Source of the DNA: a phage
Sequence record: NC_105513.1
Reading direction: 5' to 3' (one strand)
DNA length: 51,277 nt
The notes below the pieces were generated by a model. It saw only the letters and a list, made by a program, of their open reading frames with translations. It searched no databases and was not told the origin of the DNA. The number at the start of each line of letters is the position of its first letter. Positions within the stretch are counted from its first letter, which is position 1. Below are positions 1 through 51,277 of this stretch, piece after piece. The position numbers were made by a program, and so were the translations under genes.

Positions 1-31
1 CTTTTATTTCTCCTTTCGTTTCGGTGAAGTG

Positions 32-76
32 ATTATGCCAGGCTTTTACACCTGGCTTTTAACAAAAAGTGCTATT
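32..76 (-). promoter_or_regulatory. box-type promoter (box 57..76, -10 CATAAT 32..37)
   Basis: rc reads AATAGCACTTTTTGTTAAAA-N22-CATAAT; serves gene 50891..51277 across the junction. Confidence 0.6.
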
Positions 77-782
77 TTGCGTTTGCTTCGAAGACTGCGC
101 GAGCAAAACCGCGCGGAGTGAGGGAGCGGATCATCTTTGTGCGAGATGATTTTCCGCCAGTTTTGGCCCAGCCTGGATTATCTTTGTCATTCTCTTTCGG
201 CAGGATTAAAGCGCGCTGAGGAATAACAAATCCGTTTCCAGTCCAAAGGCATGTTTTCTTAAAGTAGCGATCCCGCGCCGGAATAATATCAGGAAAGTCG
301 GGATGTTTATCATCTTCCGGAAGATAGCCAGCATAATCGCACGGATGGAACGTATAATCAGGCTTGCGCCATAACGTTGACAGCTTGCCTACAGGATTCT
401 CTATCATGTACGGAACGCCGAAATAATCAGCAATTTGCGCCGCTATTTTGCAAGTGTCGGCGGCCTCATCCTGGAAAGAGGGATTCTCAAGGCGTTTTTT
501 GGACCAATGGCGAGATCCGCTATTTGCAAGGTCAGTGCACGGCGGAAATGCCATAATGAAATCAGGCTTGCCCCAATTTTCAAGTTTTGCGGTATATTTG
601 AATAGCTCATCAATCCACACATTAACGTAAAAAATATTATCATGGATTATGCGCACTGATTGGTAATCTCCATGATCTGCATCATCGTAATTAAAGCAAA
701 TGCATTTATATCCAGCATCAGCCCAATCTTTAACGGCTTTACCAGATCCATCAAACAAAGAGAATATTAAACCTTTATACAT
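72..782 (-). CDS. DNA (cytosine-5)-methyltransferase-like protein
   Basis: 236 aa; ordered motifs FSLFDGSG (FxGxG AdoMet site), FPPC (PC catalytic Cys), IENPVG (ENV); RBS GAGGTG upstream; stop TAG embedded in promoter box. Confidence 0.55.
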   Translation of the reverse strand: MYKGLIFSLFDGSGKAVKDWADAGYKCICFNYDDADHGDYQSVRIIHDNIFYVNVWIDELFKYTAKLENWGKPDFIMAFPPCTDLANSGSRHWSKKRLENPSFQDEAADTCKIAAQIADYFGVPYMIENPVGKLSTLWRKPDYTFHPCDYAGYLPEDDKHPDFPDIIPARDRYFKKTCLWTGNGFVIPQRALILPKENDKDNPGWAKTGGKSSRTKMIRSLTPRGFARAVFEANAK

Positions 783-791
783 TTCATCACC

Positions 792-1016
792 TCAAAACGG
801 AAAGCATCTAGGGCAGTTCGGATCAAAATTGCAACCACAATCATTAACAATCATGGTTGGATCTGCAAATGCAGCGCCGCATTCATGGTCCATATCCATT
901 TCACCCAACGCATCATCAAGCGTCCTGATTTTATATGCGACCTCAAGCGCGGCCTCTTTATTCAGTCCGGCATCTTCTGCTTTTTGCAGTCGCTCAAAAA
1001 AACCGTCTTGACTCAT
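792..1016 (-). CDS. hypothetical cysteine-rich small protein
   Basis: 74 aa ORF, RBS AAGGAG; C-terminal CGCNFDPNCPRC cluster. Confidence 0.5.
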   Translation of the reverse strand: MSQDGFFERLQKAEDAGLNKEAALEVAYKIRTLDDALGEMDMDHECGAAFADPTMIVNDCGCNFDPNCPRCFPF

Positions 1017-1126
1017 TTAATAAACTCCTTAACAACAGCAAGAATAATCACAAGCCCAGCAGTAAAAACAAGCAAACCGACAAGGCCAATCATAACACCA
1101 AATAAAATATCAAGCGCCTTAATCAT
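1013..1126 (-). CDS. putative small hydrophobic peptide (37 aa)
   Basis: MIKALDILFGVMIGLVGLLVFTAGLVIILAVVKEFIK read from reverse complement; single predicted TM helix; stop overlaps next ATG; below ORF-track length cutoff. Confidence 0.3.
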   Translation of the reverse strand: MIKALDILFGVMIGLVGLLVFTAGLVIILAVVKEFIK

Positions 1127-1137
1127 TTATTCACCAT

Positions 1138-1166
1138 TGATAAAATGGGAGGCGGCAACCTCCCAT
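1138..1166 (-). terminator. rho-independent terminator
   Basis: 8-bp stem ATGGGAGG/CCTCCCAT, 6-nt loop, U-run on minus strand. Confidence 0.45.
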
Positions 1167-1173
1167 TGATTAA

Positions 1174-1434
1174 TCATACAGCCTTCCAGCTTTCAATAAA
1201 CATGCTGTTTTCTTCCAGAAGTTTAATCAATTCTTCGCGCGTATATTTGCGGATTTTACTACCTGGATGTGAGCCAACAACAAACACACCTTTACCACTT
1301 GTGATGGTTAACTGGTTAATTCCGCAAGATTTATCCATTTTCACGGCGACGCGGTGATGTGCATCAACAGTGTGCATGATGTTAGTGACTTTAGCTTTCA
1401 TTATGCGATCCTCATTGTACTTAGTGTAGGACAT
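1174..1434 (-). CDS. hypothetical protein
   Basis: 86 aa ORF in early leftward block. Confidence 0.5.
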   Translation of the reverse strand: MSYTKYNEDRIMKAKVTNIMHTVDAHHRVAVKMDKSCGINQLTITSGKGVFVVGSHPGSKIRKYTREELIKLLEENSMFIESWKAV

Positions 1435-1439
1435 TATAT

Positions 1440-1673
1440 TTACTTCAAATTCTCGATCTTGTTATTGCCAATTGCAGAATGAACGCAACGCTCTTGCGTC
1501 TCCTTGTCGCCATGAACATCAATATAATAACCAGGTATGACAGTAAAAAACCAATTACCACGCCAGAAGAAATAAAGGCCATGCTTGCTTCCTTTCGCGC
1601 ATTTATTAGCATTTTTAGGTATTGGAAGTCCGTGTACTCTCCGCAATTCTACATTCTTGTTAAAATTTGGCAT
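1440..1673 (-). CDS. hypothetical protein
   Basis: 77 aa ORF, RBS GGAGG 7 nt upstream. Confidence 0.5.
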   Translation of the reverse strand: MPNFNKNVELRRVHGLPIPKNANKCAKGSKHGLYFFWRGNWFFTVIPGYYIDVHGDKETQERCVHSAIGNNKIENLK

Positions 1674-1867
1674 TACACAACCTCCATAAAAGTATTGAAT
1701 CCACGCAGTTTGAAAGCATTGCCATGCTTAACAACGTTCCATGTCAGGCCGGAGTGATACGCAACCATATCCTCAAGATCAATGGTGATGATAGCGCCTT
1801 TCTTAAAGATTCCTTTCTCGTGAGTGGTGTCACGCTGTACAACTTTAACGTCAACCTGTGTTTCCAT
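1673..1867 (-). CDS. hypothetical protein
   Basis: 64 aa ORF preceded by promoter box 1924..1943 and conserved leader GAGGATTTAAAAATG. Confidence 0.5.
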   Translation of the reverse strand: METQVDVKVVQRDTTHEKGIFKKGAIITIDLEDMVAYHSGLTWNVVKHGNAFKLRGFNTFMEVV

Positions 1868-1898
1868 TTTTAAATCCTCATTCGTTGTCGATGCGCAT

Positions 1899-1943
1899 AA
1901 TATACCAATCAGAGGCGCATCGTTTTTAACAAAAAGTGCTATT
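1899..1943 (-). promoter_or_regulatory. box-type promoter (box 1924..1943, -10 TATATT)
   Basis: box, 22-bp spacer, TATATT, then conserved leader CATCGACAACGAATGAGGA. Confidence 0.6.
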
Positions 1944-2218
1944 CAACAACAGATCCAGTTAAAGAGATAAGCTGCCTTGTGATCATACTGACGCGCAACA
2001 ACCGGAAGATTTTCACCGCTCTGATGACCGAAGCAGATCGGCAACTCACCCTCAAGAGAGCGGAAGCCGCCAAATTCAAGATCCCGCACTGGCTTTGAGC
2101 GCCACGCTTCAATAAATCCGCGTTCGTCACGCGTGATATAGTGGTATATGTTAGGGAGGGGCAATTGTACACCCTCAAAATCCACGGTATCGGTATAGCT
2201 GTAAAACTTAGAACTCAT
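1943..2218 (-). CDS. hypothetical protein
   Basis: 91 aa from Met MSSKFYSY; RBS GGAG; start overlaps stop of 2208..2360. Confidence 0.5.
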   Translation of the reverse strand: MSSKFYSYTDTVDFEGVQLPLPNIYHYITRDERGFIEAWRSKPVRDLEFGGFRSLEGELPICFGHQSGENLPVVARQYDHKAAYLFNWICC

Positions 2219-2360
2219 AGTCAACAACTCCAAATTCGTTAACGATTTGCGCCTTATAGAATCCGCCATTTTTCGCAAGGTTGTAGCAGGCCGCTACAGT
2301 TTCAAATTCTCGCACTTCCGGCTGGCTGTTTTCATGTTCCCAGGTAATCAGAGTAACCAT
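2208..2360 (-). CDS. hypothetical small protein (50 aa)
   Basis: MVTLITWEHENSQPEV... read from reverse complement; preceded by promoter box and conserved leader GAGGATTTGAAAATG. Confidence 0.45.
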   Translation of the reverse strand: MVTLITWEHENSQPEVREFETVAACYNLAKNGGFYKAQIVNEFGVVDYEF

Positions 2361-2393
2361 TTTCAAATCCTCGCATTCGTTGTCGATGTGTGT

Positions 2394-2438
2394 AATATAT
2401 CGGATTGCGAGGATTGAGTTTTAACAAAAAGTGCTATT
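2394..2438 (-). promoter_or_regulatory. box-type promoter (box 2419..2438, -10 TATATT)
   Basis: box, 22-bp spacer, TATATT, conserved leader. Confidence 0.6.
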
Positions 2439-2704
2439 TAGTCCAGGAATTCGATTTCGCGCTCGCCAGTTAACGGATCTTTAATCCAGAATCCGAGCGC
2501 CTCACCGTAAATACCGCCATAGAATCCAAGCGCCGACAGATCCTCACCTTTAACAAATACCAGATCCCCGCTACGGCTTACGTGAGATACGTTAACGATA
2601 ACCGGAAAGGTGCGATCCTTAAATGCAGGCCGCAGGGCGTAACATCCGTTATTGAGCAAACGTGCTTTGCGCTTAACTGGAATAGGTGCATTGATTCGCG
2701 CCAT
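2438..2704 (-). CDS. hypothetical protein
   Basis: 88 aa ORF; stop abuts promoter box 2419..2438. Confidence 0.5.
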   Translation of the reverse strand: MARINAPIPVKRKARLLNNGCYALRPAFKDRTFPVIVNVSHVSRSGDLVFVKGEDLSALGFYGGIYGEALGFWIKDPLTGEREIEFLD

Positions 2705-2717
2705 CTTTATTTCTCCT

Positions 2718-2963
2718 TCATTGTTGATCGTGTTTAACGGCCATCAGAACATCACAGGACTCGTTAATGAATTTAGCCATGCGTTTATCATCACCAACAG
2801 GTATTAGCGCGTTAAACTCGCGTTTGCTACTGAATACCGTCACTTTATGAAACGATGCGAACGGCATCGACGGGAACTCGACTGTTTGCGTCAAGATTCG
2901 CAATCCCATCTTTTTGGCCCTTATCTGGGCCTCAGCGAGTTCAAAATCCACTTCACTAATCAT
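2718..2963 (-). CDS. hypothetical protein
   Basis: 81 aa ORF, overlaps start of downstream gene by 4 nt. Confidence 0.5.
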   Translation of the reverse strand: MISEVDFELAEAQIRAKKMGLRILTQTVEFPSMPFASFHKVTVFSSKREFNALIPVGDDKRMAKFINESCDVLMAVKHDQQ

Positions 2964-3232
2964 TTCTTGATCTCCTCAGCAATAAACTTCAGGACTTTGC
3001 GCAAAAACACTTCATTATTGATGGTCGCTGGCAATTCTTCTTTTACTTCTTGCGGCAGGTAAACGTTGCCATGCCAGGTTAAGCAATCGTAGTTGATACG
3101 ATAAGAGCAAAGCCACTCGCAATCGTTATCCGCTTCCCAAATGCAGAGTTGCAGAACATCACCGAAATCCTCAACAGTCAGATCCAGACCGTGACGCTTT
3201 GCAAAGTTGAAAGTGGTTTTGCTGATGTTCAT
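2960..3232 (-). CDS. hypothetical protein
   Basis: 90 aa ORF, RBS AGGAG; first gene after promoter box 3296..3315. Confidence 0.55.
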   Translation of the reverse strand: MNISKTTFNFAKRHGLDLTVEDFGDVLQLCIWEADNDCEWLCSYRINYDCLTWHGNVYLPQEVKEELPATINNEVFLRKVLKFIAEEIKK

Positions 3233-3270
3233 TTGCTTTCTCCTGATGGGTATCTCGTTTCGATGTGTGC

Positions 3271-3315
3271 ATTATGCCGAATCCAGTCAGGCACGTTTTA
3301 ACAAAAAGTGCTATT
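3271..3315 (-). promoter_or_regulatory. box-type promoter (box 3296..3315, -10 CATAAT)
   Basis: box, 22-bp spacer, CATAAT, leader CACATCGAAACGAGA; first promoter of leftward early block. Confidence 0.6.
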
Positions 3316-3539
3316 TGCTTACTGGTCATTATTCCATCTATTCCATTAATCAGGAATAACAGGAATAACTCATTCGCGATCACCTGGATTGGGAGACTTT
3401 GAGTTTGGTCAATTTTAATCAAGTGATTAACTTTTTGTGTGGAGGGGATAGAGAAACGCTGCCCTCTTGCATCCTTTCCGACAATCCTGGCGCGCGCATC
3501 TGTTATTTCTGTTCCCCATGTTATCTCAAATAAGCCTCC

Positions 3540-3868
3540 GCACTTTTAGATAACAGAATCGGCGTTCATCAACAAAAAGAACAAAATAAAATTTATATAT
3601 ATACCCATAAAATCAATAAGTTAGTTATATATGTATTTATATTTGTTATTTACTGTTGAGCTTGTTCTATGGGTATATGGTGGAGTGGTATTGTTTGTGG
3701 TGATATGTATGTGTGATTGTATATTTTTTAATCAATGGTGATATGTGGTGATTTTTGTATGTATATATATAGGTATGGAGCAATCCTCCGTCAACCAAGT
3801 CAACAAGGTCATTTTTAAAAGAAAAACCAATGACTTAACTGAAGCATTTTGTTATCTTTAAACGCGCC
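3540..3868. repeat. AT/GT-rich non-coding region A, homologous to region B
   Basis: ORF-free; shares exact 16-mer AAATCAATAAGTTAGT (3610..3625) and about 55 bp of flanking similarity with 32755..32812; GGTGAT iteron-like repeats. Confidence 0.6.
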
Positions 3869-3904
3869 ACATGCCAAAAATTGTTATTAAAACACAAAAA
3901 TACA

Positions 3905-3933
3905 TTGACACGTATGAAAGGCAAGGCAATAAT
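3905..3933 (+). promoter_or_regulatory. sigma70-like promoter TTGACA-17-AATAAT
   Basis: canonical spacing, about 35 nt upstream of ATG 3970. Confidence 0.5.
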
Positions 3934-3969
3934 GCATCCAGTTTAAACGCAACAAAAGGAGTAGACGCC

Positions 3970-4455
3970 ATGAGCGAAGAAAATATTAGCACCATGTCGC
4001 GTAGTGAGTTCTGCGATATGCTTCGCAGCCTGGGCGCGGCAATTGGTAGCGGTGAGCGTAATGATGTATTCATGCCAGCACTTTTTTTGTGCGCTAACGT
4101 GGAGAACGGCGAAGCAATTACGGCATCGTACATGCGCCAAGTGGTCAACCGTGTGCCAGAAGTAAAGCAAAAAGGCGTGATCAGCATTAAGCGAAAGGTG
4201 ACTGATGAGGGTGATGGCTTTGTGTTTACGCTCACTGAAGCCAAAAGCAAGCCTCGCGTTCTGACTGGTGAAGAAATCGACGAGATCGCAGAAAAGCGCG
4301 CAGAGAAGGCGGTAAGCAAAATTCTTAATCACCTGGTAAACGTAATGCCAAATATCACAGACCTGGAAGGCGACAAACTTGCTGGGGCGTGTGAGGCTAT
4401 CGGGCGCTACCAGGATATGATTCGTAAACTCGCTGGAGGAAAAGAGGATGAATAA
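3970..4455 (+). CDS. hypothetical protein
   Basis: 161 aa from MSEENIST; RBS AAGGAG; downstream of TTGACA-17-AATAAT promoter. Confidence 0.6.
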   Translation: MSEENISTMSRSEFCDMLRSLGAAIGSGERNDVFMPALFLCANVENGEAITASYMRQVVNRVPEVKQKGVISIKRKVTDEGDGFVFTLTEAKSKPRVLTGEEIDEIAEKRAEKAVSKILNHLVNVMPNITDLEGDKLAGACEAIGRYQDMIRKLAGGKEDE

Positions 4456-4708
4456 GGCATTAATTGGAGTTTTGATTGCAATCGCTACCCTTACCGGATG
4501 CGAAAAGGCATCTGAATCAACAGTTGTCGTAGGAGTGGAGTCAGATTTTAAAGTCGGTCGCCTGTTTACTGTTGATGGATGCACTGCGTACCGATTCTAT
4601 GACAACGGTCGAGCAATCTATTACACCAATTGTAAGGGCGCAACGGATAGCACATACCGCAGCGGCAAAAACGTAATGCACCAACAAGTCACAACAGATA
4701 TTAAATAG
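4448..4708 (+). CDS. putative lipoprotein
   Basis: 86 aa; N-terminal signal peptide with lipobox LTGC (MNKALIGVLIAIATLTGCEK). Confidence 0.6.
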   Translation: MNKALIGVLIAIATLTGCEKASESTVVVGVESDFKVGRLFTVDGCTAYRFYDNGRAIYYTNCKGATDSTYRSGKNVMHQQVTTDIK

Positions 4709-4748
4709 CACTTTTTGTTAAAACTCGAAAACGATAACCAGGCATAAT
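4704..4748 (+). promoter_or_regulatory. box-type promoter (-10 CATAAT 4743..4748)
   Basis: AATAGCACTTTTTGTTAAAAC, stop TAG 4706..4708 inside box; 22-bp spacer. Confidence 0.6.
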
Positions 4749-4803
4749 AAATCACATAGGGCGGCACGGCGTCGCACAGTTAAACCAATCAGGAGAAAGC
4801 ACC

Positions 4804-5697
4804 ATGTTAAAACTTGCTGACATTAAATTCCCGATCACCTTCGAATCTCGCGGCATTGGTCATTACATTTTTACCGATGAAAAAACATGCCATAAGGTTG
4901 ATATGAATAGCGACAAACTAACCCCATCAACAATGGAGATTGAACACTTTATTGATGCACACAATACGCACTACAACGCACTTAAAGACTATGGCTATGC
5001 AATGCCAGGCTACACATGTTTGCACTACAAGCCATATAAGGGCCAGGTGTTACCAGTGCGCTCACCGGAACGCGCAGAGATTCCGATGGTCAATATGAAA
5101 ACCTGCGACTACAAAAAGCTGTGGTGCTTAAGTCTGGACAATATCAAGTATCCGATCACGTTCCACACGACTGGTAAGTCAACGATTCGCTACACATCGC
5201 GCGACAATGGCGTTTATAGCGATGGTACGAAATCAGGGTTGAAAGTTGATTTCTTTGTCAATGGTCACAACAAGTTCAATCCGCACAATGAAAAGGATAA
5301 GGTGTACTACGTGGAAGATATTACAAAACACTTGTTTGGAGAAACACCATTCGGCGGCGGTAAGACGTCAATTCAACAAATCATTGGCGAGGAGATCCAC
5401 AAGGCAGCCGTTGAAATGAAAGCGCCTGGAGGATGGCGTATTGATAAGAGCGCAATTGTCTATCAAGAAATAGTAACGCAGGGCGCAATTGAAGACATGC
5501 CACTTGCCGCCACGCTAAAAGGCGTCCAAATTGCGGATGGCACATGGTTTGAATTAACGGCAAAACCAAAGACTATCGAGATTCATGATGATGTTGTTAT
5601 TCTTCTGCTTCATTACGGTAGCGCAAAAAACCGTACCGTTGCGGGTGAGATTAGCATCAAGCGCGGAACGATGGTTAAGTGGAATGTCAAAGTGTAA
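4804..5697 (+). CDS. hypothetical protein with internal tandem duplication
   Basis: 297 aa; two homologous segments (LADIKFPITFESRGIGHY... and LDNIKYPITFHTTGKSTI...). Confidence 0.65.
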   Translation: MLKLADIKFPITFESRGIGHYIFTDEKTCHKVDMNSDKLTPSTMEIEHFIDAHNTHYNALKDYGYAMPGYTCLHYKPYKGQVLPVRSPERAEIPMVNMKTCDYKKLWCLSLDNIKYPITFHTTGKSTIRYTSRDNGVYSDGTKSGLKVDFFVNGHNKFNPHNEKDKVYYVEDITKHLFGETPFGGGKTSIQQIIGEEIHKAAVEMKAPGGWRIDKSAIVYQEIVTQGAIEDMPLAATLKGVQIADGTWFELTAKPKTIEIHDDVVILLLHYGSAKNRTVAGEISIKRGTMVKWNVKV

Positions 5698-5740
5698 ATA
5701 GCACGAATTGTTAAAACTCAAATGTGGGGCCAGGTATAAT
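5697..5740 (+). promoter_or_regulatory. box-type promoter (-10 TATAAT 5735..5740)
   Basis: AATAGCACGAATTGTTAAAAC; 21-bp spacer. Confidence 0.6.
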
Positions 5741-5770
5741 GGCCTCACTTTCAACGAAGGAGATAAAACG

Positions 5771-6208
5771 ATGTACATTAGCAAGAAGATGAAATGCGTT
5801 TCCGTTAATTATGGTTGTGCTGGAATGTTCAAGCCTGGCGAAATCTATACGGCGCAAAAACTGAAATCATCAACCGGATCCTTTTACGTGAGCAATAGTA
5901 AAGGGCATCGCATGTTCCTGAACGGTGGCGAAGGCACTAAGGTTATGGCGCACGCTATGGTGATTGCTGAATTTGAGGAAGTGAAAGATGGAACAAATAA
6001 GCGCGTTAAGCACAAGTTTATTGATAATCATGGCGATGCACTTGAGGTATATAAGTTCGGCGATCGCGTGTTTATTGATGGCACATTTGAAGGTGGACGC
6101 AGGCCGGATTTTAGATCGATACTCACCATTGACCAGGTGCGCAAGCTGGCGGATAAGTTAAATGATCTGGCAGATGAAATCGAATACAAGCAAATTCATT
6201 TTAATTGA
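5771..6208 (+). CDS. hypothetical protein
   Basis: 145 aa from MYISKKMK; RBS AAGGAG. Confidence 0.55.
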   Translation: MYISKKMKCVSVNYGCAGMFKPGEIYTAQKLKSSTGSFYVSNSKGHRMFLNGGEGTKVMAHAMVIAEFEEVKDGTNKRVKHKFIDNHGDALEVYKFGDRVFIDGTFEGGRRPDFRSILTIDQVRKLADKLNDLADEIEYKQIHFN

Positions 6209-6219
6209 TAGGTTTGATA

Positions 6220-6759
6220 ATGAAAAAATACGAATTTGAACTTTGGGGCAGCAAATACCATTTTTCCACGAGCAAGCCGATTGTTATCGTTGACCTGGAC
6301 GGAACGTTATCAGACGGAACGCATCGCTTACACCTGCTTCCGACAGAAGATTTGCACCTTACAGAAAGCTGGTCTGAGTTCAATAAGGCGGCTGTTGGCG
6401 ATTCGCCGATTAAGAGCACGGTTGCAGTGGTTAACGGTTTGTGGATGTCAGGATTTGCCATCGTTATCCTGACCGGACGTAGCGATGAAGTGATGGAGGA
6501 CACCTGCAAATGGATTAACGAAAACGGCATCAAGTACGATGCGTTAATCATGCGCCGCAAGGAAGACAACCGCAAAGACACAATCATTAAAGAAGAAGTC
6601 TTGCGCGCTATCGGCCTAGAAAACATCGTGTGCGCTTTTGATGATTCGCCGAACGTGGTTAAGCACTTCCGCAGCCTGGGAATCACAACCTATCAGGTCA
6701 CGGAATACGACAAGCCACATAATCATATCCAATCGCATGGCGTGGAGGAATTGAAATGA
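6220..6759 (+). CDS. HAD-superfamily phosphatase-like protein
   Basis: 179 aa; DxDGT nucleophile motif (IVIVDLDGTLSDG), later ILTGR and FDDSP motifs typical of HAD hydrolases. Confidence 0.6.
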   Translation: MKKYEFELWGSKYHFSTSKPIVIVDLDGTLSDGTHRLHLLPTEDLHLTESWSEFNKAAVGDSPIKSTVAVVNGLWMSGFAIVILTGRSDEVMEDTCKWINENGIKYDALIMRRKEDNRKDTIIKEEVLRAIGLENIVCAFDDSPNVVKHFRSLGITTYQVTEYDKPHNHIQSHGVEELK

Positions 6760-6917
6760 TCTGGTTACTTTTAATCTTTGTCACAAGTTACAATTCCGCC
6801 GCTATTGAATCGCAAGAGTTCCACGGCGAATCAAGATGCCAGGAAGCACGAAAACAAGTTGTTCTCCACATGTCAGATAGTGGGAAAGATGTAACAGCGC
6901 TATGCGTTCGTAAATAG
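6756..6917 (+). CDS. small membrane protein (MIWLL family, 53 aa)
   Basis: ATG overlaps upstream stop; hydrophobic N-terminus MIWLLLIFVTSY; stop TAG embedded in promoter box. Confidence 0.45.
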   Translation: MIWLLLIFVTSYNSAAIESQEFHGESRCQEARKQVVLHMSDSGKDVTALCVRK

Positions 6918-6957
6918 CACTTTTTGCAAAAACACATTATCGGGCTTGCGGTATAGT
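6913..6957 (+). promoter_or_regulatory. box-type promoter (-10 TATAGT 6952..6957)
   Basis: AATAGCACTTTTTGCAAAAAC; 21-bp spacer; conserved leader CCCATCGACAACAAGCGAGGA. Confidence 0.55.
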
Positions 6958-6988
6958 AAGCCCATCGACAACAAGCGAGGATTAAATC

Positions 6989-7253
6989 ATGGTTAATAAA
7001 GTTGAGTTTTTCAAAGCGGTAGACAAGATTGACGGCGCGCCAAGTTTCTTTGCTATCCATTCCATTGACGGCGAAAGACGTTGCATACAACGTGATTAGT
7101 CGAGACGGTATATCAAAACTTAGTGACCTGGTGGGTTATATTGTGGCAAACGGGAAATGTGCATGGCCCGATTCGCCACGAGAGCCGCGCCGCCGCGACA
7201 TGCAAAATCCAGTCCTGCTTTACACGCTGGTAATTGAAGGAGTCAACAAATGA
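6989..7253 (+). pseudogene. frameshifted or two-part ORF (hypothetical protein)
   Basis: ATG at 6989 with conserved leader and RBS GAGGA reads 36 codons to TAG 7097..7099; the +1 frame stays open to 7253 with no ATG of its own. Confidence 0.3.
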
Positions 7254-7435
7254 TTTGGTTACTTGTATTTTTGGTGGTTTTCTTTTATATTTCAGGCTTA
7301 TTCATCTTCCGTGCGCTGGTGAAAACATGCGATTGCACGGATAAAGATCATCCTCTTGTTCTGATGTTCTGGTTTGTGTGGTTTTGGGTTGCGCTTTATC
7401 AGATTGTACGGGATAAAAGCGGATTCAAGTGGTGA
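7250..7435 (+). CDS. small membrane protein (MIWLL family, 61 aa)
   Basis: Starts MIWLLVFLVVFFYISGLFIF; two hydrophobic segments; paralog of 6756..6917. Confidence 0.5.
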   Translation: MIWLLVFLVVFFYISGLFIFRALVKTCDCTDKDHPLVLMFWFVWFWVALYQIVRDKSGFKW

Positions 7436-7629
7436 TTCTTACTATAGCGCATTCACGCAGTGCGCTATGTTGAGATAACAACATGAGATCATGAAGATGC
7501 GAAACTTCGAAAAAATCGTATCCAAAAAGAAGCGATACAGCTACCACGAGCACCAAGAGATGAATCAACGCTATCGCAATAAGCGCCAGCGCAAAGGTAA
7601 ACATTCCGGTAAACATGGAGAAAATCAAT

Positions 7630-8220
7630 ATGAAACGCGACATTATCATTCTTAACGGACCGCCAGGAGTTGGCAAAGATACGCTTGCGGCATACTTAAC
7701 GGGTCATCGTTACGCAGCGGTTAAAGCGTCATTTAAACAGCCTATGTTCGATATTGCATTCTCCATGCTTGGCGTTTACCGATATGACGAGTTCATTGAT
7801 CTGTATAACGACCGTGAGCAGAAAGAAAAGCCTCAAGCAATCTTGCAAGGTAAGTCTCCGCGACAATTCATGATCTGGATTAGCGAAGAAGTCATGAAGC
7901 CAGCTTTTGGCGAGCAATATTTTGGGAATCGCATGGTTGAGCAAGTACACGAGATGTACAGAGATTTAGCTGTTGTAATTAGTGATGGCGGATTCCCTGA
8001 AGAAATCAAGCCGCTCGTTAAGGCAGGCCATGAAGTTCACATTTGCCGACTGCATCGCGAAGGATTCACGTTTGATGGCGATTCACGAAACTATATTGAC
8101 CTGAGCGGATACCATCACCGAGTCAAGCATTACGACTTCACAATGATTGATGGCGAGCCAGAAAAGACTGTTGACGAGATCATCAAAGCGGTGCAGTGGA
8201 AACACACAAAGATTGAATAG
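7630..8220 (+). CDS. P-loop nucleotide kinase-like protein
   Basis: 196 aa; Walker A ILNGPPGVGKDT near N-terminus; RBS GGAG. Confidence 0.6.
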   Translation: MKRDIIILNGPPGVGKDTLAAYLTGHRYAAVKASFKQPMFDIAFSMLGVYRYDEFIDLYNDREQKEKPQAILQGKSPRQFMIWISEEVMKPAFGEQYFGNRMVEQVHEMYRDLAVVISDGGFPEEIKPLVKAGHEVHICRLHREGFTFDGDSRNYIDLSGYHHRVKHYDFTMIDGEPEKTVDEIIKAVQWKHTKIE

Positions 8221-8260
8221 CACGAATTGCTAAAAGCGGGGCGCAATGCCTCGCTATAAT
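8216..8260 (+). promoter_or_regulatory. box-type promoter (-10 TATAAT 8255..8260)
   Basis: AATAGCACGAATTGCTAAAAG; 22-bp spacer. Confidence 0.6.
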
Positions 8261-8290
8261 GCAAACACCAATCAACGAGAGGAAATCATC

Positions 8291-8692
8291 ATGGTAGAGT
8301 TAAACGACATTCGCGTTGGAACAAAATTTCGCGTAACCTGGGCAGATGAATATTGCGGCGTTAGCAAGGGCCAGGTTGTTACTGTGGATAGTATTTATCG
8401 CGGATGCAGCAAAGACTTTCGCCGCCCACGCATCAAGAATGGCTATATCATTACTCGCCGTTTTGGATTTGATCATTATTGCGTAGTGGCGACTCAAGGA
8501 GTTTTGATTGAGCTTAAGCGAATCAGCGATCATCGCGGCTGTCATGTTAAGACAATGAAGACACCATCTCAGCGATCGCGATACGATGCGCGCAGGATGC
8601 GCAGGCTTGCACGAAACGCGATCAAGTTCAAAAAGCCTGGTGGTAACTTTTACCGAATGTACAAAGGGATTGCGCGAAATGCTGGAAAATAA
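8291..8692 (+). CDS. hypothetical protein (basic C-terminus)
   Basis: 133 aa from MVELNDIRVG; RBS GAGAGGAA. Confidence 0.55.
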   Translation: MVELNDIRVGTKFRVTWADEYCGVSKGQVVTVDSIYRGCSKDFRRPRIKNGYIITRRFGFDHYCVVATQGVLIELKRISDHRGCHVKTMKTPSQRSRYDARRMRRLARNAIKFKKPGGNFYRMYKGIARNAGK

Positions 8693-8791
8693 CAACAACG
8701 CAACCAATCCAAAGCCGCCATTTGATTTTCATGAAATCATGATTGTGTTATTCTTGATTCTCTTAGTTATTTATTCAGTGAGGGCCGCACT

Positions 8792-9055
8792 ATGGTTTTT
8801 AACGCACTAAAACGAATCTTTAAACCTGAATACCGGATCGTTGCTTGCACAGAATGCAAGATTTATTACCTGCAACGCCGCCGCGTTATTAGTGGGGATT
8901 GGGAATATCTGACGGATGATGCTTTCGGATTTTGGGCTATGGAGTTCAATAGCTACAGCGAAGCGCGTGAATACGCTAAAAAGTTGCACAAGTTCAGACC
9001 TTACAAGCTGCGTTTGCTGGTTGTCAAAAAATGCGATGTGTTGGATCACGAATGA
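8792..9055 (+). CDS. hypothetical protein
   Basis: 87 aa, RBS GAGGG; CTEC motif. Confidence 0.5.
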   Translation: MVFNALKRIFKPEYRIVACTECKIYYLQRRRVISGDWEYLTDDAFGFWAMEFNSYSEAREYAKKLHKFRPYKLRLLVVKKCDVLDHE

Positions 9056-9231
9056 AAAGAGTAATTATCATTTTTATTACCATTATCGCTGGTTGCTACC
9101 TGGCTTATAATTATAGCGGCATTGTTGAGTCAATCGGCGGGTTGATTATCTTCATGGCTGGCGGGTATGCTGGCTATTGTGATGGATTCGAAAACGGAAA
9201 GCGTTACATGCTGACCGGAAAAAAGAAGTAA
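9052..9231 (+). CDS. small membrane protein
   Basis: 59 aa from MKRVIIIFITIIAGCYLAY; ATG overlaps upstream stop. Confidence 0.5.
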   Translation: MKRVIIIFITIIAGCYLAYNYSGIVESIGGLIIFMAGGYAGYCDGFENGKRYMLTGKKK

Positions 9232-9273
9232 TGTTAACCGCGCCGCTCCGGTGGCGCTAAAAGGAGGAAGCAA

Positions 9274-9561
9274 ATGGCTAAAAGCAATCGTAAAATGTTG
9301 ATTAACGCATTCGAAAAGGCAGCGCTTGAGCGTGGCTGGAATGACTCATTTCACACAGCAAACTGTATCCGCCGTTACGGATTCAAGAATTGCCGCTCCT
9401 GGGCGCGTCAAATGGCTTCATGGTATGATCTTGATGCGCATTACCTTGATATGGATTGCGCCCTTGTTGAAATGATTGAGCAGGCCGCATTAGAGGATCG
9501 ACCATTAACGCAATCTGATTTTGACGATTTTGTGCGCGATGAAATTTATTATATGAGCTAA
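9274..9561 (+). CDS. hypothetical protein
   Basis: 95 aa, RBS AAGGAGGAAG; stop followed by promoter box. Confidence 0.55.
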   Translation: MAKSNRKMLINAFEKAALERGWNDSFHTANCIRRYGFKNCRSWARQMASWYDLDAHYLDMDCALVEMIEQAALEDRPLTQSDFDDFVRDEIYYMS

Positions 9562-9604
9562 TAGCACTTTTTGTTAAAACTTCCGCGAGGGCATTTGTTA
9601 AAGT
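9560..9604 (+). promoter_or_regulatory. box-type promoter (weak -10 TAAAGT)
   Basis: AATAGCACTTTTTGTTAAAAC; 22-bp spacer to TAAAGT. Confidence 0.45.
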
Positions 9605-9636
9605 GTCCTCATTGAAGCGAAATAGAGGAAAGCGCA

Positions 9637-9855
9637 ATGAAAATCAAGATTATAGACGTGAACAATGCCATTAGTGGTGACGAACTTACACTTGAGGAGT
9701 GCGGGATTGAGGTTGGCGATGTGTTCGAAGTTACCGGACAATATCGCGATGGAACTTTGAGCATTCAAGCGCCACGAGATACCGATGATGGTTGCATCAA
9801 GGCTGGCGATGAATTGAGCGTTAACGAAGGTGAATATGAGGTTGTAGAAGAATGA
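9637..9855 (+). CDS. hypothetical acidic protein
   Basis: 72 aa, RBS GAGGAA. Confidence 0.55.
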   Translation: MKIKIIDVNNAISGDELTLEECGIEVGDVFEVTGQYRDGTLSIQAPRDTDDGCIKAGDELSVNEGEYEVVEE

Positions 9856-10115
9856 TCACGATTAACCTGTCAGAGCAGCAAGCGCGCATTATGTTAGCGG
9901 CCTTTGGTTGGCGAGATGATGACGGTATTCAGGCAACGGTTAAAATCCCTGATACGGTAGCGCGTGAAGTTTTTAACCAGCTTGAACACGCATTTGTTCC
10001 TGTTGGCACTGATCAGGCAGAAACAGCGGCTTGGTTCGGAGAGAACGGATACAGAGATCAGCAAGTCGAAAACTGGAAGCGCAAAAACGAGACTGCGGAG
10101 GAGGCCGGATTATGA
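9852..10115 (+). CDS. hypothetical protein
   Basis: 87 aa, start overlaps upstream stop. Confidence 0.55.
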   Translation: MITINLSEQQARIMLAAFGWRDDDGIQATVKIPDTVAREVFNQLEHAFVPVGTDQAETAAWFGENGYRDQQVENWKRKNETAEEAGL

Positions 10116-10426
10116 TTTACATTCACTACTACCAGATCGGGACAAACGAAAACAAGCAGGAGCGCAGAGCAATTTGTGACACGCTCGACGATGCGAAAGC
10201 ACAGCAACGCGTTTTGGGTGGTGTAATTCAGGCTTTTGAGCCAGTGGAAGATATAGAGCACCGAGAGCATTTGAAAGAGATTGTTGTTGATGAAATTTCA
10301 TCACTAATCGACGACATGACAAATCACGGGCCTGGTTCTCCGTGGGAAGAAGCCGGATCGACGGAGTGGGATTGTGCTAAAGTTGCAACGCTTAACGAAT
10401 TTCGTGAGTTGCTAGACGATTTTTAA
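10112..10426 (+). CDS. hypothetical protein
   Basis: 104 aa from MIYIHYYQ, RBS GGAGGAGG. Confidence 0.55.
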   Translation: MIYIHYYQIGTNENKQERRAICDTLDDAKAQQRVLGGVIQAFEPVEDIEHREHLKEIVVDEISSLIDDMTNHGPGSPWEEAGSTEWDCAKVATLNEFRELLDDF

Positions 10427-10624
10427 TTAAAATTGAATGCCTCATACAGCGAACAGGACGCATTTTGACGAGGTATTTTTTATGTAAGGTGATTCAATGG
10501 GTAGCTATATAAAACCGTCGCAATGGTGCGCACAGAAGCAAGAGGAAGCATTAGAGCGCGGCAACAATGAAACAGCAATGCACTATTTCGAAATGTACAA
10601 CTTGTGGAAGGGTAGAGGTCTGTA

Positions 10625-10855
10625 ATGTTTGGAATGAACGAGGCACAATTCAACGCTGCAAAACGCCAGGCTAAGAAGTGCGGCGAGGCAATGAAGGCGG
10701 ATGTTGAAAAGCGCGGGAAGTATGTTGATGAAGTCATGAAGGGCATTATTGCCGAACATTATCAGCCAGTTGCGCCAATGCTGACAATTACCCAATTCAT
10801 CTGGTTGTGTGGTTATCTTCGTGGGAGATGGGGAAACGCATTTGACCGCGAATGA
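10625..10855 (+). CDS. hypothetical protein
   Basis: 76 aa ORF. Confidence 0.5.
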   Translation: MFGMNEAQFNAAKRQAKKCGEAMKADVEKRGKYVDEVMKGIIAEHYQPVAPMLTITQFIWLCGYLRGRWGNAFDRE

Positions 10856-10884
10856 TTGACAACGATTTCCTGATTGGTTAGCAT
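10856..10884 (+). promoter_or_regulatory. sigma70-like promoter TTGACA-17-TAGCAT
   Basis: in 164-bp ORF-free gap; followed by structured region and U-run. Confidence 0.35.
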
Positions 10885-11019
10885 ATTCAGCGTTTACATA
10901 AGAGCGGCATTAGTGCCGAACGGGTGGCGCGGTTGCCACGCAACAATGGCGATGTGCTGGAGGTTATTGCGATGCAATATAATCCGTAAGACGTATCGCC
11001 TTTTTTTATAGGTGAATAT

Positions 11020-11253
11020 ATGGAAAAGTACAAATTAACTTTCATGTTTAATAGCATGGTGATGAATCCCTTAAATGGTTACGCTTGCAATAGCTTTTCT
11101 GTTACCGTTAATGAGGATGAAATTGATGATGATGGAAAATTCATTCGAATTGGTGAATACTTGTACCCAGTGCACAATATCAATTGCATCAAACGCGAGA
11201 TCGTAAAAGATGAAGTACAAGGTAAGGTTGACGATCAGGCGAATGGGGCGTAA
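11020..11253 (+). CDS. hypothetical protein
   Basis: 77 aa ORF, RBS GGTGA. Confidence 0.5.
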   Translation: MEKYKLTFMFNSMVMNPLNGYACNSFSVTVNEDEIDDDGKFIRIGEYLYPVHNINCIKREIVKDEVQGKVDDQANGA

Positions 11254-11395
11254 TTGCTCGTCATGTAGACAAAGTTTTGAATGTGATGTTGAAGCGCGCG
11301 GAGAGCTTGAGGCAGCAGCAAGAGCAAAAGAGTTGTCCGGCGCTAATCAAGACACTCACCAGTTTTCAATAGATCTTGTAAGGAAAATGTCATGA
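11243..11395 (+). CDS. hypothetical zinc-ribbon-like small protein
   Basis: 50 aa from MGRNCSSCRQSFECD; overlaps preceding ORF, start uncertain. Confidence 0.35.
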   Translation: MGRNCSSCRQSFECDVEARGELEAAARAKELSGANQDTHQFSIDLVRKMS

Positions 11396-11631
11396 GTTCT
11401 GTAATTATTGGTTTGGTTGCTTTAATCATTGGTGTTCTAATCGGCTTTGTTGCTGTATCTTTCGTGGTGGCTGTTGGTGTTCGCTATAAGTCAAAAAAAG
11501 GTGAATTTGCTTTAGCGTTTTGGGATGAAGATCAGAAAGTTTGGCAGGTTCGCGGTCACTACTTATCAATCGGTGGCAGGATTCACAGCACTATGAAGAC
11601 AAATCCAGAAAAAGTAAAATACAAGTATTGA
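11392..11631 (+). CDS. hypothetical membrane protein
   Basis: 79 aa; N-terminal TM segment VIIGLVALIIGVLIGFVAVSFVVAV. Confidence 0.5.
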   Translation: MSSVIIGLVALIIGVLIGFVAVSFVVAVGVRYKSKKGEFALAFWDEDQKVWQVRGHYLSIGGRIHSTMKTNPEKVKYKY

Positions 11632-11638
11632 ACAACTA

Positions 11639-11661
11639 CCCGCCAAATGGCGGGTTTTTTA
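11639..11661 (+). terminator. rho-independent terminator
   Basis: CCCGCC-AAAT-GGCGGG then TTTTTT. Confidence 0.6.
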
Positions 11662-11683
11662 TTGCCTGCAATTTGTCTATAAT
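11655..11683 (+). promoter_or_regulatory. putative promoter with consensus -10 TATAAT (11678..11683)
   Basis: perfect -10 about 28 nt upstream of terminase small subunit ATG; -35 not convincing. Confidence 0.35.
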
Positions 11684-11711
11684 GATGCTTTGTTATAAAG
11701 GAGGGCGCATT

Positions 11712-12233
11712 ATGGCTAAAAACGTTGAGCCAGCAGTAAAGGCTTGCAATTTTAAAAAACTATATAATAAGCAATATGGCGATATAGCAAAAATGACAAA
11801 GGCGCACAAGTACACGCCGGAGCAGGTATTTGATCTGGCTGTTCGTTACTTTACGTGGGCTGAGGAAAACCATATACAGGCTGCGGAAACGGCATCCTTT
11901 CAGGGTGACGTATACGAAAGTAAGATTCACAAGCCGCGCGTGTTCACCTTAAATGGATTCCGCTTATTCGCTGGCCTTTCTGCCTCCGTACTTGAAAAAT
12001 GGCGACGTGAGCCAGGATTCAGCGATGTTATGGACTTTATCGACGGCGTTGTTTACGAGCAAAAATTCCAGCTTGCCGCAAACAATATTGTTAACGCTGG
12101 ATTCATTGGCAAAGAGATCGGCATTGAAAAGCCAGCTACCGTTACCATTGAGAATAACACAAGCGCCAGCGTTGACGCTGTAACGGCGGAGGAAGTAAAA
12201 GAGGCGGTAATTGACATTCTGGAGAAGATATAA
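11712..12233 (+). CDS. putative terminase small subunit
   Basis: 173 aa directly upstream of and overlapping the large terminase start; RBS AAGGAGGG; assigned by position only. Confidence 0.5.
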   Translation: MAKNVEPAVKACNFKKLYNKQYGDIAKMTKAHKYTPEQVFDLAVRYFTWAEENHIQAAETASFQGDVYESKIHKPRVFTLNGFRLFAGLSASVLEKWRREPGFSDVMDFIDGVVYEQKFQLAANNIVNAGFIGKEIGIEKPATVTIENNTSASVDAVTAEEVKEAVIDILEKI

Positions 12234-13801
12234 TGCTGATTTGGGAAGACTTAACAGCGGCGCAAAAACGCGCCGTTAAGGAAATGAGCGAATATTCATT
12301 CGAAAAGATGATCCGCATTTGGTTTCAACTTCTCCAGGGGCAAAGGTTTTTAGGAAACTGGCATTTCAGTTACCTATGCAGCGAAGTTGAAAAAATCATC
12401 AAAGGCGAGTCACAGAATGTAATTTTCAACATAACGCCAGGCAGTGGTAAAACAGAGATATTCTCGATCCACATGTCACCTTATGCGTCATTGAAAAGTA
12501 AGAAGGTGAGAAATCTTAATTTGTCGTTTAGTGATGGCCTTGTCCAGCAGAATAGCAACCGCATCAAAGAGATTATTGGTTCTCCAGAATGGCAGGAGCT
12601 ATGGCCTGGAAAGTTGGCAAAGGCGAGCGCAAAGGATTTGATTGTAACTGATGGCGGCAAGGTTAAATTACAAGTTAACTCGCGTTCTATCGGAGGTCAG
12701 GTTACTGGTCTGCGTGGTGGCTACATGGACGATGGTTTTACTGGTATGTTGGTTCTTGATGATCCAGACAAGCCGGATGACATGCTTTCTAAGGTGAAGC
12801 GCGAAGCCGGACACATGCGCCTAAAGAACACGGTGCGATCGCGTCGAATGAAGGACACCACGCCAATTGTGATGGTTCAGCAACGTCTACACGTCAATGA
12901 TTCAACATGGTTCATGACAAACGGCGGCATGGGCGGCATCAAGTTTAAGGTGGTTAGTATTCCGGCGCTCGTTACTAAGGAATATCGCGAAACGCTTCCT
13001 GATTGGTTAAAGCCTGAGTTTGATCGCGATGTTTTGTCCAGTAAGCCAGTGATGATTGATGGCGTTGCTCATTATTCATTCTGGCCTGCTAAGGAAAGCG
13101 CGGATGAATTGCTTGCGCTTCGCAATGCCGATCCGTACACGTTCGCTAGTCAGTATCAGCAACAGCCTGTTGCGCTTGGCGGTAACGTGTTTAAAACAGA
13201 GTGGTTTCAGTATTACGGAAGCAGCGAGAAATGCACGCTACCAAAACCGGATCGCTTTGAATATACATTTATCACGGTTGATACCGCGCAGAAAACAGGG
13301 GAGCTTAACGACTATTCCGTGATCTGTTATTGGGGGATGTATAAAGATCGTGTCTACTTCATTGATGGCGTTCGCGGGAAATGGGAAGCACCGGACCTTG
13401 AGACGAATTTTGTTGCATTCGTTAATCAGTGCTGGAAGCGCAATAAAGAATGCGGAACGTTGCGAAGGATTCATGTTGAAGATAAATCGTCTGGCACTGG
13501 ATTGATTCAGAGTGCGGCGAAAAAAATCATGATCAAGATCAATCCCGTTCAGCGCGATAAAGACAAGGTTACTCGTGCAATGGACGCAGCACCAGTAATG
13601 CGCGCCGGACGCGTGGCACTTCCAGAATCTCATTCTATGCTGGCTGAGATACTCGCTGAAGTTGCGGCGTTCACATTCGATGATTCGCATCCTCATGATG
13701 ATATTGTTGATAACATCATTGATGCGGTTAACATTGAAATGAACATGGCAGATGATCCGGTTGGAAGAATGAAAAAATTGGCAGGTTTGCGGAACAAATA
13801 G
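12233..13801 (+). CDS. terminase large subunit
   Basis: 522 aa; N-terminal ATPase with Walker A ITPGSGKTE and acidic Walker B LVLDDPDKPDD; C-terminal nuclease-like region; position before portal. Confidence 0.85.
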   Translation: MLIWEDLTAAQKRAVKEMSEYSFEKMIRIWFQLLQGQRFLGNWHFSYLCSEVEKIIKGESQNVIFNITPGSGKTEIFSIHMSPYASLKSKKVRNLNLSFSDGLVQQNSNRIKEIIGSPEWQELWPGKLAKASAKDLIVTDGGKVKLQVNSRSIGGQVTGLRGGYMDDGFTGMLVLDDPDKPDDMLSKVKREAGHMRLKNTVRSRRMKDTTPIVMVQQRLHVNDSTWFMTNGGMGGIKFKVVSIPALVTKEYRETLPDWLKPEFDRDVLSSKPVMIDGVAHYSFWPAKESADELLALRNADPYTFASQYQQQPVALGGNVFKTEWFQYYGSSEKCTLPKPDRFEYTFITVDTAQKTGELNDYSVICYWGMYKDRVYFIDGVRGKWEAPDLETNFVAFVNQCWKRNKECGTLRRIHVEDKSSGTGLIQSAAKKIMIKINPVQRDKDKVTRAMDAAPVMRAGRVALPESHSMLAEILAEVAAFTFDDSHPHDDIVDNIIDAVNIEMNMADDPVGRMKKLAGLRNK

Positions 13802-13817
13802 CACGAATCGACAAACC
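13797..13817 (+). promoter_or_regulatory. degenerate box copy without correctly spaced -10
   Basis: AATAGCACGAATCGACAAACC at terminase stop; followed by terminator, not a -10. Confidence 0.4.
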
Positions 13818-13831
13818 AATATATAATCAAA

Positions 13832-13856
13832 GGCTGGTAAATCCAGCCTTTTTTAT
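13832..13856 (+). terminator. rho-independent terminator between terminase and portal
   Basis: GGCTGG-TAAAT-CCAGCC then TTTTTTATT. Confidence 0.6.
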
Positions 13857-13869
13857 TGGAGGAAAGATA

Positions 13870-15150
13870 ATGAGTAAATCACGAATCGTTAAGGCTGATG
13901 GCTATAACGAGATCTTTAAAGGCGAGAATTGCAAATCGCGAGTAGAGCAACCATTCTACATGCAATCAATGCCATACAAGACACTTGCTGACTTTTACGA
14001 AAAAGACGGCCTGGCAAAAAGGGTTATTGACGTAGTACCAGAGGAAATGGTTTCCCCTGGCTTCACGGTTGACGGCGTGGCAGACGAGGCAGCATTCCGT
14101 TCTTTGTGGGATGAGAAGCGATTGAATGCAAAAATTATTGATGCGCTTTGCTGGTCGCGTTTGTTTGGTGGATCTGCAATCATTGCTCTTGTTCAGGATG
14201 GGCGAGCGCTCAAATCACCTGTAAAGCCTGGTGCCATGTTGGAGGATGTGCGAGTTTACGATCGCTATCAGATTCGCGTTGAAGCGCGCGAAACTAATCC
14301 CCGCAAGGTTCGCTATGGTGAGCCAGTGCTTTACACTGTAACGCCAGGCGGAGACTTGCCGGAATACCAGGTACACTACACGCGCGTTTGCATTATCGAC
14401 GGTGAGCGGATACCTAACGCAAAGCGACGCAGCAATGATGGCTGGGGTGAGTCAGTTCTTAACAAGCGACTTGTTGAGGCTATTGTTGATTATAACTATT
14501 GTGAAACATTGGCAACGCAATTATTGCGGCGTAAGCAACAGGCGGTATGGAAGGCTAAAGGACTCGCTGACTTGTGCGATGATGAGGAAGGTGTTAGCGC
14601 GGCACGCCTGAGACTTGCGCAGGTTGACGATGAGGGCGGCGTAGGCAAGGCCATTGGTATTGATGCTGAGGATGAGGAATATGATGTTCTTAACTCTGAC
14701 ATTAGCGGAGTTGATTCTTTTCTGGAAAAGAAAATGGATCGCATAGTTTCCCTTTCAGGTATTCATGAAATCATCCTGAAAAATAAAAACGTTGGCGGCG
14801 TTAGCGCAAGCCAAAACACGGCGCTTGAAACATTCTATAAACTTATTGAGCGAAAACGCGTTGAGGATTACAAACCTATCCTTGAATTTCTATTGCCGTT
14901 CATCATTAGTGAGCAGGAGTGGAGCATTGAGTTTTCACCTTTGAGCGTGCCTAGCGATAAAGATCAGGCTGAAATTCTGAATAAGAATATCGACTCAATC
15001 AGCAAGGCTATTGATGGTCAGTTCCTTGATGTTGAAGAAGCGCGAGACACGTTGCGAGCAATCGCCCCAAGCGTTAAACTAAAGGACACTAATAAAATCA
15101 AGCTGCCGGAGCCATCGGAGCCGGAGCCAGGCACGCAGGGGAATGAGTAA
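13870..15150 (+). CDS. portal protein
   Basis: 426 aa immediately after terminase, RBS GGAGGAAAG; size and position typical. Confidence 0.75.
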   Translation: MSKSRIVKADGYNEIFKGENCKSRVEQPFYMQSMPYKTLADFYEKDGLAKRVIDVVPEEMVSPGFTVDGVADEAAFRSLWDEKRLNAKIIDALCWSRLFGGSAIIALVQDGRALKSPVKPGAMLEDVRVYDRYQIRVEARETNPRKVRYGEPVLYTVTPGGDLPEYQVHYTRVCIIDGERIPNAKRRSNDGWGESVLNKRLVEAIVDYNYCETLATQLLRRKQQAVWKAKGLADLCDDEEGVSAARLRLAQVDDEGGVGKAIGIDAEDEEYDVLNSDISGVDSFLEKKMDRIVSLSGIHEIILKNKNVGGVSASQNTALETFYKLIERKRVEDYKPILEFLLPFIISEQEWSIEFSPLSVPSDKDQAEILNKNIDSISKAIDGQFLDVEEARDTLRAIAPSVKLKDTNKIKLPEPSEPEPGTQGNE

Positions 15151-15914
15151 TGAAAGTGAATGGCGTCGTTAAACAATGGCGCTTTCCTGAAGCAAGCGAG
15201 CGGCAATTTAGCCGCTCAATTCAGGAGGCAATTAGAGATCTTGTGGTTCTCATGCGCAAGCGTACAAAAGCGATGAAGTTTGACGCAACAGATAATGAGA
15301 TCAACAGCGCAGAAGATGAAATTAACAACTTGGCAACTGACCTTATAGCTGGCATTGTTTCCACTCTTCCTGCAATAGCGTTGACCATCTATAAATTCAA
15401 TGCGAAGCAGTTCATAAATGTTGCCAAGTCAACTGGCGGAAAGGATAACACGGCGGTAATTGTTTTGATCGCGGTTGGCGCTAACGCTAACGAGGAGTGG
15501 TATCAGACGCTTTACGGTCAATGGCACGGCCTTACAGAATCATCGCTAAGAAAGTTATTCACAAATATTGTGTCTGACTGGTCAACAAACATTCGCAATG
15601 CAAACTTTCGCGGAAGCAATGATAAACAGGTTAATGATCTTGCAGAAAAGAGATTTGCTGTTTATAGCTCCTGGGGTAAAACGAGATCAGAAAACATTAT
15701 CGGCGCGTGGAATAGTCGCCTGATGCGCCAGCGCCTTTATGATGCTAAGGTGACTCATTATTTCTGGCATGGAATGTTAGATGATAGAGAGCGCTTGCAG
15801 CATGTGTTATGGGAAGGTAAAAGAATAGCGCTTGATGCAATTCATGATTTCCCTGGTGAGCCGTGGGGTTGCCGTTGCTGGGCGATTCCAGATTGGAATA
15901 GTAAAGGAGAATAA
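15150..15914 (+). CDS. putative minor head / head morphogenesis protein
   Basis: 254 aa, start overlaps portal stop; assigned by gene order. Confidence 0.45.
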   Translation: MKVNGVVKQWRFPEASERQFSRSIQEAIRDLVVLMRKRTKAMKFDATDNEINSAEDEINNLATDLIAGIVSTLPAIALTIYKFNAKQFINVAKSTGGKDNTAVIVLIAVGANANEEWYQTLYGQWHGLTESSLRKLFTNIVSDWSTNIRNANFRGSNDKQVNDLAEKRFAVYSSWGKTRSENIIGAWNSRLMRQRLYDAKVTHYFWHGMLDDRERLQHVLWEGKRIALDAIHDFPGEPWGCRCWAIPDWNSKGE

Positions 15915-15917
15915 TTA

Positions 15918-17030
15918 ATGAAGGCAAAACAAAGATTTGATAGCGTCCAGGTTAAGGCGCATTTTGATGATAATGGCTTTTTAGTGGATCGCCCAATTGT
16001 GGCGCGAATTGGCTTGCAGGAGTACCGCACACCGTATGGAATCAGACGAGAGTTCCGTCCAGCGTCCGAGGTGTTCAAGGCTGATTCGCTTGCTACGTTC
16101 GCAGGCAAGCCGATCACTATCGGTCACGTCACAGTGACGCCAGATAATGCGGATCAGGTTGTTGTTGGTTCATGCGCTGGCGCTGGTGTTCCAAATGGGA
16201 TTGGCGTTGAAGTTCCGTTAAGCATTTACTCAAAGCGAGCAATTGAGAGCGCAAAAAAGAAAGACACGGCGGAAATTTCAGTTGGTTACACATCGGTTGA
16301 TATTGATAAGCCAGGGTGGGGTAATAATAAAACTGGTGATTACTTGTTTGAGGAAGACCTTAAGGAAGACTGGAAGCCTGATTCTCCTGATTGGGTTAAA
16401 TTTGACGCCATTCAGACGAATATTCGTGTTAATCACATTGCGCTCGTCTTTCGTGGTCGTGCTGGAATTGCCAAATTAAATCTTGATAGCGAACAGGATT
16501 TTCCGTATAGTGACGAGGTTTCAAATGACAAAGGAGATGAGGAAATGACAGTAAAAATCAAACTTGATGGCGCGGTAGAATTTGATGTTCCAAAGGCCGT
16601 TGCTGATCATATTGAGGCGTTAAAGGCAGATGCAAAAGCTGCAACCGAAAAAGCTGATGGCCTTGAGGCCGAGCGTGACGCCCTGAAAACTAAAGTCGAT
16701 GGCATTCCGGCGCAGATTGCAGAAGCTGTTAAGAAGGCAAAGACTGACGCAGAAGAACACGCCAAGCTGGTTGCAGATGCAACTGAAATTGGCATCAAGT
16801 GTGACGGATTGGACGCTAAAGCGATCAAGGTTGCTTACGTCAAAGAAGTCACTGGCGCTGATATTTCAGAAAAAGCAGATGCATATATTGAAACAGCTTT
16901 TGACCTTGCGAAGCAGTCTGATAAAATGGCGGCGCAGCGTAAATCTGTTAAGGGCGATTCTTTCGAATCTGGCAAGAGTGAAAAAACCGACTCCCTTGAT
17001 CCGACTGCGCGTTTGAAAAAACTTAAATAA
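15918..17030 (+). CDS. putative scaffold / prohead maturation protein
   Basis: 370 aa with charged, coiled-coil-like C-terminal half (KADAKAATEKADGLEAERDALKTKVDG...); position between portal and capsid. Confidence 0.45.
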   Translation: MKAKQRFDSVQVKAHFDDNGFLVDRPIVARIGLQEYRTPYGIRREFRPASEVFKADSLATFAGKPITIGHVTVTPDNADQVVVGSCAGAGVPNGIGVEVPLSIYSKRAIESAKKKDTAEISVGYTSVDIDKPGWGNNKTGDYLFEEDLKEDWKPDSPDWVKFDAIQTNIRVNHIALVFRGRAGIAKLNLDSEQDFPYSDEVSNDKGDEEMTVKIKLDGAVEFDVPKAVADHIEALKADAKAATEKADGLEAERDALKTKVDGIPAQIAEAVKKAKTDAEEHAKLVADATEIGIKCDGLDAKAIKVAYVKEVTGADISEKADAYIETAFDLAKQSDKMAAQRKSVKGDSFESGKSEKTDSLDPTARLKKLK

Positions 17031-17042
17031 GGAGAAATAAAC

Positions 17043-17555
17043 ATGGCTACAATTGGAGCAAGTTATTTTGCTGTAATGTCTCGTGCGTTACCTGGTCAGG
17101 TTTCTGACACTTCAGCTTATAATATTGATGGCGCTTGTGTTCTTGAGAATGCGGCAGGCAATCAGAATCAGTCTGTTTTTGTTGGTGTGGCGGTCCAGCA
17201 TGGCGGCGTTGATGCTATGGGCAATAAGCTAATTAAGCCGATGGCGGCAAGCGGCAAGGCTTACGGCGTTGCAATTCGATCTCACTTTCAGACAACTTCG
17301 TCTGACGGTCGAATGATTTATGAATCTGGCGGCGGAATCAACGTAATGACTGAGGGGCGTGTTTGGATGTTGGCTAAAGACGCTTCCGCTCCAGCGTTCG
17401 GCGCTACAATCAAACTTTCTGATGATGGTCAGGTTGATACCGCGTCTGGCACTATCGAAACAAACTGGATCGCGACTGGTGATTTCACCGAGTTTCAAGG
17501 CTTGAAGCTGGTAGAGGTTCAGGTGCAAAAAGTTCCGGCAGTTTCAGCAGGTTAA
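17043..17555 (+). CDS. putative head decoration / structural protein
   Basis: 170 aa, RBS AAGGAGAAA; paralogous to 17601..18035. Confidence 0.5.
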   Translation: MATIGASYFAVMSRALPGQVSDTSAYNIDGACVLENAAGNQNQSVFVGVAVQHGGVDAMGNKLIKPMAASGKAYGVAIRSHFQTTSSDGRMIYESGGGINVMTEGRVWMLAKDASAPAFGATIKLSDDGQVDTASGTIETNWIATGDFTEFQGLKLVEVQVQKVPAVSAG

Positions 17556-17562
17556 TAAATAT

Positions 17563-17586
17563 GGCGCTCACTGAGCGCCTTTTTTA
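17563..17586 (+). terminator. rho-independent terminator
   Basis: GGCGCTC-ACT-GAGCGCC then TTTTTTAT. Confidence 0.65.
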
Positions 17587-17600
17587 TATTTGGGGTTATC

Positions 17601-18035
17601 ATGAGTGATTATTCAGTCATTGTTGGCGCTGAGTCGCCAGGGTGCATGGTCGATTCTTCAATAATGGTGATTAACGGATCTTTCGTGTGCGGAGATGAAT
17701 TTATTGCGCCAGGTAAGATTGTGCGACTATCACATATAATAAATGGATACAAAATAGCAAGTGTTCATGGGGATCTTGTTATTGGCGTGGTAGTAAGGCC
17801 GCCGGACTCGTGCATATATGAGGAGGGTGATCCCGTTAATGTGGTTAGTAGAGGTAGTGTGTGGTGCTTAACTTCTGAGAGCGAAGCGCCAGAATATGGA
17901 GATAAAGTATTTGTAACGCAAGATGGAGATGCGGCATACAGTGAAGGCGACTTGCTGAGCGGTTGGATCTTTACTGGCGAACATGTAAAGGTTGATCATG
18001 ATTCATATATTGTCGGGGTAAGCATTAGCGCATAA
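17601..18035 (+). CDS. putative head structural protein (paralog of upstream gene)
   Basis: 144 aa; shares G-V-x-V..G.VW...A..G...DG pattern with 17043..17555. Confidence 0.5.
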   Translation: MSDYSVIVGAESPGCMVDSSIMVINGSFVCGDEFIAPGKIVRLSHIINGYKIASVHGDLVIGVVVRPPDSCIYEEGDPVNVVSRGSVWCLTSESEAPEYGDKVFVTQDGDAAYSEGDLLSGWIFTGEHVKVDHDSYIVGVSISA

Positions 18036-18054
18036 CACAAAATTATGTTGCACG

Positions 18055-18072
18055 TTTAACAAAAAATGCTAT
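18055..18072 (-). promoter_or_regulatory. orphan box copy, inverted relative to flanking genes
   Basis: TTTAACAAAAAATGCTAT about 50 bp upstream of major capsid ATG; no -10 at 21-22 bp on the minus strand. Confidence 0.4.
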
Positions 18073-18118
18073 CATTGTGGCGTTACATACTAACAGCCTT
18101 TATATATGGAGGAAGAAA

Positions 18119-19093
18119 ATGGAAAAAGAAAAATTTGATCAGCTAGATGCGGATATTGTTTCTAGCTATCTGGCTACTCGCGGCGTTAAGGGTGATGCTT
18201 CTGATATGGGTATCTGGACGGCGCAAGAGCTTCACAAGATCCGCTCAACTGCTTACGAGAAAGAATATCCGGCAGGTTCAGCGCTTCGTGTATTCCCTGT
18301 AACTAATGAGCTTTCTGATACTGATAAGACTTTTGAATATCAGATGTTTGACAAGGTTGGTTACGCAAAAATTATCGCTGATTACACCGACGATCTGCCG
18401 ACCGTTGACGCGCTGATGTCCAGCGAATTTGGTAAAGTGTTCCGCTTGGGTAACGCGTTCTTGATCTCCATTGACGAAATCAAGGCTGGTCAGCGCACTG
18501 GTAAGAGCCTTTCCACTCGCAAGGCAAACGCAGCGCAAAACGCTCATGATCAGGAAGTTAACCGCCTGGTGTTTAAGGGTTCAAAGCCGCATAAGATTCT
18601 TTCGGTGTTTGAGCACCCTAACCTGACAAAGATCGTGTCAACTGGCTGGTTAAGTGCTGATGAAAACACTAAGTTCCCGCAGGCGGCATCTGATGAACTG
18701 GAAAAGGCTATTGAAACAATTCAGACCATCACCAATGGTCAGCACCGAGCAACCAACATCCTGATTCCGCCGTCTATGCGCAAGGTTCTTTCCGTTCGAA
18801 TGGAAAACACCACTGAAAGTTATCTGGAATACTTCCAGAAACAAAACAGCGGAATCACCATTGACTCAATCGCAGAGCTTGAGGATATTGATGGCACAGG
18901 AACGAAAGGTTGCCTGGTATATGAGAAAGACCCGATGAACATGTCGATCGAAATTCCAGAAGCATTTAACATGCTTCCTGCGCAACCAAAAGATCTGCAT
19001 TTCAAAGTTCCATGTACTTCAAAATGTACTGGCCTGACGATTTACCGTCCGTTTACGCTAGTACTTATTACTGGCTTGAAAAAATCAGGTTAA
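18119..19093 (+). CDS. major capsid protein
   Basis: 324 aa from MEKEKFDQ, RBS GGAGGAAG; strong terminator downstream; position and size. Confidence 0.7.
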   Translation: MEKEKFDQLDADIVSSYLATRGVKGDASDMGIWTAQELHKIRSTAYEKEYPAGSALRVFPVTNELSDTDKTFEYQMFDKVGYAKIIADYTDDLPTVDALMSSEFGKVFRLGNAFLISIDEIKAGQRTGKSLSTRKANAAQNAHDQEVNRLVFKGSKPHKILSVFEHPNLTKIVSTGWLSADENTKFPQAASDELEKAIETIQTITNGQHRATNILIPPSMRKVLSVRMENTTESYLEYFQKQNSGITIDSIAELEDIDGTGTKGCLVYEKDPMNMSIEIPEAFNMLPAQPKDLHFKVPCTSKCTGLTIYRPFTLVLITGLKKSG

Positions 19094-19105
19094 TCGTATA
19101 ACATT

Positions 19106-19136
19106 GGGGAATCCTTAACTGGATTCCCTTTTTTAT
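19106..19136 (+). terminator. rho-independent terminator after major capsid gene
   Basis: GGGGAATCC-TTAACT-GGATTCCC then TTTTTT. Confidence 0.7.
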
Positions 19137-19149
19137 TGGAGGTTATGAA

Positions 19150-19422
19150 ATGGCTAAAGAAAAAACTGTAACGCTAAAGGTTTCCGGCGTGTGCCTTATC
19201 ATTGTTGATGGTGAGCATTATCATCCAGGCAAAGAGTTTGACGTAGAAGAATCAAAATTGAAAACAAGCGCGTTTGAATATCTAATTGCAAAAGGCGATC
19301 TGGAGGTTAAAGACAACTCCGCATTGAATGAAGAAATCAAACAGAGCGCAGCAAGCAAACGTAAAAAAGACCCGCGAGAGGGCAAGAGCAAAGCCGAACT
19401 TGAAGACGGCGGCATCTATTAA
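19150..19422 (+). CDS. hypothetical protein
   Basis: 90 aa ORF between two terminators. Confidence 0.5.
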   Translation: MAKEKTVTLKVSGVCLIIVDGEHYHPGKEFDVEESKLKTSAFEYLIAKGDLEVKDNSALNEEIKQSAASKRKKDPREGKSKAELEDGGIY

Positions 19423-19428
19423 TAAAGA

Positions 19429-19448
19429 GGGCGCTATAAGCGCCCTTT
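19429..19448 (+). terminator. possible terminator / stabilising hairpin
   Basis: GGGCGC-TATAA-GCGCCC then TTTGT, short U-run. Confidence 0.4.
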
Positions 19449-19469
19449 GTCATATCTGGAGGAAACACA

Positions 19470-19886
19470 ATGGTTGATGAATTTTTCACTGACGCAGAAA
19501 TCACGCAGCAAATCGTGAAATTAGCTCCACCGATGAAACAGATTGATCCAGATTTAATGGTGACATGGATTGATCTGGCAAAGGAATTTGTTTGCAAGAA
19601 GCGGTTTAAAGAATCATATCCAAAAGCGGTTGCTCTTTATACGTTGCACCTTATGACGCTTGATGGAGCCATGAAGCAAGAAGGGGAAAGCGTAGAAAGT
19701 TACTCGCGGCGAGTTGCGTCATTTTCCCTGACTGGTGAATTTAGCCAGACTTTTGATCGAGTGTCAGGCGACTCTGGCGGAAAAGAGATTAGACAAACTC
19801 CCTGGGGGAAAATGTACGAAACGCTAAATCGTAAGAAAGGCGGTGGATTTGGCCTTGTGACTGGATTTCGGAGGCGCTGCAAATGA
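19470..19886 (+). CDS. putative head-tail connector protein
   Basis: 138 aa, RBS GGAGGAAA; assigned by gene order. Confidence 0.4.
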
Positions 19887-20254
19887 ACTATAACGAGATC
19901 GCAAGAATGGCAACCGAAGGAATTAACTTCTTTAGTGATAGCAACGGTGAGTTTAAGTGCATAACGCAGCGTGGAAGCGTTGAAATCATTGGAGGCGAAG
20001 AAGTAGAAAAGCCAGAGATTAGTGTAATGATTAATGGTTTAATTCGATCCCCAAAAGTCCGAGAGGTTGACGGCGAGACAATACGAGTAACAGATAAGTT
20101 GGGAGTTTTTAACAATAAAGTTGAAATTAAGAACGGGTATCATATTGATGTTGATGGTGAATTATATGTTGTAGTTGAAGCAAGACCAATCAGGCAAACC
20201 AATGTCACTGTTGCTTATCGGCCTATTTTGAGAAGGATTTCTGTACATGGCTAA
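19883..20254 (+). CDS. putative head-tail joining protein
   Basis: 123 aa, overlapping starts; gene order. Confidence 0.4.
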
Positions 20255-20690
20255 AAACTACACGATAAGGGAATTTCACGGCAACATTGATGCGTGGATA
20301 AAAGCCGTTGATAGTGGACTAAAAGATTGCGTGGAGTTGTTCGCCGAAAAAGTACACACAGATTTGGTTAAGCGTTCTCCGGTAGATACTGGTCGTTACC
20401 GTGGAAACTGGCAGGTGACAGCAAATAAGCCGCCATTGTATGCGCTTAATCAGTACGATAAGCACGGAGACAAAACGATCGCGGAAGGAAAACGTGCCAT
20501 ATACGCAATATTACGAGGTGGCGGCGCAGTAAGAGCTATTTATTTTTCTAACATGCTTATTTATGCTAACGCGCTTGAGTACGGTCATTCAAAACAAGCG
20601 CCAGCGGGTGTGCTTGGTATTGTTGCCGTGAAATTGCGTTCATATATGGCTGAGGCAATAAAAGAGTCGAGGGCAAAAAATGCACTATGA
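20247..20690 (+). CDS. putative neck / tail component
   Basis: 147 aa; gene order. Confidence 0.4.
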   Translation: MAKNYTIREFHGNIDAWIKAVDSGLKDCVELFAEKVHTDLVKRSPVDTGRYRGNWQVTANKPPLYALNQYDKHGDKTIAEGKRAIYAILRGGGAVRAIYFSNMLIYANALEYGHSKQAPAGVLGIVAVKLRSYMAEAIKESRAKNAL

Positions 20691-21078
20691 ATTAATGCTA
20701 TCGGCGCGTAAGGCGCTGGCGACTGAATACGAAAGCAGATTCATGATCGCTTATGAAAACGTAGAGTTTACGCCACCTGGTGACGGTTCGCCGTGGTTGA
20801 AGTTTGACTATGCCGAAGTTAACACAGAATACTTGTCATTGGATCGAAAATGCGTTTCTTATATCGGAATGATTCAGGTTGGCATTGTGTTTCCACCAGG
20901 TTACGGAACTGACAGGCCGCGCGTTCTCGCTAAAGAGATTGCGCAATTCTTTTACGATGGTAAAATGCTGGAGCATGGTTATATATATGAGGGTGCAAGA
21001 GTTCACAAACCGCTCAAGAGTGAAAGCGGATGGCTTCTCCCTATAAGGTTTTATGTTCGAATTGAAACAAAGGAGTAA
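20680..21078 (+). CDS. putative tail completion protein
   Basis: 132 aa; gene order. Confidence 0.4.
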   Translation: MHYELMLSARKALATEYESRFMIAYENVEFTPPGDGSPWLKFDYAEVNTEYLSLDRKCVSYIGMIQVGIVFPPGYGTDRPRVLAKEIAQFFYDGKMLEHGYIYEGARVHKPLKSESGWLLPIRFYVRIETKE

Positions 21079-21083
21079 AAATT

Positions 21084-21746
21084 ATGCATTTACCAAATGG
21101 ATCGCAAATTTTCGTTGAGAGCAATCGCGGAAGCGAAATCCAAGCAACAGCAGTGTCAAACGCCAAAGATCCTGTTTTCACTGTTGCATCTGGCGGCACT
21201 GCGTACAAGAAAGGTGATTATGTGATCATCACTGCGTCTTCTTGGGGTAAGCTGATTGATCGTGTTATGCGTGTAAAGGCTAACGGTGAAGAAACAAGCG
21301 TGACTCTTGAAGGTGTAGATACTACTGATCAGAACGTTTTCCCGACTGGCGGTACTGCATCTTTTGCCAAAATTGATGCATGGACTGAGATCCCTTGCGT
21401 TCAAGATTTGTCGCAGGACGGCGGCGAACAGCAATACTACACTTATCAGTGTTTGGCAGACGATCAGGAACAGCAGTTACCTACCTATAAGAGCGCCGTT
21501 TCTCTTACCTACACTTTTGCGCACGAATACGATAACGCGATCTATCCGCTATTGCGTTCAGCAGATGAATCAGGCGAAGTAACCGCGCTTCGCATGTATG
21601 TACCAAAAGCAAAAGAGATGCGTTGCTGGGCTGGTGTCCTTTCGTTTAACGAAATCCCGAAGACCACAGTTAACGAAATGGAAACCGTTTCCCTATCTGT
21701 ATCCCTGAAAGGTCGATTCACCTTCCTACCTTCTCAAGTAGCATAA
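21084..21746 (+). CDS. major tail protein
   Basis: 220 aa, RBS AAGGAG; followed by strong terminator then chaperone and tape measure genes. Confidence 0.6.
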   Translation: MHLPNGSQIFVESNRGSEIQATAVSNAKDPVFTVASGGTAYKKGDYVIITASSWGKLIDRVMRVKANGEETSVTLEGVDTTDQNVFPTGGTASFAKIDAWTEIPCVQDLSQDGGEQQYYTYQCLADDQEQQLPTYKSAVSLTYTFAHEYDNAIYPLLRSADESGEVTALRMYVPKAKEMRCWAGVLSFNEIPKTTVNEMETVSLSVSLKGRFTFLPSQVA

Positions 21747-21752
21747 TCACAA

Positions 21753-21774
21753 GGGGCGTTGCGCCCCTTTTTTT
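21753..21774 (+). terminator. rho-independent terminator after major tail gene
   Basis: GGGGCG-TTG-CGCCCC then TTTTTTT. Confidence 0.7.
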
Positions 21775-21807
21775 GTTACTGTACAATCATGCTACACGAT
21801 TCATAAT
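21773..21807 (+). promoter_or_regulatory. putative promoter TTGTTA-N23-CATAAT
   Basis: immediately after major-tail terminator, upstream of chaperone gene. Confidence 0.4.
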
Positions 21808-21813
21808 CAATTC

Positions 21814-21832
21814 TTTTAACAAAAAGTGCTAT
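21814..21832 (-). promoter_or_regulatory. orphan box copy, inverted, abutting RBS of chaperone gene
   Basis: TTTTAACAAAAAGTGCTAT directly before CAAGGAGAAAGAAATG. Confidence 0.4.
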
Positions 21833-21845
21833 CAAGGAGAAAGAA

Positions 21846-22163
21846 ATGTCAAAAATGAAATTGACGATTGGGCCGCTTCCTGACTTTAAATTACCAGTGA
21901 AATTTGCAATGCCTAACGGAGAAGATCAAACAATTATCTTCACAGTTCGCCACCGCAAAACAAGTGAGATTCACGATCGCTACACGTCAGATACTCCAAT
22001 GAGCGATGTTGAAATGATCACCTTCCTTGCTTCCGGTTGGAATCTTGATGATGAATTTAACGAAGAAAATATTAAACAGCTTCTTGATTACTACCCAGCA
22101 ACAGCAATCGGATTAACTAGCGCATACATGAAAGCGCTTGCGGGGCAGCGAGTAAAAAACTAA
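21846..22163 (+). CDS. tail assembly chaperone (G-like)
   Basis: 105 aa; ends at slippery heptamer A_AAA_AAC 22154..22160 directly before TAA. Confidence 0.7.
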   Translation: MSKMKLTIGPLPDFKLPVKFAMPNGEDQTIIFTVRHRKTSEIHDRYTSDTPMSDVEMITFLASGWNLDDEFNEENIKQLLDYYPATAIGLTSAYMKALAGQRVKN

Positions 22164-22474
22164 AAAGGGCGGTTTACCTGTTTTATCAGAAACCGCCGAC
22201 AGATGCAGAGCTTGAGGCTGTTGGCCTTACAAGGGCAGACTATGAAGGAGAAGATCCGCCAGAGGTTATATTTGATGAAAGCATGATGCAATCATGGGAT
22301 ATATTTTGCGCAATGCAAACGCAATGGAGATGTTCTGGCGGTGGCGCTTACGGATTTGATTATAATGTCTTGCCTATGCTTTTTGAGATTTACAAGGTTG
22401 AGGATCGCGAGATGGCGCTAAACGACTTGCGAATCATGGAGCAAAAAGCACTTGAAATGATGCATTCAAAATAA
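21846..22474 (+). CDS. tail assembly chaperone -1 frameshift product (GT-like)
   Basis: -1 frame is open from the slippery site to 22474 (KKLKRAVYLFYQK...); stem-loop GGCGGTTT...AAACCGCC downstream of slip site. Confidence 0.55.
22154..22160 (+). other. programmed -1 ribosomal frameshift slippery heptamer A_AAA_AAC
   Basis: canonical X_XXY_YYZ in the zero frame, directly before stop; -1 frame open for 104 codons. Confidence 0.6.
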
Positions 22475-22496
22475 GCGCCTACGGGCGCTTTTTTAT
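22474..22496 (+). terminator. rho-independent terminator after GT frameshift ORF
   Basis: AGCGCC-TACG-GGCGCT then TTTTTT. Confidence 0.6.
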
Positions 22497-22513
22497 TACC
22501 TGGAGGATTAATA

Positions 22514-25186
22514 ATGTCAGAACAATACGCAGGCTTGACGCTTGGGGTTGACGTTTCTCAACTCAACAATGCTGTAAAGTCTTTGCAGCAATTCAAGAAG
22601 GCAAACGACGACGCAAAGGGAAGCATTGAGAGTTTTGTTGATTCAGAGGTTGTTGCAAGACAAAGAGCCAAACAACTGGCTGAGGAATTGGCAAAGCAGA
22701 AGCAAGAATTTAAAGCAATTCAGTCGGCAATAGATCCGACAGCAAGCAAAATGGATAAGTTGCGCCAGGCTGCGACACAGCTTGATGCGCTTTGGAAAAA
22801 AGGAATTGTTCCGGATGATACATTCTTTGAGTTAGGATCAATTCTTGAGACGCAGCAAAACAAACTGATCGCAACTAAAAAGGCGCTAACTGAAGAAGGC
22901 CGCGCGGCGCTTGAGGAAGCAAAAAACAAGGCAAGGGCAGAGGCTGAGGCAAGAAAGTTCATTGCGGCATTGCAGGCGCAAGCTGACGCAGCGGAAAAAA
23001 CAAAATCAGAGCTTGTCGAAATGAGAGCCGCACAACTTGGAGTTAGTGCAGAGGCAGCGCCATTTATTGCAAAAATGAAGGAGCAGGAAAAACAAGCCTC
23101 AAAACTTGGCGTTTCTATGGGGCAGTACAAGCAAGCAATGGCGCAATTGCCAATGCAGATCACTGACGTTGTTACTTCTCTTGCTTCAGGTATGCCAGTA
23201 TGGATGATCGCAATCCAGCAGGGGGGGCAAATCAAGGACTCATTCGGCGGTGTTGCTAATACGTTTAAAGCGCTAATGACATTTGTCACGCCGCTAAGTG
23301 TTGGCATGACGGCGCTGACTGGTGCGCTTGGTTATGCTGCATATAATGCATACAAAGCAAATGCGCAACTAAAGGAGATCACAAAAACCGTTCAGGAGGC
23401 AACTGGTCTTTCTGGTGATTTTGCGGAGCGTATTGCAACTGGAATCCAGGCGCTATCTGACAAGACAGGAGAGAGCGCAGACAATATCGCAAAGGCTTAC
23501 ATAAGCACGAAGGATGGAGCAAGCGAGGCTATACAAAAACTCGTCGATGTTGGTTTTACCTATGATGAAGCAAAGGCTAAGGTAAACGAATACAAAAACG
23601 CATCAAGTTTTGTAAGTCTTAACAATGAAATTGCTGATCACAAAAACAAAGTTCTTGAGCTTGGTGATTCATGGTATGCGGTCTTAAAAGCAAAACGTGA
23701 TTATGCTTCACCGTCCGGCGGGCTGTTGGGGAAAGAGCTTGGTTATGTGAATCCAATGCTGCAATTTGCGAAGAACACCTATGAGGATATAGGAAAGATC
23801 GTAAAAGATGCGAATAAGGATATGGCGGAACGAGCAGCACGCATCGACAGAGAAAACCTTTCATTAAACAGAGTTCGAGCGGCGCAAGAGGCTTTAAACA
23901 AAGCCATAGAGGATCAGAAGAACGTAGCAAGGACAGCAGACGAAGAGTTGAAAAAGCGCGCGGCTGAGAACGTGGAGTTCAGGCGAAAAGAGCTTGAAGA
24001 GGCGAAGAAGGCGCAGCAGCAAAAGGAGAAAGTTGGTGGAGTTGTAAAAGCACCAACAGAGCAGCTTGATAAGGAGCTATATGTTCTCAAGGCGCAACTT
24101 GAAACGCTGAAAGAGCACCGAACTGTAAATGATGTTATTTCACGCCAGAGGCAATCTTTGTGGAGCATTGAAAAGCAGATCCAGATCCTTGAGGAAGCGC
24201 AAAGTAAACGCAAGCTGACAAAAGCGGAACAGGCGTTACTAAACGAGCAAAAAGCAGTTATTGCTATGGCAAAAGAAAAGGCAGAGATAGGCGATCAGAT
24301 TGTTTTGCAACAGAGAAAGAACAAGCAATACCAGGAAGGGCTTAAATTCATTCAGCAAACATCAGATGCTATTGACGCTATGAACTTGCGACAGTCTGGA
24401 GCTACAGATCTGCAAATCCAGCGAGAGCTTGAGTTGAAGAAGTTGCGAACTGATTATGTTGCTGGCGGCGGTAGTATCGACGATGAAATTTATCAGCAGA
24501 TGGAAGCAAAGCTGAAGGAGTATTACGCCACTGAGGATCAGCTTAGAAATAACTGGATTGCAGGAGCAAAAAACGCATGGGAGGTTTACGGACAAGATGC
24601 AATGGATATGTACGGCAACGTGCAAGATATTGCAAGCGAGGCGCTCAACGGTCTAACCAACCAAATGGCTACATTCCTTGCAACAGGAAAGGCAAACTTT
24701 AAGAGCTTCGCAACGTCAATCATCCAAATGATTATCCAGATGATCACAAAGATGGTTATCTTTAATGCCATATCCGGTGCGATTGGCGGTGACACTTGGA
24801 CGATTGGAAGCCTTCTTAAAAATGTTGGATTTGCAACTGGTGGATACACTGGCGACGGCGGGAAGTATGAGCCAGCAGGTGTTGTTCATAAAGGCGAGTT
24901 TGTCATGACGAAGGAGGCCACGAAGCGGATCGGAGTTGGAAATCTTTACAAAATGATGCGCGGTTATGCAAATGGCGGCGTTGTTGGCGGCACTTCATAC
25001 ACTGGCGGCGGAGTTTCATCTGGAGCAACAAATCTTAATATTGGCGGGATCAGCGTTGATATTAACAACGGAAGCGATCCGAAAGGGTTGGAGACTGGCG
25101 TAAAAATGATTTTCACTGATATGATTAAGCGTTCCTGTACGCAGGGTGGGGAAGTTTACGAATTTGTTATGTCTAAGCGGGGGTGA
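22514..25186 (+). CDS. tail tape measure protein
   Basis: 890 aa, long alpha-helical charged N-terminal two-thirds, hydrophobic segment, Gly-rich C-terminus; position after G/GT. Confidence 0.85.
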
Positions 25187-25242
25187 TAGTGAAACTTGAG
25201 CAATTCAAATGGTGCACGCAAACGCAAGGAGGCGGCGGCACT

Positions 25243-25539
25243 ATGACCACATCAAATAACGACAGGGAAATCTCATTTGGTAATGGTTACACGCAGGTTG
25301 CGTCAGGAGGGTTTAACACGGTACGCAGGGAGTTTTCCATTGTCTATGTTGGCAAGGATTACAGAGACGTTGTTGACTTCCTGAATGGACACAGGCTGAA
25401 GCCGTTTTTATGGTTTATGCCTGACGGTCAACCTGGTCTATTCAGGGTAAAATCTGGTAGCGTTGGATTAACTCCAATATCAGCAACCGTTCAGGAAGTG
25501 AAAGCAACATTTACTGAGCAATTTACATCAATGCAATAA
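25243..25539 (+). CDS. minor tail protein (lambda M-like)
   Basis: 98 aa from MTTSNND, RBS AAGGAGG; position after tape measure. Confidence 0.6.
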   Translation: MTTSNNDREISFGNGYTQVASGGFNTVRREFSIVYVGKDYRDVVDFLNGHRLKPFLWFMPDGQPGLFRVKSGSVGLTPISATVQEVKATFTEQFTSMQ

Positions 25540-25542
25540 TTC

Positions 25543-25568
25543 AAGCCGCCTTTGTGCGGCTTTTTTAT
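25543..25568 (+). terminator. rho-independent terminator
   Basis: AAGCCGC-CTTTGT-GCGGCTT then TTTTATT. Confidence 0.6.
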
Positions 25569-25600
25569 TGATGATACAATGCACGAAAGGAGGTGCAATC

Positions 25601-26362
25601 ATGGCTAATGAAACAACAGGTCGCGCGGATCTTGAAAATTGTCTGCAAAGCCTTTACCCTGGCGAGATTATCACGCTAATTGAGATTGACGGCACAAAGT
25701 TTGGCGCAAACATTTACCGCATACACAATGAGAACATCTCATACACTGCGGAAGAATTATTGCAGGCGCGAGAAACTGGAGTTCTTCCGCCGAAAGAGAT
25801 TACATTCCGTGGCGAGGTTTACGGCGCGCGACCGTTTGGAATATCTGGAATCAACTTCACAAGCAACGGAAAGGCTGATAAGCCACAATTGATACTATCA
25901 AACCTTGATAGCCAGGTGAGCGCGATGATTCGCAACTTTAACGGCATGATGCAAGCTAAGGTTACAATCTGGATCACGCCAGCGGAATTAATGGGGAAAG
26001 ATGGCAGCATTAAAGATGGAGCCTCAAGAAAGCTGGTTTACTACATTGAGCGCCCAAGCCATTACAATAGAATGATGGCGAAATTTGACCTGACATCGCC
26101 TTATGATATGGATGGAATAATGATTCCTCCGCGAATAACTCAAAGCGTTTGTTATTGGGCGCAGCGTGGATGGTATAGAAGCGGAAAAGGTTGCGGATAC
26201 AATGGATCGCGAATGTTTGACAAAGACAACAATCCTATAACCGATCCATCTCAAGACTTTTGCGCCGGAACTGTAACGGCGTGCAAACTTCGTTTTGGTG
26301 CAGATAAGCAGCTTGATTTTGGCGGTGCACCAGTAGCAAGCCTGTTAAGGAGAAATCAGTGA
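25601..26362 (+). CDS. minor tail protein (lambda L-like)
   Basis: 253 aa from MANETTGR, RBS AAGGAGG; gene order. Confidence 0.65.
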   Translation: MANETTGRADLENCLQSLYPGEIITLIEIDGTKFGANIYRIHNENISYTAEELLQARETGVLPPKEITFRGEVYGARPFGISGINFTSNGKADKPQLILSNLDSQVSAMIRNFNGMMQAKVTIWITPAELMGKDGSIKDGASRKLVYYIERPSHYNRMMAKFDLTSPYDMDGIMIPPRITQSVCYWAQRGWYRSGKGCGYNGSRMFDKDNNPITDPSQDFCAGTVTACKLRFGADKQLDFGGAPVASLLRRNQ

Positions 26363-27093
26363 TGATTAGTGCAAAAATAAAACTTGAAATAATGCAGCAC
26401 GTAAAAGATGAATACCCGCGCGAGGCGTGCGGGGTTATCACTCAAAAATCACGCGTGCAAAAATACCACCGCATAACCAACGTGCATGATGATCCTGAAA
26501 ATCATTTTGAGATGAACGCAATTGAATACGTTGAGGCGTGTGAAAGTGGCGAGCTTATTGCTGTTGTGCATAGCCACACTGGAGACGGTGCAAGTACAAT
26601 TCCAAGCGCCCATGATACATGCATGTGTGATGAGATGGGTGTTTCATGGGTTATTGTGTCATGGCCAGAAGGTGATATGAGAATAATTGAGCCTGAATCT
26701 CGTCCTCTGATTGGTCGCCCGTGGTCGCTTGGGGCGTATGATTGCTGGGGGCTTATTATGGCATGGCACAAGCAACATGGCGTTATCCTGAATGATTTCA
26801 GGAAACCATATGAATGGTGGAAGCCTGAGCACGGCGAAAATCTTTACCAGGAAAATTATCTGAAAGAGGGTTTTGTTGAAACAGGAGAGACGCCAAAACC
26901 TGGTGATATGGTTATCTTTCAGCTTTCCGCGCCAGTGTGGAATCATGCAGGCATTTATCTTGGCAACAATCAATTGCTTCATCATGCCTTTGGCAAGTTG
27001 TCAAGGGTTGATTTGTATTCTGGATGGTATCAGGAACATGCAAAAATGGTTTGTAGACACAAGGATCTGAAATATGACTTTGAAGGTAATTAA
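26359..27093 (+). CDS. tail assembly protein (lambda K-like, MPN/JAB + NlpC/P60)
   Basis: 244 aa; JAB-like EACGVI...HSHT motif then NlpC/P60-like DCWGL Cys and downstream His. Confidence 0.8.
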   Translation: MMISAKIKLEIMQHVKDEYPREACGVITQKSRVQKYHRITNVHDDPENHFEMNAIEYVEACESGELIAVVHSHTGDGASTIPSAHDTCMCDEMGVSWVIVSWPEGDMRIIEPESRPLIGRPWSLGAYDCWGLIMAWHKQHGVILNDFRKPYEWWKPEHGENLYQENYLKEGFVETGETPKPGDMVIFQLSAPVWNHAGIYLGNNQLLHHAFGKLSRVDLYSGWYQEHAKMVCRHKDLKYDFEGN

Positions 27094-27670
27094 ATTATCT
27101 GGATCTTTAGGCCGAAGATTTGGAGTATTTCATAAGCTGGCTGTTGATTCATACCCCGAAGCAATACGCGCACTATCTTCGCAGGTGGAAGGATTCAAGG
27201 ACTACATGCAAAGCGAAGTAGGATCGCGAATGCGTTACGCTGTATTTGTTGACGGTAAGAATGTAGGACAGCACGATGAAAAAGCGTGGCAATGTGCAAA
27301 GGAAGTGAGGATTATTCCAATTCCAACAGGTTCAAAGTCTGGCGGGTTGTTTCAGGTTGTTCTTGGCGCGGTTATTATGGCGACTGCATTTTTCACTGGC
27401 GGCTCTTCACTTGCTTTGATGGGCGCTTTTGCATCTTCTGCTTTCATGATGGGTGGTGCTATGGTGCTTGGCGGAGTAATGCAAATGATTTCACCGCAGC
27501 AAGGCGGATCAAGATTGTCATCGCAGTCAGCAGAAAACAAACCGTCTTATGCTTTCGGTGGCGCTGTTAACACAACGGCAGCAGGATACCCAATACCATT
27601 GCCATACGGTCAAAGGACAGTCGGCGGAGCTATCTGGTCGGCTGGCAGCTATGCAGAGGACAAGGCTTAA
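27074..27670 (+). CDS. tail assembly protein (lambda I-like)
   Basis: 198 aa with hydrophobic Gly/Ala-rich C-terminal half; position between K-like and J-like. Confidence 0.65.
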   Translation: MTLKVIKLSGSLGRRFGVFHKLAVDSYPEAIRALSSQVEGFKDYMQSEVGSRMRYAVFVDGKNVGQHDEKAWQCAKEVRIIPIPTGSKSGGLFQVVLGAVIMATAFFTGGSSLALMGAFASSAFMMGGAMVLGGVMQMISPQQGGSRLSSQSAENKPSYAFGGAVNTTAAGYPIPLPYGQRTVGGAIWSAGSYAEDKA

Positions 27671-27679
27671 TATAAAAGA

Positions 27680-27705
27680 GTCGCGCGTTGCGCGGCTTTT
27701 TTTTT
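27680..27705 (+). terminator. rho-independent terminator before J-like gene
   Basis: GTCGCGC-GTT-GCGCGGC then nine T. Confidence 0.65.
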
Positions 27706-27727
27706 GCCCGTATAATTCAACAAATCA

Positions 27728-27735
27728 AATAGCAC
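27728..27735 (+). promoter_or_regulatory. half-box AATAGCAC 15 nt upstream of J-like ATG
   Basis: only the AATAGCAC half is present. Confidence 0.25.
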
Positions 27736-27750
27736 AAAAGGTGAAAAAGC

Positions 27751-30700
27751 ATGGCTGAAAATATGATAACGGGAAGTAAGGGCGGATCATCAAAACCTTA
27801 TGTTCCGAAAGAGATGGAAGATAACCTGATCTCAATCAACAAAATCAAAATTCTTCTTGCCGTTTCCGATGGCGAGTGCGATCCAGATTTTACACTTCGC
27901 GATCTGTATCTTGATGATGTTCCGGTAATTGCAGGCGACGGAACTGTTAACTACCAGGGTGTGAAAGCTGAATTTCGACCTGGAACGCAGACGCAAGATT
28001 ACATCCAGGGGTTTACTGACACATCAAGCGAAGTGACGCTGGCGCGTGACATTACGACAACAAATCCTTATGTAATTTCCGTAACCAACAAAACATTATC
28101 GGCTATCAGAATCAAAATGCTAATGCCAACAGGCATTAAGCAAGAGGATAACGGCGATCTTGTTGGCGTTAAGGTTACTTATGCTGTTGATATGGCTGTT
28201 GACGGAGACTCTTACAAAGAAGTATTGCGAGACACTATCGAAGGTAAAACGCGATCAGGTTACGACAGAAGCAGAAGGATTGACCTTCCGGCATTTAATG
28301 ATCGCGTATTACTTAGGGTTAGAAGGGTTACGGCAGACAGCACATCTTCTCGTGTTACTGATCTGATTAAACTACAAAGTTACGCTGAGGTTATTGATGC
28401 AAAATTCCGTTACCCTCTGACTGGTCTTGTATACGTTGAATTTGACAGTGAGTTGTTCCCTAACCAGATCCCTAACATTTCAATCAAGAAGAAATGGAAG
28501 TTGATTAATGTTCCGAGCAATTACGATCCGGTAATGCGAGAGTATCACGGTTCATGGGATGGTACGTTCAAAAAAGCGTGGTCGAACAATCCGGCGTGGG
28601 TACTTTATGACATTATCACAAACCAGCGATACGGATTAGATCAGAGAGAGCTTGGTGTGCAGGTTGACAAATGGAGTCTTTACGAAGCGGCGCAATACTG
28701 CGATCAGAAAGTGCCGGACGGAAAAGGCGGTACAGAGCCGCGTTATCTATGCGACGTTGTGATTCAAAGCCAGATTGAGGCTTATCAGCTTATTCGTGAT
28801 ATTTGCTCAATCTTCCGAGGAATGAGCTTTTGGAATGGAGAGAGCTTGTCAATCGTCATTGATAAGCCGCGCGATCCGTCGTACATCTTCACCAATGACA
28901 ACGTTGTTGATGGTGATTTTCAGTACACAACAGCAAGCGAAAAGAGCATGTACACGCAGTGCAACGTGACGTTCGACGACGAACAAAACATGTATCAACA
29001 GGACGTAGAGGGCGTATTCGACACCGAGGCTGCATTGCGCTTTGGATACAATCCGACAAGCATAACAGCGATCGGATGTACACGCAGGAGTGAGGCTAAT
29101 CGGCGCGGTCGATGGATACTAAAAACCAACTTGCGCAGCACTACGGTAAACTTTGCTACTGGACTGGAAGGAATGATCCCATCAATAGGTGATGTGATTG
29201 CTATTGCTGACAACTTTCACAGCAGCAACCTTAAATTAAACCTATCAGGGCGCGTGATGGAAGTTTCCGGCTTGCAGGTGTTCGTTCCGTTTAAGATTGA
29301 CGCGCGACCAGGTGATTTCATTATCATCAACAAACCGGACGGAAAGCCAGTTAAGCGCACAATCTCAAAAGTAAGCGGCGACGGAAAAACCATTGAACTA
29401 AACATTGGGTTTGGGTTTGAAGTTAAACCGGATACAGTTTTTGCAATCGACCGCACTGATATTGCATTGCAGCAATACGTTGTAACGAGTATCGGCAAAG
29501 GTGATGATGATGATGAATTTACATACTCCATCACGGCTGTTGAATATGACCCGAACAAATACGACGAGATTGATTACGGAGTAAACATTGACGACAGGCC
29601 AACTTCAATTGTCCAGCCTGACACAATGGCAGCACCGGAAAACGTGCAAATATCCTCATACTCGCGAATTGTCCAGGGTGCAAGCGTTGAAACAATGGTT
29701 GTGTCGTGGGATAAAGTACCTTACGCATCGCTGTATGAAATGCAATGGCGAAAAGGTGATGGAAACTGGCTGAATACACCACAGACCGCAAACAAAGAAA
29801 TTGAGGTTGAAGGTATTTATTCAGGAAACTACCAGGTAAGGGTTAGATCTGTTTCCGCTTCAGGTTCTACTTCTCCGTGGTCCAGAATTGTGACAGCATC
29901 ACTGACTGGTAAGGTAGGAGAGCCAGGCGCGCCAGTTAACTTAACAGCATCCGACAATGAAGTGTTTGGCATTCGTGTTAAGTGGGGGATGCCAGAAGGG
30001 AGCGGGGACACGGCATACATTGAGCTTCATCAGTCGCCGGATGGAACGGCTGAAAACTCAAGCCTGCTAACGCTGATCCCGTATCCACAATATGAATACT
30101 GGCACGGTACGCTTCCGGCTGGTCATGTTGTATGGTATCGGATCAGGAGCGTGGACAGGATCGGCAACGTTTCCGGTTGGACTGATTTTGTTAGAGGTAT
30201 GGCTTCAGATGATGTGGAGGCTGTTTTAGGAGATATTCTTGATAAGATTTTTGATACTGAAGCAGGTCAGGATCTTAAAGAGAACGCCATTGACAGTGCA
30301 AACAAGATAAAGGACCAGGCGCAAGCAATCATCCAGAATGCTCTTGCTAATGATGCTGATATTAAGTGGACGCGAGTACAAAACGGAAAGAGAAAGGCTG
30401 AATATGGTCACGCTCTTGAGCTTATCGCCACAGAGACTGAGGCGCGAGTTACGCAGATTGAAGAATTGAGGGCGTCAATCGACGAGGATATTGTTTCAAG
30501 CATAAAGACAGTGCAGGAGGCTATCGCCACAGAATCTGAAACGCGAGCAACTCAAATAAACGCTTTGGATTCAAAATTCACAACTGAAATTGACGGCGTA
30601 AAACGCAATACAGCAGCAAGCATTAATCAGGTGAATCAAACAATTGCCAATGAATCAGAGGCGCGAGCGCAGGCCGTTAACGCGCTTGATGCGAAGTTCA

Positions 30701-31329
30701 CAAAGGAGATCGAAGATTTAAACGGAGTCATTAAGACTGAGGTTGAGGCTAACATCTCTGAAGTGAAACAGGCTATCGCTAATGAGACAGAAGCAAGGGT
30801 GCAGGCTGACCAGGCTTTAACAGCTAAATTCGGAGACGTTGAATCTGCATTAGCTCAAAAACTTGATTCGTGGGCTGGCGTGTCATCTGTTGGTGCTAAA
30901 TACTCAATGAAATTGGGGTTAACATACAATGGGCAGAAGTACAGCGCAGGAATGGTAATGCAGCTTTCGCAGAGTTCATCCGGCCTTGTCTCGCAAATCT
31001 TGTTTGACGCGAACAGGTTCGCGATCATGACAAGTTCGACTGGCGGGGTGTATACATTGCCTTTCGTGGTGGAAAATAACCAGGTATTCATTAACAGCCT
31101 GTTAGTTAAAAACGGTTCAATTACAAATGCCATGATCGGTAATTATATTCAGTCGAATAACTTTGTTGCCAATCAGCAGGGTTGGAGGCTGGATAAAAAC
31201 GGCAGATTTGAGAACTACGGTTCTACGTCTGGAGAGGGGGCCATGAAGTTGACCAATGAAACGATAAGTGTACGAGATGCAAACGGGCGCTTGCGTGTTC
31301 AGATTGGTAGGCTTACTGGTACGTGGTAA
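27751..31329 (+). CDS. central tail fibre / host specificity protein (lambda J-like)
   Basis: 1192 aa; FN3-like segments; C-terminal repeated coiled-coil units; position after K/I. Confidence 0.85.
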   Translation: MAENMITGSKGGSSKPYVPKEMEDNLISINKIKILLAVSDGECDPDFTLRDLYLDDVPVIAGDGTVNYQGVKAEFRPGTQTQDYIQGFTDTSSEVTLARDITTTNPYVISVTNKTLSAIRIKMLMPTGIKQEDNGDLVGVKVTYAVDMAVDGDSYKEVLRDTIEGKTRSGYDRSRRIDLPAFNDRVLLRVRRVTADSTSSRVTDLIKLQSYAEVIDAKFRYPLTGLVYVEFDSELFPNQIPNISIKKKWKLINVPSNYDPVMREYHGSWDGTFKKAWSNNPAWVLYDIITNQRYGLDQRELGVQVDKWSLYEAAQYCDQKVPDGKGGTEPRYLCDVVIQSQIEAYQLIRDICSIFRGMSFWNGESLSIVIDKPRDPSYIFTNDNVVDGDFQYTTASEKSMYTQCNVTFDDEQNMYQQDVEGVFDTEAALRFGYNPTSITAIGCTRRSEANRRGRWILKTNLRSTTVNFATGLEGMIPSIGDVIAIADNFHSSNLKLNLSGRVMEVSGLQVFVPFKIDARPGDFIIINKPDGKPVKRTISKVSGDGKTIELNIGFGFEVKPDTVFAIDRTDIALQQYVVTSIGKGDDDDEFTYSITAVEYDPNKYDEIDYGVNIDDRPTSIVQPDTMAAPENVQISSYSRIVQGASVETMVVSWDKVPYASLYEMQWRKGDGNWLNTPQTANKEIEVEGIYSGNYQVRVRSVSASGSTSPWSRIVTASLTGKVGEPGAPVNLTASDNEVFGIRVKWGMPEGSGDTAYIELHQSPDGTAENSSLLTLIPYPQYEYWHGTLPAGHVVWYRIRSVDRIGNVSGWTDFVRGMASDDVEAVLGDILDKIFDTEAGQDLKENAIDSANKIKDQAQAIIQNALANDADIKWTRVQNGKRKAEYGHALELIATETEARVTQIEELRASIDEDIVSSIKTVQEAIATESETRATQINALDSKFTTEIDGVKRNTAASINQVNQTIANESEARAQAVNALDAKFTKEIEDLNGVIKTEVEANISEVKQAIANETEARVQADQALTAKFGDVESALAQKLDSWAGVSSVGAKYSMKLGLTYNGQKYSAGMVMQLSQSSSGLVSQILFDANRFAIMTSSTGGVYTLPFVVENNQVFINSLLVKNGSITNAMIGNYIQSNNFVANQQGWRLDKNGRFENYGSTSGEGAMKLTNETISVRDANGRLRVQIGRLTGTW
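30420..30840 (+). repeat. imperfect tandem repeats in C-terminal region of J-like gene
   Basis: four units starting about 30424, 30523, 30643, 30775 encoding IA-x-E-(T/S)-E-(A/T)-R...NALD-x-KFT-x-EI. Confidence 0.6.
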
Positions 31330-31336
31330 AATCAAA

Positions 31337-31360
31337 GCGGGGCGTTTGCCCCGCATTTAT
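31337..31360 (+). terminator. possible terminator after J-like gene
   Basis: GCGGGGC-GTTT-GCCCCGC then ATTTAT. Confidence 0.45.
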
Positions 31361-31372
31361 GGAGGTTTAATA

Positions 31373-31678
31373 ATGGCTGAATATGGGATCTCAACTTGGG
31401 ATGCAAACGGGAAGTATAACAACTACGGAATCAAGCCAGTTTCCGTTGTTGGTGTCATTAGCCTTGCCGCTGGTCAGACAAGCGGATCGTGGAGCTTTAG
31501 CATTCCAAGTGGTTTTAAGGTTGGGTATGTTGTTTCACTTGATGAAGGTGCCAGGGGAGTTGGAAGGGAAATAGTAGCATCTGGAAACACAATAAGAATT
31601 AGTCCTACATCGTCGGTTGGTGCAAATAGATATTCTTCTTCAAAGTGCGAGTTAGTTGTTTTTCTTGAGAGGGTTTAA
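31373..31678 (+). CDS. hypothetical tail-fibre-associated protein (MAEYG family)
   Basis: 101 aa, RBS GGAGG; begins MAEYGISTWDANGK. Confidence 0.5.
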   Translation: MAEYGISTWDANGKYNNYGIKPVSVVGVISLAAGQTSGSWSFSIPSGFKVGYVVSLDEGARGVGREIVASGNTIRISPTSSVGANRYSSSKCELVVFLERV

Positions 31679-31679
31679 A

Positions 31680-32318
31680 ATGGCTGAGTATGGAGCAATG
31701 TTATCTTTATCAAATGGGAATCCATTTGTCACACCAAAATCAACGCCATTTTGCTTATATGGCAAGTACACTTATTCATCTTCAGGTACTTCTGCCTATC
31801 ATAGTGCAAGCGCAAATATACCAGTAAACCAATCTTATCCATGCATGGCATTTATAAAAACAACAAACACACAGCAGCCAACTGCATTAATAGCTTACAG
31901 GAATGGTGGCAACATTTATGTAAACGGAGGAAATCCATATGGTCAATCATTTACAATGACTGTTTATATATTTGCCATATTCCCTCAAACTCTACCCAAA
32001 TATGGTATGGCTATATGGGATGCAAGCGGCAAGTTGGTTTTAACTAATGAAAGCAGGGTGCTAACAGATCTTGTTACAATTGGTACTCCTGGTTCTTCAG
32101 GTGGAACGAATATAGATCAAACGTTATCTGGTTCTTATGCCGTTTGCCCTTCAAGGCTTGGTGCGGTTATAGGTATGGGCGCTTCTGATATATATACATC
32201 ATGCAGGTATAATGGTTCAAGCACAAGGATAGGTGCAGCAAGGACAACGCCAGGAACAGGTTCTATAACAAATAACGGAAATTCAATAATTGCAATAAAG
32301 ACTGATATTTACGACTAA
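31680..32318 (+). CDS. hypothetical tail-fibre-associated protein (MAEYG family)
   Basis: 212 aa; begins MAEYG and has internal KYGMAIWDASGK repeat of the neighbour's N-terminus; Gly/Ser/Thr/Asn-rich. Confidence 0.5.
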   Translation: MAEYGAMLSLSNGNPFVTPKSTPFCLYGKYTYSSSGTSAYHSASANIPVNQSYPCMAFIKTTNTQQPTALIAYRNGGNIYVNGGNPYGQSFTMTVYIFAIFPQTLPKYGMAIWDASGKLVLTNESRVLTDLVTIGTPGSSGGTNIDQTLSGSYAVCPSRLGAVIGMGASDIYTSCRYNGSSTRIGAARTTPGTGSITNNGNSIIAIKTDIYD

Positions 32319-32320
32319 TG

Positions 32321-32348
32321 AAAAGGGGCTTTCGCCCCTTTATTTTTA
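32321..32348. terminator. bidirectional terminator between convergent genes
   Basis: AAAAGGGGC-TTTC-GCCCCTTTATTTTT, A-run and T-run on either side. Confidence 0.65.
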
Positions 32349-32349
32349 T

Positions 32350-32577
32350 TCACAGACTGCAATCAGCGTTTTTAAAGTTATCAATACTTACCCACTGAAA
32401 ATTAAACGGATAGCCAGCCTTAACAAGAGTGCGGTCGCCAACTCGTTTCACTCCGAAAATAGCAACTGAATACTGCATTCCGCTATTTTCATAAATAGCC
32501 GTGCATTCACGTTTAGGCATATTTGCACATCCAGTCAGTGCAACGGCTGCAATCAAAACGGCGATTAACTTTTTCAT
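32350..32577 (-). CDS. lipoprotein, possible Cor-like superinfection exclusion protein
   Basis: 75 aa; signal peptide with lipobox LTGC; RBS AAGGAG; own promoter box 32634..32651; convergent with tail fibre genes. Confidence 0.55.
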   Translation of the reverse strand: MKKLIAVLIAAVALTGCANMPKRECTAIYENSGMQYSVAIFGVKRVGDRTLVKAGYPFNFQWVSIDNFKNADCSL

Positions 32578-32607
32578 TTTGTGTCTCCTTAGTTGTTATT
32601 GGTTGCA

Positions 32608-32651
32608 ACTATACACGATCTTGCGGTGGGCGTTTAGCAAAAAGTGCTATT
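32608..32651 (-). promoter_or_regulatory. box-type promoter (box 32634..32651, -10 TATAGT)
   Basis: rc AATAGCACTTTTTGCTAAA-N22-TATAGT upstream of lipoprotein gene. Confidence 0.55.
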
Positions 32652-32699
32652 CTTGTTCTTTTTGTTATCCGGTGTTCTCAAATCTGCGGAGTCTTAAAT

Positions 32700-33076
32700 T
32701 TAGCTCAAAAAGTGAACAACAATAGAGCGCAATACATACAGATAAATATATACATACATATAAATCAATAAGTTAGTAGTATATATATTCATGTTTGTTC
32801 TTTATTGTTATCTATGTTTTGTGTGATTTTGTGCGTCTGGTGATTTTTCTGTGATTATGCATGTGTCAGTGGTTATGTGTGTCTATATATCTATATCCGG
32901 CGCAAATGAGGGAACAAGAGAACAAAAAGACAACAAAGGTATTTATCAATCACTTACATGTGAATTTTGTTATCCAATTCTCCTAGAACGTTGTTAGAAC
33001 AGAAAAAACAAAATAACTGTTGACTAAACGCATTAAATAGCTAAAATGCAGGCATACCAACCAACGAGGGCAAATC
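32700..33076. repeat. AT/GT-rich non-coding region B, homologous to region A
   Basis: ORF-free; 16-mer AAATCAATAAGTTAGT at 32762..32777; GTGTGATT and GGTGATTTTT segments shared with region A. Confidence 0.6.
33020..33047 (+). promoter_or_regulatory. sigma70-like promoter TTGACT-16-TAAAAT
   Basis: about 30 nt upstream of exonuclease ATG 33077. Confidence 0.5.
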
Positions 33077-34138
33077 ATGAATAAGTTTATGGCGTACACC
33101 AGCGAAGAAATGAGTAACGAGCTTTATCACGATCCAGAAGCGTGGACGGCTGATTATGTTAGCGGTTCAAGCCTGGCAGAGATTTACAGCACATGCCCGG
33201 CAGCGTGGAAGTTCAAGCCGCGTGATGACAAGAGCAAGGCGCTAGTTTTCGGTACGCAGTCGCATACCAACTTTGAAAGCAAGGAGCTTTTCGAAAAAAC
33301 CTATCGCCGTGCGCCAGCACCAGAAGAATTTAAGGATCTGATAACCAGCCAAACGGCGCTTGCTGCAAAGCTGAAATCATTTGGACTGAAAGGTACAACC
33401 GGAAAGACTTATCCCGAACTTATAAAAATGATGGTTGACTGCGGAGAAGACCTTAACGTCATGTGGTTAATCGACATGATCGCAGAAAGTCAGGCCAGGG
33501 CCGATGGGGTTCAGTTAATCGAGGCTAAAGATTACGATTCTTGCGTGGCAATGCGCCAGGTTCTGGAATCAATACCGGAACATAACGCATGTATGAATAG
33601 CAAGACGGCACAACGTGAATTATCGTTGTTCGGTGAAATTAACGGCGTAAAAGTCAAAGTGCGATGCGATCACGTTGACGTAACAAAGAACGTCACCGCA
33701 ACGCTTATTGATGGTTACGATGAAAAAGGTCAGCCAATTTGCCGCGATATTATTTATCCAGAGGCCATTGTGATCACAGACTACAAAACCACAATGAGCG
33801 CGAATCCGGCTGAGTTTATGCGCCTGGCTTACAATCACGGCTATTATTTGAAAATGGCGTTGCAATGTGATTTATTCAGAAAAGCGTATCCAGAAGAAAA
33901 GCGACCTATAGTTGTTCGACTGTTAGCGCAAGAGAAGAAAGAGCCTTATTTGCCGTTGGCTTTCCGCATGAACAGCGAGCAATTGAAGATCGGGCGCATT
34001 CAGTACATGAGCGTAATTAACCAGTTTGCCATGTGCCAGCAACATGACGTTTGGCCTTCGTATTCAAACGGCGAGCCGGAGGTTTGCCTTGATACTCCTG
34101 ATTGGGTGCGACGCCAGTTTAAGCAATATCTTATTTAA
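33077..34138 (+). CDS. putative recombination exonuclease (PD-(D/E)XK family)
   Basis: 353 aa; RCDHVD ... ITDYKTT nuclease-like motifs; precedes annealase-like and SSB genes. Confidence 0.55.
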   Translation: MNKFMAYTSEEMSNELYHDPEAWTADYVSGSSLAEIYSTCPAAWKFKPRDDKSKALVFGTQSHTNFESKELFEKTYRRAPAPEEFKDLITSQTALAAKLKSFGLKGTTGKTYPELIKMMVDCGEDLNVMWLIDMIAESQARADGVQLIEAKDYDSCVAMRQVLESIPEHNACMNSKTAQRELSLFGEINGVKVKVRCDHVDVTKNVTATLIDGYDEKGQPICRDIIYPEAIVITDYKTTMSANPAEFMRLAYNHGYYLKMALQCDLFRKAYPEEKRPIVVRLLAQEKKEPYLPLAFRMNSEQLKIGRIQYMSVINQFAMCQQHDVWPSYSNGEPEVCLDTPDWVRRQFKQYLI

Positions 34139-34219
34139 ACAGCACAAATAGCTAAACAAATGAAAAATGCGGTGTTATAATTCACCGCATAAGTTAACAA
34201 CAAGAGTAAGGAAATAAAC

Positions 34220-34498
34220 ATGGAAAACAAACAAGTGTCAGAGGTAGCAGTTCATATCAATAATTTTGCAACTGGCATGGCTATGTTGCTTCGTGATTTT
34301 GTTGCGCCGCTTGATCCAACGGCAGGCGCAGAAGAAATGGAGTACATCAGAAAAGTAATGGATGCAGTCGATAACGTCGTACTTGTTGCAACAATGAGCG
34401 AAGACAACGAGGAAGCAATCAAGGCGGTAAAAGAAAGCTCTGATCGCATGATGGAAAGTCTGATTAAATTACACACCAAAGAAGAAACAAAACATTAA
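34220..34498 (+). CDS. hypothetical acidic protein
   Basis: 92 aa, RBS AAGGAAA. Confidence 0.5.
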   Translation: MENKQVSEVAVHINNFATGMAMLLRDFVAPLDPTAGAEEMEYIRKVMDAVDNVVLVATMSEDNEEAIKAVKESSDRMMESLIKLHTKEETKH

Positions 34499-34543
34499 CA
34501 GCAATAAGGCGGCGAAAGCCGCCATTAATTACGGGAATTAATC

Positions 34544-35200
34544 ATGAAACTATCAGAGCAATTCGACAAGGTTTTACCAGCACTGCATAAGGCGCGTAGT
34601 TTGTTTGTAAAGGTGAAGAAGGATAAGCAAAATACGCACCTTAAAAACCGTTACGCAACGCTTGATGCCGTACTTGATGCAATCACTCCAGCATTGAATG
34701 ATAACGAGCTAATGTTGATGCAGGACATGATTGAAAGCGAACAACCAAACAGAATCAAGGTTGAGACAACAGTTCTTCATGTTTCCGGTCAGTGGGTGAA
34801 ATTTTACGCAGAACTACCAATCGTTAAAAACGATCCTCAAGGTGTCGGATCCGCATTCACATACGCTCGTCGTTATGCAGCCGCAGCTGCATTTGGCTTA
34901 AGCCAGGCAGACGATGACGCGCAGATTGCCGTTAAATCTGCAAACGACTGGAAGCGTGACATTGAGAAATGCGAAAGCGTAAACGAATTACAAGAAGTGC
35001 TCAAATCAGCATGGAAGGCAAGCGATCCGGCAAGCAAGCAGGTAATTAAAGAGCATTACGAAAAACGAAAAGCAGAGCTTGAGATCGGAAAAGCACGAGG
35101 ATTTAATCCAGCGCAACCAAAACAAAATCTTGCCGCTCAAGACGTTGACACAAAAAACGACGAGCAAGTAAAATCACAAAGTATCACTGATTTTGAATAA
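34544..35200 (+). CDS. putative single-strand annealing protein (Erf-like)
   Basis: 218 aa; position between exonuclease and SSB; [14 protein letters not shown] and [15 protein letters not shown] segments. Confidence 0.5.
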
Positions 35201-35207
35201 TTGACAT

Positions 35208-35230
35208 GGGGCGCTTGCGCCCCTTTCTTA
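35208..35230 (+). terminator. possible terminator / attenuator before ssb
   Basis: GGGGCGC...GCGCCCC then TTTCTT. Confidence 0.45.
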
Positions 35231-35244
35231 CAGGAGTATAAAAC

Positions 35245-35697
35245 ATGCATATTATTACTGGTGAGATCCGAAAAGAGCCGCGGGTAAAGCAAATGCCTAA
35301 CGGCAGCACGCTTTATGTGGTTGAACTTTCAGAGCGATACAAAGATAAAGATGGAAACTGGCAATATACAAACTACAGTTTCTTTTTTAATGCTAAAACA
35401 GAAGGTCTTAAGGGTTGGTATGATGAGGCATTCCAGGTTGGCAAGGTTATTTCTGTATCTTGCGACACGCTGCGCATTGAAACGCGTGAATATAACGGAA
35501 AGATGTATTCAAGTTTAATGCCAGGAGGATTTGCAAATCTTATCTTCAGTCAGCGCGGGGAAAGCCAGCAACAATATCAGCAGCGAACGCAAGGAGGATG
35601 GGGCCAACCACAACAACAGAATCAACCGCAACAACCGCAACAGCCAAGACAAAGCAATCAGCCTCCTATGGACTTTGACGACGACATTCCTTTCTGA
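35245..35697 (+). CDS. ssb: single-stranded DNA-binding protein
   Basis: 150 aa; OB-fold-like N-terminus, Gln/Pro-rich linker and acidic tail ending DFDDDIPF. Confidence 0.85.
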   Translation: MHIITGEIRKEPRVKQMPNGSTLYVVELSERYKDKDGNWQYTNYSFFFNAKTEGLKGWYDEAFQVGKVISVSCDTLRIETREYNGKMYSSLMPGGFANLIFSQRGESQQQYQQRTQGGWGQPQQQNQPQQPQQPRQSNQPPMDFDDDIPF

Positions 35698-35704
35698 TCA
35701 ACAA

Positions 35705-35726
35705 AGGGGCACTACGCCCCTTTTTC
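35705..35726. terminator. bidirectional terminator between ssb and convergent gene
   Basis: AGGGGC-ACTAC-GCCCCT then TTTTTC; A-run upstream. Confidence 0.6.
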
Positions 35727-35969
35727 ACTTTCAGCCATCCCAAGCACGGCAATCACCTTAACAGCAATTCTCTTTGCAAGTTCAGTTTGATGAGCGTTAA
35801 GTTTTCCAGTGGTCATTATTGACAACATTCCGCTCATACTTCCAAGACCGTTAAAATCTGACATTGCCGATTTCATTATTGATATTGGCGAATGACCTTC
35901 ATCAGCTATTGTGTGCGCTCTCTCTGACAGGTCTTTAACTACCTGATCAATTCCTTCACTTTTCGTCAT
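35712..35969 (-). CDS. hypothetical protein
   Basis: 85 aa ORF; stop lies inside bidirectional terminator. Confidence 0.4.
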   Translation of the reverse strand: MTKSEGIDQVVKDLSERAHTIADEGHSPISIMKSAMSDFNGLGSMSGMLSIMTTGKLNAHQTELAKRIAVKVIAVLGMAESEKGA

Positions 35970-36447
35970 TTGCTTTTCCTTCAGGAGTTGATTGCTGTTC
36001 TGGCATTACAGGCCACGGGCTAATTGATTCCCTTTCTGCTACTGGCTTTTCAGGCTCAATTCCTAAAAACTTTCCTACAAACTCACCAACAAAATTTGAG
36101 CTATCGCTTACATAAACATGCATCCTGTCTAGATCTGCAACCGTAACGCTATTTGGTGCGATCATGATCCTCTGTTGGTGAAAACCGATATACATCACAT
36201 TAGCCGGACGCTCAAGAGTCCCCATATTTGGCGCAATTACGCCCATTATCCAACAATAATGAATGTTGCCATCAAGCGGCTCACATCCAGCGTTAAGCCA
36301 GTTTACTTTCTGGTGAGGAAACGCCATCGATGAATCAGTAGCATCACGCCGTAACGACCATTTAACGCCGCCAATCTCAATGATTTGTTTCGGCCTCATC
36401 CCGTTGAATTGAGTCACGCCAGCGCCATTTTGATTAATGTTTTGCAT
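35956..36447 (-). CDS. hypothetical protein
   Basis: 163 aa ORF. Confidence 0.5.
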   Translation of the reverse strand: MQNINQNGAGVTQFNGMRPKQIIEIGGVKWSLRRDATDSSMAFPHQKVNWLNAGCEPLDGNIHYCWIMGVIAPNMGTLERPANVMYIGFHQQRIMIAPNSVTVADLDRMHVYVSDSSNFVGEFVGKFLGIEPEKPVAERESISPWPVMPEQQSTPEGKANDEK

Positions 36448-36461
36448 ATCGGTTAACCTTT

Positions 36462-36785
36462 TTACATTGATTTCATTTTACGCAATGCGCAGATACAAGC
36501 GGCAGCAAGATCGGTTAATTCTTTCTCAATGCCATGATGCGAGCCGTCTGCCTTTTCGGTCATTAGCTCTTTGTATTCCATTTCTACAATCGACATTAAG
36601 CCGCCTGGCTTGTCAATGTGCGCGTCCCAGGTTTTAGGATGGTGCTTAGTTCTTTCAATAACACTTCCCATAACTGAATCATGTTCATGATCTCGATCAT
36701 AATCTCCATCATTGTCCTTTCCTCCAATTACTACTCGCGGCAAATGCACGCGAGGTAAATGATAGCCAGCGACACGAATTTTCAT
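36462..36785 (-). CDS. hypothetical protein, possibly MazG-like nucleotide pyrophosphohydrolase
   Basis: 107 aa; helical segment with spaced acidic residues (VEMEYKELMTE ... IEKELTDLAAA); weak. Confidence 0.4.
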   Translation of the reverse strand: MKIRVAGYHLPRVHLPRVVIGGKDNDGDYDRDHEHDSVMGSVIERTKHHPKTWDAHIDKPGGLMSIVEMEYKELMTEKADGSHHGIEKELTDLAAACICALRKMKSM

Positions 36786-36796
36786 GAGTATATCCC

Positions 36797-36824
36797 CTTA
36801 TAAAAAAGCGCCCCGAAAGGCGCT
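36797..36824 (-). terminator. rho-independent terminator after glycine-rich gene
   Basis: AAGCGCC-CCGAAA-GGCGCTT; on minus strand followed by TTTTTTAT. Confidence 0.6.
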
Positions 36825-36831
36825 TGATTTA

Positions 36832-37536
36832 TTAGCAACCGCAGCAGCCAGTCGGCGGAGTCGCCGGAGTAGGCAACTTGAAGTTTACCAGTTGCTCGAC
36901 CTGGTTGATTTTGCAATTCAGTGCGGCGGTCTGGTTTGCCTGAGAAAGAGCAAAACGAGCCTCCTGCAACTGAGCTTTCATATCACAAATCAGAACAGCC
37001 TGAGAATCAGCGAACTGTTGACGAATCAGATCTCGCGTTGCATTGCCTTGTCGCTCAATATTCAGGTTTGTCTCACAGCAACATCTCTCCGCTGCAATCT
37101 GTGCCTGATAGGAACGCTCAAGAGCATTAACATCAGCAGCATTAATCGCAGCAACTGTCTGGTTAGTACCGCTAACAATCGCGGTATTCAGTCCGGCGAA
37201 ACCTTGCACCGATGCAAGCAGGTTTTGCGTATTCTGGCTGGTAATGCCGTTAAAGGTTGATGCGGCGGAGCGCTCAACGGCAAGGTTTGTGGAGTTTTGG
37301 CCTTGCAGAGTTTGCAGCCCCAGGTTGTTTACGCCTGTCTGGATGTTATTAATACCATCAAGAACAGCGTTAGCACCGACAGCAACAGCCGCACCATCAC
37401 CACCATAACCACCACGACCATTAAAGCCGTTACCAAACCATGACCCAATCAGGCCGCCAACAGCACCGCCAAGTCCAGCCGCGCCAGCTTCGCCACCAAA
37501 ACCACCACCAGTAGGGAGTAAAGTCATATCCGACAT
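36832..37536 (-). CDS. glycine-rich protein of unknown function
   Basis: 234 aa from MSDMTLLPTGGG (RBS AAGAGGAA); Gly-rich N-terminus, Gln/Asn-rich helical middle, C-terminus PTGCCGC; terminators on both sides. Confidence 0.55.
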   Translation of the reverse strand: MSDMTLLPTGGGFGGEAGAAGLGGAVGGLIGSWFGNGFNGRGGYGGDGAAVAVGANAVLDGINNIQTGVNNLGLQTLQGQNSTNLAVERSAASTFNGITSQNTQNLLASVQGFAGLNTAIVSGTNQTVAAINAADVNALERSYQAQIAAERCCCETNLNIERQGNATRDLIRQQFADSQAVLICDMKAQLQEARFALSQANQTAALNCKINQVEQLVNFKLPTPATPPTGCCGC

Positions 37537-37670
37537 AGTAAATTCCTCTTTGACGTTAAAAAATATTAAAAAAGTTTGTAACACTCTCGTTACGACAAAG
37601 AGTATGCGCCTAACTGTCAGGAATAGATATAAAACATTTGTAAGCGATATGTCAGCAAATGGCATAAAGA

Positions 37671-37700
37671 CGAAAAAAGGCGCAGCCTAAGCCGCGCCTT
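37671..37700 (-). terminator. rho-independent terminator after tail fibre gene
   Basis: minus strand AAGGCGCGGC-TTAG-GCTGCGCCTT then TTTTTCG. Confidence 0.65.
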
Positions 37701-37714
37701 GTGATTATTTTTTG

Positions 37715-40111
37715 TTAACTCTCAAGAGTTGTTGGCTTGTTGATCAATGCAGAAACAGCCGCTTTTAACTCCTCTATTTCTTCTCTCATTGATTTCAAGT
37801 CTTCTTCTTGCTCCTTACATACCTGAAGTAAATATGCTGAAATTGCTGAGTAATCAACTTGTAAAAATTCAGCTTTACCTATTAACTCACTTCCGTCTTT
37901 CGTCGGCCCTTGAAGATAATCATAATCCTCAAAAGTGCTAACAGCTTCAGGAATAACTCCTTGAACTTCTTGTGCTATAACTCCAACATGACGAGATCCA
38001 TCTTTCTTAAGTGTGTATGAATACCCACACAGTTTACTAAGTCCATCCCTTGCATTCTTAAGTGGTTTTATATCTTCCTTAAGATTTACATCCGATCCCT
38101 GGTTGAAAGCGCTTGCGTTTACAGGTCCGTTAACCTGAAGATGCTTTGTGTTATTTGAGTTTAATTGCGCATAAAAAACCCACCCAGGGCCATTATCGAA
38201 ACCACACTCAATAACCGACAATCGATCTGACCCATTACCCCACAATTTGAAGGTTGCAGGGTGTGACGAGTTGCCGTCGTTCAGCATTTTGAAATACTTT
38301 CCGCTCGGACGGTCGATCTCTAAACTTGCGGCCTGGACGTATGCCTTGCCCGCAAAATTCTTTGTACCAAGCACAACGCCGTCTGTGATCAGATCAACCT
38401 TAGACGATGTAACATCGTTCAGGAATAGCGCGTTCGCCCCAGTGTCCTTCCCTAAAAACCAAAGACGCGTGCCTGCTGAGTTGTACCCTGTTACGTGCAG
38501 TGGTTGGTTGTTTGTTGACGTTGTTCCGTCGATCCGGAAGCCACCATTAGCGGTTGTAACTTTAATGCTGGGTACGGTCATAGCAAATGTGCCACTGGCT
38601 GCAAGGCCATTATAGGCAATCAGCTTGTTGTCATATGCAAGCTCACCATTGTCCCTTAATTGCAAGAATTTATTAGATGCCGAGTTGGAAACAGAAACAT
38701 CATTAGGCCAGGTGCGAAGAACTGCGCGCTTTTCGTCCCCTCTAGCCTCCACCGAAGAACCAGCGACCACCCCAGAAAAAGTCGGCGACGACCCCGCGTT
38801 ATACAGTTCGTACCACTGCGACCATGGGCCAGTCGTCGCGTTGCCTAGCCATCGAATCCAACGCCGCCCGTTGCCGTAGGCGGTGTACGTCTGTACGCAA
38901 CTCTTCGGATCGTTAGCACCGGATCTTTGCACCAGTAAACAACCCGCCATGTTAATAGGATAGTTACGCTCTGGGGTGGCGTTAGCCGACATGGACTGAT
39001 AATAAAATCCAGCCTTATCACCCTGAAGGATGTTAAGGTCTTCGCTAACCAACGTTGCCCGTCGCTCATGCATGACCTGAAGGTTGGCGCGCGCTCCCTG
39101 GTCGTTCGATGCGCCTGTCCCGCCGTCCCCGATCGCCACGTCACCGTTAGCACCCAGCTTCGCCAGTTCAATGGCGCCAACACTTCCCGACGCACCGTTG
39201 ATCGCGTTGTTGTTCCCCGAGAAAACTTTAACGCGCGAGGTTTGCCAATCAACGTTGATTGCAAAGAATGTATCCCCCGCGCCTCCACATACGCCAGGTC
39301 CGTATCTGAAAGGGGTCATCTCACCCGATGGGAACTGCGAAATATCATCGACGCGCCAGAATCCTCCTTTGACCGTATCGCGCAACCGCTTGAGCATATC
39401 CCTTACGCCAGTCGGTGCCGGTAATGTTACGCCAGCATACGGCACTCTATTTTGAGCTTCTGAGCTTTCAGCAGCAGCCGCTGCGCGATCAGCCTCTGTT
39501 TTAGCCTTGTTCGCACTGTTTGCAGCATTAGTTTCAGATGTTTTGGCGTTTGTCTCAGAAGTCTTCGCGGCACTAGCCGAGTTAGCAGCATTAGTTTCCG
39601 ATGTTTTAGCCGCATTCTTACTTGCATTAGCTGCATTTTCAGATGCTTTGGCATTAGTTTCCGATGTTTTAGCGTTTGTCTCAGAAGTCTTCGCAGCGCT
39701 GGCGCTTTGTTTTGCTGATTCAGCGCCTTGCTTGACTTGATTTACAAGATCCTTCAATCCTTCAAGATCGAAATCTCTAAAAAATTCAAGTGCGTCAGCG
39801 ATCTCTGTTTCTTTGCTTTGATAGTAACGCAATGTTTCAGCTACATCTTGAGCAAGACCATCAACAGTTATTGAGTCATGAAGTAAGATCGCGTAATTTG
39901 AACGGGCAACTACCGCGCCACCAGTTGTAATTGCACGAATGCTTGTATCGTTAATAACTTCAGTTATCACGGCAATCTGCAACGGCTGAGTTAAAAATAC
40001 AATAGTTGCACCAGGGCGAATGAGCGTTAGTTGCTCTCGCCATTTTGTGTCGTATCCAGTGATATAACCTTGCGCGTCCATTGACGCTTGTCCTGTTCTG
40101 TAAATTGCCAT
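37715..40111 (-). CDS. L-shaped (side) tail fibre, T5 pb1-like, with C-terminal intramolecular chaperone domain
   Basis: 798 aa from MAIYRTGQ (RBS GGAGAAA); AAKTSETNA-type repeats as in T5 pb1; C-terminal segment resembling S74 self-cleaving chaperone domain. Confidence 0.8.
39480..39720 (-). repeat. in-frame tandem repeats (about 62-bp period) inside tail fibre gene
   Basis: GCATTAGTTTC(A/C)GATGTTTT(G/A)GC recurs at about 39527, 39589, 39651; encodes AAKTSETNA-type repeats. Confidence 0.7.
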
Positions 40112-40169
40112 GCGCTTTCTCCAATGTTGCATGTTAATGTCAATGAAGATAATAGCATTTGCTAAGGCC

Positions 40170-40193
40170 AAAAAAAACCCCGCAATGCGGGGT
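40170..40193 (-). terminator. rho-independent terminator after primase-like gene
   Basis: ACCCCGC-AAT-GCGGGGT; minus strand followed by eight U. Confidence 0.65.
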
Positions 40194-40209
40194 AAAGTAG
40201 CAGTGACAT

Positions 40210-41142
40210 TTAGAGAATTGATTCAGGTTTGAAAACCTTCCTCTCTATCCCTTGCCTGTAATTATCATTAATCGGCATCATAATTTCAAGACCTCTTTCC
40301 TCTGCGGCAATGATAGCGTCACGATCTGTGCTCTTACAGACAACTCGCATTCTTCTGTTGCCTTTATACCTGTAAGCAACAATCTCAATGTTAGTCGCAT
40401 CAAAGCAGGCCCAAACCTCTTGACCAGTTGCAAGGTGAATATGTTGCGCATCAATCCAGTCAACGCAAAGATAGATAGTCTTATCTGTGCTTCCTGTTCT
40501 CACAACCGACCCGCGCGTGTAATCCTTAGCGAGAAAAGATTTATTTCCTTCTTCATCAATGAAAAGCACATTGCACATTTCATCATCAATCTCATCTGAG
40601 TGTACCAGGTGACACGGTAGCGCGTGAATGTATCGACCATCTTTAACGCCGCATTCATAATAACCATCTTCAGGCGGATATATCCCTTCATATGTACTTA
40701 ACGGCGTGCGATCAAATTTTAGTGTTTTTGACATAACGCGCTCGCAGCATTCATGGCTTGCCTGCTTCCCAAACGAATAACCAGAATCACGAGATACTCG
40801 CTTATTTGCCTTGATCCTATAGTCCTGCGGAACTTTTCCAAGAAAGCGGCCCAAAATATTGATCACTTCGCTGTAAGGTTCTCCGGTTAGCTTCATGATC
40901 CAACCAATTCCAGTATCGTTTCCGCACACATTGCAGATAGCGCCGCCGTCGCCTTTTTTATCTCCAAGTTTATCAGTCCATCTAAAGCGATCCTTTCCGC
41001 CGCAGTGTGGGCAAGATTGATGCTTGCCGTTAAAAACTTCATTTGGAAGACCGCAAATACTTTGTAGCGCCTCACGCCATAATCCCTGCATATATGGGAG
41101 AACATCTTCCTTTTGATAAACCATAAAGTTTTCGTTATTCAT
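40210..41142 (-). CDS. putative DNA primase (zinc-ribbon, Toprim-like)
   Basis: 310 aa from [10 protein letters not shown] (RBS GAGGTG); CPHCGG...CNVCG zinc ribbon; acidic C-terminal domain. Confidence 0.5.
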
Positions 41143-41198
41143 ATGCACCTCAAACAAAAAAGCCTGACAGATGATAACATCATGCCAGGCATTGGTTT

Positions 41199-41672
41199 TT
41201 AGCAATTAGTGCTTTCAGGTTTATACAGGAATCCTCCAGGCTCATAATCTGACATTCTTACCACTCGCAACATTTCGCGCTTATCACATCTCTTTGTGAG
41301 CGGTTTGCCATTGGAATCAAATCGCAGATCTGGACGACAGAATGATGCGCGATAGCCTTGACATCCATATTTTTTGTAATCGTTATGCACCTTTTGAGCG
41401 CCAGCGGCTGAAATCATACCGCGAACGCGCCACTGATTTACAGTTTGCTGGCTAACGTTAAGACGCTTTGCCATTGCTGACACGCTGCCGTAATACTCAA
41501 TAAGAATGTCAAGCCGTGCTTTTAGTCCGGCGCGCACTTCATCTTTTAAAACATAGTATCCTGTAGGGCGCTTGCGCTTTTTCTTATCTTTACCCCGTCG
41601 AGTTCCGTTATTGCCATTGATTGTGCGTTTGTCAATCTTACCAGTTGATACTGCGATTCGCTGTTCTTTCAT
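41199..41672 (-). CDS. putative DNA-binding protein
   Basis: 157 aa; basic N-terminus (KDKKKRKRP) and helix-turn-helix-like LNVSQQTVNQWRVRG. Confidence 0.45.
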   Translation of the reverse strand: MKEQRIAVSTGKIDKRTINGNNGTRRGKDKKKRKRPTGYYVLKDEVRAGLKARLDILIEYYGSVSAMAKRLNVSQQTVNQWRVRGMISAAGAQKVHNDYKKYGCQGYRASFCRPDLRFDSNGKPLTKRCDKREMLRVVRMSDYEPGGFLYKPESTNC

Positions 41673-41684
41673 TATTCATTCTCC

Positions 41685-41728
41685 AATAGCATTTTTTGTT
41701 AAACGATGATTTAATGATTGTGTATTAT
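41685..41728 (+). promoter_or_regulatory. box-type promoter (-10 TATTAT 41723..41728)
   Basis: AATAGCATTTTTTGTTAAAC; 21-bp spacer; upstream of helicase gene. Confidence 0.55.
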
Positions 41729-41761
41729 ACACGCCAAATGGCATTACTCAAAGGTTTTAGA

Positions 41762-43801
41762 ATGATTCCAAACATTGAAAAGCAAATATCAGCACTTGGT
41801 GAGGCGGTAATTAAATCCATTCAGGAGCGATTCACTGTTGGCGATATTGTGCCTTACCCTTACCAGTGCGTTGCATACGCTGAGATCGCAAAGCGTATGA
41901 AAAATTATGAGCATCCATTCTTTGTTAAAGCGTCCGTATCGGCTGGCAAAACATTGATGTTTGCAATGGTTGCTCACCAGTGCCGGAAAATGGGCTTGAA
42001 AATGATGGTACTTGCTCGCCAGGCTGAGATTGTGGATCAGGATTCTGAAGAGATAACAAATCTTGGTGTGCCGAACTCCATCTATTGTGCAGGACTGAAG
42101 ACAAAAAGCGCATACTTTCCGATCGTTGTTGGCTCTGAGGGAACTGTAGTTAATGGACTGTTTAAAGCGCTTGGCGACTATGTTCCGCACGTTATCGGGA
42201 TTGACGAGTGTCACCAGGTGGATTGGGAAGACCTTGCCGACGCAATAGAGAAAGACGAATCATTTTTACAAATGACGACGAAGAAAGGCGAAAAAGTACC
42301 AAATCCAGATTATGACATAACTAGCGATAACGAATGCGAAGAGTTTCTGATTGGTGAGGATGGATTGCCAATGGAGGGAACAGGCCGCACACAATACACT
42401 GTCATTATCATGGAAATGATGCGCCGCTGCCGGAAAACATATGGTCATGAACTGCGCATCTTTGGTATGACTGGATCAGAGTTTCGCGGCGTGGTTCCGA
42501 TCCTTGTCGAAGATAAAAAGCAGAAAGGATTCTGGCGCGAACAGGTTACTAATATTGACACCAACTACCTGATCAAATTCGGTTCTGTTGTGCCAACAAA
42601 TTTTGGCGACGTTGGCGATCTAGGGTATGACCTTTCAGAGTTTGAGGCATCCAGTGAGGATGGCGTTGCAGACTTTGACGCTAAAACGCTTCGCAGGATG
42701 GAACAAAAAATTCATGAAGAAGCGACCATGACAAAGCGCATCATGGCGAAAGTTCACGAGATCTGTAAAAACCGTAACGGCGTACTTGTTACATGTGCAG
42801 GAGAAAGGCATTGCAAAGAGGCAGCGGCAGCTTTGCCACCTGGAACGACTTACAGGATCATTACTGGTAAGACTGGCGACAACCAGCGCAAGGAGTGGTT
42901 GAAGGAAGCATACGAGGGGAAGGTAAAATACATCTTCCAGGTTCAGGCGCTAACAACTGGCGTTAACGTGCCGTTTTGGGATACGTCGGTTATATTGCGT
43001 AAGATTGGATCTCTTACGTTGCTGATTCAGCTTTTAGGGCGCGGAATGCGACTACTTAAGAAGTGGCATAAGGAGCAAGGATTCCAGAAAGATGATCATC
43101 TCGTCATGGATTTTTCAGGAACGATGGACGAGCTAGGGGAGCTTTATTTTGATCCGATACTGGAACAGGCGCAGCACCAGAAGCGATTCAGAAATGGTAA
43201 AGATCCGAAGCCTTGTCCTATTTGCGGAACTCTTAACAGCTATTATGCTCGTCGCTGTATGCACGTAGACGAAGACGGCAACAGATGCGAGTGGTTCTTT
43301 AAATTCAGGACATGTGACGATCAGGTTGACCCACGCACTAAAAAGATTATTCAGCGCGGTTGTGGAACGAAAAATGATATTGCGGCCAGGGTATGCAGAC
43401 ATTGCGACATGTCATTGATTGACCCTAACGAGAAGTTAAGCGGAAAGCACTACACAAAAAACGACTGGTTCCAGGTGCAATCTTTCTCGGTTGACATGAC
43501 GAAAAACCAGAAAGGGATAATATTTAATTATGAGCTTTCCGATGGCATAGACACTTTCAGGGCGAGAGAGATATTTTTCCCTGAATCTGAGAGCCAAATT
43601 TGCCGCGCAAAATGGCGAAGCGTTGCTCTTAAGCACATACCAGATCGCCGCGTTGCTGGCATGGTGGCGAGCTATCGTAATGCACGAAAAATAATGCAAT
43701 ATGTTAATCACATTATGCCGCCATCGCGTGTGACTCACCGCAAGACTAGCAAGGGCGAAGATAATTTGTACAAGAAGGAATTTAATTATGGCAATGACTG
43801 A
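41762..43801 (+). CDS. ATP-dependent helicase (superfamily 2) with C-terminal zinc fingers
   Basis: 679 aa from MIPNIEKQ; Walker A SAGKTLMF, DECH box IGIDECHQV; C-terminal CPICG...C...C clusters. Confidence 0.8.
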   Translation: MIPNIEKQISALGEAVIKSIQERFTVGDIVPYPYQCVAYAEIAKRMKNYEHPFFVKASVSAGKTLMFAMVAHQCRKMGLKMMVLARQAEIVDQDSEEITNLGVPNSIYCAGLKTKSAYFPIVVGSEGTVVNGLFKALGDYVPHVIGIDECHQVDWEDLADAIEKDESFLQMTTKKGEKVPNPDYDITSDNECEEFLIGEDGLPMEGTGRTQYTVIIMEMMRRCRKTYGHELRIFGMTGSEFRGVVPILVEDKKQKGFWREQVTNIDTNYLIKFGSVVPTNFGDVGDLGYDLSEFEASSEDGVADFDAKTLRRMEQKIHEEATMTKRIMAKVHEICKNRNGVLVTCAGERHCKEAAAALPPGTTYRIITGKTGDNQRKEWLKEAYEGKVKYIFQVQALTTGVNVPFWDTSVILRKIGSLTLLIQLLGRGMRLLKKWHKEQGFQKDDHLVMDFSGTMDELGELYFDPILEQAQHQKRFRNGKDPKPCPICGTLNSYYARRCMHVDEDGNRCEWFFKFRTCDDQVDPRTKKIIQRGCGTKNDIAARVCRHCDMSLIDPNEKLSGKHYTKNDWFQVQSFSVDMTKNQKGIIFNYELSDGIDTFRAREIFFPESESQICRAKWRSVALKHIPDRRVAGMVASYRNARKIMQYVNHIMPPSRVTHRKTSKGEDNLYKKEFNYGND

Positions 43802-44207
43802 TAAAGGCGATTATCTGGAGTTTTACGAAAGAGATCCGACAGATACTCTGAAAGAGGAATCGCACCAGATCGGGGCGTTTCAATGGGTAACTTATGCTCA
43901 TCCTGAATTACTGGCATGGCATACGAAAAACGAGGGCGATAAGGGAATCGCCACCGCAATGATGGATCAGCAAGCCGGACTAGTTAAGGGTGTAAGTGAT
44001 TTTATCATCCTGATTGGATTAAAAGGCCGTTACCCGTTCGCGGCAATAGAGATGAAGCGCGTCAATAAGTCCGGCAAGGGGAAGGCTTCACCAGTCAGCA
44101 AGGATCAAAAAGCCTTCTTGCGCCGTGTGCGTGAGCTTGGCGGATTCGCTGCCGTAACATACGGATATAAGCAATTCATGATCGCTGTAGAATACATGAT
44201 GAAATAG
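43788..44207 (+). CDS. putative VRR-NUC domain nuclease
   Basis: 139 aa; GVSDFIILIG ... AAIEMKR resembles PD-(D/E)XK VRR-NUC core; adjacent to helicase. Confidence 0.5.
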   Translation: MAMTDKGDYLEFYERDPTDTLKEESHQIGAFQWVTYAHPELLAWHTKNEGDKGIATAMMDQQAGLVKGVSDFIILIGLKGRYPFAAIEMKRVNKSGKGKASPVSKDQKAFLRRVRELGGFAAVTYGYKQFMIAVEYMMK

Positions 44208-44247
44208 CACTTTTTGTTAAAACTGGCGCGAAGGATTGCGCCATAAT
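44203..44247 (+). promoter_or_regulatory. box-type promoter (-10 CATAAT 44242..44247)
   Basis: stop TAG 44205..44207 inside box; inverted repeat in spacer; upstream of dam. Confidence 0.6.
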
Positions 44248-44281
44248 AACACCAGTTCAACAAGCAACAGGTAATTAAGAA

Positions 44282-44983
44282 ATGAGTAAAGAAACTGAAG
44301 TGACATTTGAACAAATAGAACGAGAAACATTCATTGGCAATGCTCTTGCTACTGGAGGCCATTACCAGGCCGTTAAACCAAATCAATATTATAAAGTCAC
44401 TGGCAACCGCTATAACGGCAGCAATACGCCGGACGTTGTGCGAGATTTGTGGTCTACGCCGTCTGAGCTTGTCGCATGGATGGAAATCGAATACGGTGAT
44501 TATGACATCGACGCGGCGGCAAGCAAAGAAAATGCTGTATGTGAAAAATTCTACAGCAAGGAAACAAATTGCTTAAAGCGTTGGTGGGGTAGTAATAAGC
44601 ATATATGGCTGAATCCGCCGTACAGCAATATAACGCCTTTCGTTAAGAAAGCGATTGAGCAAATGGAGCACAATAACCAGATCGACATTCTGTTACCTTG
44701 CGACACATCGACAGGATGGTTTTATGAGGCACAGCAGAAAGCAGCGGAAATCATCTGGATCACTGGCGAAGTTTACCAGGAGGGCGGAACAGAATATTCC
44801 CGAACAGGACGCCTTGCGTTTACCTCGGCCCTTACAGGTAAACCAGTACAGGGAAACAACAAAGGCAGCGTTATTTTCATCATGCGAGAACTGAAAGAAG
44901 GTGAGAAGCAGAAAACGCGATACGTTAAAATCAGCGACATTTGCCCTTCGGTGGCAGACCGTCGCGCACGGAAACGGAGCTAA
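44282..44983 (+). CDS. dam: DNA N6-adenine methyltransferase (phage Dam-like)
   Basis: 233 aa; YDIDAAAS and NPPY catalytic motifs. Confidence 0.8.
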   Translation: MSKETEVTFEQIERETFIGNALATGGHYQAVKPNQYYKVTGNRYNGSNTPDVVRDLWSTPSELVAWMEIEYGDYDIDAAASKENAVCEKFYSKETNCLKRWWGSNKHIWLNPPYSNITPFVKKAIEQMEHNNQIDILLPCDTSTGWFYEAQQKAAEIIWITGEVYQEGGTEYSRTGRLAFTSALTGKPVQGNNKGSVIFIMRELKEGEKQKTRYVKISDICPSVADRRARKRS

Positions 44984-44987
44984 AGCC

Positions 44988-45245
44988 ATGCAAAAAGAAA
45001 GAAGCATTTATTTAAATGAAACTGGAAAGTGGTTGTTATTTCGCGCTATGGTATGCGATGCACTTGATAAAAACCCTAACGTGAAAAAGATGATTGATTG
45101 CGATCCGTGGGAATTTTCAAGCGCATTAGACATGAGCTTTGAGGAGATCAAAAAACTCCCGCTTGAAAAATGGAACGAGCAAATCAGAAATGACATGCAA
45201 GAATTTGTCGATTCGTGGAATTTTCAGCACGGAATAATCCACTAA
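44988..45245 (+). CDS. hypothetical protein
   Basis: 85 aa from MQKERSIY, RBS GGAG. Confidence 0.5.
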   Translation: MQKERSIYLNETGKWLLFRAMVCDALDKNPNVKKMIDCDPWEFSSALDMSFEEIKKLPLEKWNEQIRNDMQEFVDSWNFQHGIIH

Positions 45246-45288
45246 TAGCACTTTTTGTTAAAACGCCCGACCTTGTGTCGGGCATAAT
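45244..45288 (+). promoter_or_regulatory. box-type promoter (-10 CATAAT 45283..45288)
   Basis: 22-bp spacer containing inverted repeat GCCCGA...TCGGGC. Confidence 0.6.
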
Positions 45289-45320
45289 TATTTCATCAAA
45301 ACGAACAAGAGGAAAACAAA

Positions 45321-45500
45321 ATGGTTGTTTACGATCCACGCGCTTTTAAAATTGCTCAAGAAGTTTCACGCGAATCTGTTGCTGGCGGTTCGGTTAACGG
45401 CTATCAGTTTGATTGGTCGGCAGCAATGACCTTGCTTAAGGTTGCATATGGTCACGCGCCAATTGAAACAGCGGAGGCATATTATAAGCATGAAGGTTGA
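45321..45500 (+). CDS. hypothetical small protein (59 aa)
   Basis: MVVYDPRAFKIAQEV...; RBS AAGAGGAAAA; below ORF-track cutoff. Confidence 0.4.
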   Translation: MVVYDPRAFKIAQEVSRESVAGGSVNGYQFDWSAAMTLLKVAYGHAPIETAEAYYKHEG

Positions 45501-45732
45501 ACAAGGTAGGCAGGCTGTATGGGATCACGCAAAGGAATGCGGGATCGCAGAAGACATAGCCAGGATAGCGAAATATTTTGATATTGCTGACATAAGCATT
45601 ATCAGCGGCGACAAAATGACATTTCTCAATGAGCGACCGCGCAAAATGCATCGAGTACCTGCAATACCAACAAAGATTGATTTCAAAGAGGCTATGGCGA
45701 AAATTCGCGAGCCGCGCAAATACTACAAATGA
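45490..45732 (+). CDS. hypothetical protein
   Basis: 80 aa from MKVEQGRQ; RBS GGAGG. Confidence 0.45.
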   Translation: MKVEQGRQAVWDHAKECGIAEDIARIAKYFDIADISIISGDKMTFLNERPRKMHRVPAIPTKIDFKEAMAKIREPRKYYK

Positions 45733-45830
45733 GGATTATTATCATGTGGCGTTTGTTACTTTTGCCCTTACCTGTTATGATGGTGATCTCTATTGTATAT
45801 GTTGTCATAATGAGATAAGGAGAATTTTTG

Positions 45831-46946
45831 ATGAAGCAAATCAAAATCACAGATGAACAATTTATCAATGAGCGCAAGCAGGGAAAGACATATAAGCAGA
45901 TCGCTAGTGAGTATGGCATGAACGTTCGCAGCATTGAGCGACGCGCGGCACGATTAGCAAAGCAGGGTAAAGTTACAACCATCGGATCACCTGGTTTTGG
46001 TGTTACTGGAGAATCAAAGCTAATTGATAAAGATGGCAATGTGGTTATGACATGGATTAAGACAAGCAAAGACCGCGAACAGTTAGAAGCATTAATGCAG
46101 GCCGCTATGGATGCATTTAGCGAAGAAGTTCCGCGACTTGATCCGCAGCCAGAATCACAAAAGGATTATAGCGAGACGTTATCACTGTATCCGATCTTTG
46201 ACATGCACTTGGGCGCAATGGCGCATAAGCATGAATGCGGCGAGAATTGGGATACAGCAACAGCAGAGCGCGTAATGAATAATTTCATTGATTATTCCAT
46301 CCAGTGCGCGCCGGATAGTGAAAAAGCTGTTTTGCTGATTGGTGGTGATATGCTTCACAGCGACGGACTGGAAGCGGTGACACCTGCAAGCGGTCACGTA
46401 TTAGATCAAGATAGTCGATACGCAAAACTTGTTTATGTTGCCATCCGGTCAGTGCGTCGAGCAATCACAAAGCTGTTATCAAAACACAAAAACGTCGAGA
46501 TTCAGATTATTGAAGGAAACCACGACCAAAGCGGCATGATCTGGTTGCGCGCAGCAATGGCGGCAGCGTATGAGAATGAGCCGCGAGTGCATGTTGATGT
46601 GTCTCCGCGAGTGGTTCATCACACACAATATGGCAAAACATTCCTGGCATACCATCATGGGCACACTATCCGCAAGCCTGAAACATTGCTCATGATGTGT
46701 GCGGCAGACTGGCGCGAAGACTTCGGAAATTCAAAAATGATGTATGCTCACGTAGGGCACTGGCATCATCAGACAGTAACTGAAACAAGTCTGGGCATTG
46801 TTGAAGTGCATAGCACTATGGCGGCAAAAGATGCATATGCGGCGCGCGGTGGATGGCGTTCTCGTCGCCGTGCGGCTGTTATTGTTTATGATAAAGAATA
46901 CGGAGAAGTAGGTCGATTTATGCATTATCCAGAAATGGCTGGTTGA
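45831..46946 (+). CDS. calcineurin-like metallophosphoesterase with N-terminal HTH-like extension
   Basis: 372 aa; ordered MPP motifs FDMH, GGDMLHSDG, EGNHD, YHHGH, GHWHH; N-terminal YKQIASEYGMNVRSIERRAARL. Confidence 0.6.
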   Translation: MKQIKITDEQFINERKQGKTYKQIASEYGMNVRSIERRAARLAKQGKVTTIGSPGFGVTGESKLIDKDGNVVMTWIKTSKDREQLEALMQAAMDAFSEEVPRLDPQPESQKDYSETLSLYPIFDMHLGAMAHKHECGENWDTATAERVMNNFIDYSIQCAPDSEKAVLLIGGDMLHSDGLEAVTPASGHVLDQDSRYAKLVYVAIRSVRRAITKLLSKHKNVEIQIIEGNHDQSGMIWLRAAMAAAYENEPRVHVDVSPRVVHHTQYGKTFLAYHHGHTIRKPETLLMMCAADWREDFGNSKMMYAHVGHWHHQTVTETSLGIVEVHSTMAAKDAYAARGGWRSRRRAAVIVYDKEYGEVGRFMHYPEMAG

Positions 46947-46989
46947 ACTTTTAATCATTAAAATATAAATATAAATCATCAATTTAATT

Positions 46990-47020
46990 GGGCGTGGCAT
47001 TTTGCTTCGCCCTTTTTTTA
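46990..47020 (+). terminator. possible terminator before lysis cassette
   Basis: GGGCG...CGCCC with 13-nt loop then TTTTTTT. Confidence 0.45.
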
Positions 47021-47092
47021 TTCCTTTTTGTGCGTTCAATGGTTAGGATACAATCAATTAATTGTTGACTTTTATATACAGGAGATCTAATC

Positions 47093-47308
47093 ATGAAAGA
47101 TTTTTTAAACGCTGCAACTTCCGGCACTGGCGGCGCGTCAATCACTGGCGCGGTAACTGGTCAAACAACTATTGCAATAGCCAGCTTCGTTTTGATGGCT
47201 GCATTTGGTATGTGGGGCGCTTATCTTCGCTGGCGTGATAGTAAGGCGCTACGTAACGCGCTTGAATGCGGTGATATTAAGAAAGCTATTGAGATCAGAG
47301 GTAAATAA
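47093..47308 (+). CDS. holin
   Basis: 71 aa, hydrophobic core [29 protein letters not shown] and charged C-terminus; first gene of lysis cassette. Confidence 0.6.
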
Positions 47309-47796
47309 TGAGTATAAAACAAAGAGTGACCGCTGCGGCTTTTGGCGTTGCTCTTGCTCTTACTTCTCCATTGCTGGAGGAAATAGAAGGAGTAAAATAT
47401 AAGCCGTACAAAGATATTGCTGGAATATGGACGGTTTGCGCCGGAATAACTGGACCTGACGTAATACCAGGTAAAACGTACACACAGAGAGAGTGCGATG
47501 CGCTACTGGCAAAGCATATCAAGATCGCAAAGGATGAAGTTGATAAGCGCGTGAAGGTTGATATTCCTGATACAATGCGCGCGGCAATGTATTCATTCAC
47601 ATACAATGCTGGCACTGGTGCTTTTAGAAATTCAACCATGCTTAAGCTGATTAATAACGGTCGTTATATGGAAGCGTGCGATCAGTTATGGCGATGGACA
47701 AAATACACCAATCCAAAAACAGGAAAGAAAGAAACGTCTAAAGGACTGCGAAACCGCCGCGCTGTGGAATTTAAATATTGCATTAAGGATCTGTAA
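47308..47796 (+). CDS. endolysin (phage lysozyme, GH24-like)
   Basis: 162 aa; E-x8-D-x5-T triad context ([16 protein letters not shown]); N-terminal hydrophobic stretch suggests signal-anchor-release type. Confidence 0.8.
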
Positions 47797-47798
47797 TT

Positions 47799-48197
47799 AT
47801 GAGAAAGTTATCAATAATCGCAATCGCTGTTATTTTGTCTGGATGTTCAAGCGTTATGCCACTGACCGGATTAATCGGTAGTAAGCCGGAAATCACAGCA
47901 CAGGCAGGAGCGGAGAACGTAAAGCAGACCGTTGGCGTTACCGCAAAGCAGGACACCAGCACAAAACAGGAAACTACAATAAATGAATCTGCGGTTGATA
48001 AGGTGGACAATTCCAGCAAGAAGGATTTTACTACGTCAACCATTCAGGCTAACACCATCAAGGCTGATAAAATCCAGGTCGTGCAAGGTGGGCAAAGGAA
48101 GTGGTACGATCCTATAATCTATTGCGCGGCAATTTTTAGTGGTCTTTTGTCAATGCTTTACTTTTCCTACCGCAAAGGCAACAAAAAGGAGGCTTAA
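47799..48197 (+). CDS. unimolecular spanin (T1 gp11-like)
   Basis: 132 aa; N-terminal lipobox LSGC plus C-terminal TM helix IIYCAAIFSGLLSMLYFSY. Confidence 0.65.
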   Translation: MRKLSIIAIAVILSGCSSVMPLTGLIGSKPEITAQAGAENVKQTVGVTAKQDTSTKQETTINESAVDKVDNSSKKDFTTSTIQANTIKADKIQVVQGGQRKWYDPIIYCAAIFSGLLSMLYFSYRKGNKKEA

Positions 48198-48213
48198 CGC
48201 CTCCTTTGTTTTA
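48182..48213. terminator. bidirectional terminator after spanin gene
   Basis: GGAGGC-TTAAC-GCCTCC then TTTGTTTTA; spanin stop inside loop. Confidence 0.65.
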
Positions 48214-48432
48214 TAGTGAATCCATCAAATCTTGAAAGCTGTTTCCGCTATAATCATTCTCGACAAGAATGTAAGCACCTTTCTTCTTTATATCCCATAA
48301 CATTTCATTGTATTCGTAACGATTTATTTCAAACGTGCTACCATCTTCTCTTGTCGCAGTTCCTTTGTCGTTGAAAACATCAAAAGTTACATTGATGATT
48401 TTTGTTTCTTTCTTTGTTACTTTGATAGCCAT
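48211..48432 (-). CDS. hypothetical protein
   Basis: 73 aa from MAIKVTKK; start chosen because conserved leader GAGGATTTTAAAAATG precedes it. Confidence 0.5.
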   Translation of the reverse strand: MAIKVTKKETKIINVTFDVFNDKGTATREDGSTFEINRYEYNEMLWDIKKKGAYILVENDYSGNSFQDLMDSL

Positions 48433-48465
48433 TTTTAAAATCCTCATATTCGCTTCGATGAAACA

Positions 48466-48510
48466 AATATACCCGATACGAGATCAGGTGTTTTAACAAA
48501 AAGTGCTATT
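48466..48510 (-). promoter_or_regulatory. box-type promoter (box 48491..48510, -10 TATATT)
   Basis: 22-bp spacer; conserved leader CATCGAAGCGAATATGAGGA. Confidence 0.6.
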
Positions 48511-48700
48511 CAATACGCTTTACAGTAACCAACAAAACTCCGTCCTCATCACACAAATTATGCTCTGATATATCAAACGCTCGCATGTCAGAATGAATGA
48601 GCGTTAACATTGCGTGCATGAAGTCGTCATGTGAGATTGAACTTACGGCGCAGAACTTCAATATTTTGTCTATTAGCATTTGACGTAAACAATTCTTCAT
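48506..48700 (-). CDS. hypothetical protein (start uncertain)
   Basis: ORF overlaps 48627..49019 in another frame; stop TAG embedded in promoter box. Confidence 0.35.
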   Translation of the reverse strand: MKNCLRQMLIDKILKFCAVSSISHDDFMHAMLTLIHSDMRAFDISEHNLCDEDGVLLVTVKRIE

Positions 48701-49019
48701 CGCTCATTTCTCCGATCCGTAAAGCATCTCTTACCCATTCGTTTTGCATACCTTCCAGGCTGTAAAGTTCAAACGAGAAAGGGCGATTTGCTGATCCTTT
48801 CTTACACCAGAACTTTCCACCAACTCCATCAAGATAACCAGCGGTCATCATTCTTGCGCAAAATTCTTTTGAAACGGCACTTGCAAACATCCTCGGAGTA
48901 AATCCTGCGGCCCTTGCGAGCCGCTCACATTCTCTGTGCTGAAAGATAAATTTTGCTATATGTTGACGTGTAAACCATTCGAATGACTCACACCATCGAT
49001 ACAGATCCAGAAGAAACAT
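48627..49019 (-). CDS. hypothetical protein
   Basis: 130 aa ORF downstream of the large ATPase gene. Confidence 0.45.
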   Translation of the reverse strand: MFLLDLYRWCESFEWFTRQHIAKFIFQHRECERLARAAGFTPRMFASAVSKEFCARMMTAGYLDGVGGKFWCKKGSANRPFSFELYSLEGMQNEWVRDALRIGEMSDEELFTSNANRQNIEVLRRKFNLT

Positions 49020-49021
49020 AA

Positions 49022-50605
49022 TTACCCCAGCAATGTTGGATTTACAAAAACAACGCCATTAATCACACAAATATAATTTCTTTCTTCAAGCATCGGCAGC
49101 AGTTGCGTTTCCATACGCTTCATTACGCCAGCCTGGCCAACAAACGGCTTAACTTTTCGTGCAGCCTCATATATGGCGCGCACATTCAAGATCCCCTTGT
49201 TAGCCTTACCGTGTCGAGTGATGATCTCGATTAGTTTACCCATTTCAGCATCATCACCAGCATAGCCAGAAGCGTTGGCGGCGCTAATGTATGTTTTGCT
49301 CAACTCGCTAAACATCAGCAGTGCTTCCTGAACGGTTTCAACCTCAATCTCTTTCGACTTTTGAGGGTATCCGCCAGGATTAAACCAATTGCGGATAGTG
49401 TGCAAAACCGAAGCAATCCTGATCACCTGCTTATCCATTTTGCCAAGCGCACCGCGCAGCATTGTATGCGAATACTTTCCGCCATCGGCAAGGTGCGGTT
49501 CCATCTCCTGACGAGCCATGTTAAGAACTCGCATTGCGGATTTGCTGATCTTAAGCTGGATGTTCGATTCACTCATGATGTTATGGATCAGCTTGAAATA
49601 TTGGCTTTTCAGTTCTCCATCAACAGGTTCATAAGTAGAATCACCGTTATCATCAACAAACTTTCTACGGCCTAAAAATGATTCCTCACGCACAAGCAAA
49701 TAACGCTCACTTACACCGATACCGCGCGATCCTGCATCCATGATGGCATTGATTGTTTCATCCTGGGCAATTACCGCCATACAGCCAAGAGCTTTAAAAC
49801 TCATATTGTTGTCAGCGTTTGCGCGAGCTATAGAAACATGACCGTGATCCCATGCTTTTAATACAAGTTCGCTGTTGGTTTTACGTTCGCTATTGGCATA
49901 TGTCAGACCTAAAAGGCTGTTAATACTTGTTGCCTCGTCTGAAATCACAGCAAAGTTACCCTGGCGATTGTTGATTCTTGCAAGTCCTTCCGGCGTTGTG
50001 TCGGACACAGGGAAAACGATGTCACACATCTTTTCCAGTTTTTCTTCCAGATCTTCTTTCTCCTGGTACAGAGATTCCATATCAGCGCCGGAGCGCTCGC
50101 TTTTCATCTCTTTTGCAAGACCTGCCAACTTTGCCTGAATCTTTTTTCTTTCCTTCTTTCGCTGTTCATTAATTCTTTCCACTTCAGCAACCATAGGAGC
50201 AAGTGCCAGGCTGTTAACGGCAGATTTACCAGTTGATGGAGGCTGGCTTGTGACAACGTAAAGAGCGGTTGGTTGATCCGTTCCGTGATACTCAACCGTG
50301 AAGCGTCCAAGCATTGCAGCAGACACGCAGCCGATAAAATGCATATATGCCGATGATTCAGGGAACTGAACTGATCGAGCAATGTTGCGCGCCAACTTAC
50401 CAACAACATCAATATCATTGCCAAGAGAAATTACAGGGTAGCGATCGTTTCCGTTATTAACATCATTAACCTCACCCCAAAAGCTGGACGATTGACGGTA
50501 TCCGTTTGCCTGAATGGACACGCGCACAGGAGACAATCCTTGTGCATCAGCTAATTCGATAATTTGTTTTGGTGTTAGTTTATTGGTTTCAAACGAAAAA
50601 TTCAT
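49022..50605 (-). CDS. putative P-loop ATPase (replication-associated?)
   Basis: 527 aa from MNFSFETNK (RBS AAGGAG); deviant Walker A SQPPSTGKS and Walker B-like FAVISDEA. Confidence 0.55.
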   Translation of the reverse strand: MNFSFETNKLTPKQIIELADAQGLSPVRVSIQANGYRQSSSFWGEVNDVNNGNDRYPVISLGNDIDVVGKLARNIARSVQFPESSAYMHFIGCVSAAMLGRFTVEYHGTDQPTALYVVTSQPPSTGKSAVNSLALAPMVAEVERINEQRKKERKKIQAKLAGLAKEMKSERSGADMESLYQEKEDLEEKLEKMCDIVFPVSDTTPEGLARINNRQGNFAVISDEATSINSLLGLTYANSERKTNSELVLKAWDHGHVSIARANADNNMSFKALGCMAVIAQDETINAIMDAGSRGIGVSERYLLVREESFLGRRKFVDDNGDSTYEPVDGELKSQYFKLIHNIMSESNIQLKISKSAMRVLNMARQEMEPHLADGGKYSHTMLRGALGKMDKQVIRIASVLHTIRNWFNPGGYPQKSKEIEVETVQEALLMFSELSKTYISAANASGYAGDDAEMGKLIEIITRHGKANKGILNVRAIYEAARKVKPFVGQAGVMKRMETQLLPMLEERNYICVINGVVFVNPTLLG

Positions 50606-50632
50606 TGGTGATAACTCCTTTTTGATGCGGCA

Positions 50633-50677
50633 ATAATACCGCACCAATGCTACCCGCATTTAACAAAAAATGCTATT
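50633..50677 (-). promoter_or_regulatory. box-type promoter (box 50659..50677, -10 TATTAT)
   Basis: 22-bp spacer; leader CATCAAAAAGGAG; upstream of ATPase gene. Confidence 0.6.
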
Positions 50678-50894
50678 TGATCCGCTCTATGCTAACTAAG
50701 ATTTTTTCTGGTTCCTTTGCACTATGGCAATGCGCGGTTACAGAATCAACAAAATCAAAGTAAAGTGATTTGTGATATGAGAATCCAATCAGCCACCCAA
50801 CCATCGTTTTCTTTATTGGCCTGACTATATCGCCAGGCTTAAAGGTTTTTGTTGCCGAATAAGTCACCTTATAGCGATATTCAGTCTTGATCAC
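50673..50894 (-). CDS. hypothetical protein
   Basis: 73 aa ORF; stop TAG embedded in promoter box. Confidence 0.5.
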   Translation of the reverse strand: MIKTEYRYKVTYSATKTFKPGDIVRPIKKTMVGWLIGFSYHKSLYFDFVDSVTAHCHSAKEPEKILVSIERIK

Positions 50895-51277
50895 TTATAC
50901 ATAGCCTCAAACAAATGACAGCCACCAGCGGAAAATCCTACTTCTTCGCGGTATAGCGTCCAGCGGTCGCCAGCTTCATCAAAAACATAACCAGCAACAG
51001 CACCAAGAGCGCGACCTTGCTCAATCTGGTAACGCTTTCCTTCTTTGAAATGTTTTTTGCACGGGATCTTGTGATCTACAAAGGTGCATTTAATTGTTTT
51101 TGTCTTGATATGACGATAGTCAGACTCAACAGCGTTTTGCCACTTGCTACCCTTTGTAATGCTCTTTACCTGGAATTGCTCCAACTCGATCACATCATCG
51201 CTACCAGCAATTTTTTCGTATACAACTTTATAACGACCGTTCATCAAAACGTTGGTTTTATTGCAGATAACTTTCAT
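50891..51277 (-). CDS. hypothetical protein
   Basis: 128 aa; ATG is the last 3 bases of the window; its RBS AGGAG and promoter lie at window positions 1..76. Confidence 0.55.
   Translation of the reverse strand: MKVICNKTNVLMNGRYKVVYEKIAGSDDVIELEQFQVKSITKGSKWQNAVESDYRHIKTKTIKCTFVDHKIPCKKHFKEGKRYQIEQGRALGAVAGYVFDEAGDRWTLYREEVGFSAGGCHLFEAMYK

Follow-up and report, generated by a model that had tools for sequence, protein, structure and literature searches.

The locus studied here lies where the last base of the window—the whole 51,277-nt stretch of DNA that was analyzed—meets its first. Reading the first 120 and the last 678 bases on both strands, we found that the reverse complement of 1..31 is CACTTCACCGAAACGAAAGGAGAAATAAAAG and that it continues into an ATG at 51277..51275, in agreement with the first-pass annotation. 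The window ends in ...AACTTTCAT, which reads ATGAAAGTT on the minus strand; from its last bases (...ATAACTTTCAT), the minus strand that begins at 51277 starts ATGAAAGTTAT. When the two ends are joined, a gene and its upstream region come together, with the following features in order from the gene outward:

50891..51277, minus strand: open reading frame of the junction gene (128 codons, a 387-nt CDS), from the list of reading frames
51275..51277, minus strand: start codon (ATG) of the junction gene, formed by the window's final three bases
1..9, minus strand: spacer AAATAAAAG, the 9 nt between ribosome-binding site and ATG, read from the sequence
10..14, minus strand: Shine-Dalgarno sequence AGGAG, kept in Hanrivervirus and Warwickvirus relatives
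25, minus strand: predicted transcription start, an A placed by geometry 7 nt past the -10
32..37, minus strand: -10-like hexamer CATAAT, with 5 of 6 matches to TATAAT, 19 nt past the box
37..56, minus strand: spacer hairpin, filling the gap between box and -10
57..76, minus strand: box AATAGCACTTTTTGTTAAAA, one copy of a Drexlerviridae direct repeat
72..782, minus strand: upstream gene of 236 aa, labeled DNA methyltransferase (from phrog_757 and annotations in relatives)

The coordinates that had been proposed for AGGAG, the 9-nt spacer, and the ATG of 50891..51277 all proved right, and the box and the -10 hexamer are both present where they had been placed. Read over the join, a TAA lies in frame two codons 5′ of the ATG, which makes this ATG the first possible start. 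The TAG stop codon of the upstream gene (72..74) sits inside the box, and transcription beginning at the predicted start would give a leader of 25 nt. Genomes of Hanrivervirus and Warwickvirus conserve this intergenic region in full, from the box and hairpin through CATAAT and AGGAG to the ATG.

Junction gene, upstream gene, and leftward block

The 128-aa junction protein (MKVICNKTNV...) belongs to phrog_2684, a family of unknown function (E = 3e-48), and profile searches returned no Pfam or NCBIfam family for it. It is 63.5% identical to the product of T1 gene 7 (gp7) over 74 aligned amino acids and has a homolog, pSf1_0020, in pSf-1. Annotations of G29-2, pSf-1, JLBYU09, SFP17, tunus, vojen, and JakobBernoulli all include this 387-nt CDS with an identical start. 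Public labels for the protein clash—hypothetical, MORN repeat-containing, and phosphoglucomutase/phosphomannomutase—and we set the last two aside, as searches of Pfam, NCBIfam, and PHROGs give them no support.

The label carried by the upstream gene was also looked at. Relatives name the product of 72-782 (minus strand) a 'Dcm-like C5 cytosine methyltransferase'; its length of 236 aa is low for such an enzyme, and it matched no Pfam family even at E = 10 and no NCBIfam family at E = 0.01, with phrog_757 as its only match.

Both genes belong to a leftward block that extends over the join, from 48211..51277 into 1..3315 or 1..3422, for a length of 6.4-6.5 kb. It holds a helicase, the methyltransferase-like protein, and small reading frames with no assigned function, along with several copies of the box and its downstream elements (hereafter, cassettes):

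1..3422, minus strand: proximal half of the block, with cassettes at 57..76, 1924..1943, 2419..2438, and 3296..3315
48211..51277, minus strand: distal half, collinear with T1 genes 10 to 7 and including two cassettes (50658..50677 and 48491..48510)
49022..50605, minus strand: helicase (DUF3987, phrog_2373)

The converging lysis genes end in a strong hairpin that carries a T-tract (48185..48207). The first-pass annotation had described the block as one unit of about 6.5 kb; its length agrees with ours, but with six cassettes it is a block of co-oriented genes rather than a single operon, and it probably comprises several transcription units.

The repeated cassette

The box is a known repeat of this phage family. 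In phage TLS, a 21-nt direct repeat with the consensus aaATAGCACnnnTTGnTAAAA occurs in 18 intergenic copies, oriented with transcription and followed by start codons at about 76 nt; its authors leave the function open among a stoperator, an enhancer site, and an UP-like element, and their promoter search covered TTGACA-N15-19-TATAAT only (PMC11447400). The junction box has zero mismatches to the window's own consensus and fits that of TLS. At three or fewer mismatches, 16 matches were found in the window against 0.09 expected from shuffled sequence, and a pattern search allowing up to five mismatches gave the 18 copies counted here:

57-76, 1924-1943, 2419-2438, 3296-3315, and 18054-18073, minus strand: box copies
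21814-21833, 32632-32651, 41197-41216, 48491-48510, and 50658-50677, minus strand: box copies
4704-4723, 5697-5716, 6913-6932, and 8216-8235, plus strand: box copies
9560-9579, 41685-41704, 44203-44222, and 45244-45263, plus strand: box copies

The junction copy lies on the minus strand, as do its flanking genes, and in 13 of the 18 cassettes a start codon, preceded by a ribosome-binding site, lies 72-83 nt from where the box begins. Two others, at 18054-18073 and 21814-21833 (both minus strand), oppose late structural genes and have no ribosome-binding site or reading frame downstream; the second of them reaches a GC-rich hairpin (21751-21772) within about 45 nt. Short antisense RNAs from these two cassettes are possible. 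Many cassettes also share a leader motif, CATCGAcAACGA or CATCGAAACGA, between the -10 and the ribosome-binding site, about 8-25 nt past the -10 (for example at 1885-1896, 2380-2391, and 6961-6972); the junction version is CACCGAAACGA.

What recurs with the box is a -10-like hexamer at a nearly constant distance. Defined as at least four of six matches to TATAAT, including A2 and T6, at a box offset of 18 or 19, such a hexamer accompanies 16 of the 18 boxes, compared with a background rate of 4.1%, and the offset is 19 nt in 13 of the cassettes. A canonical -35, on the other hand, is lacking: nothing near TTGACA was found 16-18 nt from the junction -10 (a 17-nt spacing gives AAAAGC), while TTGTTA was found 22 nt upstream. 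A sigma-70 consensus scan was negative both for the corresponding region of G29-2, which has the identical sequence, and for the other cassettes, and canonical sigma-70 matches in the leftward block are no commoner than in shuffled sequence. With the -35 absent at 16-18 nt and the scan negative, a canonical sigma-70 promoter at the junction was rejected. The promoter proposed in the first-pass annotation has its -10 and its box but no canonical -35, and its activity is predicted from sequence features. A literature search returned, beyond the TLS and SU57 papers, no transcript or start-site data for T1-like phages and no terminus mapping for Hanrivervirus.

Several other readings of these elements were considered. 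An extended -10 (TGn) is present at the junction (TGgCATAAT) but is not conserved over the cassettes. A sigma-54-type reading of the box (TGGCAC-N5-TTGC), judged by eye, was rejected, its spacing being two bases short and a -10 lying at a fixed distance. The geometry places the box where a -35 contact might be replaced—a transcription start 7 nt past the -10 would put it at -51..-32, with its center at -41.5, and -41.5 is a position typical of factors that take over the -35 contact. We infer from this arrangement that the junction cassette most likely acts as a promoter for host RNA polymerase that has no -35 and would depend on the box centered near -41.5, the box being read by RNA polymerase itself or by some other factor. 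On this model, the fixed distances from repeat to -10 and from repeat to start codon make testable predictions about promoters in T1-like phages, where conventional sigma-70 scans detect hardly any.

The gap between box and -10 is itself structured. At the junction, the hairpin at 37..56 (GCCAGGU-GUAAAA-GCCUGGC; 7 pairs, -13.7 kcal/mol, z = -2.9) directly follows the methylase stop codon and, in a covariation test, is nearly invariant among relatives. Comparably stable hairpins lie within the spacer or span the -10 in 11-12 of the 18 cassettes, with z ranging from -2.6 to -4.8 over all sites, in the following segments:

12-60, 1879-1927, 5713-5761, and 6929-6977: hairpin segments
8232-8280, 9576-9624, 41152-41200, and 44219-44267: hairpin segments
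45260-45308, 48446-48494, and 50613-50661: hairpin segments

The stem sequences vary from site to site, which suggests that the hairpins act at the RNA level, in read-through transcripts, and do not serve to bind a protein. On the opposite strand, a run of four Ts follows the junction hairpin; there the TTTT of the box comes after the hairpin, which could let the cassettes terminate antisense transcripts as well.

These hairpins raise the main alternative to a promoter, namely that 1..76 serves mainly as a terminator or 'stoperator' for the methylase gene and that the junction gene is read through from upstream cassettes. This account can draw on the stable hairpin right after the methylase stop, on the missing canonical -35, on the depositors' annotation of G29-2 (in which the same spacer hairpin is an ARNold terminator), on a comparable spacer hairpin at 48471..48489 that meets the terminator criteria of our scan, and on the inclusion of a stoperator-like role among the possibilities raised by the TLS authors (PMC11447400). 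We nevertheless consider it unlikely. On the transcribed strand, the sequence after the hairpin, AUAAUCAC, has no U-tract, and the hairpin, whose tail is AUAAUCACUU, was not called a terminator by the scan; moreover, 6-7 of the 18 cassettes are without a significant hairpin, most of them still with the box-N18/19-(-10) geometry, and both the fixed -10 spacing (16 of 18 versus 4%) and the start-codon spacing are what would be expected of promoters. Promoter and terminator-like roles are not exclusive and can coexist: the hairpin at 37..56 is possibly a terminator or 3′ stabilizer for the upstream methylase transcript and, within the promoter reading that we prefer, would most likely act on read-through RNA of that upstream gene. 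A possible UP-element reading of the box was not adopted: provided that the -10 has been placed correctly, the T and A tracts fall some 8 nt downstream of where the -59..-38 consensus would have them.

Continuity of the ends and identity of the genome

Contiguity of the two ends was examined against other phage records. A synthetic junction query of 523 nt, made of the last 261 and the first 262 window bases, aligned in one piece and over its full length in 83 phage records, and the position of the join among those relatives' records is scattered, from 67 to about 48,900. Used as separate queries, the terminal 700 nt at either end of the window found matches in dozens of records of T1-like phages, and in these the two matches abut; in EC147, one end-match stops at 38028 and the other begins at 38031 (query base 3). 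In JLBYU09, the final 457 nt are the junction reading frame plus window 1..70, unbroken and at 100% identity; its origin is offset from that of the window by 70 nt, and the remainder is collinear and 99.0-100% identical. The record of Shigella phage SFP17 opens at the very ATG at which the window is cut, and this, together with the scattered join positions, indicates that the record origin is a depositor's convention. The exact match in JLBYU09, the one-piece alignments in 83 records, and synteny with T1 all uphold the claim made in the first-pass annotation that the ends are contiguous.

Two features internal to the window bear on the same point. No terminal direct repeat of 10-400 nt was found in it, a result that is not decisive alone since assemblers collapse such repeats. 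The distance from box start to ATG at the junction is exactly 76 nt, and only with the ends joined; this family-typical value argues against a missing or duplicated base there.

The closest relatives of the window belong to the Drexlerviridae, subfamily Tempevirinae, genus Hanrivervirus, and the window carries terminase (TerS and TerL), portal, head, tail, replication, and lysis modules. We conclude that it is a complete Hanrivervirus genome, very probably that of Escherichia phage JLBYU41 (OK272479.1), which is listed as Hanrivervirus in a J Virol paper by the group behind the JLBYU09 record (PMC10373560). JLBYU09 (OK272487.1), also Hanrivervirus, resembles the window in its collinearity and 99.0-100% identity; it differs in length, lacking 2.3 kb spread over three places, and at least two of these are marked by N-runs in its record. 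The runs at 1544-1569 and 3867-3883 fall exactly where window 1612-2157 (546 bp) and 4455-4717 (263 bp) are missing, and the shortness of JLBYU09 thus looks like assembly ambiguity, not real deletion. The third difference corresponds to window 37946-39529, inside a repeat-rich reading frame for an 818-aa tail fiber (37715-40171). Between 15 and 22 of the records that match this coliphage type at the nucleotide level are named 'Campylobacter phage' (host Campylobacter jejuni). Such matches are unexpected for T1-like phages of enterobacteria and may reflect contamination or mislabeling.

Taken together, we put at roughly 90% the probability that the window is a complete T1-like coliphage genome, assembled as a circle and opened at a start codon, whose joined ends restore a cassette of this phage family, most likely a promoter without a -35. 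The source paper for JLBYU41 reports that the genome "circularized upon de novo assembly." On this account, short reads would have been assembled into a circle and then written out as a linear record cut at a minus-strand start codon, an in-silico cut that would part the gene at 50891..51277 from its own upstream region, 1..76. The joined order would then run from the box (with the methylase stop) through a 19-nt hairpin spacer to CATAAT, a leader of about 25 nt, AGGAG, and the ATG. That the window is a whole, circularly assembled genome, as the first-pass annotation had proposed, is borne out by JLBYU09, by the 83 records, and by the order of genes in T1. Coordinates 1 and 51277 therefore have no biological meaning, and, the window being the whole genome, the junction gene, its control region, and the 6.4-6.5 kb block must be read over the join. 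The junction is very probably no physical DNA end, a caution that applies to phages with headful packaging more generally, in which record ends should not be mistaken for virion ends.

Two further accounts of the ends are highly improbable. The first is that they are true virion termini (fixed ends, either cos or direct terminal repeats) and that their continuity is coincidental. The sole point in its favor is that the record is linear, and it is already effectively refuted: it would split a gene from its ribosome-binding site at an exact codon boundary; JLBYU09, at 100% identity, and 83 other records carry the two ends as adjoining sequence; the window is without a terminal repeat; the T1 family packages by headful; the origin of the T1 record maps about 3.5 kb from the junction; and the source paper reports circular assembly. 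The second, equally improbable, takes the window for an incomplete or wrongly joined contig whose junction has lost bases or carries them twice; in its favor one could cite the clear assembly problems of the sister record JLBYU09 (N-runs elsewhere in it), but the join has exactly the JLBYU09 sequence, relatives align over it without a gap, the joined ends restore the family-typical 76 nt from box to ATG, and the whole length is collinear with T1 and of a size typical of the genus (46-52 kb).

Comparison with T1 and other known systems

Gene order was compared with T1 as the T1-like reference, and T1 keeps the same order over the window's join. The homologs around the junction are:

48627-49019: homolog of T1 gene 10
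49022-50605: helicase, homolog of T1 gene 9
50891-51277: junction reading frame, homolog of T1 gene 7
792-1016: homolog of T1 gene 6
1174-1434: homolog of T1 gene 5

At the nucleotide level, T1 (NC_005833) 2268..46790 maps in order to window 6913..51061, and the window is thus the T1 map rotated by roughly 3.5 kb. T1 shares with it the gene order around the whole circle, the leftward block, and the adjacency of the homologs of the junction gene and its neighbors. The T1 record has an annotated repeat_region of 2.8 kb, its terminal repeat, at its start, and its leftward genes 10 to 1 run uninterrupted at the right end; its origin corresponds to a divergent window region at about 3.4-3.9 kb, not to the window's junction. 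T1 differs in having no methylase gene between genes 7 and 6, in an extra HNH gene, and in the inversion of some left-end genes relative to the window. Window 1440-1673, 2438-2704, and 3171-3422 (minus strand) are homologous to T1 1768-1992, 2605-2796, and 1444-1545 (plus strand); as leftward-block genes here match rightward left-end genes in T1, the region is partly inverted between the two phages, and the two putative early blocks diverge at a different point in each.

The packaging proteins are related as well, with 65% identity to T1 for TerL and 50% for TerS. T1 and TLS are described as headful packagers that start at pac and have terminally redundant, partly permuted genomes (PMC11447400; PMC7718038). 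By analogy, we infer that the present phage would package by headful from a pac site in the manner of T1; its virion DNA would then be redundant at the ends and partly permuted and would give a circular assembly. Its true virion ends, very probably not at the junction, may lie about 3.5 kb away.

Compared with TLS, the repeats of the window are alike in consensus, in number (18 copies), in their orientation with transcription, and in the distance of about 76 nt to the start codon; the fixed 18-19 nt spacing to a -10 and the nested hairpins seen in the window are not part of the TLS paper (PMC11447400). Much of what is described here is ordinary and known—circular assembly had been stated in the source paper, and the box is a published repeat—and only the fixed spacing between box and -10 and the nested hairpins are mildly new. 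T1 carries related elements: a -10-like hexamer occurs at the same box spacing in 13 of its 18 boxes, and upstream of gene 7 the box is followed by TAAAGT at the same spacing as at the window junction.

We see the chances as evenly divided on whether the junction cassette is one of 18 members of a distinct class of T1-like promoter, one that would combine a 20-bp box near -41.5, a spacer of 18-19 bp, and a -10 with no -35, the box being read by a factor or through an unusual contact of RNA polymerase, and with terminator-like hairpins nested in about two thirds of its members. Known -35-less promoters offer two points of comparison: class II activator-dependent sigma-70 promoters, such as those with CRP sites at -41.5, and the MotA-dependent middle promoters of T4, in which the MotA box lies at about -30. 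The box departs from these systems in that it is not palindromic, in a spacing that differs from that of the MotA box, and in having a putative factor only. What the junction cassette shares with class II and other -35-less promoters is a good -10, no -35, and, by its predicted geometry, an element centered at about -41.5.

Follow-up and report, generated by a model that had tools for sequence, protein, structure and literature searches.

The 51,277-nucleotide stretch analysed here in full (the window; record NC_105513.1) comes from a T1-like Drexlerviridae coliphage (99.6% identity to JLBYU09) and carries many copies of a 21-bp box, which raises the question of what these boxes do and which protein, if any, reads them. 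An earlier note on this sequence had listed 18 copies. Mismatch scans confirm that the repeat is real, with 17 clear copies and a degenerate one at 13797: scanning with AATAGCACTTTTTGTTAAAAC gives 15 matches at up to three mismatches, where none is expected (100 shuffles), and 17 at up to five. The listed plus-strand starts (4704, 5697, 6913, 8216, 9560, 41685, 44203 and 45244 for the clear copies) were correct, whereas the minus-strand coordinates were off by 1-3 nt and are in fact 56-76, 1923-1943, 2418-2438, 3295-3315, 18053-18073, 21813-21833, 32631-32651, 48490-48510 and 50657-50677. The list was also incomplete, since full copies at 34139-34158 (+) and 41196-41215 (-) and a degenerate one at 27729-27748 (+) had been missed.

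The box was thought to be phage-specific and could not be placed in a described family. It is now seen to fit a host element. Positions 2-21 agree with the published E. coli marbox consensus, 5'-GCAHWWWWTGYYAAA-3' (PMC6900184), with 15 perfect and 5 one-mismatch matches in the window. The expectation with one mismatch allowed is 2.78 matches, and every shuffle stayed below 20. In the same way, a PWM derived from 87 Salmonella ChIP-seq sites for MarA/SoxS/Rob/RamA (PMC10268841 Table 1) places the 17 boxes, and likewise the two missed full copies, among the 21 best-scoring of about 102,000 positions. The scores of the 17 boxes (13.8-17.1 bits) exceed those of 78-98% of the training sites, and 18 sites of the window reach at least 14 bits, compared with 0.78 in shuffles.

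The -10 hexamer lies at a fixed distance beyond the box, as the earlier note had proposed. A TATAAT-like hexamer is present at 16 of the 18 copies listed there and is found 17-19 bp past the box, i.e., 21-23 bp past TTGTTA, in 18 cassettes of the window, including the two missed full copies. The coupling also holds across genomes: of 64 cassettes from four genomes of four genera, 49 have a gap of 18 bp, 8 one of 17, 6 one of 19 and a single cassette one of 20. In these 64 cassettes, the box is near-invariant whereas the spacer holds 0-0.1 bit per position, and the next conserved feature past the -10 is the C-A in CATCGAAACGA, which fits a transcription start site. The GCAC end always faces away from the -10 and is the promoter-distal element, while the TAAA element occupies the place of a would-be -35 hexamer. 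Neither a -35 hexamer nor an extended -10 TG was found in the box promoters. Counted from the sigma70-type -10, the box spans about -51 to -31, with its centre near -41; together with the missing -35, this bears out the proposal that the boxes are parts of promoters of an activator type.

The upstream ORF ends, as previously noticed, in or against the box, either at a TAG (box positions 3-5) or at a TAA or TGA overlapping positions 1-2. The claim that terminators are lacking has to be abandoned, since about a third of all cassettes contain a hairpin that the T1 and KP36 annotations list as a rho-independent terminator. A stable hairpin is found in 53 of the 64 cassettes, and the hairpins of most cassettes are backed by covariation. 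The same layout is seen in T1, KP36, Braunvirinae and others.

Table. Box copies, predicted promoter cores and related features of the window, in order of position
Feature	Coordinates	Strand	Details
Promoter core	32..75	-	marbox 56-75 ATAGCACTTTTTGTTAAAAG; 18-bp gap; -10 CATAAT 32-37; predicted +1 near 25
Promoter core	1899..1942	-	marbox 1923-1942; 18-bp gap; -10 TATATT 1899-1904; predicted +1 near 1892 (cAtcgacaacgaa)
Promoter core	2394..2437	-	marbox 2418-2437; 18-bp gap; -10 TATATT 2394-2399; predicted +1 near 2387
Promoter core, first in leftward early arm	3271..3314	-	marbox 3295-3314; 18-bp gap; -10 CATAAT 3271-3276; predicted +1 near 3264
Near-consensus sigma70 promoter, one of few without box	3905..3933	+	TTGACA-17-AATAAT; start of rightward early arm
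Promoter core	4705..4748	+	marbox 4705-4724; 18-bp gap; -10 CATAAT 4743-4748; upstream ORF stop is TAG within box
Promoter core, 'GAA' variant	5698..5740	+	marbox ATAGCACGAATTGTTAAAAC; 17-bp gap; -10 TATAAT 5735-5740; hairpin arms either side of -10
Promoter core	6914..6957	+	marbox ATAGCACTTTTTGCAAAAAC, 15-mer at 6917 identical to Salmonella ChIP-seq site SL1344_2584; 18-bp gap; -10 TATAGT; hairpin flanking -10
Promoter core	8217..8260	+	marbox ATAGCACGAATTGCTAAAAG; 18-bp gap; -10 TATAAT
Promoter core	9561..9604	+	marbox 9561-9580; 18-bp gap; weak -10 TAAAGT; 7-bp covariation-backed stem flanks -10
Degenerate marbox, box start 13797	13798..13817	+	AATAGCACGAATCGACAAACC; end of large terminase gene, then terminator 13829-13851; no correctly spaced -10
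Reverse-oriented marbox, late region	18053..18072	-	45 nt ahead of major capsid start codon; neither strand has a good -10; position kept in T1, TLS, Vc1 and Motto
Reverse-oriented marbox core	21789..21832	-	after major-tail-gene terminator; 18-bp gap; weak -10 TAGCAT; would direct transcription antisense into the terminator hairpin
Degenerate box, TLS DR8 type	27729..27748	+	ATAGCACAAAAGGTGAAAAA; tail-fibre gene 5' UTR; terminator and TATAAT 27711-27716 upstream
Promoter core, lone cor-like gene	32608..32650	-	marbox ATAGCACTTTTTGCTAAACG; 17-bp gap; -10 TATAGT
Promoter core, absent from earlier note	34139..34181	+	marbox ACAGCACAAATAGCTAAACA; 17-bp gap; -10 TATAAT; hairpin flanks -10
Promoter core ahead of primase gene, absent from earlier note	41171..41215	-	marbox AAAGCACTAATTGCTAAAAA, highest PWM score (17.9 of possible 18.0 bits); 19-bp gap; -10 TATCAT within hairpin, then T-run
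Cro/YdaS-like HTH protein gene, 157 aa	41199..41672	-	only detectable DNA-binding regulator
Promoter core, helicase operon	41686..41728	+	marbox ATAGCATTTTTTGTTAAACG; 17-bp gap; -10 TATTAT; overlaps divergent leftward promoter
Sigma70-like promoter, regulator-primase operon	41724..41751	-	TTGAGT, 16-nt spacer, TATAAT; read from sequence
Promoter core	44204..44247	+	marbox; 18-bp gap; -10 CATAAT; spacer hairpin GGCGCG...GCGCC
Promoter core	45245..45288	+	marbox; 18-bp gap; -10 CATAAT; spacer hairpin GCCCGAC/GTCGGGC, then T-rich tail
Promoter core	48466..48509	-	marbox; 18-bp gap; -10 TATATT
Promoter core	50633..50676	-	marbox ATAGCATTTTTTGTTAAATG; 18-bp gap; -10 TATTAT

In class II promoters, a forward marbox overlaps the -35 position, clustered near -41, with a canonical -10 and no recognisable -35 (PMC12052159, PMC10268841, PMC8811837, PMC9178005). 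Every cassette of the window fits this definition, and the box cassettes, judged by their sequence, have class II marbox promoter architecture. For example, E. coli micF displays the marbox ACAGCACTGAATGTCAAAAC, 18 nt, TAGAAT and then the annotated RNA start; its marbox equals the phage box at 15 of 20 bases and its gap to the -10 is identical (18). Like the phage cassettes, micF and other class II promoters of MarA/SoxS/Rob/RamA have a 20-bp asymmetric marbox in forward orientation, whose GCAC is distal and whose (C/T)AAA covers the -35 position (PMC9178005, PMC8811837), 18 bp to a sigma70 -10, a centre near -41 and no -35. However, host promoters have single sites before stress genes whereas the virulent phage repeats the site about 20 times in 51 kb, in copies that deviate less from consensus than most host sites do. 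The phage box, which is predicted to be bound by host proteins, doubles as the stop codon of the upstream gene, and a GC-rich hairpin lies within or next to the spacer and -10.

The repeat itself is already known in T1-like phages. The 21-nt direct repeats of TLS, which are the same element, were published in 2024, with T1, Rtp and Rogue1 mentioned as unpublished observations; their consensus is aaATAGCACnnnTTGnTAAAA, their subgroups are TTT, GAA and AAA, and the 18-21 copies point the same way as the genes and precede start codons by about 76 nt (PMC11447400). Their role was left open (stoperator, enhancer site or UP element), and neither the fixed -10 coupling nor the marbox identity was reported (PMC11447400). 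The marbox identity of the repeat and its class II layout are new here. The literature searched contained no start-site, binding or genetic data for any T1-like phage.

The analogy with T4 MotA-box middle promoters drawn in the earlier note does not hold for sequence, position or factor. In these phage promoters, too, a good -10 goes with an activator box instead of a -35, but the MotA box has another sequence, is centred at -30 instead of -41 and needs phage MotA and AsiA. No AraC-type, MotA or AsiA domain was found in 48 non-structural ORFs, and no MarA/Rob homologue among the six-frame ORFs of the phage (best E 0.47), which favours a host activator. Mu Mor- or C-dependent and lambda cII-dependent promoters likewise possess a -10 and an activator site that overlaps or replaces the -35; however, their sites are dyad or direct repeats for phage-encoded oligomers, whereas the window box lacks symmetry and corresponds to the site of a monomeric host activator.

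It seems reasonably probable, from the match and its spacing, that the boxes form the upstream halves of class II marbox-type sigma70 promoters and are bound by MarA, SoxS or Rob, host activators involved in stress and antibiotic resistance. Positions 2-21 would be a 20-bp asymmetric marbox for these monomeric AraC-family activators, with RamA as an additional one in Klebsiella and Salmonella. The activator, on a box centred near -41, would make up for the missing -35 contact through sigma70 region 4 and the alpha C-terminal domain, the arrangement solved for micF. Transcription would start about 25 nt ahead of the start codon. Rob would be the likeliest activator because it is made constitutively and binds the marbox more tightly than MarA or SoxS (PMC10268841); MarA, SoxS or RamA could act in stressed cells. 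About 18 box promoters would serve the operons for replication and recombination as well as small early genes, and the same layout is used across Drexlerviridae, a family that probably runs most of its early genes via host MarA, SoxS and Rob.

T1-like phages thrive on ordinary laboratory cultures. A counterpoint to host activation is the shortage of these activators in such unstressed cells, which contain little MarA or SoxS and keep most Rob sequestered (PMC2787020, PMC10268841). Without an activator, polymerase still binds micF and sodA, and micF and similar class II promoters retain basal activity (PMC2787020); given this activity, the box might not be strictly needed. As a counterpoint to the marbox reading, the A at box position 3 is conserved beyond the requirement of the marbox consensus.

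In favour of host activators, the cassette occurs in 591 phage records that are nearly all Drexlerviridae of enterobacterial hosts. The exceptions are about 20 Campylobacter-labelled records, which are T1-like coliphage genomes and probably carry a wrong label, two labelled exceptions and three T4-like records. Intact cassettes in 'Vibrio phage Vc1' and 'Pseudomonas phage Motto' are a counterpoint to host activation; to our knowledge, Pseudomonas lacks MarA/SoxS/Rob. The host labels of both phages are doubtful because of their GC content of 45%.

The box could instead be read by a phage activator, either the 157-aa protein or an unrecognised small protein, made immediate-early from one of the few sigma70 promoters without a box and turning on the ~18 box promoters as delayed-early or middle ones. 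This is unlikely in our opinion. In its favour, the 157-aa regulator has an HTH between a basic N-terminal arm and a C-terminal domain that contains Cys, and is kept in 824 phage records. Its own -35/-10 promoter, which shares part of its -10 with the rightward marbox promoter, is activator-independent as read from the sequence, so that a phage-made box binder, encoded next to a box, could be available in time. Moreover, one box falls between this gene and the divergent helicase operon, where a regulator would usually have its own site. Phages with Vibrio or Pseudomonas as labelled host have kept the cassettes, and host activators are scarce or sequestered without inducers. Yet it would then be a striking coincidence that the box fits the host marbox perfectly (15/15), in micF orientation and with the 18-bp gap. 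Furthermore, the regulator has a single-HTH Cro fold, with Xfaso1 and N15 Cro as best PDB matches (E about 0.008), and such proteins bind palindromes as dimers whereas the box has no dyad symmetry; the unique perfect palindrome GTGTATTATACAC at the regulator's own promoter would be a more natural operator, and the domain searches described above also argue against a phage activator.

Still less likely is that no activator is involved, the box being an UP-like A/T-tract element for RNA polymerase alpha subunits, or a strong -10 being sufficient, with a functionally meaningless likeness to the marbox. UP elements are among the options raised for TLS (PMC11447400); the T5 and A4 tracts of the box lie at -43 to -32, and the activator-free polymerase binding at micF and sodA points the same way, as would growth in unstressed hosts or hosts lacking Rob. 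However, the invariant positions include G/C (GCAC, TG), which are not UP features, the 'GAA' variant that breaks the T-tract is equally conserved, and the extended -10 TG is missing. UP elements are located at -59 to -38, upstream of the -35 hexamer, unlike the box, which extends to -31 without any -35. Finally, it is very improbable that the box has no promoter role and is a silencing or roadblock site (stoperator-like) or mainly a recombination or module-shuffling sequence. The sites do lie between genes along transcription, the cassettes moved with genes into T4-like phages, and the late region contains reverse-oriented copies that lack a usable -10, but an immunity repressor is not recognisable in these virulent phages, and recombination would not hold the box invariant beside a freely varying spacer. 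Neither role would lead one to expect that, in 64 cassettes, the box stays linked to a -10 at a fixed distance of 18 bp and to a C-A start.

Positions 2-21 of the repeated 21-bp box read ATAGCACTTTTTGTTAAAAC, and GCACTTTTTGTTAAA fits at 15 of 15 positions the marbox consensus 5'-GCAHWWWWTGYYAAA-3' published by the Grainger laboratory (PMC6900184). The marbox, the binding site of the host AraC-family activators MarA, SoxS and Rob (RamA in Klebsiella and Salmonella), is asymmetric, with an A site GCAC and a B site YAAA. In the window, the consensus has 15 perfect and 5 one-mismatch matches versus 2.78 expected, and none of 100 shuffles reached 20 matches. A position weight matrix built from 87 Salmonella ChIP-seq sites for the activators MarA, SoxS, Rob and RamA (PMC10268841 Table 1) ranks the 17 boxes among the 21 best-scoring of some 102,000 positions in the window. 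Their scores (13.8-17.1 bits) exceed those of 78-98% of the training sites in a leave-one-out comparison, and 18 window sites reach at least 14 bits versus 0.78 in shuffles. Furthermore, the 15-mer at 6917 is identical to one mapped Salmonella site, and the ypeC site is contained exactly in DR18, one of the published repeats of phage TLS.

The repeat itself is real and highly non-random: the 21-mer has 15 matches in the window with at most three mismatches, where none is expected, and 17 with at most five. All the copies listed in the earlier note exist, including the one at 13797, which was called degenerate and is so, while the positions given for the minus-strand copies were off by 1-3 nt. 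The list was also incomplete, as two full copies, both within the top 21 of the matrix, had been missed at 34139-34158 (+) and 41196-41215 (-), as well as an additional degenerate copy at 27729-27748 (+).

Class II marbox promoters carry a forward marbox that overlaps the -35 position and clusters near -41; they have no recognisable -35 element (mean of 1.9 matches out of 6) but a canonical -10 and start site, and when micF is viewed by cryo-EM together with Rob, SoxS or RamA, the B site of the activator lies over the -35 with sigma70 region 4 displaced (PMC12052159, PMC10268841, PMC8811837, PMC9178005). By every sequence feature tested, the phage boxes appear to belong to this host promoter class. 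The orientation is forward (GCAC distal to the -10) in each of the 18 window cassettes that have a spaced -10, as well as in 64 of the 64 cassettes of four genomes (the window, T1, KP36 and one Braunvirinae genome). Across these four genera, the gap between the marbox end and the -10 is 18 bp in 49 of the 64 cassettes, 17 in 8, 19 in 6 and 20 in 1. If +1 is placed at a conserved A, the inferred start, the box extends from -50 to -31, with its centre at -40.5. The -35 position then holds TAAAAC, with 2 of 6 matches to TTGACA, and the -10 consensus is TATaaT. In the 64 cassettes the box is near-invariant at the positions specified by the marbox, whereas each spacer position holds 0-0.1 bit. A scan for -35/-10 promoters detected only one cassette. 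This situation is comparable to that of E. coli micF (NC_000913.3), where the marbox ACAGCACTGAATGTCAAAAC is followed by 18 nt, TAGAAT and, 8 nt later, the annotated RNA start: orientation and 18-bp gap are the same, and 15 of 20 box bases are common.

The claim that a TATAAT-like hexamer follows the boxes holds for each non-degenerate gene-facing copy, after 17-19 unconserved bases. Five bases after the -10 comes the dinucleotide C-A, part of a loosely conserved CATCGA(A/C)AACGA; a Shine-Dalgarno sequence follows, and a start codon about 25 nt past the A. In most cassettes, about 72-83 nt separate the box from the ATG. The overlap with the upstream gene was also correctly described, as the preceding ORF stops at a TAG inside the box or at a TAA or TGA overlapping its first bases. 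The predicted initial transcribed sequence ATCGA(A/C)AACGA (+1 to +12; e.g., 2387-2376 and 6964-6975) shows loose conservation between cassettes and between genera (about 0.5-0.8 bit at each position) and could have an effect on 5'-end stability or translation.

The 2024 re-annotation of phage TLS described a 21-nt direct repeat, aaATAGCACnnnTTGnTAAAA, mentioned its presence in T1, Rtp and Rogue1 as unpublished observations, left its function open between a stoperator-like site, an enhancer site and an UP element, and found only three ordinary sigma70 promoters (PMC11447400). The window boxes fit the description of the TLS repeats DR1-18, i.e., aaATAGCACnnnTTGnTAAAA in about 18-21 copies, co-directional with the genes and about 76 nt before start codons. 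The repeat itself is already published. A link between the marbox, MarA, SoxS or Rob and T1-like phages was found in none of the searched literature, where no Drexlerviridae phage had its start sites mapped either.

Looking for an 83-nt cassette in phage records led to 591 matches. All belong to Drexlerviridae of Klebsiella, Escherichia, Shigella, Salmonella, Citrobacter and Enterobacter, except for about 20 records of “Campylobacter phages”, Vibrio phage Vc1, Pseudomonas phage Motto and T4-like singletons. As the earlier note had proposed, relatives were scanned for the motif: with the ChIP-seq matrix, T1, Klebsiella phage KP36 and the Braunvirinae genome have 13-17 cassettes each. The T4-like singletons, from two groups, each carry a single complete cassette (see table). 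In P-KP2, the neighbouring gene is 66% identical to gp79 of Webervirus KP36, which indicates that gene and promoter moved together between phage families. Such singletons, transferred with genes from Webervirus-like phages, were not retained as independent functional evidence.

Coordinates of promoters, cassettes, hairpins and gene arms (window positions unless a locus is named)
Feature	Coordinates	Strand	Remark
Small early genes, leftward arm	72-3232	-	divergent from the rightward arm
Small early genes, rightward arm	3871-11631	+	divergent from the leftward arm
Packaging and structural genes	11712-32318	+	followed by recombination, replication and lysis modules
Promoter of the Cro-like regulator, TTGAGT-16-TATAAT	41751-41724	-	-10 overlaps that of the rightward marbox promoter
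Rightward promoter	within 41686-41751		marbox promoter of the helicase operon
Leftward promoter	within 41686-41751		ordinary -35/-10; Cro-like regulator and primase
Hairpin spacers (examples)	5718-5747, 6934-6964, 9581-9611, 45265-45283		also in loci L009, L010 and L005
Single complete cassette, Klebsiella Slopekvirus P-KP2	L003:1504-1575		
Single complete cassette, Krischvirus Skers	L004:1503-1578		

As to the protein that binds the box, no homologue of MarA or Rob is found in any reading frame of the phage (phmmer, best E 0.47), and no AraC-type domain among 48 non-structural ORFs (Pfam). The sole recognisable DNA-binding protein is a conserved protein of 157 aa (41199-41672, minus strand), with a basic N-terminal arm, an HTH of the Cro/YdaS type and a Cys-containing C-terminal part. 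Its AlphaFold model (pLDDT 84) best matches the Cro proteins of Xfaso1 and N15 (Foldseek E about 0.008), and the dual-HTH fold of MarA is absent among its PDB hits. Cro-type proteins target dyad-symmetric operators. The box has no dyad symmetry, and a unique perfect palindrome, GTGTATTATACAC, lies at 41720-41732, at the regulator's own promoter. Because there is no phage homologue of MarA or Rob, the box lacks a dyad and the Cro-like regulator has its own palindrome, the simplest reading would be that the boxes are bound by host Rob, MarA, SoxS or RamA. Rob is constitutive and has the highest affinity (PMC10268841). On these sequence grounds, binding and activation of the boxes by the host proteins seem rather probable.

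Binding by a phage-encoded protein is unlikely, since the Cro fold of the one recognisable candidate fits poorly with a box without dyad symmetry and its palindrome lies at its own promoter. However, as this regulator is transcribed from its own -35/-10 promoter, a phage-made activator would be possible in time. Vc1 and Motto also bear on this question. Both are Drexlerviridae records that carry 13-19 intact marbox cassettes, and their host labels, if right, argue against Rob, MarA and SoxS; these labels are themselves doubtful because of the 45% GC of the two genomes. Either the labels are wrong or the promoters work without these activators. T1-like phages thrive on ordinary cultures. Yet Rob is largely sequestered when no inducer is present, and unstressed cells contain little MarA and SoxS (PMC10268841, PMC2787020). 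The micF promoter shows basal activity without activator (PMC2787020), which favours an activator-independent action of the box, a reading that nevertheless looks quite improbable. Recruitment of the host activators stays the favoured reading.

Ideas about the function of the box other than these three readings are highly improbable. Several known classes of site were also compared with the box and do not match. The earlier note compared it with middle promoters of T4, whose MotA box has a TGCTT core, is centred at -30, lies 11-13 bp from the -10 and needs phage MotA and AsiA; the box differs in sequence, centre (near -41) and gap (18 bp), and no MotA/AsiA family was found among Pfam matches at E <= 0.015 for 48 ORFs. 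UP elements consist of A/T tracts that lie between -59 and -38, ahead of a -35 hexamer, and are contacted via A/T minor grooves, whereas the box extends to -31 with no -35, its invariant positions include GCAC and TG, and its T tract is interrupted in the GAA variant. The stoperators of mycobacteriophage L5, a temperate phage, are asymmetric sites within transcribed regions to which the immunity repressor binds. The boxes instead lie at a fixed distance upstream of a -10, and no immunity repressor was detected by Pfam on 48 ORFs and structure matching, the only HTH protein being Cro-like. A sigma70 promoter with TTGTTA as -35 would have a spacer of 21-22 bp, with no -10 at 17 bp, and there is no consistent TGn for an extended -10. 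By inspection, the box has AG rather than GG and an N3 spacing relative to sigma54 promoters (TGGCAC-N5-TTGC). Only the copy at 2418 aligns with the sigma28 motif TAAA-N-CCGATA, the others having no CGA. IHF, Fis, CRP and DnaA consensus sequences fit poorly by inspection, and a host origin of the cassette was rejected, as BLAST matched it in none of 5,426 E. coli genomes.

The region 41686-41751 contains two divergent promoters with overlapping -10 hexamers and the palindrome GTGTATTATACAC between them. On the leftward transcript, which encodes the regulator and the primase, the marbox of the rightward promoter covers roughly +11 to +31. This arrangement looks like a switch.

Besides the box and the -10, a stable stem-loop is present in 53 of the 64 cassettes, located between box and +1 (mean z of -2.7 versus shuffles; mean energy of -9.1 kcal/mol for 32 nt). 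Rho-independent terminators consist of a GC-rich stem-loop directly followed by a U-tract. In 21 of the 64 cassettes the spacer forms a hairpin, whose loop is often of the GNRA or UUCG type; the T-rich -10 and leader come next, and such hairpins are annotated as terminators in the T1 and KP36 records. These 21 cassettes look like overlapping terminator-promoter units, and for them the earlier statement that no terminator separates the genes would be wrong. Another 32 cassettes have no U-tract, and their hairpin arms lie on either side of the -10 hexamer and stop at -1. For example, ten such cassettes from six phages form a subfamily in which a 7-bp stem flanking the -10 is paired in 100% of cells, against 33-53% in slid controls; compensatory double changes occur at five of its seven pairs, and none of 500 shuffles reached its covariation score. 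Because its 3' arm lies upstream of +1, the stem enclosing the -10 would act only in read-through RNA or in DNA.

The marboxes at 18053-18072 (-) and 21813-21832 (-) are oriented opposite to the late genes, and each closely follows a plus-strand terminator. They lie less than 55 nt before the starts of the genes for the major capsid protein (18053) and the tape-measure chaperone (21813), and this arrangement is kept in T1, TLS (DR7), Vc1 and Motto. An antisense promoter, a decoy or a roadblock are possible roles.

To our knowledge, the transcription control of T1, a classical coliphage, has never been worked out, and the class II marbox reading of the repeat offers a concrete and directly testable hypothesis. 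It can tentatively be put forward that, in the more than 800 sequenced Drexlerviridae, nearly all early, replication and recombination units are under near-consensus class II marbox promoters and hence depend on host Rob, MarA, SoxS or RamA, the -10-enclosing hairpin adding a second layer. If so, this covariation-supported hairpin would be an undescribed layer of the promoter type, and phage expression would rise in cells stressed by bile, salicylate, oxidants or antibiotics, as well as in multidrug-resistant isolates overexpressing mar or ramA. About 20 strong sites per replicating genome could in turn titrate the activators off efflux-pump genes. Infection by this phage family, which is very common and to which the Klebsiella Webervirus phages of therapy work belong, would thus be tied to the intrinsic multidrug-resistance regulon. 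This would bear on phage-antibiotic combinations and on which clinical isolates are permissive. The compact 75-bp cassettes could also be used as host-state-responsive promoters.

The window belongs to a T1-like siphovirus of the Drexlerviridae (Tempevirinae, Hanrivervirus-like). Over 8 kb it shares 99.6% identity with Escherichia phage JLBYU09; grams, herni, pSf-1 and several BASEL phages are 92-95% identical to it, and its gene order is T1-like. Between the two divergent early arms, the AT-rich segment 3580-3790 carries short tandem repeats, and a near-consensus sigma70 promoter (TTGACA-17-AATAAT, 3905-3933) adjoins it; together they could be an origin or packaging region plus an immediate-early promoter. 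Nearly all spacers of the late genes (11632-32318) contain a terminator hairpin, a T-run and a Shine-Dalgarno sequence without promoter, and no second repeated promoter motif that could be a target of the Cro-like regulator was seen by eye in the late-region intergenic spacers. The late region seems to be expressed by read-through of serial leaky terminators from few starts (TATAAT at 11678-11683 and 27711-27716). Lastly, more than 20 GenBank records of “Campylobacter phages” (MG065636-MG065685) hold T1-like coliphage genomes, with as much as 95% identity to the window cassettes, and probably result from contamination or mislabelling.

Follow-up and report, generated by a model that had tools for sequence, protein, structure and literature searches.

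The dcm gene at the start of the phage sequence NC_105513.1 very likely encodes an active, compact, AdoMet-dependent DNA cytosine-5 methyltransferase (C5-MTase) of the PHROG 757 family. In length and catalytic numbering the product matches the Dcm protein of phage KarlJaspers strain Hzau42 (K42). It has a cytosine-5 methyltransferase fold and retains both catalytic residues, Cys and Glu. This kind of gene is already known: T1-like coliphages commonly carry a compact Dcm-like C5-MTase, and a Dcm-like or DNA cytosine methyltransferase annotation exists in many GenBank phage records. Characterisation of a near-identical copy has also shown that it is an active m5C methyltransferase and that it is what triggers retron Ec86/Eco1 during phage infection. 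Some modest interest remains in the specificity of the enzyme, in its shortened C-terminus, which lacks motif X, and in what benefit would outweigh the cost of triggering a retron. Throughout, the window is the whole stretch of DNA that we analysed, which is 51,277 nt long.

Gene structure and genomic setting

The dcm open reading frame encodes 236 aa, as initially annotated, and its stop codon lies within the coordinates given in Table 1. No other start codon lies between its ATG at 782 and the preceding in-frame stop, which makes this the maximum length for the ORF. The GAGG Shine-Dalgarno sequence overlaps the TGA stop of an upstream 74-aa ORF (792..1016), and the plus-strand base at -9 of dcm (position 791), which falls inside GAGG, is a C. 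Base 451 of the gene is a G. A 71-nt spacer separates dcm from the next gene and holds a GC-rich hairpin whose stem carries two CCWGG sites (38-42 and 51-55). No U-run follows the hairpin on the dcm strand, and a terminator scan downstream of dcm found nothing convincing.

Table 1. Features of dcm, its product and its surroundings in the window, with strand and basis of assignment.
Feature	Coordinates	Strand	Basis
dcm, compact cytosine-5 DNA methyltransferase	72..782	-	
Shine-Dalgarno GAGG, -11 to -8 of dcm	790..793	-	Sequence reading
GC-rich 7-bp hairpin GCCAGG..CCTGGC	37..56	.	RNA fold -17.7 kcal/mol, z = -3.0
Motif I, F10-D-G12-S-G14, predicted AdoMet-binding loop after strand 1	741..755	-	hhalign to classical C5-MTases, HMMER to DNMT3B
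Motif IV, P80-P81-C82, predicted nucleophile Cys82	537..545	-	Aligned to GFPCQ; P81 and C82 invariant
Motif VI counterpart, E128-N129-P130-V131	390..401	-	ENP invariant; reverse complement GAG AAT CCT GTA
K175-K176 at the place of motif VIII	255..260	-	K175 invariant; putative equivalence to QxRxR via published DNMT3A superposition
Short target-recognition segment, residues 181-218	129..242	-	~38-43 residues; variable loop ~196-208
Motif IX, R219-S-L-T-P-R-G225-F-A-R-A229	96..128	-	Local profile alignment to E. coli Dcm
T1-type Dam (N6-adenine DNA methyltransferase)	44282..44983	+	Pfam PF05869 Dam, E = 6.1e-61, 205 bits

The first 3 kb of the window are 92-99.9% identical to the Hanrivervirus phages pSf-1, JakobBernoulli (Bas07), KarlJaspers (Bas06) and JLBYU09, and this resemblance identifies the source as a Hanrivervirus-type T1-like phage (Drexlerviridae, Tempevirinae). 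GenBank labels in the Hanrivervirus matches read 'Dcm-like C5 cytosine methyltransferase', 'DNA methyltransferase' or 'site-specific DNA methylase'. At the other end of the window, a minus-strand ORF whose first base is the final one of the window (50891..51277) is 99% identical to the JakobBernoulli gene directly downstream of dcm. This match indicates that the sequence is a circular permutation, cut 71 nt past dcm, and that dcm sits in the middle of its cluster. Beyond dcm, the leftward cluster continues with two small ORFs and then a DUF3987 helicase-like gene (49022..50659). We place dcm inside this cluster rather than at its end; the earlier placement at the end of the early block was an artefact of the cut, as the JakobBernoulli gene order indicates.

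Pfam and PHROG scans describe the neighbours of dcm as small proteins of unknown function, a Gp54-family protein and the DUF3987 helicase-like protein. No nuclease or cognate restriction endonuclease adjoins dcm among these neighbouring genes, so the phage enzyme is an orphan methyltransferase and not part of a type II restriction-modification system. No vsr partner gene was seen adjoining dcm, and the window gave no Rfam matches. The Dam-like gene noted earlier at 44282 is confirmed by Pfam as a T1-type Dam, and the phage does carry two methylation genes, this one and the C5-MTase. Phage DNA would be expected to contain both m6A and m5C.

Family, fold and motif architecture

We compared the dcm protein with its close relatives and with general family models. 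It matches the JLBYU09 protein at every residue (100% identity) and the KarlJaspers Bas06 'Dcm-like C5 cytosine methyltransferase' at 230 of 236 (97%). Pfam and NCBIfam scans of the protein returned no match even at E <= 10; this includes PF00145, whose gathering threshold the protein itself does not reach. The initial annotation had proposed an HMM search as a check on the assignment, and despite the silence of Pfam and NCBIfam such a search matched PHROG 757, 'DNA methyltransferase', with E = 7.8e-86; the match runs over residues 2-235 and covers positions 13-219 of the 247 in the profile. The conserved PHROG 757 motifs DHGxY, PPC, ENP, GGKS and SLTPRG are all present, the first of them being an invariant insertion after strand 2 in the phage family. 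The protein collection contains 3339 homologues, nearly all of 227-260 aa. A homologue is encoded by 1503 phage records (full-length in 1469), mostly from Escherichia and Klebsiella phages of several families. Three homologues that are 56-57% identical to the dcm protein (P0102, P0108 and P0112) exceed the PF00145 cut-off of 22 bits, scoring 24.7-28.5, through matches that cover motifs I-IV only. The dcm protein is tied to PF00145 only via these passing homologues and its fold.

The predicted structure has a class I Rossmann-like methyltransferase fold in the C5-MTase arrangement. The AlphaFold2 model, built on the family alignment, reached a pLDDT of 91.5 and a pTM of 0.89, and low confidence is confined to the loop that follows the PC motif and to residues ~200-210. 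In a Foldseek search against the PDB, the best 50 matches were all DNMT3 family chains (DNMT3A/3B/3C), with E values of ~4e-7 and weaker. HMMER/phmmer and profile searches of PDB sequences gave marginal scores (E ~0.3-1), yet every match was a C5-MTase (DNMT3B, M.HaeIII). The PHROG 757 assignment, the fold and the invariant catalytic residues together bear out the C5-methyltransferase-like identity first proposed from the sequence.

Conservation was scored over 33 aligned homologues and motifs were counted over 120 cluster representatives. G12, S13, G14, P81, C82, E128, N129 and P130 are invariant in all 33 homologues. F.G.G occurs in 115 of the 120 representatives, PPC in 118 and ENP in every one. 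Because they are invariant in the first set and near-universal in the second, the FxGxG, PPC and ENP motifs can hardly be chance matches. The first was correctly read as F10-D-G12-S-G14; F10 is nearly invariant, and the HMMER alignment of the dcm protein with DNMT3B includes this motif. The reverse complement of 537-545 is CCG CCG TGC, and the next residue, T83, is a Thr where the classical enzymes have Gln, in agreement with the earlier reading of PPCT (P80-P81-C82-T83) in place of PCQ. The motif that had been called ENV stands in part: E128-N129 is present and invariant, but the protein contains no literal ENV and reads ENPV. In the AlphaFold2 model, E128-N129 lies at the end of strand 125-130, and the assignment to motif VI is based on strand order plus a published structural superposition (Wang et al. 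preprint), not on profile alignment. The canonical order of FxGxG, PC and EN holds both in our reading of the sequence and in the homologue alignment.

The C-terminal motifs depart further from the classical pattern. The canonical QxRxR of motif VIII is absent, and the family consensus at this place, before strand 177-182, is YxKKT (Y173-x-K175-K176-T177). Neither motif VI nor motif VIII aligned to the classical enzymes in hhalign profile comparisons. When the C-terminal half was used alone, motif IX aligned to E. coli Dcm with E = 0.002-0.008, pairing T215-R228 (TKMIRSLTPRGFAR) with Dcm residues 396-409 (QHRPRRLTPRECAR). R219, S220, T222, P223, R224 and G225 are invariant in the 33 aligned homologues, and the motif IX Glu that is invariant in the classical alignment is replaced in the phage family by an invariant Gly. 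Canonical motif X is absent: the chain ends at residue 236, 7 residues past motif IX, and N234 is the only invariant residue in the region where motif X would be sought.

We examined the compact size of the protein against an alignment of seven sequences (A2), made up of E. coli Dcm and six classical C5-MTases of phage records, 302-472 aa in length. This alignment contains motifs I, IV (GFPCQ), VI (ENV), VIII (QxRxR), IX (RRLTPxECxRLxGFP) and X (QxYKQxGNSV), and hhalign matched the phage family to it over motifs I-IV with E = 1.2e-4. At 236 aa the dcm protein is far shorter than these enzymes, as had been remarked at the outset. C82 and E128 are 46 residues apart and E128 and K175 are 47 residues apart, spacings that resemble those of E. 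coli Dcm (47 and 50) and show that the catalytic core is full-sized. The interval from K175 to R219 of motif IX is ~43 residues, compared with ~75-130 in the classical enzymes. The initial remark that there is little room for a target-recognition domain is therefore accurate, and the C-terminus past motif IX is missing as well. The protein is small because its recognition segment has ~40 aa and because the chain stops right past motif IX.

The short recognition segment, residues 181-218, is the most variable stretch of the family alignment. It occurs with two loop types, DNPGW and GYSxQH, of which the NC_105513.1 protein has DNPGW. In 10-residue blocks of the AlphaFold2 model, the pLDDT is 83 for residues 191-200 and 66 for residues 201-210. 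A recognition segment of this predicted size fits the finding that DNMT3 is the best structural match.

Activity, specificity and the retron Ec86 connection

The published work on this gene concerns retron Ec86 (Eco1), which is native to E. coli BL21. Wang et al. isolated Ec86 escapers of K42, and all four disrupt a 711-bp dcm gene through a 2,262-bp deletion, a deletion of G451 or, in two escapers, a C-to-A substitution 9 bp before the start (bioRxiv 10.1101/2023.08.16.553469). Escapers that delete dcm remain viable, K42 Dcm expression is toxic only with Ec86 present, and Dcm is encoded by 34 of 35 Ec86-sensitive phages (bioRxiv 10.1101/2023.08.16.553469). LC-MS against a 5mC standard detected high msDNA 5mC with wild-type K42 Dcm and low msDNA 5mC with a C82A/E128A/K175A/K176A mutant, in which K175 and K176 were named as substrate-binding residues, or with empty vector (bioRxiv 10.1101/2023.08.16.553469). 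Changing either C of the CCTGG in the msDNA stem-loop abolished Ec86 defence. The host in these experiments was MG1655, which is dcm-positive, yet 5mC on control msDNA was low there; the authors took the target of K42 Dcm to be CCWGG, on the model of the E. coli enzyme (bioRxiv 10.1101/2023.08.16.553469). Others cite the peer-reviewed version of this work as Cell Rep 2024, 43:114857.

The NC_105513.1 gene agrees with K42 dcm in several features. Gene length (711 bp, 236 aa) and phage genus are the same, and C82, E128, K175 and K176 stand at identical numbers. The G at gene position 451 and the plus-strand C at -9 are the bases that the reported escaper mutations imply for K42. Sequence identity was measured against the orthologue of Bas06, whose genome is 95.4% identical to that of K42 according to the Wang et al. 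preprint. Compared with Bas06 Dcm, the NC_105513.1 protein has six substitutions (S94A, A115S, Q116H, Q189P, L192T and N198D), three of which fall in the variable recognition loop region. To judge from these correspondences, NC_105513.1 dcm is the same gene as the published K42 dcm.

By analogy with the K42 enzyme, we are highly confident that the dcm product would be an active DNA m5C methyltransferase. The paradigm for C5-MTase chemistry is M.HhaI. On that model, the FDGSG loop would bind AdoMet and the target cytosine would be flipped from the helix. Cys82 would then attack C6 while Glu128 protonates N3, the methyl group would be moved to C5, and beta-elimination would free the enzyme.

The initial annotation had offered an inactive methyltransferase-fold protein as an alternative, in which case the product might bind DNA or another partner. 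In its favour are the lack of any Pfam or NCBIfam match and the absence of motif X, of the Glu of motif IX and of the arginines that are canonical in motif VIII. This alternative is very improbable given that Cys82, Glu128 and the AdoMet loop are invariant in the 33 aligned homologues, drawn from a family that numbers in the thousands, and it is contradicted by the K42 experiments, in which the enzyme raises msDNA 5mC and the active-site mutant does not. The LC-MS result also speaks against an enzyme that transfers a non-methyl group or makes a hypermodified-cytosine precursor, like the C5-carboxymethyltransferases, since the product detected for the orthologue was 5mC itself. Pfam and PHROG scans of the neighbours found no carboxy-SAM synthase-like or other modification gene near dcm, and we give this reading very little credence. 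An RNA (tRNA) m5C methyltransferase of Dnmt2 type is exceedingly improbable. DNA enzymes score higher (DNMT3B 14.0; 3g7u, a prophage-encoded putative DNA modification methyltransferase, 12.1), the orthologue's reported substrate is the DNA stem-loop of msDNA, and no tRNA genes lie anywhere in the 51,277-nt window. An active DNA m5C methyltransferase remains the reading that we adopt.

We looked for traces of methylation in the site usage of the phage genome. Under a maximal-order Markov model, CCWGG occurs 122 times against 123 expected and the GATC count is at expectation. CCSGG is strongly depleted (1 observed, 14.6 expected), as are GGCC and many 6-bp palindromes. CCWGG had appeared enriched 2.4-fold over dinucleotide shuffles (122 vs 50), and we rejected this enrichment because it is gone under the Markov model. 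The pattern fits CCWGG and GATC as protected sites; it is circumstantial, as host Dcm and Dam would give the same.

That the enzyme recognises exactly CCWGG is an assumption carried over from E. coli Dcm, with indirect support from the msDNA site mutants, and we consider it somewhat probable. The control msDNA in dcm-positive MG1655 bears on this question. Its low 5mC content suggests that the phage enzyme may differ from host Dcm in amount or activity level, in substrate form or in site. One form of this difference would be an active DNA C5-MTase with a specificity or substrate preference unlike that of E. coli Dcm, for example a shorter or relaxed site, the outer C of CCWGG, or hairpin or single-stranded DNA such as msDNA. 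This possibility draws on the recognition segment of ~40 residues, in which no similarity to the recognition domain of Dcm can be detected, on hhalign comparisons with Dcm that align motifs IV and IX only, and on the two loop types in the family. A tblastn search with E. coli Dcm likewise found no Drexlerviridae phage among 30 evenly spaced of its 363 records, and in MG1655 msDNA 5mC was raised only by the phage enzyme. We nonetheless regard an altered specificity as unlikely, though deserving of weight. Ec86 defence is lost when either C of the msDNA CCTGG is mutated, and higher expression of the phage enzyme alone could explain the contrast with host Dcm. The genome also does not avoid CCWGG and nearly lacks CCSGG, which fits protection of CCWGG and not of CCNGG.

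A related and rather doubtful proposal is that the protein represents a minimal C5-MTase architecture, with no canonical motif X or motif IX Glu and with a DNMT3-sized loop, whose site, target cytosine or substrate form is unlike that of Dcm. If this is true, the enzyme might act as a dimer, or on DNA that is single-stranded or folded into a hairpin. It would explain why, although K-12 has its own Dcm, the phage enzyme alone methylates Ec86 msDNA and sets off the retron there, and the DNPGW and GYSxQH loops would encode different specificities.

In an infected cell, the phage enzyme would be expected to methylate the DNA of phage and host as well as other DNA. Presumably the phage gains protection from CCWGG or EcoRII-type restriction in dcm-negative hosts. 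The cost, demonstrated for K42 Dcm, would be that methylated CCTGG in Ec86 (Eco1) msDNA activates the abortive-infection system; this triggering of the retron is the sole effect of the enzyme to have been demonstrated. Whether anti-restriction is the selected function seems to us an evenly balanced question. The role is plausible. In the BASEL study, resistance of Drexlerviridae to restriction did not follow in any simple way from the methyltransferase genes that they carry. We predict that the NC_105513.1 phage is sensitive to retron Ec86 and able to escape it by losing dcm. About 1500 sequenced phages keep the gene despite its cost as a defence trigger.

Comparison with known C5 methyltransferases

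We compared the phage enzyme with three groups of characterised C5-MTases. M.HhaI and M.HaeIII carry motifs I, IV, VI (E-N) and IX in the same order, and some members of the phage family pass PF00145. The phage protein differs from both in having PPCT for PCQ, ENP for ENV, YxKKT for QxRxR and Gly for the motif IX Glu. It also lacks motif X, is ~90 residues shorter and has no cognate restriction endonuclease.

DNMT3A and DNMT3B resemble the phage protein in structure, and apart from M.HaeIII they are its sole PDB sequence matches, marginal ones over motifs I-IV. DNMT3 catalytic domains also have an unusually short target-recognition region. Identity to the phage protein is only 14-17%. DNMT3 keeps motifs VIII-X, whereas the phage protein stops after motif IX. 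DNMT3 enzymes recognise CpG and act as DNMT3L-containing oligomers with regulatory domains.

E. coli Dcm and M.EcoRII share the chemistry of the phage enzyme and its reported target, CCWGG, and motifs IV and IX of E. coli Dcm can be aligned with it. E. coli Dcm is much larger: its 472 aa include an N-terminal extension, a stretch of ~120 aa that separates motif VIII from motif IX, and a motif X. The hhalign comparison of the phage family with E. coli Dcm covers just 25 columns around motif IV, with a probability of 1.2%. This negligible similarity outside motifs IV and IX indicates that the term 'Dcm-like', as applied to the phage gene, is best understood as a statement of function and fold rather than of orthology to E. 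coli Dcm.

Window ends and the sequence after dcm

We found that the window's final base starts a gene that shares 99% identity with the gene that follows dcm, the compact cytosine-5 methyltransferase gene, in related phages. The window is therefore the genome in circularly permuted form. Window position 71 corresponds to the start of the record of the Hanrivervirus relative JLBYU09. The 71-nt spacer after dcm contains a GC-rich hairpin that carries one CCWGG site in each stem arm. A TTTT run follows the hairpin on the plus strand, and none follows on the dcm strand.

Records labeled "Campylobacter phage" also appeared among the phage collection matches. Twenty of them, with Campylobacter jejuni as the listed host, show a DNA-level match to the T1-like coliphage region of the window, and a dcm-family protein is encoded in 39. 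Such a host label would not be expected in a lineage of enterobacterial phages, which suggests that the matches are mislabeled or contaminant records, or propagation artifacts.

Features in the window
Feature	Position	Strand	Evidence or context
Hairpin, 7 bp	37..56		RNA fold z = -3.0
DUF7274 ORF	1440..1673
64-aa ORF	1673..1867	-	Pfam PF25180 "Phage antiviral trigger protein Gp54", E = 1.5e-37
Helicase-like ORF, 701 aa	41696..43801
VRR-NUC nuclease-domain gene	43788..44207	+	PF08774, E = 1e-9
Gene starting at the last base	50891..51277

Recognition-loop types and restriction sites

The putative recognition loop (residues about 196-208, taken from columns of alignment A1 of dcm-family homologs) occurs as two sequence types across the family. 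The (K/S)DNPGW type is present in 78 of the 120 cluster representatives, including the window protein, and the GYSxQ(H/Y) type is present in 36. Loop type co-varies in part with the residues after the catalytic cysteine (ANSG or AVSG) and with those after ENP (VGK or VSV). The two types could correspond to different specificities.

We compared site counts over the whole window with a maximal-order Markov expectation. Many 6-bp palindromes are nearly missing: AAGCTT (16.6 expected), GATATC (10.8), AGGCCT (10.4), and GCATGC (8.6) were not observed at all, GAATTC and GGCGCC were each observed once (15.1 and 19.9 expected), and TCCGGA was observed three times (21.8 expected). CCSGG occurs once against 14.6 expected, and GGCC stands at 0.58 of expectation. 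Counts of GATC and CCWGG are in line with expectation. This pattern looks like classical restriction-site avoidance in which Dam- and Dcm-covered sites are spared.

Directly upstream of the Dam gene lies the VRR-NUC gene, itself directly preceded by the helicase-like ORF.

The gene cluster upstream of dcm

Over the first 3 kb of the window, the closest relatives match in two or three pieces that cover 76-92%. We set window positions about 1400..1700 against L001 5472..5855. At the position matching this interval, where the window has the DUF7274 ORF, the relative JakobBernoulli has a "putative homing endonuclease." The small genes upstream of dcm form a mosaic cluster.

The 64-aa ORF lies within dcm's own leftward cluster, ~0.9 kb upstream of dcm, and the Pfam scan showed that PF25180 covers it over its full length. 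Gp54 from a BASEL phage is reportedly a trigger of the CapRel(SJ46) defense. The dcm ortholog of phage KarlJaspers strain K42 is the trigger of retron Ec86. If the reported role of Gp54 holds, the accessory cluster around dcm contains two known defense triggers.

Follow-up and report, generated by a model that had tools for sequence, protein, structure and literature searches.

The closest described relative of the element studied here is a 21-nt repeat of the T1-like phage TLS, the 2024 re-annotation of which reported 18 intergenic copies of aaATAGCACnnnTTGnTAAAA located ~76 nt upstream of start codons (PMC11447400). Its authors noted that the repeat also occurs in T1, Rtp, and Rogue1, recognised no more than three sigma-70-like promoters, and left the function of the repeat open among a stoperator, an enhancer site, and a UP element (PMC11447400). 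The TLS repeat is the same as the upstream box of the present study, with the same orientation and a similar distance (~76 nt) to start codons, whereas the 19-nt spacing to the -10, the G at -14, the hairpin, and the conserved start and leader are absent from the TLS paper (PMC11447400). In the literature searched, other T1-like genome papers contained nothing further on the box, and neither start-site maps nor transcriptomes were found for T1-like phages (Drexlerviridae). Within this literature, the box has already been described and its downstream partner is new.

A comparable arrangement is known from T4-type phages, in which PeSLs (promoter-early stem-loops) are composite promoter-terminator cassettes mediating modular shuffling (PMC2839356, PMC4122927). 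Like PeSLs, the T1-like cassettes are short repeats in which a G/C stem-loop (often GGGG..CCCC) accompanies a strong early promoter of the host type with an upstream part rich in A/T; they likewise flank small ORFs without known function and, in clear individual cases, lie where related phages differ by an insertion or deletion. PeSLs have a consensus -35 with the stem-loop as a separate neighbour, whereas the T1-like cassettes have a 20-nt box with the stem-loop in the spacer or around the -10 and, unlike PeSLs, include a conserved start and a leader reaching as far as the SD, in a more compact layout. Given the lack of a -35 hexamer, the different phage family, and the apparently unrelated sequence, the T1-like cassette is regarded as an analogue of PeSLs and not as a member of that group.

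For the conserved start itself, the nearest parallels are strong phage promoters. T7 A1 and A3 are among the best-known strong promoters for the E. coli polymerase, and it is established for T5 and T7 promoters that the first ~20 transcribed bases set strength at late initiation steps; in addition, Kammerer et al. (1986) reportedly described conservation of the downstream transcribed region in T5 promoters. In the T7 record, A1 starts at 498 and reads CAGCC-ATCGAGAGGG (CC-ATCGAGAGG), A3 starts at 750 and reads ACCAC-ATGAAACGACAG (CAC-ATGAAACGACAG), and gene 0.3 starts only at 925. A1 (ATCGAGAGG) and A3 (ATGAAACGACAG) have the CAT start context in common with the T1-like ATCGAAACGAA / ATCGACAACGA, an apparent likeness of 6-11 nt that rests on two promoters chosen beforehand and implies no ancestry. 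The two T7 promoters have -35 hexamers and a first gene 175-430 nt downstream with no nearby RBS, whereas the T1-like box promoters have no such hexamers and their leaders are short. The E. coli sigma-70 extended -10 (TGn) promoters are alike in the frequent G-14 (84%, with T-15 at 44%), the near-consensus -10, and the absence of a usable -35, and the T1-like box (ATAGCAC..TTG.TAAAA), located at -51..-32 and overlapping the -35 position, is far more sequence-specific than UP elements. On the side of translation, CAA-rich omega-type and S1-binding enhancer leaders are unstructured, A/C- or A/U-rich, and defined by composition; the T1-like leaders share the enhancer-like composition and an unfolded SD, but keep a specific sequence in promoter register. 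The T1-like element is thus a variant of two known kinds, namely strong phage promoters with a conserved initial transcribed region and composite cassettes of the PeSL type.

Genome assignment and the locus upstream of the DUF7170 ORF

The window, i.e., the whole stretch of phage DNA analysed (51,277 nt, NC_105513.1), matched Escherichia phage JLBYU09 at 99.8% identity, and pSf-1, herni, and other Hanrivervirus members at 92-94% (megablast, first 8 kb), and on this similarity the phage is assigned to the T1-like phages (Drexlerviridae, Hanrivervirus). A minus-strand leader starting from position 25 runs into an ATG at 51275-51277, which shows that the window represents the complete genome, closed into a circle. 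The phage also encodes a Cro-like HTH regulator at 41199-41672 (phrog_2856, E = 3e-78).

The locus under study (cassette 2437) lies on the minus strand upstream of the DUF7170 ORF (2208-2360). Its upstream box at 2419-2438 is an exact match to AATAGCACTTTTTGTTAAAA (~-51..-32), and is followed by the -10 TATATT at 2394-2399, in which A-11 and T-7 are present. The base at -14 is A instead of G, and CGA precedes TATATT, hence this copy is without TG. Downstream of the -10 are the discriminator ACACA (2389-2393) and the start-site/initial transcribed element CATCGACAACGAA (2376-2388), with C-1 at 2388 and the predicted +1 A at 2387. The remainder of the leader (2358-2375) consists of TGC, the SD GAGGA (2368-2372), the A/U spacer TTTGAAA, and the ATG (2358-2360), which is located 78 nt downstream of the box start.

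A first-pass annotation had drawn attention to this leader as one of several near-identical copies following box promoters, and all leader strings that it quoted were found on the transcribed strand at the places given. Its premise that the likeness goes beyond that of ordinary or AT-rich RBS regions was borne out by local alignment of the 32 nt before the start codon, with a mean score of 7.8 for 17 promoter-proximal genes vs 6.1 for 58 other SD genes (p = 3e-13). The six leaders claimed as strong had a mean score of 11.9, which was attained by 0.8% of control pairs. Moreover, the ORFs behind the strong leaders are unrelated, as had been claimed, belonging to PF25180 (Gp54 trigger family), DUF7170, and phrog_10679.

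Architecture of the box promoters

Box sites were collected from phage T1 and 120 IMG/VR stretches, yielding 348 unique sites, 277 of which had a good -10; the family alignment was made on the -10 with 171 non-redundant clusters (<70% identity to each other). The consensus of the 20-nt box in T1-like phages is AATAGCACnnnTTGnTAAAA. In the window, the box AATAGCACTTTTTGTTAAAA occurred 16 times at <=3 mismatches (0.02 expected), and a looser pattern allowing a variable triplet revealed ~20 good promoters, including one with a GAA-type box at 8216. The distance from the box end to the -10 was 19 nt in 213 of the 277 sites across phages. In the layout common to the 171 promoters, 19 nt of spacer separate the box from an extended -10-like element (G-14, TATAAT), which is followed by a 5-nt discriminator, the CAT start, CATCGA(C)AACGAA, an A/C-rich leader, GAGGA, and ATG. 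Within the -10 region of the clusters, conservation reached 100% for A-11, 99% for T-7, and 84% for G-14; T-15 was present in only 44%, and the full TG at -15/-14 is thus not constant in the alignment. The sequence between the box and the -10 is unrelated among copies (~0.05 bit per position). A T-tract/A-tract block was also observed upstream in box promoters.

No -35 hexamer is present in the 171-cluster alignment, with TAAAAC occupying the -35 position, and the box promoters were not detected by a simple -35/-10 consensus scan. That such a scan misses them, as the TLS authors also found, fits a design of an extended -10 plus an upstream element. Several other identities of the box were considered and rejected. 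A canonical -35 is incompatible with the position of TTGnTA 22-23 nt from the -10 and with TAAAAC as the hexamer at the -35 position, and look-alikes of sigma-32, sigma-28, MotA-box, rrn boxA, and IHF sites, judged by eye, were found as single copies only or with the wrong spacing. On sequence grounds, the design is best assigned to an extended -10-like promoter with a sequence-specific box filling the -35 region.

The conserved start and leader

Across the 171 clusters, C was found at -1 in 72% and A at +1 in 77%, and the start site (C-1/A+1, at CAT) is predicted from this conservation together with the position of the -10. In the window, the predicted +1 A falls at 1892, 2387, 3264, 6964, and 48459, among others. 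The consensus from +2 to +12 is TCGAAAC.AAA at 0.3-0.6 bit each, and the overall range from +1 to +12 is 0.3-0.9 bit. In the window, CATCGAMAACGA at 0-1 mismatch occurred just three times in 102 kb (both strands), and all three matches (1882, 2377, and 6963) are located exactly 5 nt past the -10 of a box promoter. Furthermore, a weight matrix for -1..+13, trained solely on box promoters of other phages and with no leader-based selection, placed 8 window promoters within the top 17 of ~102,000 positions. The motif was not found upstream of internal genes, either in the whole-genome motif scan or in the comparison with the 58 SD genes, and most of its copies lie in the early genome arms.

When listed one by one, the leaders sort into a few recurring types, all beginning 5 nt after the -10. 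The commonest type is CATCGAAACGAA; the type CATCGACAACGAA occurs in the window at 1942, 2437, and 6914 and in phage T1 at 2269 and 6531; further types are CATCAACCAATCAG.., CA(C/T)ACCAA.., and (C/T)ATTGAAGCGAA. The same types recur across genera before different genes, and the leaders of DUF7170 orthologues from five further lineages are drawn from different types among these. The similarity is thus a family-wide continuum without a discrete subset of box promoters, contrary to the initial claim, and is not peculiar to this phage.

A close version of the motif is present in only ~35-55% of box promoters, and therefore it is not obligatory for promoter function. Conserved non-coding box promoters in antisense orientation (window 21832, T1 18850) begin with TACAG.. 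instead, as would be expected if the motif acted specifically in mRNA (at the RNA level).

Distribution of cassettes in the window

On the minus strand, cassette 1942 (1865-1943) has its box at 1924-1943, its -10 at 1899-1904, the leader CATCGACAACGAATGAGGATTTAAAAATG, and an ATG at 1867; it precedes the Gp54-family ORF and forms a stem GATGCGC/GCGCATC around the -10. Cassette 3314 (3230-3315, minus) has its box at 3296-3315 and its -10 at 3271-3276, followed by CATCGAAACGAGATACCCATCAGGAGAAAGCAAATG. Cassette 75 (1-76, minus; box 57-76, -10 32-37, CACCGAAACGAAAGGAGAAATAAAAG) reaches its ATG at 51275-51277 across the junction and was the top match of the independent -1..+13 weight matrix. Cassette 48509 (48430-48510, minus) consists of a box at 48491-48510, a -10 at 48466-48471, and CATCGAAGCGAATATGAGGATTTTAAAAATG, and cassette 50676 (50603-50677, minus) has the short leader CATCAAAAAGGAGTTATCACCAATG.

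On the plus strand, cassette 6914 (6913-6991) has its box at 6913-6932, its -10 at 6952-6957, the leader CATCGACAACAAGCGAGGATTAAATCATG, and a stem GGGCTT/AAGCCC around the -10. In cassette 45245 (45244-45323, plus), the box is followed by a stem GCCCGAC/GTCGGGC immediately 5' of CATAAT and by CATCAAAACGAACAAGAGGAAAACAAAATG. Cassette 9561 (9560-9639, plus), which belongs to the lineage used for the covariation test described below, has a box, a stem GAGGGCA/TGTCCTC around TAAAGT, and CATTGAAGCGAAATAGAGGAAAGCGCAATG. GAA-type boxes were found in cassette 5698 (5697-5773, plus), with the weaker leader CACTTTCAACGAAGGAGATAAAACGATG, and in cassette 8217 (8216-8293, plus), with the box AATAGCACGAATTGCTAAAA and the leader CACCAATCAACGAGAGGAAATCATCATG.

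Divergence and register of the leader

Divergence by region was measured within 47 groups of orthologous cassettes. The lowest values were those of the box (0.036), -14..-7 (0.045), -1..+2 (0.054), and +3..+12 (0.076), followed by the discriminator (0.136), the SD zone (0.155), the spacer (0.163), and the CDS (0.267). The leader start (0.076) therefore evolves like a core promoter element and slower than the SD zone (0.155). The earlier proposal that selection acts at a non-coding level and not at the protein level agrees with this orthologue divergence and with the contrast between the spacer (~0.05 bit per position) and +1..+12 (0.3-0.9 bit). It had further specified an RNA-level element, and on this point only the selection held, the motif being anchored to the -10 and the predicted start and evolving like the core promoter; a processing or regulator site, also raised there, may exist but drew no support from the present data. 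When leaders of at least 29 nt were aligned on the start site, the consensus CATTGAAACGAAAC was retained (6.2 bits), whereas alignment on the SD gave an A/C-rich composition only; the near-constant leader length gives this register test limited power.

Leader folding and the ribosome-binding site

The leader from the predicted start to the start codon had a median length of 26 nt (IQR 25-29), and its part before the SD was composed of 48% A, 25% C, 14% T, and 13% G. The region +1..+54 folded less strongly than dinucleotide shuffles (-3.6 vs -4.7 kcal/mol, p = 6e-15), and for the leaders of the window itself the folding energies lay between -1.6 and -4.6 kcal/mol and the z-scores between -0.2 and +1.7. 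No conserved fold of the riboswitch, attenuator, or RNase III site type was found in the transcribed leaders, and no match to Rfam covariance models at the gathering score was found in the whole window. Structure prediction, suggested earlier as a check of an RNA-level role, thus returned leaders less folded than shuffles and no common fold. The A-rich (48%) and C-rich (25%) composition with low folding makes an RNA-level contribution plausible, and a dedicated RNA element is not the best-supported form of it. No mutual information was detected between the leader and box columns, and box position -37 was weakly linked to GCAA in the leader.

The motif as first written falls into two halves that differ in behaviour: the CATCGA(C)AACGAA half is kept across genera, and the GAGGATTTnAAAATG half showed no significant enrichment. 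The RBS half alone (GAGGATTTnAAAATG / GAGGATTTWAAAATG) gave 10 matches vs 5.6 expected, which was not significant, and the GAGGATTT..AAAATG half corresponds to a strong ribosome-binding site of the usual kind. Long-leader cassettes have a second, SD-anchored module, ACCAATCAGGAG. A mini-ORF in the 1942 leader (ATG AGG ATT TAA) was discarded, given that it is not conserved and the base before GAGGA varies (T, C, A). Likewise, the idea that AACGAA of the leader pairs with UUUUUGUU of the box RNA, prompted by the 1943 read-through fold, was rejected, with -4.83 kcal/mol for native, -4.71 kcal/mol for permuted, and -4.91 kcal/mol for shuffled combinations.

Signs of cassette exchange between related phages

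The spacers are unrelated even between copies that agree fully in box and leader; simple recent duplication is thereby ruled out for such copies, and their likeness calls for selection as an explanation. Mosaic joints were also present. Klebsiella Webervirus matches to the region 2200-2520 start exactly at the box (query position 82/83), and matches of BEK1-23, swan01, and others to this region stop at the ATG (query position 164). BEK1-23 and swan01 are without the window genes at 1943-2360, and their upstream gene is joined directly to a cassette with the 1942-type spacer; in BEK1-23, this joint cassette is a hybrid carrying an SD segment of the 2437 type. In the comparison with JLBYU09, one gap alone (4718) among those compared with the cassette map ends in a box, and the 1612-2157 deletion falls within ORFs and not at a cassette, a mixed outcome for recombination at cassettes. 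Overall, these joints hint at cassette-mediated shuffling but do not amount to systematic evidence for it.

Interpretation of the conserved leader start

From the architecture and register observed, the unstructured leaders, the mosaic joints, and conservation both across and within sets of orthologues, we hold it to be somewhat probable that the segment is a promoter start-site/initial-transcribed element, joined in a standard cassette to a leader devoid of structure and to a strong SD. The segment would then be the downstream half of an expression cassette used throughout T1-like phages (Drexlerviridae), in which a 20-nt box at the -35 place, a 19-nt free spacer, an extended -10-like element, and a 5-nt discriminator would be followed by the CAT start, ATCGA(C)AACGAA, an A/C-rich unstructured leader (~26 nt in total), GAGGA, an A/U-rich spacer, and ATG. 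Its first 12-13 nt would be conserved mainly as a promoter part, fixing the start site (pyrimidine at -1, A at +1) and presumably serving as a favourable initial transcribed sequence for the host sigma-70 RNA polymerase, which could thereby start quickly and leave the promoter despite its strong upstream contacts. In the mRNA, these bases would provide an A/C-rich 5' end unable to pair with the SD, and whichever ORF follows the cassette may thereby be translated well. The near-identity of the cassettes 1942, 2437, 6914, and 48509 may reflect paralogous cassette lineages exchanging by recombination, atop the functional constraint. In our reading, the constraint is a dual one, acting at the DNA level on the predicted start site and initial transcribed sequence (initiation and escape) and at the RNA level on an open SD (RBS accessibility) via the A/C-rich bases, and the DNA-level (promoter) part is probably the stronger contributor to the conservation of the exact sequence. 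No general sequence rule for promoter escape is known that singles out ATCGAAACGAA.

A doubtful but serious alternative is that the segment acts at the RNA level alone, as a translational enhancer or a standby site for ribosomes, with an A/C-rich 5' end that opens the RBS or binds S1 and to which initiation is indifferent. It would account for leaders that are A/C-rich and less folded than shuffles, for the tightly kept leader length and hence 5'-end-to-SD distance (25-29 nt), for the box promoters that drive no ORF and are without the motif, and for the SD-anchored second module ACCAATCAGGAG in long-leader cassettes. However, the exact sequence is conserved beyond composition and is locked to the -10, the motif evolves slower than the SD zone between orthologues, internal genes, which also need translation, are without it, and T7 A1/A3, with their 175-430-nt leaders, begin almost identically. 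Recognition by a specific factor appears improbable, whether as an operator at +1..+12, e.g., for the Cro-like HTH protein (41199-41672), or as an mRNA 5'-end tag that a phage or host protein binds or cuts to time early genes. The position-specific conservation across 12 nt overlapping the start site, the presence of an encoded HTH regulator (phrog_2856, E = 3e-78), and the concentration of the motif in the early genome arms are consistent with such a site, yet the coexistence of several leader types (CATCGAAACGAA, CATCAACCAATCAG, CACACCAAAC, and TATTGAAGC) is ill-suited to a single binding site, the motif has no dyad and no 10-11-nt repeat symmetry, neither a conserved RNA fold nor an Rfam match was found, and the literature searched offered no experimental lead. 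We consider it similarly a long shot that the ATCGA(C)AACGAA 5' end is an early-mRNA identity tag (or the +1..+12 operator) read by a dedicated phage or host factor; if true, phage messages might be selectively translated or protected by this factor while the host is shut off, or the whole early regulon might be turned off by it at once, and the box plus leader would be a new T1-like transcription/translation control system and not an optimised sigma-70 promoter. Less probable still is that the leader has no function of its own and hitch-hiked through shared descent, i.e., recent duplication or gene conversion of cassettes. Lineages in which the loop, the -10 flank, and the leader type are co-inherited point in this direction, as do the mosaic joints and the hybrid cassette of BEK1-23, whereas the wholly unrelated spacers of copies with identical box and leader, the retention of the motif between genera whose neighbouring ORFs have diverged, and a leader-start orthologue divergence half that of the spacer argue against it.

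T1-like phages frequently contaminate laboratories and are candidates for phage therapy. Reading the repeat and the leader together gives ~20 testable promoters per genome, each with a predicted start, a box, a hairpin, and a standard leader/RBS, and yields a predicted map of early-region transcription, natural variants of the initial transcribed sequence for the study of promoter escape, and compact, insulated expression cassettes for engineering. Recombination at shared cassettes would also offer a suggestive mechanism for the swapping of small accessory genes, including the gene of the defence-trigger family.

Hairpins within the promoters and spacer-SD pairing

The promoters themselves contain a hairpin, with the region -31..+4 folding at -10.3 kcal/mol vs -4.6 kcal/mol for shuffles with the -10 fixed (p = 2e-25). 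Two forms were observed, one with arms in the upstream spacer and the discriminator and the -10 in the loop, and the other with a G/C stem and a tetraloop ending at the -10. In one cassette lineage of 14 sequences, 99% of positions were paired, with compensatory changes in 5 of 7 pairs, and sliding the structures by 1-3 columns left 34-52% paired only. Among 116 stems, the non-Watson-Crick positions comprised 48 G:T and 3 A:C (p = 2e-11), and the folding strand is therefore the sense strand, i.e., RNA reading through from upstream; the same 48:3 excess ruled out the hairpins as antisense-strand terminators. Several promoter hairpins are annotated as terminators in the T1 record. At least 5 T in the 8-nt tail were found in 23% of the spacer-type stems and in none (0) of the -10-enclosing stems, and a terminator pattern scan did not call the promoter hairpins. 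A better description may be that of putative attenuators or 3'-end hairpins lying inside the promoter that follows.

At promoter 2437, the usual local hairpin is absent (-0.1 kcal/mol). Its spacer contains AATCCTCGCA (2406-2415, minus), which is complementary to the SD-containing TGCGAGGATT (2366-2375), and the predicted duplex AATCCTCGCA:TGCGAGGATT (-18.8 kcal/mol) is an outlier among the 171 promoters. Spacer-SD pairing as a general device was rejected, with a mean of -6.8 kcal/mol for native duplexes vs -6.6 kcal/mol for permuted ones, and pertains to a few loci only, including 2437. Given the predicted start, AATCCTCGCA would exist solely in transcripts entering 2437 from upstream. The RNA from the predicted start is essentially unfolded with the SD free (-3.2 kcal/mol, z = +1.7), and the SD is paired in the read-through RNA (-19.8 kcal/mol, z = -2.3). 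In this folding model, the pairing would tie translation of the DUF7170 ORF to its own promoter. pSf-1 retains 9 of the 10 pairs of this duplex, one being G:T.

RNA elements nested in box promoters

In the window, a variable-sequence inverted repeat was found in all box promoters (promoter 2437 being the exception without the usual local hairpin, at -0.1 kcal/mol), placed either around the -10 or in the spacer directly before it (e.g., 6933-6966, 9580-9613, and 45264-45297, and 2290-2325 in phage T1, L001). Covariation was strong, with 99% of the positions paired and compensatory changes in five of seven pairs across 14 sequences of one cassette lineage. Moreover, non-Watson-Crick positions in 116 stems were G:T in 48 cases vs A:C in three. 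The inverted repeat is therefore a hairpin of the sense-strand RNA, which arises when transcripts read through from upstream and lies nested within the next promoter.

In promoter 2437, the spacer harbored a 10-nt anti-SD (2406-2415, minus strand) complementary to 2366-2375 (minus strand). Fold prediction gave -19.8 kcal/mol for the read-through RNA vs -3.2 kcal/mol for the RNA from the predicted start of this promoter, and under this model the anti-SD would mask the SD of ORF 2208-2360 in read-through RNA only. The pairing was partly retained in the relative pSf-1 and was not general among the box promoters compared.

Late-region transcription and antisense promoters

No good sense-strand box promoter was detected in the late structural region (10,000-34,000, plus strand), where the sole sense-strand box, at 13798, was degenerate and overlapped a terminator. 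Late genes may be transcribed by polymerase reading through many hairpins, or a different class of promoter may serve them. Box promoters oriented antisense to the late structural genes were identified in both the window and T1, namely promoter 21832 (21747-21845, minus strand; box 21814-21833, -10 21789-21794), a second antisense box at 18054-18073, and those at 18850 and 15086 in T1. Promoter 21832, kept in T1 and an IMG/VR relative, had a distinct start, TACAG.AA, and was followed by no ORF. A bidirectional terminator hairpin (GGGGCGCAACGCCCC) 3' of the major tail gene lay directly in its path, and its product is possibly an antisense RNA of ~30 nt.

Other sequence features and segments absent from JLBYU09

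The divergent early gene arms were separated by a 640-nt non-coding, very A/T-rich stretch (3320-3960) with short direct repeats (gtgatatgt, tatatat), which could be an immediate-early control region or origin. A near-consensus sigma-70 promoter (TTGACA-17-AATAAT, 3905-3933), the only one in the scanned 1-10,500, was located in this stretch, 5' of the ORF starting at 3970.

The top over-represented 8-mer, CCAATCAG/CTGATTGG, occurred in 15 copies (656, 1905, 4785, 10870, 12999, 16387, 20186, 26707, 31169, 34098, 37445, 42347, 44010, 46335, and 50785) vs 5.7 expected from a Markov model and 1.5 from composition. In long leaders CCAATCAG stood immediately 5' of the SD, as ACCAATCAGGAG, and the inverted form adjoined the -10 on its 5' side (CTGATTGG-TATATT); copies were also found within genes, on both strands.

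The 99.8% identical relative JLBYU09 (L126) lacked three window segments (1612-2157, 4455-4717, and 37946-39529), including promoter 1942 with its adjoining ORFs and ~1.6 kb of the tail-fibre region, and the endpoint of one deletion fell inside the box at 4718. In addition, one of the strongest leaders precedes an ORF of 64 aa (1673-1867, minus strand) with a match at E = 1.5e-37 to 'Phage antiviral trigger protein Gp54' (Pfam PF25180), an accessory gene type for which gain and loss are expected.

Follow-up and report, generated by a model that had tools for sequence, protein, structure and literature searches.

Two intergenic spacers, A and B, situated 29 kb apart in the genome of a T1-like coliphage, carry the only two copies of a conserved sequence module, and our analysis points, tentatively and with a likelihood somewhat below even, to a model in which a single kind of cis-acting nucleoprotein assembly module, an origin-type element placed between divergent early promoters, is present twice. 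The window analyzed (NC_105513.1) is the whole stretch of 51,277 nucleotides, a roughly complete genome of the genus Hanrivervirus (Drexlerviridae, Tempevirinae), and its spacers A and B are 98.8–100% identical to those of Escherichia phage JLBYU09 (Hanrivervirus) and 85–97% identical to those of dozens of further relatives. T1 ranks among the founding model phages, T1-like phages are common therapy candidates and laboratory contaminants, and to our knowledge the replication origin of T1 has never been located. The present analysis gives coordinates and anatomy for a conserved, co-evolving cis pair across Drexlerviridae, which we consider the best candidate yet for the origin of the family, and allows this pair to be distinguished from the 21-nt promoter boxes as well as from the probable pac region. 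In the 2024 reannotation of Tls, neither an origin nor other iterons or origin-like repeats were found, and unexplained intergenic repeats were listed among the open questions (PMC11447400).

Spacer A separates a leftward block of small early genes from a long, divergently oriented rightward block, and spacer B is bordered by the leftward cor gene (minus strand) on one side and by the rightward exoVIII(recE)-erf-ssb genes on the other. The original prediction had described a region of about 330 bp devoid of open reading frames at positions 3540–3868. The absence of coding potential holds, as no credible ORF was found in the six frames of spacer A (longest open run of 55 codons, 4–11 stops per frame), but the region is larger than had been proposed: the non-coding spacer covers at least 3522–3969 and probably 3233–3969, from the ATG of the leftward gene at 3232 to the ATG of the rightward gene at 3970. 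The annotated ORF at 3171–3422 is doubtful, since a box-type promoter (3320–3250) lies inside it. T1, Tls and Rtp have A-equivalent spacers of 700, 783 and 1015 bp, respectively. With a GC content of 0.28–0.30, compared to 0.444 overall, A and B are the two lowest spots of the genome.

A long conserved region without ORFs may conceal a small ORF or a gene for a non-coding RNA, an explanation which we judge very improbable here. Although one folding z-score reached −2.2, the strongest value, on the minus strand of the A core, the RNA folding z-scores of A and B spanned −2.2 to +1.8 and were not common to both copies, an Rfam scan of the whole window returned no match, and no terminator-like site was found in A or B. 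The density of stop codons and the short open runs reported above likewise argue against this explanation.

The two spacers share far more than base composition. The 16-mer AAATCAATAAGTTAGT, previously noted as common to A and B, is present exactly twice in the genome, at 3610 and 32762. Alignment of the two spacers by the Smith-Waterman procedure gave a score of 89, compared to 22.6±2.9 (maximum 38) for 500 dinucleotide shuffles, and since the control sequences were dinucleotide shuffles, AT composition cannot account for the similarity; an explanation by low-complexity AT content, which the original prediction had named as its possible undoing, is thereby discarded. Sensitive blastn revealed a collinear match of 3501–3724 to 32654–32876 with 67.5% identity, so that the flanking similarity, first estimated at about 55 bp, is real but extends further. 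No third copy of the module was detected by blastn across the genome. A (core 3501–3724) and B (32654–32876, plus strand, between cor (−) and exoVIII/recE (+)) are true paralogs, and only these two copies exist in the genome. The GT-rich and repeat strings on which attention had initially been drawn were all recovered at the positions given for them: GGTGATATGT at 3699 and 3737, GGTGATTTTT at 3747 and 32839, and GTGTGATT at 3711 and 32821. Capture involving a satellite or plasmid would be hinted at by copies of the module in E. coli chromosomes or plasmids, but none were found there. Scanning IMG/VR for the exact 16-mer returned mostly unrelated AT-rich contigs.

The relatives were therefore compared by gene context, a locus being anchored in IMG/VR genomes on the polynucleotide kinase gene (pnk) for A and on exoVIII for B; the 161-aa gene that adjoins spacer A matched only 2 loci, and pnk was chosen as the A anchor. 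For each genome, the 7 kb preceding pnk was scanned for the best alignment of its own B spacer. The A- and B-equivalent spacers proved alike in 35 of the 38 relatives (z 8–40, with a GC content of 0.27–0.39 for the A-side match), and the part of the B spacer that aligned was always the same among these genomes. The three failures comprise loci with only 542 bp (L184) and 2,472 bp (L227) upstream of pnk, and one locus with 6,011 bp (L224). Comparable analyses of T1 and Tls yielded A versus B similarities of z ∼16 each. In a blind test on Rtp, a member of the other main branch of Drexlerviridae, the two least stable 100-bp segments of the genome proved to be the B-like and A-like spacers, which align with each other over 124 nt at ∼84% identity (score 141, z ∼40). 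The region is thus far from absent or unconserved in close relatives, the second outcome that would have spoken against the original prediction, and is found family-wide.

The mean similarity between A and B of the same genome (69) exceeds that of cross-clade A–A (43), B–B (50) and A–B (41) comparisons, which indicates that A and B evolve in concert. In some close relatives, the promoter-side right part has been swapped together with the downstream gene and the core has been kept, the homology stopping at 3687 or at 3856. Elements of this kind are known as such; this particular pair, and the concerted evolution that it shows across the family, seem not to have been described before, and the literature on T1-like phages that we examined contains no mention of the A/B paralogy, of phased words or of an IHF site.

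Concerted evolution, together with the mosaic breakpoints inside A at 3687 and 3856, would also be compatible with the absence of any dedicated function, the spacers then being AT-rich promoter DNA homogenized by the phage RecE/Erf proteins, or recombination hot spots and mosaic joints; G/T-rich DNA, of which spacer A contains a conspicuous tract (see below), is favoured by strand-exchange proteins such as RecA. We regard this explanation as quite unlikely, given that two spacers of 450–1000 bp persist in every genus examined within otherwise densely coding genomes, that spacing and phasing are conserved while the sequence drifts, and that the words described below change coordinately in both copies.

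The anatomy of the module was established from a joint alignment of A and B comprising 22 sequences from 11 genomes, in which the conserved columns correspond to short TGTT-type words and not to the GGTGAT repeats. At the left end of the A core, three words on the plus strand (TGTTA, TGTTC and TGTTA at 3501, 3510 and 3519; 3501–3523) follow each other with a 9-bp spacing, and their columns are conserved in the 22 A/B sequences; the left triplet of B is located at 32654, 32663 and 32673 (32654–32677), at an offset of 29153 from A. A second conserved block of the alignment is formed by the inverted pair CAACAAAAAGAACAAAA (GAACA/CAACA words; 3570–3586, minus strand), formerly regarded as a degenerate box. 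The right triplet (TGTTA, TGTTG and TGTTC at 3644, 3654 and 3663; 3644–3667, plus strand) has 10- and 9-bp spacings and its counterpart in B is found at 32796, 32806 and 32815 (32796–32819), at an offset of 29152. Both A and B thus contain iteron-type arrays of at least three words phased at about one helical turn. Across 10 clades, 31 of 48 same-strand TGTT neighbours are separated by 9–10 bp, as compared to ∼9% in the genomic background, and nowhere in the genome is TGTTC denser than in B (7 per 400 bp versus 0.84 expected).

The words, in direct and inverted sets, flank (TA)n tracts; the TA-rich centre (3571–3670), which includes a (TA)5 run at 3594–3603, represents a candidate DNA-unwinding element. 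According to nearest-neighbour energies, this segment has a ΔG of −105.4 kcal/mol per 100 bp, compared to a genome mean of −136.4±6.7 (z 4.6), and ranks second in the genome, the least stable segment being its B counterpart (32731–32830, z 4.7); whether segments of 100 or of 200 bp are compared, the A and B cores occupy the first two ranks for instability (z 4.1–5.0). TATATA is ∼35-fold enriched and occurs in 19 of 20 spacers when one representative from each of 10 clades is considered. The third least stable spot of the genome (46.9–47.1 kb) was considered as a further module and was discarded, as it consists of an ordinary terminator and a holin leader.

The exact 16-mer common to A and B (3610–3625, plus strand) falls within this centre, and its positions 3611–3623 (AATCAATAAGTTA) fit the IHF consensus WATCAANNNNTTR. 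Hanrivervirus has this consensus site at the centre of the module. Three predicted IHF sites are present in the A and B spacers where 0.147 consensus matches are expected (P ∼0.003); a consensus site at a homologous A and B position is limited to two clades, and the clades of T1, Tls and Rtp lack it or have a degenerate version. The order of the parts is the same in B as in A, with offsets of 29153 for the left triplet, 29152 for the 16-mer and 29152 for the right triplet. As this geometry is kept within 1 bp although A and B are only 20–25% identical between the left triplet and the TA centre, spacing is conserved beyond sequence.

To the right of this core, spacer A continues with a G/T-rich, C-poor tract (3673–3772, plus strand) that contains a single C in 100 nt, a genome extreme, GGTGAT at 3699, 3737 and 3747, and a second (TA)5 run at 3762–3771. 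GGTGAT had been singled out as an iteron-like repeat. It is indeed overrepresented in A (3 versus 0.21 expected), but as a family-wide repeat class GGTGAT or GTGAT[TA] had to be rejected, since it is enriched only in Hanrivervirus, with 0–1 copies in other clades, and the repeats that are conserved are the TGTT words. Further downstream on the plus strand, GTCAAC, GTCAAC and GGTCA (3790–3811) are phased by 9 and 8 bp and would, by analogy, occupy the position of the inverted GAACA arrays found in B (32912–32935) and in the A spacer of Tls. The 11-mer ATTTTGTTATC (3846–3856, plus strand) recurs in B at 32964–32974, and the two copies are placed 59 and 56 bp upstream of the respective −35 hexamers. 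The promoter-side part of B (32912–33047, plus strand) accordingly comprises the inverted GAACA array, a second IHF consensus (32944–32956), this 11-mer and the promoter P_B. No DnaA box (TTWTNCACA) was found in A or B, and the genome contains 4 versus 6.7 expected; such boxes are not obligatory for origins served by phage initiators.

The words differ by lineage, yet within one genome they are common to A and B. TGTTC[TC] and TGTTA are used in NC_105513.1, TGTTCAC/GTGAACA in Tls, and TGTTAC(AC)/GTGTAACA in T1, where ATTACGCC occurs twice adjoining the TA centre; in Rtp the words are GTTACGC, TTTACGC and GTTACA with an 11-bp spacing. As the words are lineage-specific despite E. coli being the common host of all these phages, reading by a host protein is unlikely and a phage-encoded reader is probable. 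Judging from the sequences, such a protein probably recognizes the words and would co-evolve with them.

Two phage proteins can be put forward for this role. The first is a DUF3987 helicase (49022–50659, minus strand), a candidate by inference only, which combines an NTPase with a C-terminal winged-helix domain; this domain matches generic winged-helix folds, and the origin-binding domain of P4 alpha (1KA8) lies outside its top 50–60 matches. The alternative is a 157-aa Cro-like helix-turn-helix (HTH) protein encoded next to the primase (41199–41672, minus strand), for which Pfam YdaS/P22_Cro hits remain below cut-off and Cro-like PDB matches reach E 2e-5. Its own promoter spacer harbours a face-to-face promoter pair and no phased words, which argues mildly against an autoregulating repressor as the reader. 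The replication genes also include an SF2 helicase and a primase (40210–41205, minus strand) homologous to the N-terminal primase domain of P4 alpha, with a P4-alpha/T7 zinc ribbon (Zn_Ribbon_Prim, PF08273, E 2e-12) and a BLASTP match to P4 alpha residues 26–262 (E 2e-12). The P4 alpha origin-binding domain was itself sought among the proteins of the window and rejected, as no sequence match and only a generic fold match was obtained, and no homolog of the P4 alpha SF3 helicase was found among them by sequence.

P4 provides the closest precedent for a two-site arrangement. In the P4 record, type-1 iterons (TGTTCACC) are annotated at two cis sites, ori and crr, with a 9–11 bp spacing and in both orientations. 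As in P4, one short word is shared here by two cis sites, TGTTC opens the P4 word and is contained in the TGTTCAC of the Tls clade, and the phage primase is homologous to the alpha primase domain. In contrast to P4, the exact octamer TGTTCACC is absent from the window (TGTTCA is missing from A and found a single time in B), homologs of the alpha SF3 helicase or of the C-terminal origin-binding domain 1KA8 were not found, the two sites are 29 kb apart instead of 4.5 kb, and the phage is virulent. A literature search for TGTTCACC retrieved primer sequences only. The virulent pac phage SPP1 likewise possesses two distant homologous origins, oriL and oriR, with initiator boxes adjoining an AT-rich segment, although its initiator family (G38P) and boxes are unrelated and one of its origins lies inside a gene. 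At the level of architecture, pSC101 and R6K gamma combine phased direct repeats, an AT-rich unwinding element, an IHF bend and inverted words near a promoter, as is the case for A and B; they differ in that the present modules have no DnaA boxes, no adjacent Rep gene and shorter, more degenerate words, and occur in two copies.

Each spacer also contains a promoter of the host type. P_A (TTGACA-17-AATAAT, 3905–3933, plus strand), which matches 11 of 12 consensus positions and corresponds by position to Tls P01, had been announced as the end of the 330-bp region; the promoter is real but lies outside it, beyond 3868. It is preceded by an A-rich tract and by a TGTT-N5-AACA palindrome (3882–3894) and followed by a ribosome-binding site (RBS; AAAGGAG, 3955–3961) and the ATG at 3970. 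P_B (TTGACT-16-TAAAAT, 33020–33047, plus strand) matches 10 of 12 positions and corresponds by position to Tls P51, and TGTTAGAACA and CTGTTGACT (32992–33025) adjoin or overlap its −35 hexamer. P_A and P_B are the only strong sigma-70 matches of the two spacers, and the lineage word lies over or directly beside the promoters of T1 and Rtp. No more than three sigma-70 promoters were found between genes in Tls, two of which are located in the A- and B-equivalent spacers (PMC11447400). A transcription start map for any T1-like phage was not found in the literature.

These features raise the possibility, which we consider real though clearly less probable than not, that A and B are paired operator or enhancer clusters for the early host-RNA-polymerase promoters P_A and P_B, comparable to lambda OL/OR. 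A regulator such as the Cro-like HTH protein encoded by the phage would occupy both the phased words and the inverted TGTT-N-AACA sequences near the −35 hexamers and thereby activate or shut off transcription, and the AT-rich, IHF-bent DNA would provide looping or an UP-like stimulation. The location of the only strong sigma-70 matches, including two of the three such promoters of Tls, and the presence of inverted words at the −35 hexamers of P_A and P_B and of the lineage word at the promoters of T1 and Rtp all agree with this explanation. Lineage-specific words common to two sites are, moreover, also a signature of lambdoid operators, and lambda OL/OR similarly form two paralogous control regions at early promoters; the lambda operators, however, are 17-bp palindromes overlapping their promoters, whereas the words of A and B are mostly direct, phased, and arranged around an extreme TA tract hundreds of bp upstream. 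Indeed, the conserved core lies 190–400 bp upstream of the promoters, and the distance between module and promoter differs by 34–37 bp between A and B while the internal geometry is held within 1 bp. In addition, the spacer of the third sigma-70 promoter, that of the regulator itself, is devoid of arrays, the core is kept in those close relatives in which the promoter-side part is replaced (homology ending at 3687 or 3856), and operators have no need for extreme duplex instability. The shared regulatory platform suggested at the outset thus survives insofar as A and B carry two of very few consensus sigma-70 promoters, albeit not in the form proposed. The origin and operator readings are not mutually exclusive; if the modules act as early-promoter operators, they would define the early-to-middle switch of the family.

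The promoter-proximal words have to be distinguished from a second repeat class. A 21-nt direct repeat, aaATAGCACnnnTTGnTAAAA, has been described in Tls (PMC11447400). In the present genome, 15 copies of the 21-nt repeat occur versus 0.34 expected, and they are found on all other transcription units; copies in sense orientation are followed by a −10-like hexamer at a fixed distance of 19 nt and then by an RBS and ATG, so that, as far as can be read from the sequence, the repeat serves as the upstream half of a promoter specific to the phage. One intact copy, AATAGCACTTTTTGTTAAAA (3300–3320, minus strand), belongs to the leftward promoter of spacer A and precedes a CATAAT (−10-like) 19 nt downstream, an RBS and the ATG at 3232. 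Intact copies border both spacers (3300–3320 and 32636–32650), a degenerate copy lies inside A (3568–3587), and the CTTTTTGTT core is common to the repeat and to the inverted word pair. The degenerate copy had been noticed before and does exist, on the minus strand, although it retains only the CTTTTTGTT core of the 21-nt repeat, with AAAAGT standing where the −10-like hexamer would be expected. As a dispersed box tied to promoters, the 21-nt repeat is distinct from the A/B module.

Returning to the origin-type reading, the following sequence of events may be envisaged. A phage protein, either the DUF3987 helicase via its winged helix or the Cro-like HTH protein, would read the words and coat one face of the DNA, while IHF, or intrinsic TA flexibility in other clades, would bend the centre of the module. 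Promoters that fire outward generate negative supercoiling between them which favours melting (twin-domain reasoning), and promoters firing away from each spacer could in this way assist the opening of the TA tract. A helicase would then be loaded, and the P4-alpha-type primase would prime synthesis. A and B could serve as two origins, or as an origin and a cis-enhancer as in P4 ori/crr, their likeness being maintained by gene conversion, by co-evolution with the reader, or by both. Early host-type promoters are present in both spacers, and spacer A would also hold the probable start of packaging, leftward of the module.

We rank this reading first because phased iterons, an unwinding element and an IHF site occur together, two-site precedents exist, the promoters point outward and no other origin candidate is available. 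It is supported by the two-copy paralogy, its recurrence in 35 of 38 genomes and in Rtp and the excess of same-genome A–B similarity; by the TGTT phasing, the TATATA enrichment, the top-ranking duplex instability, the geometry kept within 1 bp, the lineage words and the IHF matches (P ∼0.003); and by the two-site iterons of P4, the P4-alpha-like primase and the NTPase plus winged-helix layout of the helicase. Against it stand a conserved word of only 4–5 nt that is degenerate, the lack of a P4 alpha origin-binding homolog by sequence, the generic character of the winged helix and the lack of DnaA boxes; furthermore, two of the rare consensus sigma-70 promoters lie downstream of the modules and have lineage words next to or over them, which fits regulation equally well. 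Classical work on T1 stressed recombination-dependent concatemer formation, a process that might make a strong fixed origin less necessary. The replication origin first proposed is supported by architecture as a candidate, and no longer relies on GGTGAT iterons. GC and AT skew were considered as origin indicators and set aside, as they track gene orientation in every block and are uninformative on replication. If A and B are origins, they would define a minimal replicon and a specificity determinant, useful for engineering or rebooting T1-like phages.

A stricter version, to which we assign a low probability, would make A and B an obligate two-site replication system, in which an initiator synapses the modules across 29 kb by looping, like P4 alpha at ori and crr, both modules being required in cis, their identity kept by gene conversion, and firing at A being coupled to the packaging start and the early promoters.

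The packaging start itself is best placed outside the module. Several lines of evidence locate packaging ends in the A-equivalent spacer: the T1 record starts inside it and carries an annotated 2.8-kb terminal repeat, and in SU57 a PhageTerm/coverage end falls in the equivalent untranslated region. IHF sites flanked by repeats are, in addition, typical of lambda cosB and P1 pac. In Tls, the pac cut has been restriction-mapped to approximately base 1 of the record, within the same spacer, its exact sequence being a guess, and the digests were described with one submolar pac fragment (PMC11447400). The module might on these grounds be a TerS/IHF packaging platform of the cosB, P1-pac or SPP1 pacL/pacR type, with A as the functional pac and B as a secondary or silent pac or an enhancer, an explanation that we hold to be improbable. 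The T1 and Tls ends map ∼110–200 bp to the left of the shared module, in the A-specific part and outside 3540–3868, and an A-specific cluster conserved in T1 is closer to them. B bears the same module, yet has no reported packaging end, and only one submolar pac fragment is seen in Tls; the shared module, being present in two copies, does not offer the unique recognition sequence expected of pac, and it lies 7.6 kb from terS. Deposited record starts (Sazh, BEK1-23, G29-2, U136B) were rejected as terminus evidence, Sazh having been opened by convention to match T1/Tls, and lend this explanation no weight. The original suggestion of a packaging site consequently holds for the spacer, as judged by the T1, Tls and SU57 ends, but not for the module.

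As the T1 and Tls ends lie to the left of the module and the A-specific cluster is found near T1 base 1, the pac region is probably located in spacer A, outside both the shared module and 3540–3868. The cluster consists of inverted repeats (TATTCC twice, GGAATA twice, then CGATCA; 3325–3382), has no counterpart in B, and aligns with T1 48734–48807 (score 42, z 9.1), a stretch that ends ∼30 bp before T1 base 1, where the annotated terminal repeat starts. It is a candidate either for the pac/TerS site or for an upstream site of the leftward promoter.

The 21-nt direct repeat of T1-like phages (the box, described in Tls) occurs in 15 copies in the window against 0.34 expected, namely at positions 61, 1928, 2423, 3300, 4705, 6914, 9561, 18058, 21818, 32636, 41686, 44204, 45245, 48495 and 50662, each of which reads AATAGCACTTTTTGTTAAAA on its sense strand. 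In this orientation, a -10-like hexamer (nATAnT), often with GG before it, stands at a constant 19 nt downstream of every copy. In many copies the hexamer is next followed by CATCGAnAACGAA, and in many an RBS and an ATG are encountered ~30-40 nt beyond the latter. The repeat, whose function is listed among the open questions in PMC11447400, behaves like part of a putative phage-specific promoter, of which it would form the upstream half, from about -51 to -32.

Two of these copies (18058-18072 and 21818-21832) are oriented opposite to the late genes around them, one of them preceding the major capsid gene and the other following the major tail gene; an equivalent copy in antisense, DR7, exists in Tls. 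These copies may act as antisense promoters or roadblocks.

Between the gene of the Cro-like regulator and that of the SF2 helicase, the spacer (41672-41762) is predicted to hold two overlapping promoters, which face each other on the near-palindrome GTGTATTATACAC. The rightward one is of the box type, and the leftward one (TTGAGT-17-TATAAT) is the equivalent of Tls P57.

Around spacer A, the AT-rich non-coding spacer, the annotation of the closest relative, JLBYU09, is likely to be erroneous at 3171-3422 (-) and 3871-3969 (+). A box promoter lies within the former ORF, which also runs into the start of the next gene, and the CDS starting at 3871 reads through P_A, the TTGACA-17-AATAAT promoter at 3905-3933 (+); the ATG at 3970, provided with the RBS AAAGGAG, is a more plausible start.

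Directly upstream of the leftward box promoter, an inverted-repeat cluster (3325-3382) comprises two TATTCC and two GGAATA motifs, then CGATCA. This cluster, conserved with T1 48734-48807, ~30 bp from the annotated T1 physical end, and without counterpart in region B (the paralogous copy of the spacer core at 32654-32876), is a candidate pac/TerS site.

Spacer A also carries two mosaic joints, at 3687 and 3856, where homology to several close relatives ends abruptly, as determined from query coverage (1-388 and 1-557) of window 3300-4100. The first is found at the border of the conserved core, the second just upstream of the promoter.

The short spacer at 46947-47093, which ranks third in the genome for low stability, contains the holin start and an IHF-consensus match (47052) adjoining a weak TTGACT-18-AATCAT promoter-like site. 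A terminator-like stem followed by a T-run (about 46990-47018) was seen by eye and is absent from the list of the consensus scan; no words of the TGTT type phased in regions A and B were found in this spacer.

Finally, about 20 GenBank records under the name 'Campylobacter phage' (MG0656xx), with C. jejuni given as the host, share 90-96% identity with the E. coli T1-like phage studied here, as judged from their matches to window 3300-4100 and 32500-33300. Probably, either their host labels are wrong or the records represent contaminants.

Follow-up and report, generated by a model that had tools for sequence, protein, structure and literature searches.

An apparent single-base frameshift in a conserved small gene, flanked by two seemingly unrelated MIWLL genes, in the early region of a T1-like coliphage

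The stretch of DNA analysed here (the window; sequence record NC_105513.1, 51,277 nt) is from a phage, and megablast placed the region of interest among T1-like coliphages of the genus Hanrivervirus, family Drexlerviridae. The closest record was JLBYU09, which is 99.9% identical to the window over positions 6200–7700, 99.8% identical over the first 25 kb and 99.97% identical, with zero gaps, over a 28-kb block. JLBYU09 is nearly the same phage in a poorer assembly, with 126 Ns, several segments absent and an N-filled false duplication of 52 nt in gene 1 (see below), 250 nt upstream of the inserted base described here. The window contains no Ns. The two assemblies, both of which carry the inserted base, come from one laboratory and maybe from one stock. 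The features found at the locus were:

6220..6759, + strand, Pnk-type gene (HAD polynucleotide kinase/phosphatase, Pnk phosphatase domain, 179 aa; Pfam HAD_PNKP 2.6e-22, PHROG 415 7e-66)
6756..6917, + strand, gene 1, 53 aa, beginning MIWLL (ORF; PHROG 5579/3766)
6912..6932, + strand, copy of the T1-family 21-nt intergenic direct repeat (match to the consensus given in the repeat passages of PMC11447400)
6942..6963, + strand, hairpin GGGCTTGC/GGTATA/GTAAGCCC (MFE -15.8 kcal/mol, z = -3.2)
6989..7253, + strand, middle gene, orthologue of an 87-aa protein with a +1 frameshift (alignment with vojen, KarlJaspers and pSf-1)
7074..7076, + strand, lesion, an AAA run at codons 29/30 (AA in all intact alleles)
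7250..7435, + strand, gene 3, 61 aa, beginning MIWLL (ORF; PHROG 9755 1.7e-27; 15 homologue clusters)
7444..7468, + strand, perfect 8-bp inverted repeat ATAGCGCA...TGCGCTAT (MFE -21.4 kcal/mol, z = -2.9)

The orthologues of the first gene in related phages are annotated as polynucleotide kinase, and the TGA stop codon of this gene overlaps the ATG of gene 1. The initial annotation had described genes 1 and 3 as ORFs that each begin by overlapping the previous stop codon, and both the coordinates and the overlaps, which read ATGA in each case, were found as described. Gene 1 is preceded by the Shine-Dalgarno (SD) sequence GGAGGA at 6744–6749. Hydropathy analysis of its product revealed an apolar, signal-peptide-like stretch at residues 1–12, continuing ...SYNSAA/IES, followed by a hydrophilic tail of 37 aa that includes Cys28 and Cys50. 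Gene 3 has the SD sequence AGGAG at 7238–7242 and starts with an ATG that overlaps the TGA ending the intact form of the middle gene. From hydropathy, its product was predicted to be a two-TM hairpin, with apolar segments at residues 1–20 and 35–50, the loop KTCDCTDKDHP between them and a basic C-terminus. The dN/dS values were 0.04–0.15 for gene 1 and 0.06–0.13 for gene 3, and on their sequences both are evidently real genes. The inverted repeat directly 3' of gene 3 forms a stable hairpin with no U-tract. A scan of positions 6000–8500 against Rfam returned zero matches.

The middle gene had been reported to carry a conserved leader, and this leader is indeed repeated elsewhere in the window. 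A 21-nt direct repeat, aaATAGCACnnnTTGnTAAAA, has been described about 76 nt upstream of start codons in TLS, T1 and Rtp in the repeat passages of PMC11447400. The copy at 6912–6932 reads AAATAGCACTTTTTGCAAAAA, with ATAGCAC 75 nt before the start codon at 6989, and the TAG stop codon of gene 1 (6915–6917) sits within this ATAGCAC core. As the consensus, the direction of transcription and the spacing to the start codon all match the description in those passages, the leader is a member of this published family (PMC11447400). In positions 1–16000 of the window, six copies were found on the + strand and four on the - strand, covering both divergent early arms. A significantly stable hairpin, often enclosing a TATAAT-like box, was found 3' of seven of the ten copies; such a hairpin does not appear in the passages of PMC11447400 that deal with the TLS, T1 and Rtp repeats. 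At this locus, the hairpin at 6942..6963 overlaps a -10-like box, TATAGT (6952–6957), and is followed by the conserved leader CATCGACAAC and then the SD sequence GAGGA (6977–6981). This sequence was invariant in five relatives, and the leader and SD sequence are common to other copies of the repeat.

The segment upstream of the repeat, between the HAD domain of Pnk and the repeat itself, is hypervariable. Among relatives, this slot contains gene 1, a C-terminal extension of Pnk of 55–85 aa or another ORF, or is empty. When the window was compared with KarlJaspers, dS was approximately 1.3 for gene 1 and approximately 0.05 for the middle gene, which indicates a mosaic junction at the repeat.

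Genes 1 and 3 had been interpreted as paralogs in a locally duplicated island, based on their shared 5' DNA and the shared N-terminus MIWLL. The shared sequence itself was confirmed. The 17-mer AAATGAT(C/T)TGGTTACTT is present in exactly two copies in the window, at 6754 and 7248, with 0.02 expected from shuffled sequences. The likeness extends past the five residues that might have matched by chance, with 23 of 28 nt identical, but ends after approximately nine residues (28 nt). In an in-register comparison of 25,878 pairs of ATG-ORF starts, this pair ranked top, with 20 of 27 positions identical outside the ATG. The next-best pairs scored 18, 18, 18 and 17, so the similarity exceeds the tail expected by chance only modestly, and the ATGA overlap by itself fixes four of the 17 bases in common.

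Beyond the 5' end, the two genes have little in common and, from the comparisons made, they do not appear to be paralogs. BLASTP produced zero alignments between them at E<=100, and hhalign of the two family alignments gave a probability of 7%. They belong to separate PHROG families and differ in hydropathy architecture and predicted topology. The MIWLL start and the 17-nt identity are also not conserved in the orthologs. Gene 1 begins MTWLL, MTWIL or MTRIL in vojen, pSf-1, KarlJaspers, 2019SD1 and contigs L007 and L010; MIW (ATGATC) is confined to the window, JLBYU09 and those contigs whose gene 1 product is the same 53-aa protein, and the start is MTW or MTR (ATGACC...) in every more distant relative examined. 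Position 2 of gene 3 varies as well, with MTW on 19 contigs and MIY also found. Gene 1 specifies this Ile with ATC and gene 3 with ATT; on this difference, acquisition of the gene 1 codon from gene 3 by gene conversion was ruled out, and a simple C-to-T transition (ACC to ATC) is indicated. Descent of both genes from a local duplication, or from a shared duplicated 5' membrane-targeting segment with the remainder diverged or replaced after about 28 nt, would account for the top-ranked start similarity in genes that are neighbours only 494 nt apart. Trp3 is largely conserved in both families, and hhalign gave a nominal P of 0.005 over 35 columns. However, the likeness is allele-specific (gene 1 of the KarlJaspers and 2019SD1 type reads ATGACCTGGATTCTATTTGTG...) and, together with the forced bases, the separate families and the failed alignments, this makes a duplication of either kind very unlikely.

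Between these genes, ORF 6989..7099 stops after 36 codons at a TAG (7097–7099) and encodes 29 native and seven out-of-frame residues. The remainder of the gene lies in the +1 frame, which is open until the TGA at 7251–7253 and in which the only candidate starts are TTG codons, none with an SD sequence. These features agree with the initial annotation, which had raised a decaying gene or a sequencing indel as the cause and had suggested comparison with related phages. The annotations of vojen and KarlJaspers give the middle gene as a single ORF of 264 nt encoding 87 aa, and the relatives show this one gene rather than two. Alignment against both revealed a single inserted A. The window and JLBYU09 read GGCGAAAGAC where intact alleles read GGCGAAGAC, so that A2 has become A3 at 7074–7076 and GAA-GAC has become GAA-AGA-C.

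The exact 53-aa protein encoded by gene 1 of the window was present on 14 independent Logan/ENA contigs. Of the seven listed, six carry AA, with an intact 87-aa ORF followed by the 61-aa gene; in the seventh (L019) the next gene is cut by the end of the contig. Over positions 6756–7435, the six full-length contigs lack the extra A of the window and otherwise differ from it by no more than two substitutions. With one A removed from 7074–7076, the middle gene is 100% identical to that of contigs L013, L015 and L017. The +A allele was absent from IMG/VR and from JGI metagenomes, and the 36-aa truncated product had no record in the exact-protein index. The 62-aa C-terminal product had only two records, one from JLBYU09 and the other presumably that of the window itself. 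The lesion is thus, as far as can be read from these alignments, single, private to the window and JLBYU09 and very recent, with the middle gene otherwise unchanged from intact natural alleles. An insertion of one base, as the initial annotation had allowed, appears to have broken a gene that is intact in its orthologues; slow decay does not describe it, as there is no second lesion.

The 87-aa protein matched 141 phage records over at least 80% of its length (tblastn). The family is limited to T1-like phages, on contigs of approximately 50 kb, and 56 of the 58 protein clusters are 86–87 aa long. Residues 1–36 are strongly conserved and a C-terminal block, KC..D..EPRRRDM..PVLLYTLV.E, is invariant. 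With dN/dS (omega) of 0.13–0.23, the gene is under purifying selection. An AlphaFold2 model of the protein (pLDDT 86, pTM 0.78) has a beta3-alpha-beta arrangement. No match was found in Pfam, NCBIfam or PADLOC, or among PDB sequences in a profile search at E<=1, and PHROG matches were weak and to families with no assigned function. A deep profile search of 1.8 billion representatives recovered only 16 small phage proteins. In BFVD the matches were to uncharacterised T1/T5-like proteins and to part of one Pnk, the 252-aa Pnk of Hafnia phage Pocis76 (E 8.6e-4). The idea of a Pnk fusion that this last match implied was discarded, as comparison with the C-terminally extended Pnk proteins of relatives showed no similarity. 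The frameshifted product retains strand 3 only in part and has neither the helix nor the last strand with the invariant C-terminal block; from this loss, the +A allele would be a null allele.

Lesions in the middle gene were also found in other lineages. In pSf-1 there is an independent -1 deletion at about codon 16, and in PGN590 a stop codon follows 61 aa. The gene is cut at 52 aa in P0057, an allele found on 15 contigs, and is frameshifted in P0058 and P0078, while that of 2019SD1 contains a 33-nt insertion. The independent lesions in these lineages indicate that the 87-aa gene is dispensable. The +A allele has the features of ordinary phage indel nulls, namely that a conserved small early gene carries a 1-nt indel, that nearly all relatives keep an intact orthologue, and that nonsense or frameshift mutations have arisen independently in this gene in other lineages. 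There is no substantive difference from these, except that the +A allele is unusually young, with zero further changes. By sequence, the middle gene is probably a conserved gene inactivated by this frameshift.

Comparison of genome neighbourhoods showed a second private 1-nt indel, 1,084 nt upstream of the AAA run, where A3 has become A2 at 5992–5993. At this site, every relative examined has the junction of two overlapping genes, of 76 and 73 aa; as a result of the deletion, the window and JLBYU09 have a single fused ORF of 145 aa instead (5771..6208). This second indel could reflect relaxed selection or a systematic calling problem.

The extra A is very probably a real mutation, and it is likely that it became fixed in the lineage of the isolate and was tolerated, as the phage does not need the gene in laboratory culture. 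The alternative, an error in the sequencing or assembly consensus of a phage that truly carries an intact 87-aa gene, is unlikely but has several observations in its favour: all six of the near-identical natural contigs examined have AA, a second suspect 1-nt indel lies in a short A run 1.1 kb upstream, and the only other carrier, JLBYU09, is a low-quality assembly from the same laboratory, in which 126 positions are N and a nearby false duplication of 52 nt is N-filled. Against this, the same +A allele is present in two separately assembled genomes, the window has no Ns, and longer homopolymers close by (the T5 and A5 runs at 6920–6932) have zero indels. Runs of two or three A are seldom miscalled by Illumina, the platform assumed for JLBYU09 as it was used for the published phages of the same laboratory. 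These are JLBYU41 and two phages published with it (PMC10373560).

If the extra A is real, the break might still be bypassed by +1 ribosomal frameshifting at GAA-AGA, with some full-length 87-aa protein made, but this is extremely improbable. The codon AGA is rare and pause-prone in E. coli, and it occupies the A site exactly at the break, where a slip after GAA would give back the ancestral ...DGEDVAYNV exactly. The rare AGA in the A site is a feature shared with programmed +1 frameshifting of the prfB and AGG/AGA 'hungry codon' types. In contrast to these systems, the site is found in no relative, and since all relatives encode the 87-aa protein in one frame it is not a conserved programmed signal. 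Re-pairing of the P-site tRNA-Glu from GAA to AAA is mismatched at the first position. The prfB frameshift has an upstream SD-like stimulator and, on inspection, none is present in ATCCATTCCATTGACGGC; there is also no Rfam element. Programmed +1 frameshifting was rejected on the lack of conservation and the unfit anatomy of the site. A contingency locus was rejected as well. Phage contingency loci have been defined as homopolymeric simple sequence repeats of at least 6 nt that undergo reversible frameshifts (bioRxiv 10.1101/2025.10.21.683753). They resemble the +A allele in that a homopolymer indel inactivates a phage gene, but the AA/AAA tract is only 2–3 nt, well under that definition.

A further possibility relates to why null alleles recur. 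The 87-aa protein may be conditionally harmful, for example as the trigger of a defence system, yet be kept in the wild, in which case the recurrent nulls would represent adaptive escape. The alleles relevant to such escape are the +A allele, the -1 deletion in pSf-1, the stop in PGN590 and those in P0057, P0058 and P0078. A precedent is Gp54 of Bas11, a small non-essential protein of a T1-like phage that triggers CapRel-SJ46 (PMC11578894). Like the 87-aa protein, Gp54 is a small early Drexlerviridae protein that is dispensable in the laboratory and is lost via premature stops or deletions (PMC11578894). The two differ in fold, as Gp54 is a 66-aa beta-barrel (PMC11578894) and the 87-aa protein is modelled as beta3-alpha-beta, and the profile search (E<=1) of PDB sequences, where Gp54 is represented by a crystal structure, detected no sequence relationship between them. 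Escape of this kind is considered quite unlikely, and so is the related reading in which the two 1-nt indels of this lineage, at 5992 and 7074, were both selected when the phage was isolated on the pst-phoU mutant host. If it were true, the 87-aa gene would be under purifying selection because it counters something else.

Taken as a whole, the locus is likely to consist of three unrelated small genes with a fresh +A insertion in the middle one, and with a MIWLL resemblance that is not the product of duplication. Lying downstream of pnk, the 0.7-kb stretch would form part of the early, leftward-to-rightward accessory block of such a T1-like phage. Gene 1, whose product is predicted to be exported or N-terminally anchored, would occupy a cassette slot and be translationally coupled to pnk through the ATGA overlap. 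The 21-nt repeat, the hairpin with its -10-like box and the SD sequence would head a two-gene unit, in which a gene for a soluble beta3-alpha-beta protein of 87 aa is followed by gene 3, coupled via the second ATGA overlap. In the window and JLBYU09, the change from A2 to A3 would shift the reading frame of the 87-aa gene at codon 30. As ribosomes would then stop 150 nt before the ATG of gene 3, gene 3 is presumably uncoupled from upstream translation and would need its own AGGAG. Three things can explain the MIWLL likeness: both N-termini are hydrophobic and membrane-targeting, the A-ATG-A overlap is forced, and a Thr-to-Ile change is specific to this lineage.

The locus is ordinary, in that a single extra A breaks a conserved small gene and the neighbouring MIWLL genes are unrelated rather than duplicates, and beyond annotation its significance is small. 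For annotation, genes 1 and 3 should be kept in separate families, and the fragments 6989..7099 and 7029/7065..7253, which are treated as separate hypothetical proteins in JLBYU09, should be annotated as one frameshifted gene. The locus represents a natural knockout of a conserved Drexlerviridae gene, in a background otherwise identical to wild alleles, and could be used to test the role of the 87-aa gene.

Copies of the published 21-nt intergenic direct repeat of the T1 family are carried on both of the divergent arms of the window, in the following positions:

56-77, 1923-1944, 2418-2439 and 3295-3316, minus strand: four copies of the repeat
4702, 5695, 6911, 8214, 9558 and 13796, plus strand: six copies of the repeat

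A leader, CATCGACAAC...GAGGATT, is common to several copies, and folding of the 50 nt downstream of each copy predicted a stable hairpin that was significant (z <= -2) for seven of the ten. A TATAAT-like box often lies within or beside the loop of these hairpins. TTGnTA and the -10-like box are approximately 22 nt apart, a distance too long for a standard -35. Two further features follow gene 3 (7250..7435):

7444-7468: perfect 8 bp inverted repeat, ATAGCGCA/TGCGCTAT, directly after gene 3
7491..7655: very basic 54-aa ORF, downstream of the inverted repeat

The inverted repeat is predicted to form a stable hairpin (-21.4 kcal/mol, z -2.9) with no U-tract, and the basic ORF product is a weak match to T7 protein 1.1 (Pfam E 0.028).

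Upstream of gene 1, a second private 1-nt indel, common to the window and its near-identical sibling JLBYU09, was found at 5988-5996 (A run 5992-5993), where the window has GATGGAACAAATAAG and the relatives have GATGGAAACAAATAAG. In vojen, pSf-1 and L013-L016, this region contains two overlapping genes of 76 aa and 73 aa, which the indel has joined as a single ORF:

5771..6208: fused ORF, 145 aa, made from the two overlapping genes

The start of the 73-aa gene, ATG 5988, opens an out-of-frame ORF of 57 aa in the window. In the environmental relative L015 (1049-2245), the upstream 296-aa gene and the 76-aa gene are called as one gene of 398 aa, a further fusion or frameshift variant within the same early block.

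The middle gene belongs to a conserved 87-aa family. In Shigella phage 2019SD1 (L012, 1501-1794), the 87-aa gene includes an in-frame insertion of 33 nt, whose translation, RWVILWRTVNVHG, resembles part of the adjoining segment duplicated out of frame; the name of the source protein is tagged UNVERIFIED_ASMBLY. P0088, a 49-aa protein from the representative library, is a natural chimera in which EPRRRDMVEPVLLYTLVVE, from the C-terminus of the 87-aa family, directly follows a gene-1-like N-terminus (MATWILLILM...SCIEAR), which suggests that a deletion in some phage fused gene 1 with the 87-aa gene.

The product of gene 1 in JLBYU09 is annotated as 58 aa because of an assembly artefact, an N-filled partial duplication of 52 nt within the gene (L001 1152-1205, corresponding to window ~6850). 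The gene-1 slot itself (6756-6917), limited by the end of the HAD domain on one side and the 21-nt repeat on the other, is a mosaic hot spot. Its contents differ among the relatives L005, L006, L008, L009 and L011; the slot is without any gene in L006, and in other relatives Pnk is lengthened to 236-264 aa or an additional 63-aa ORF is found.
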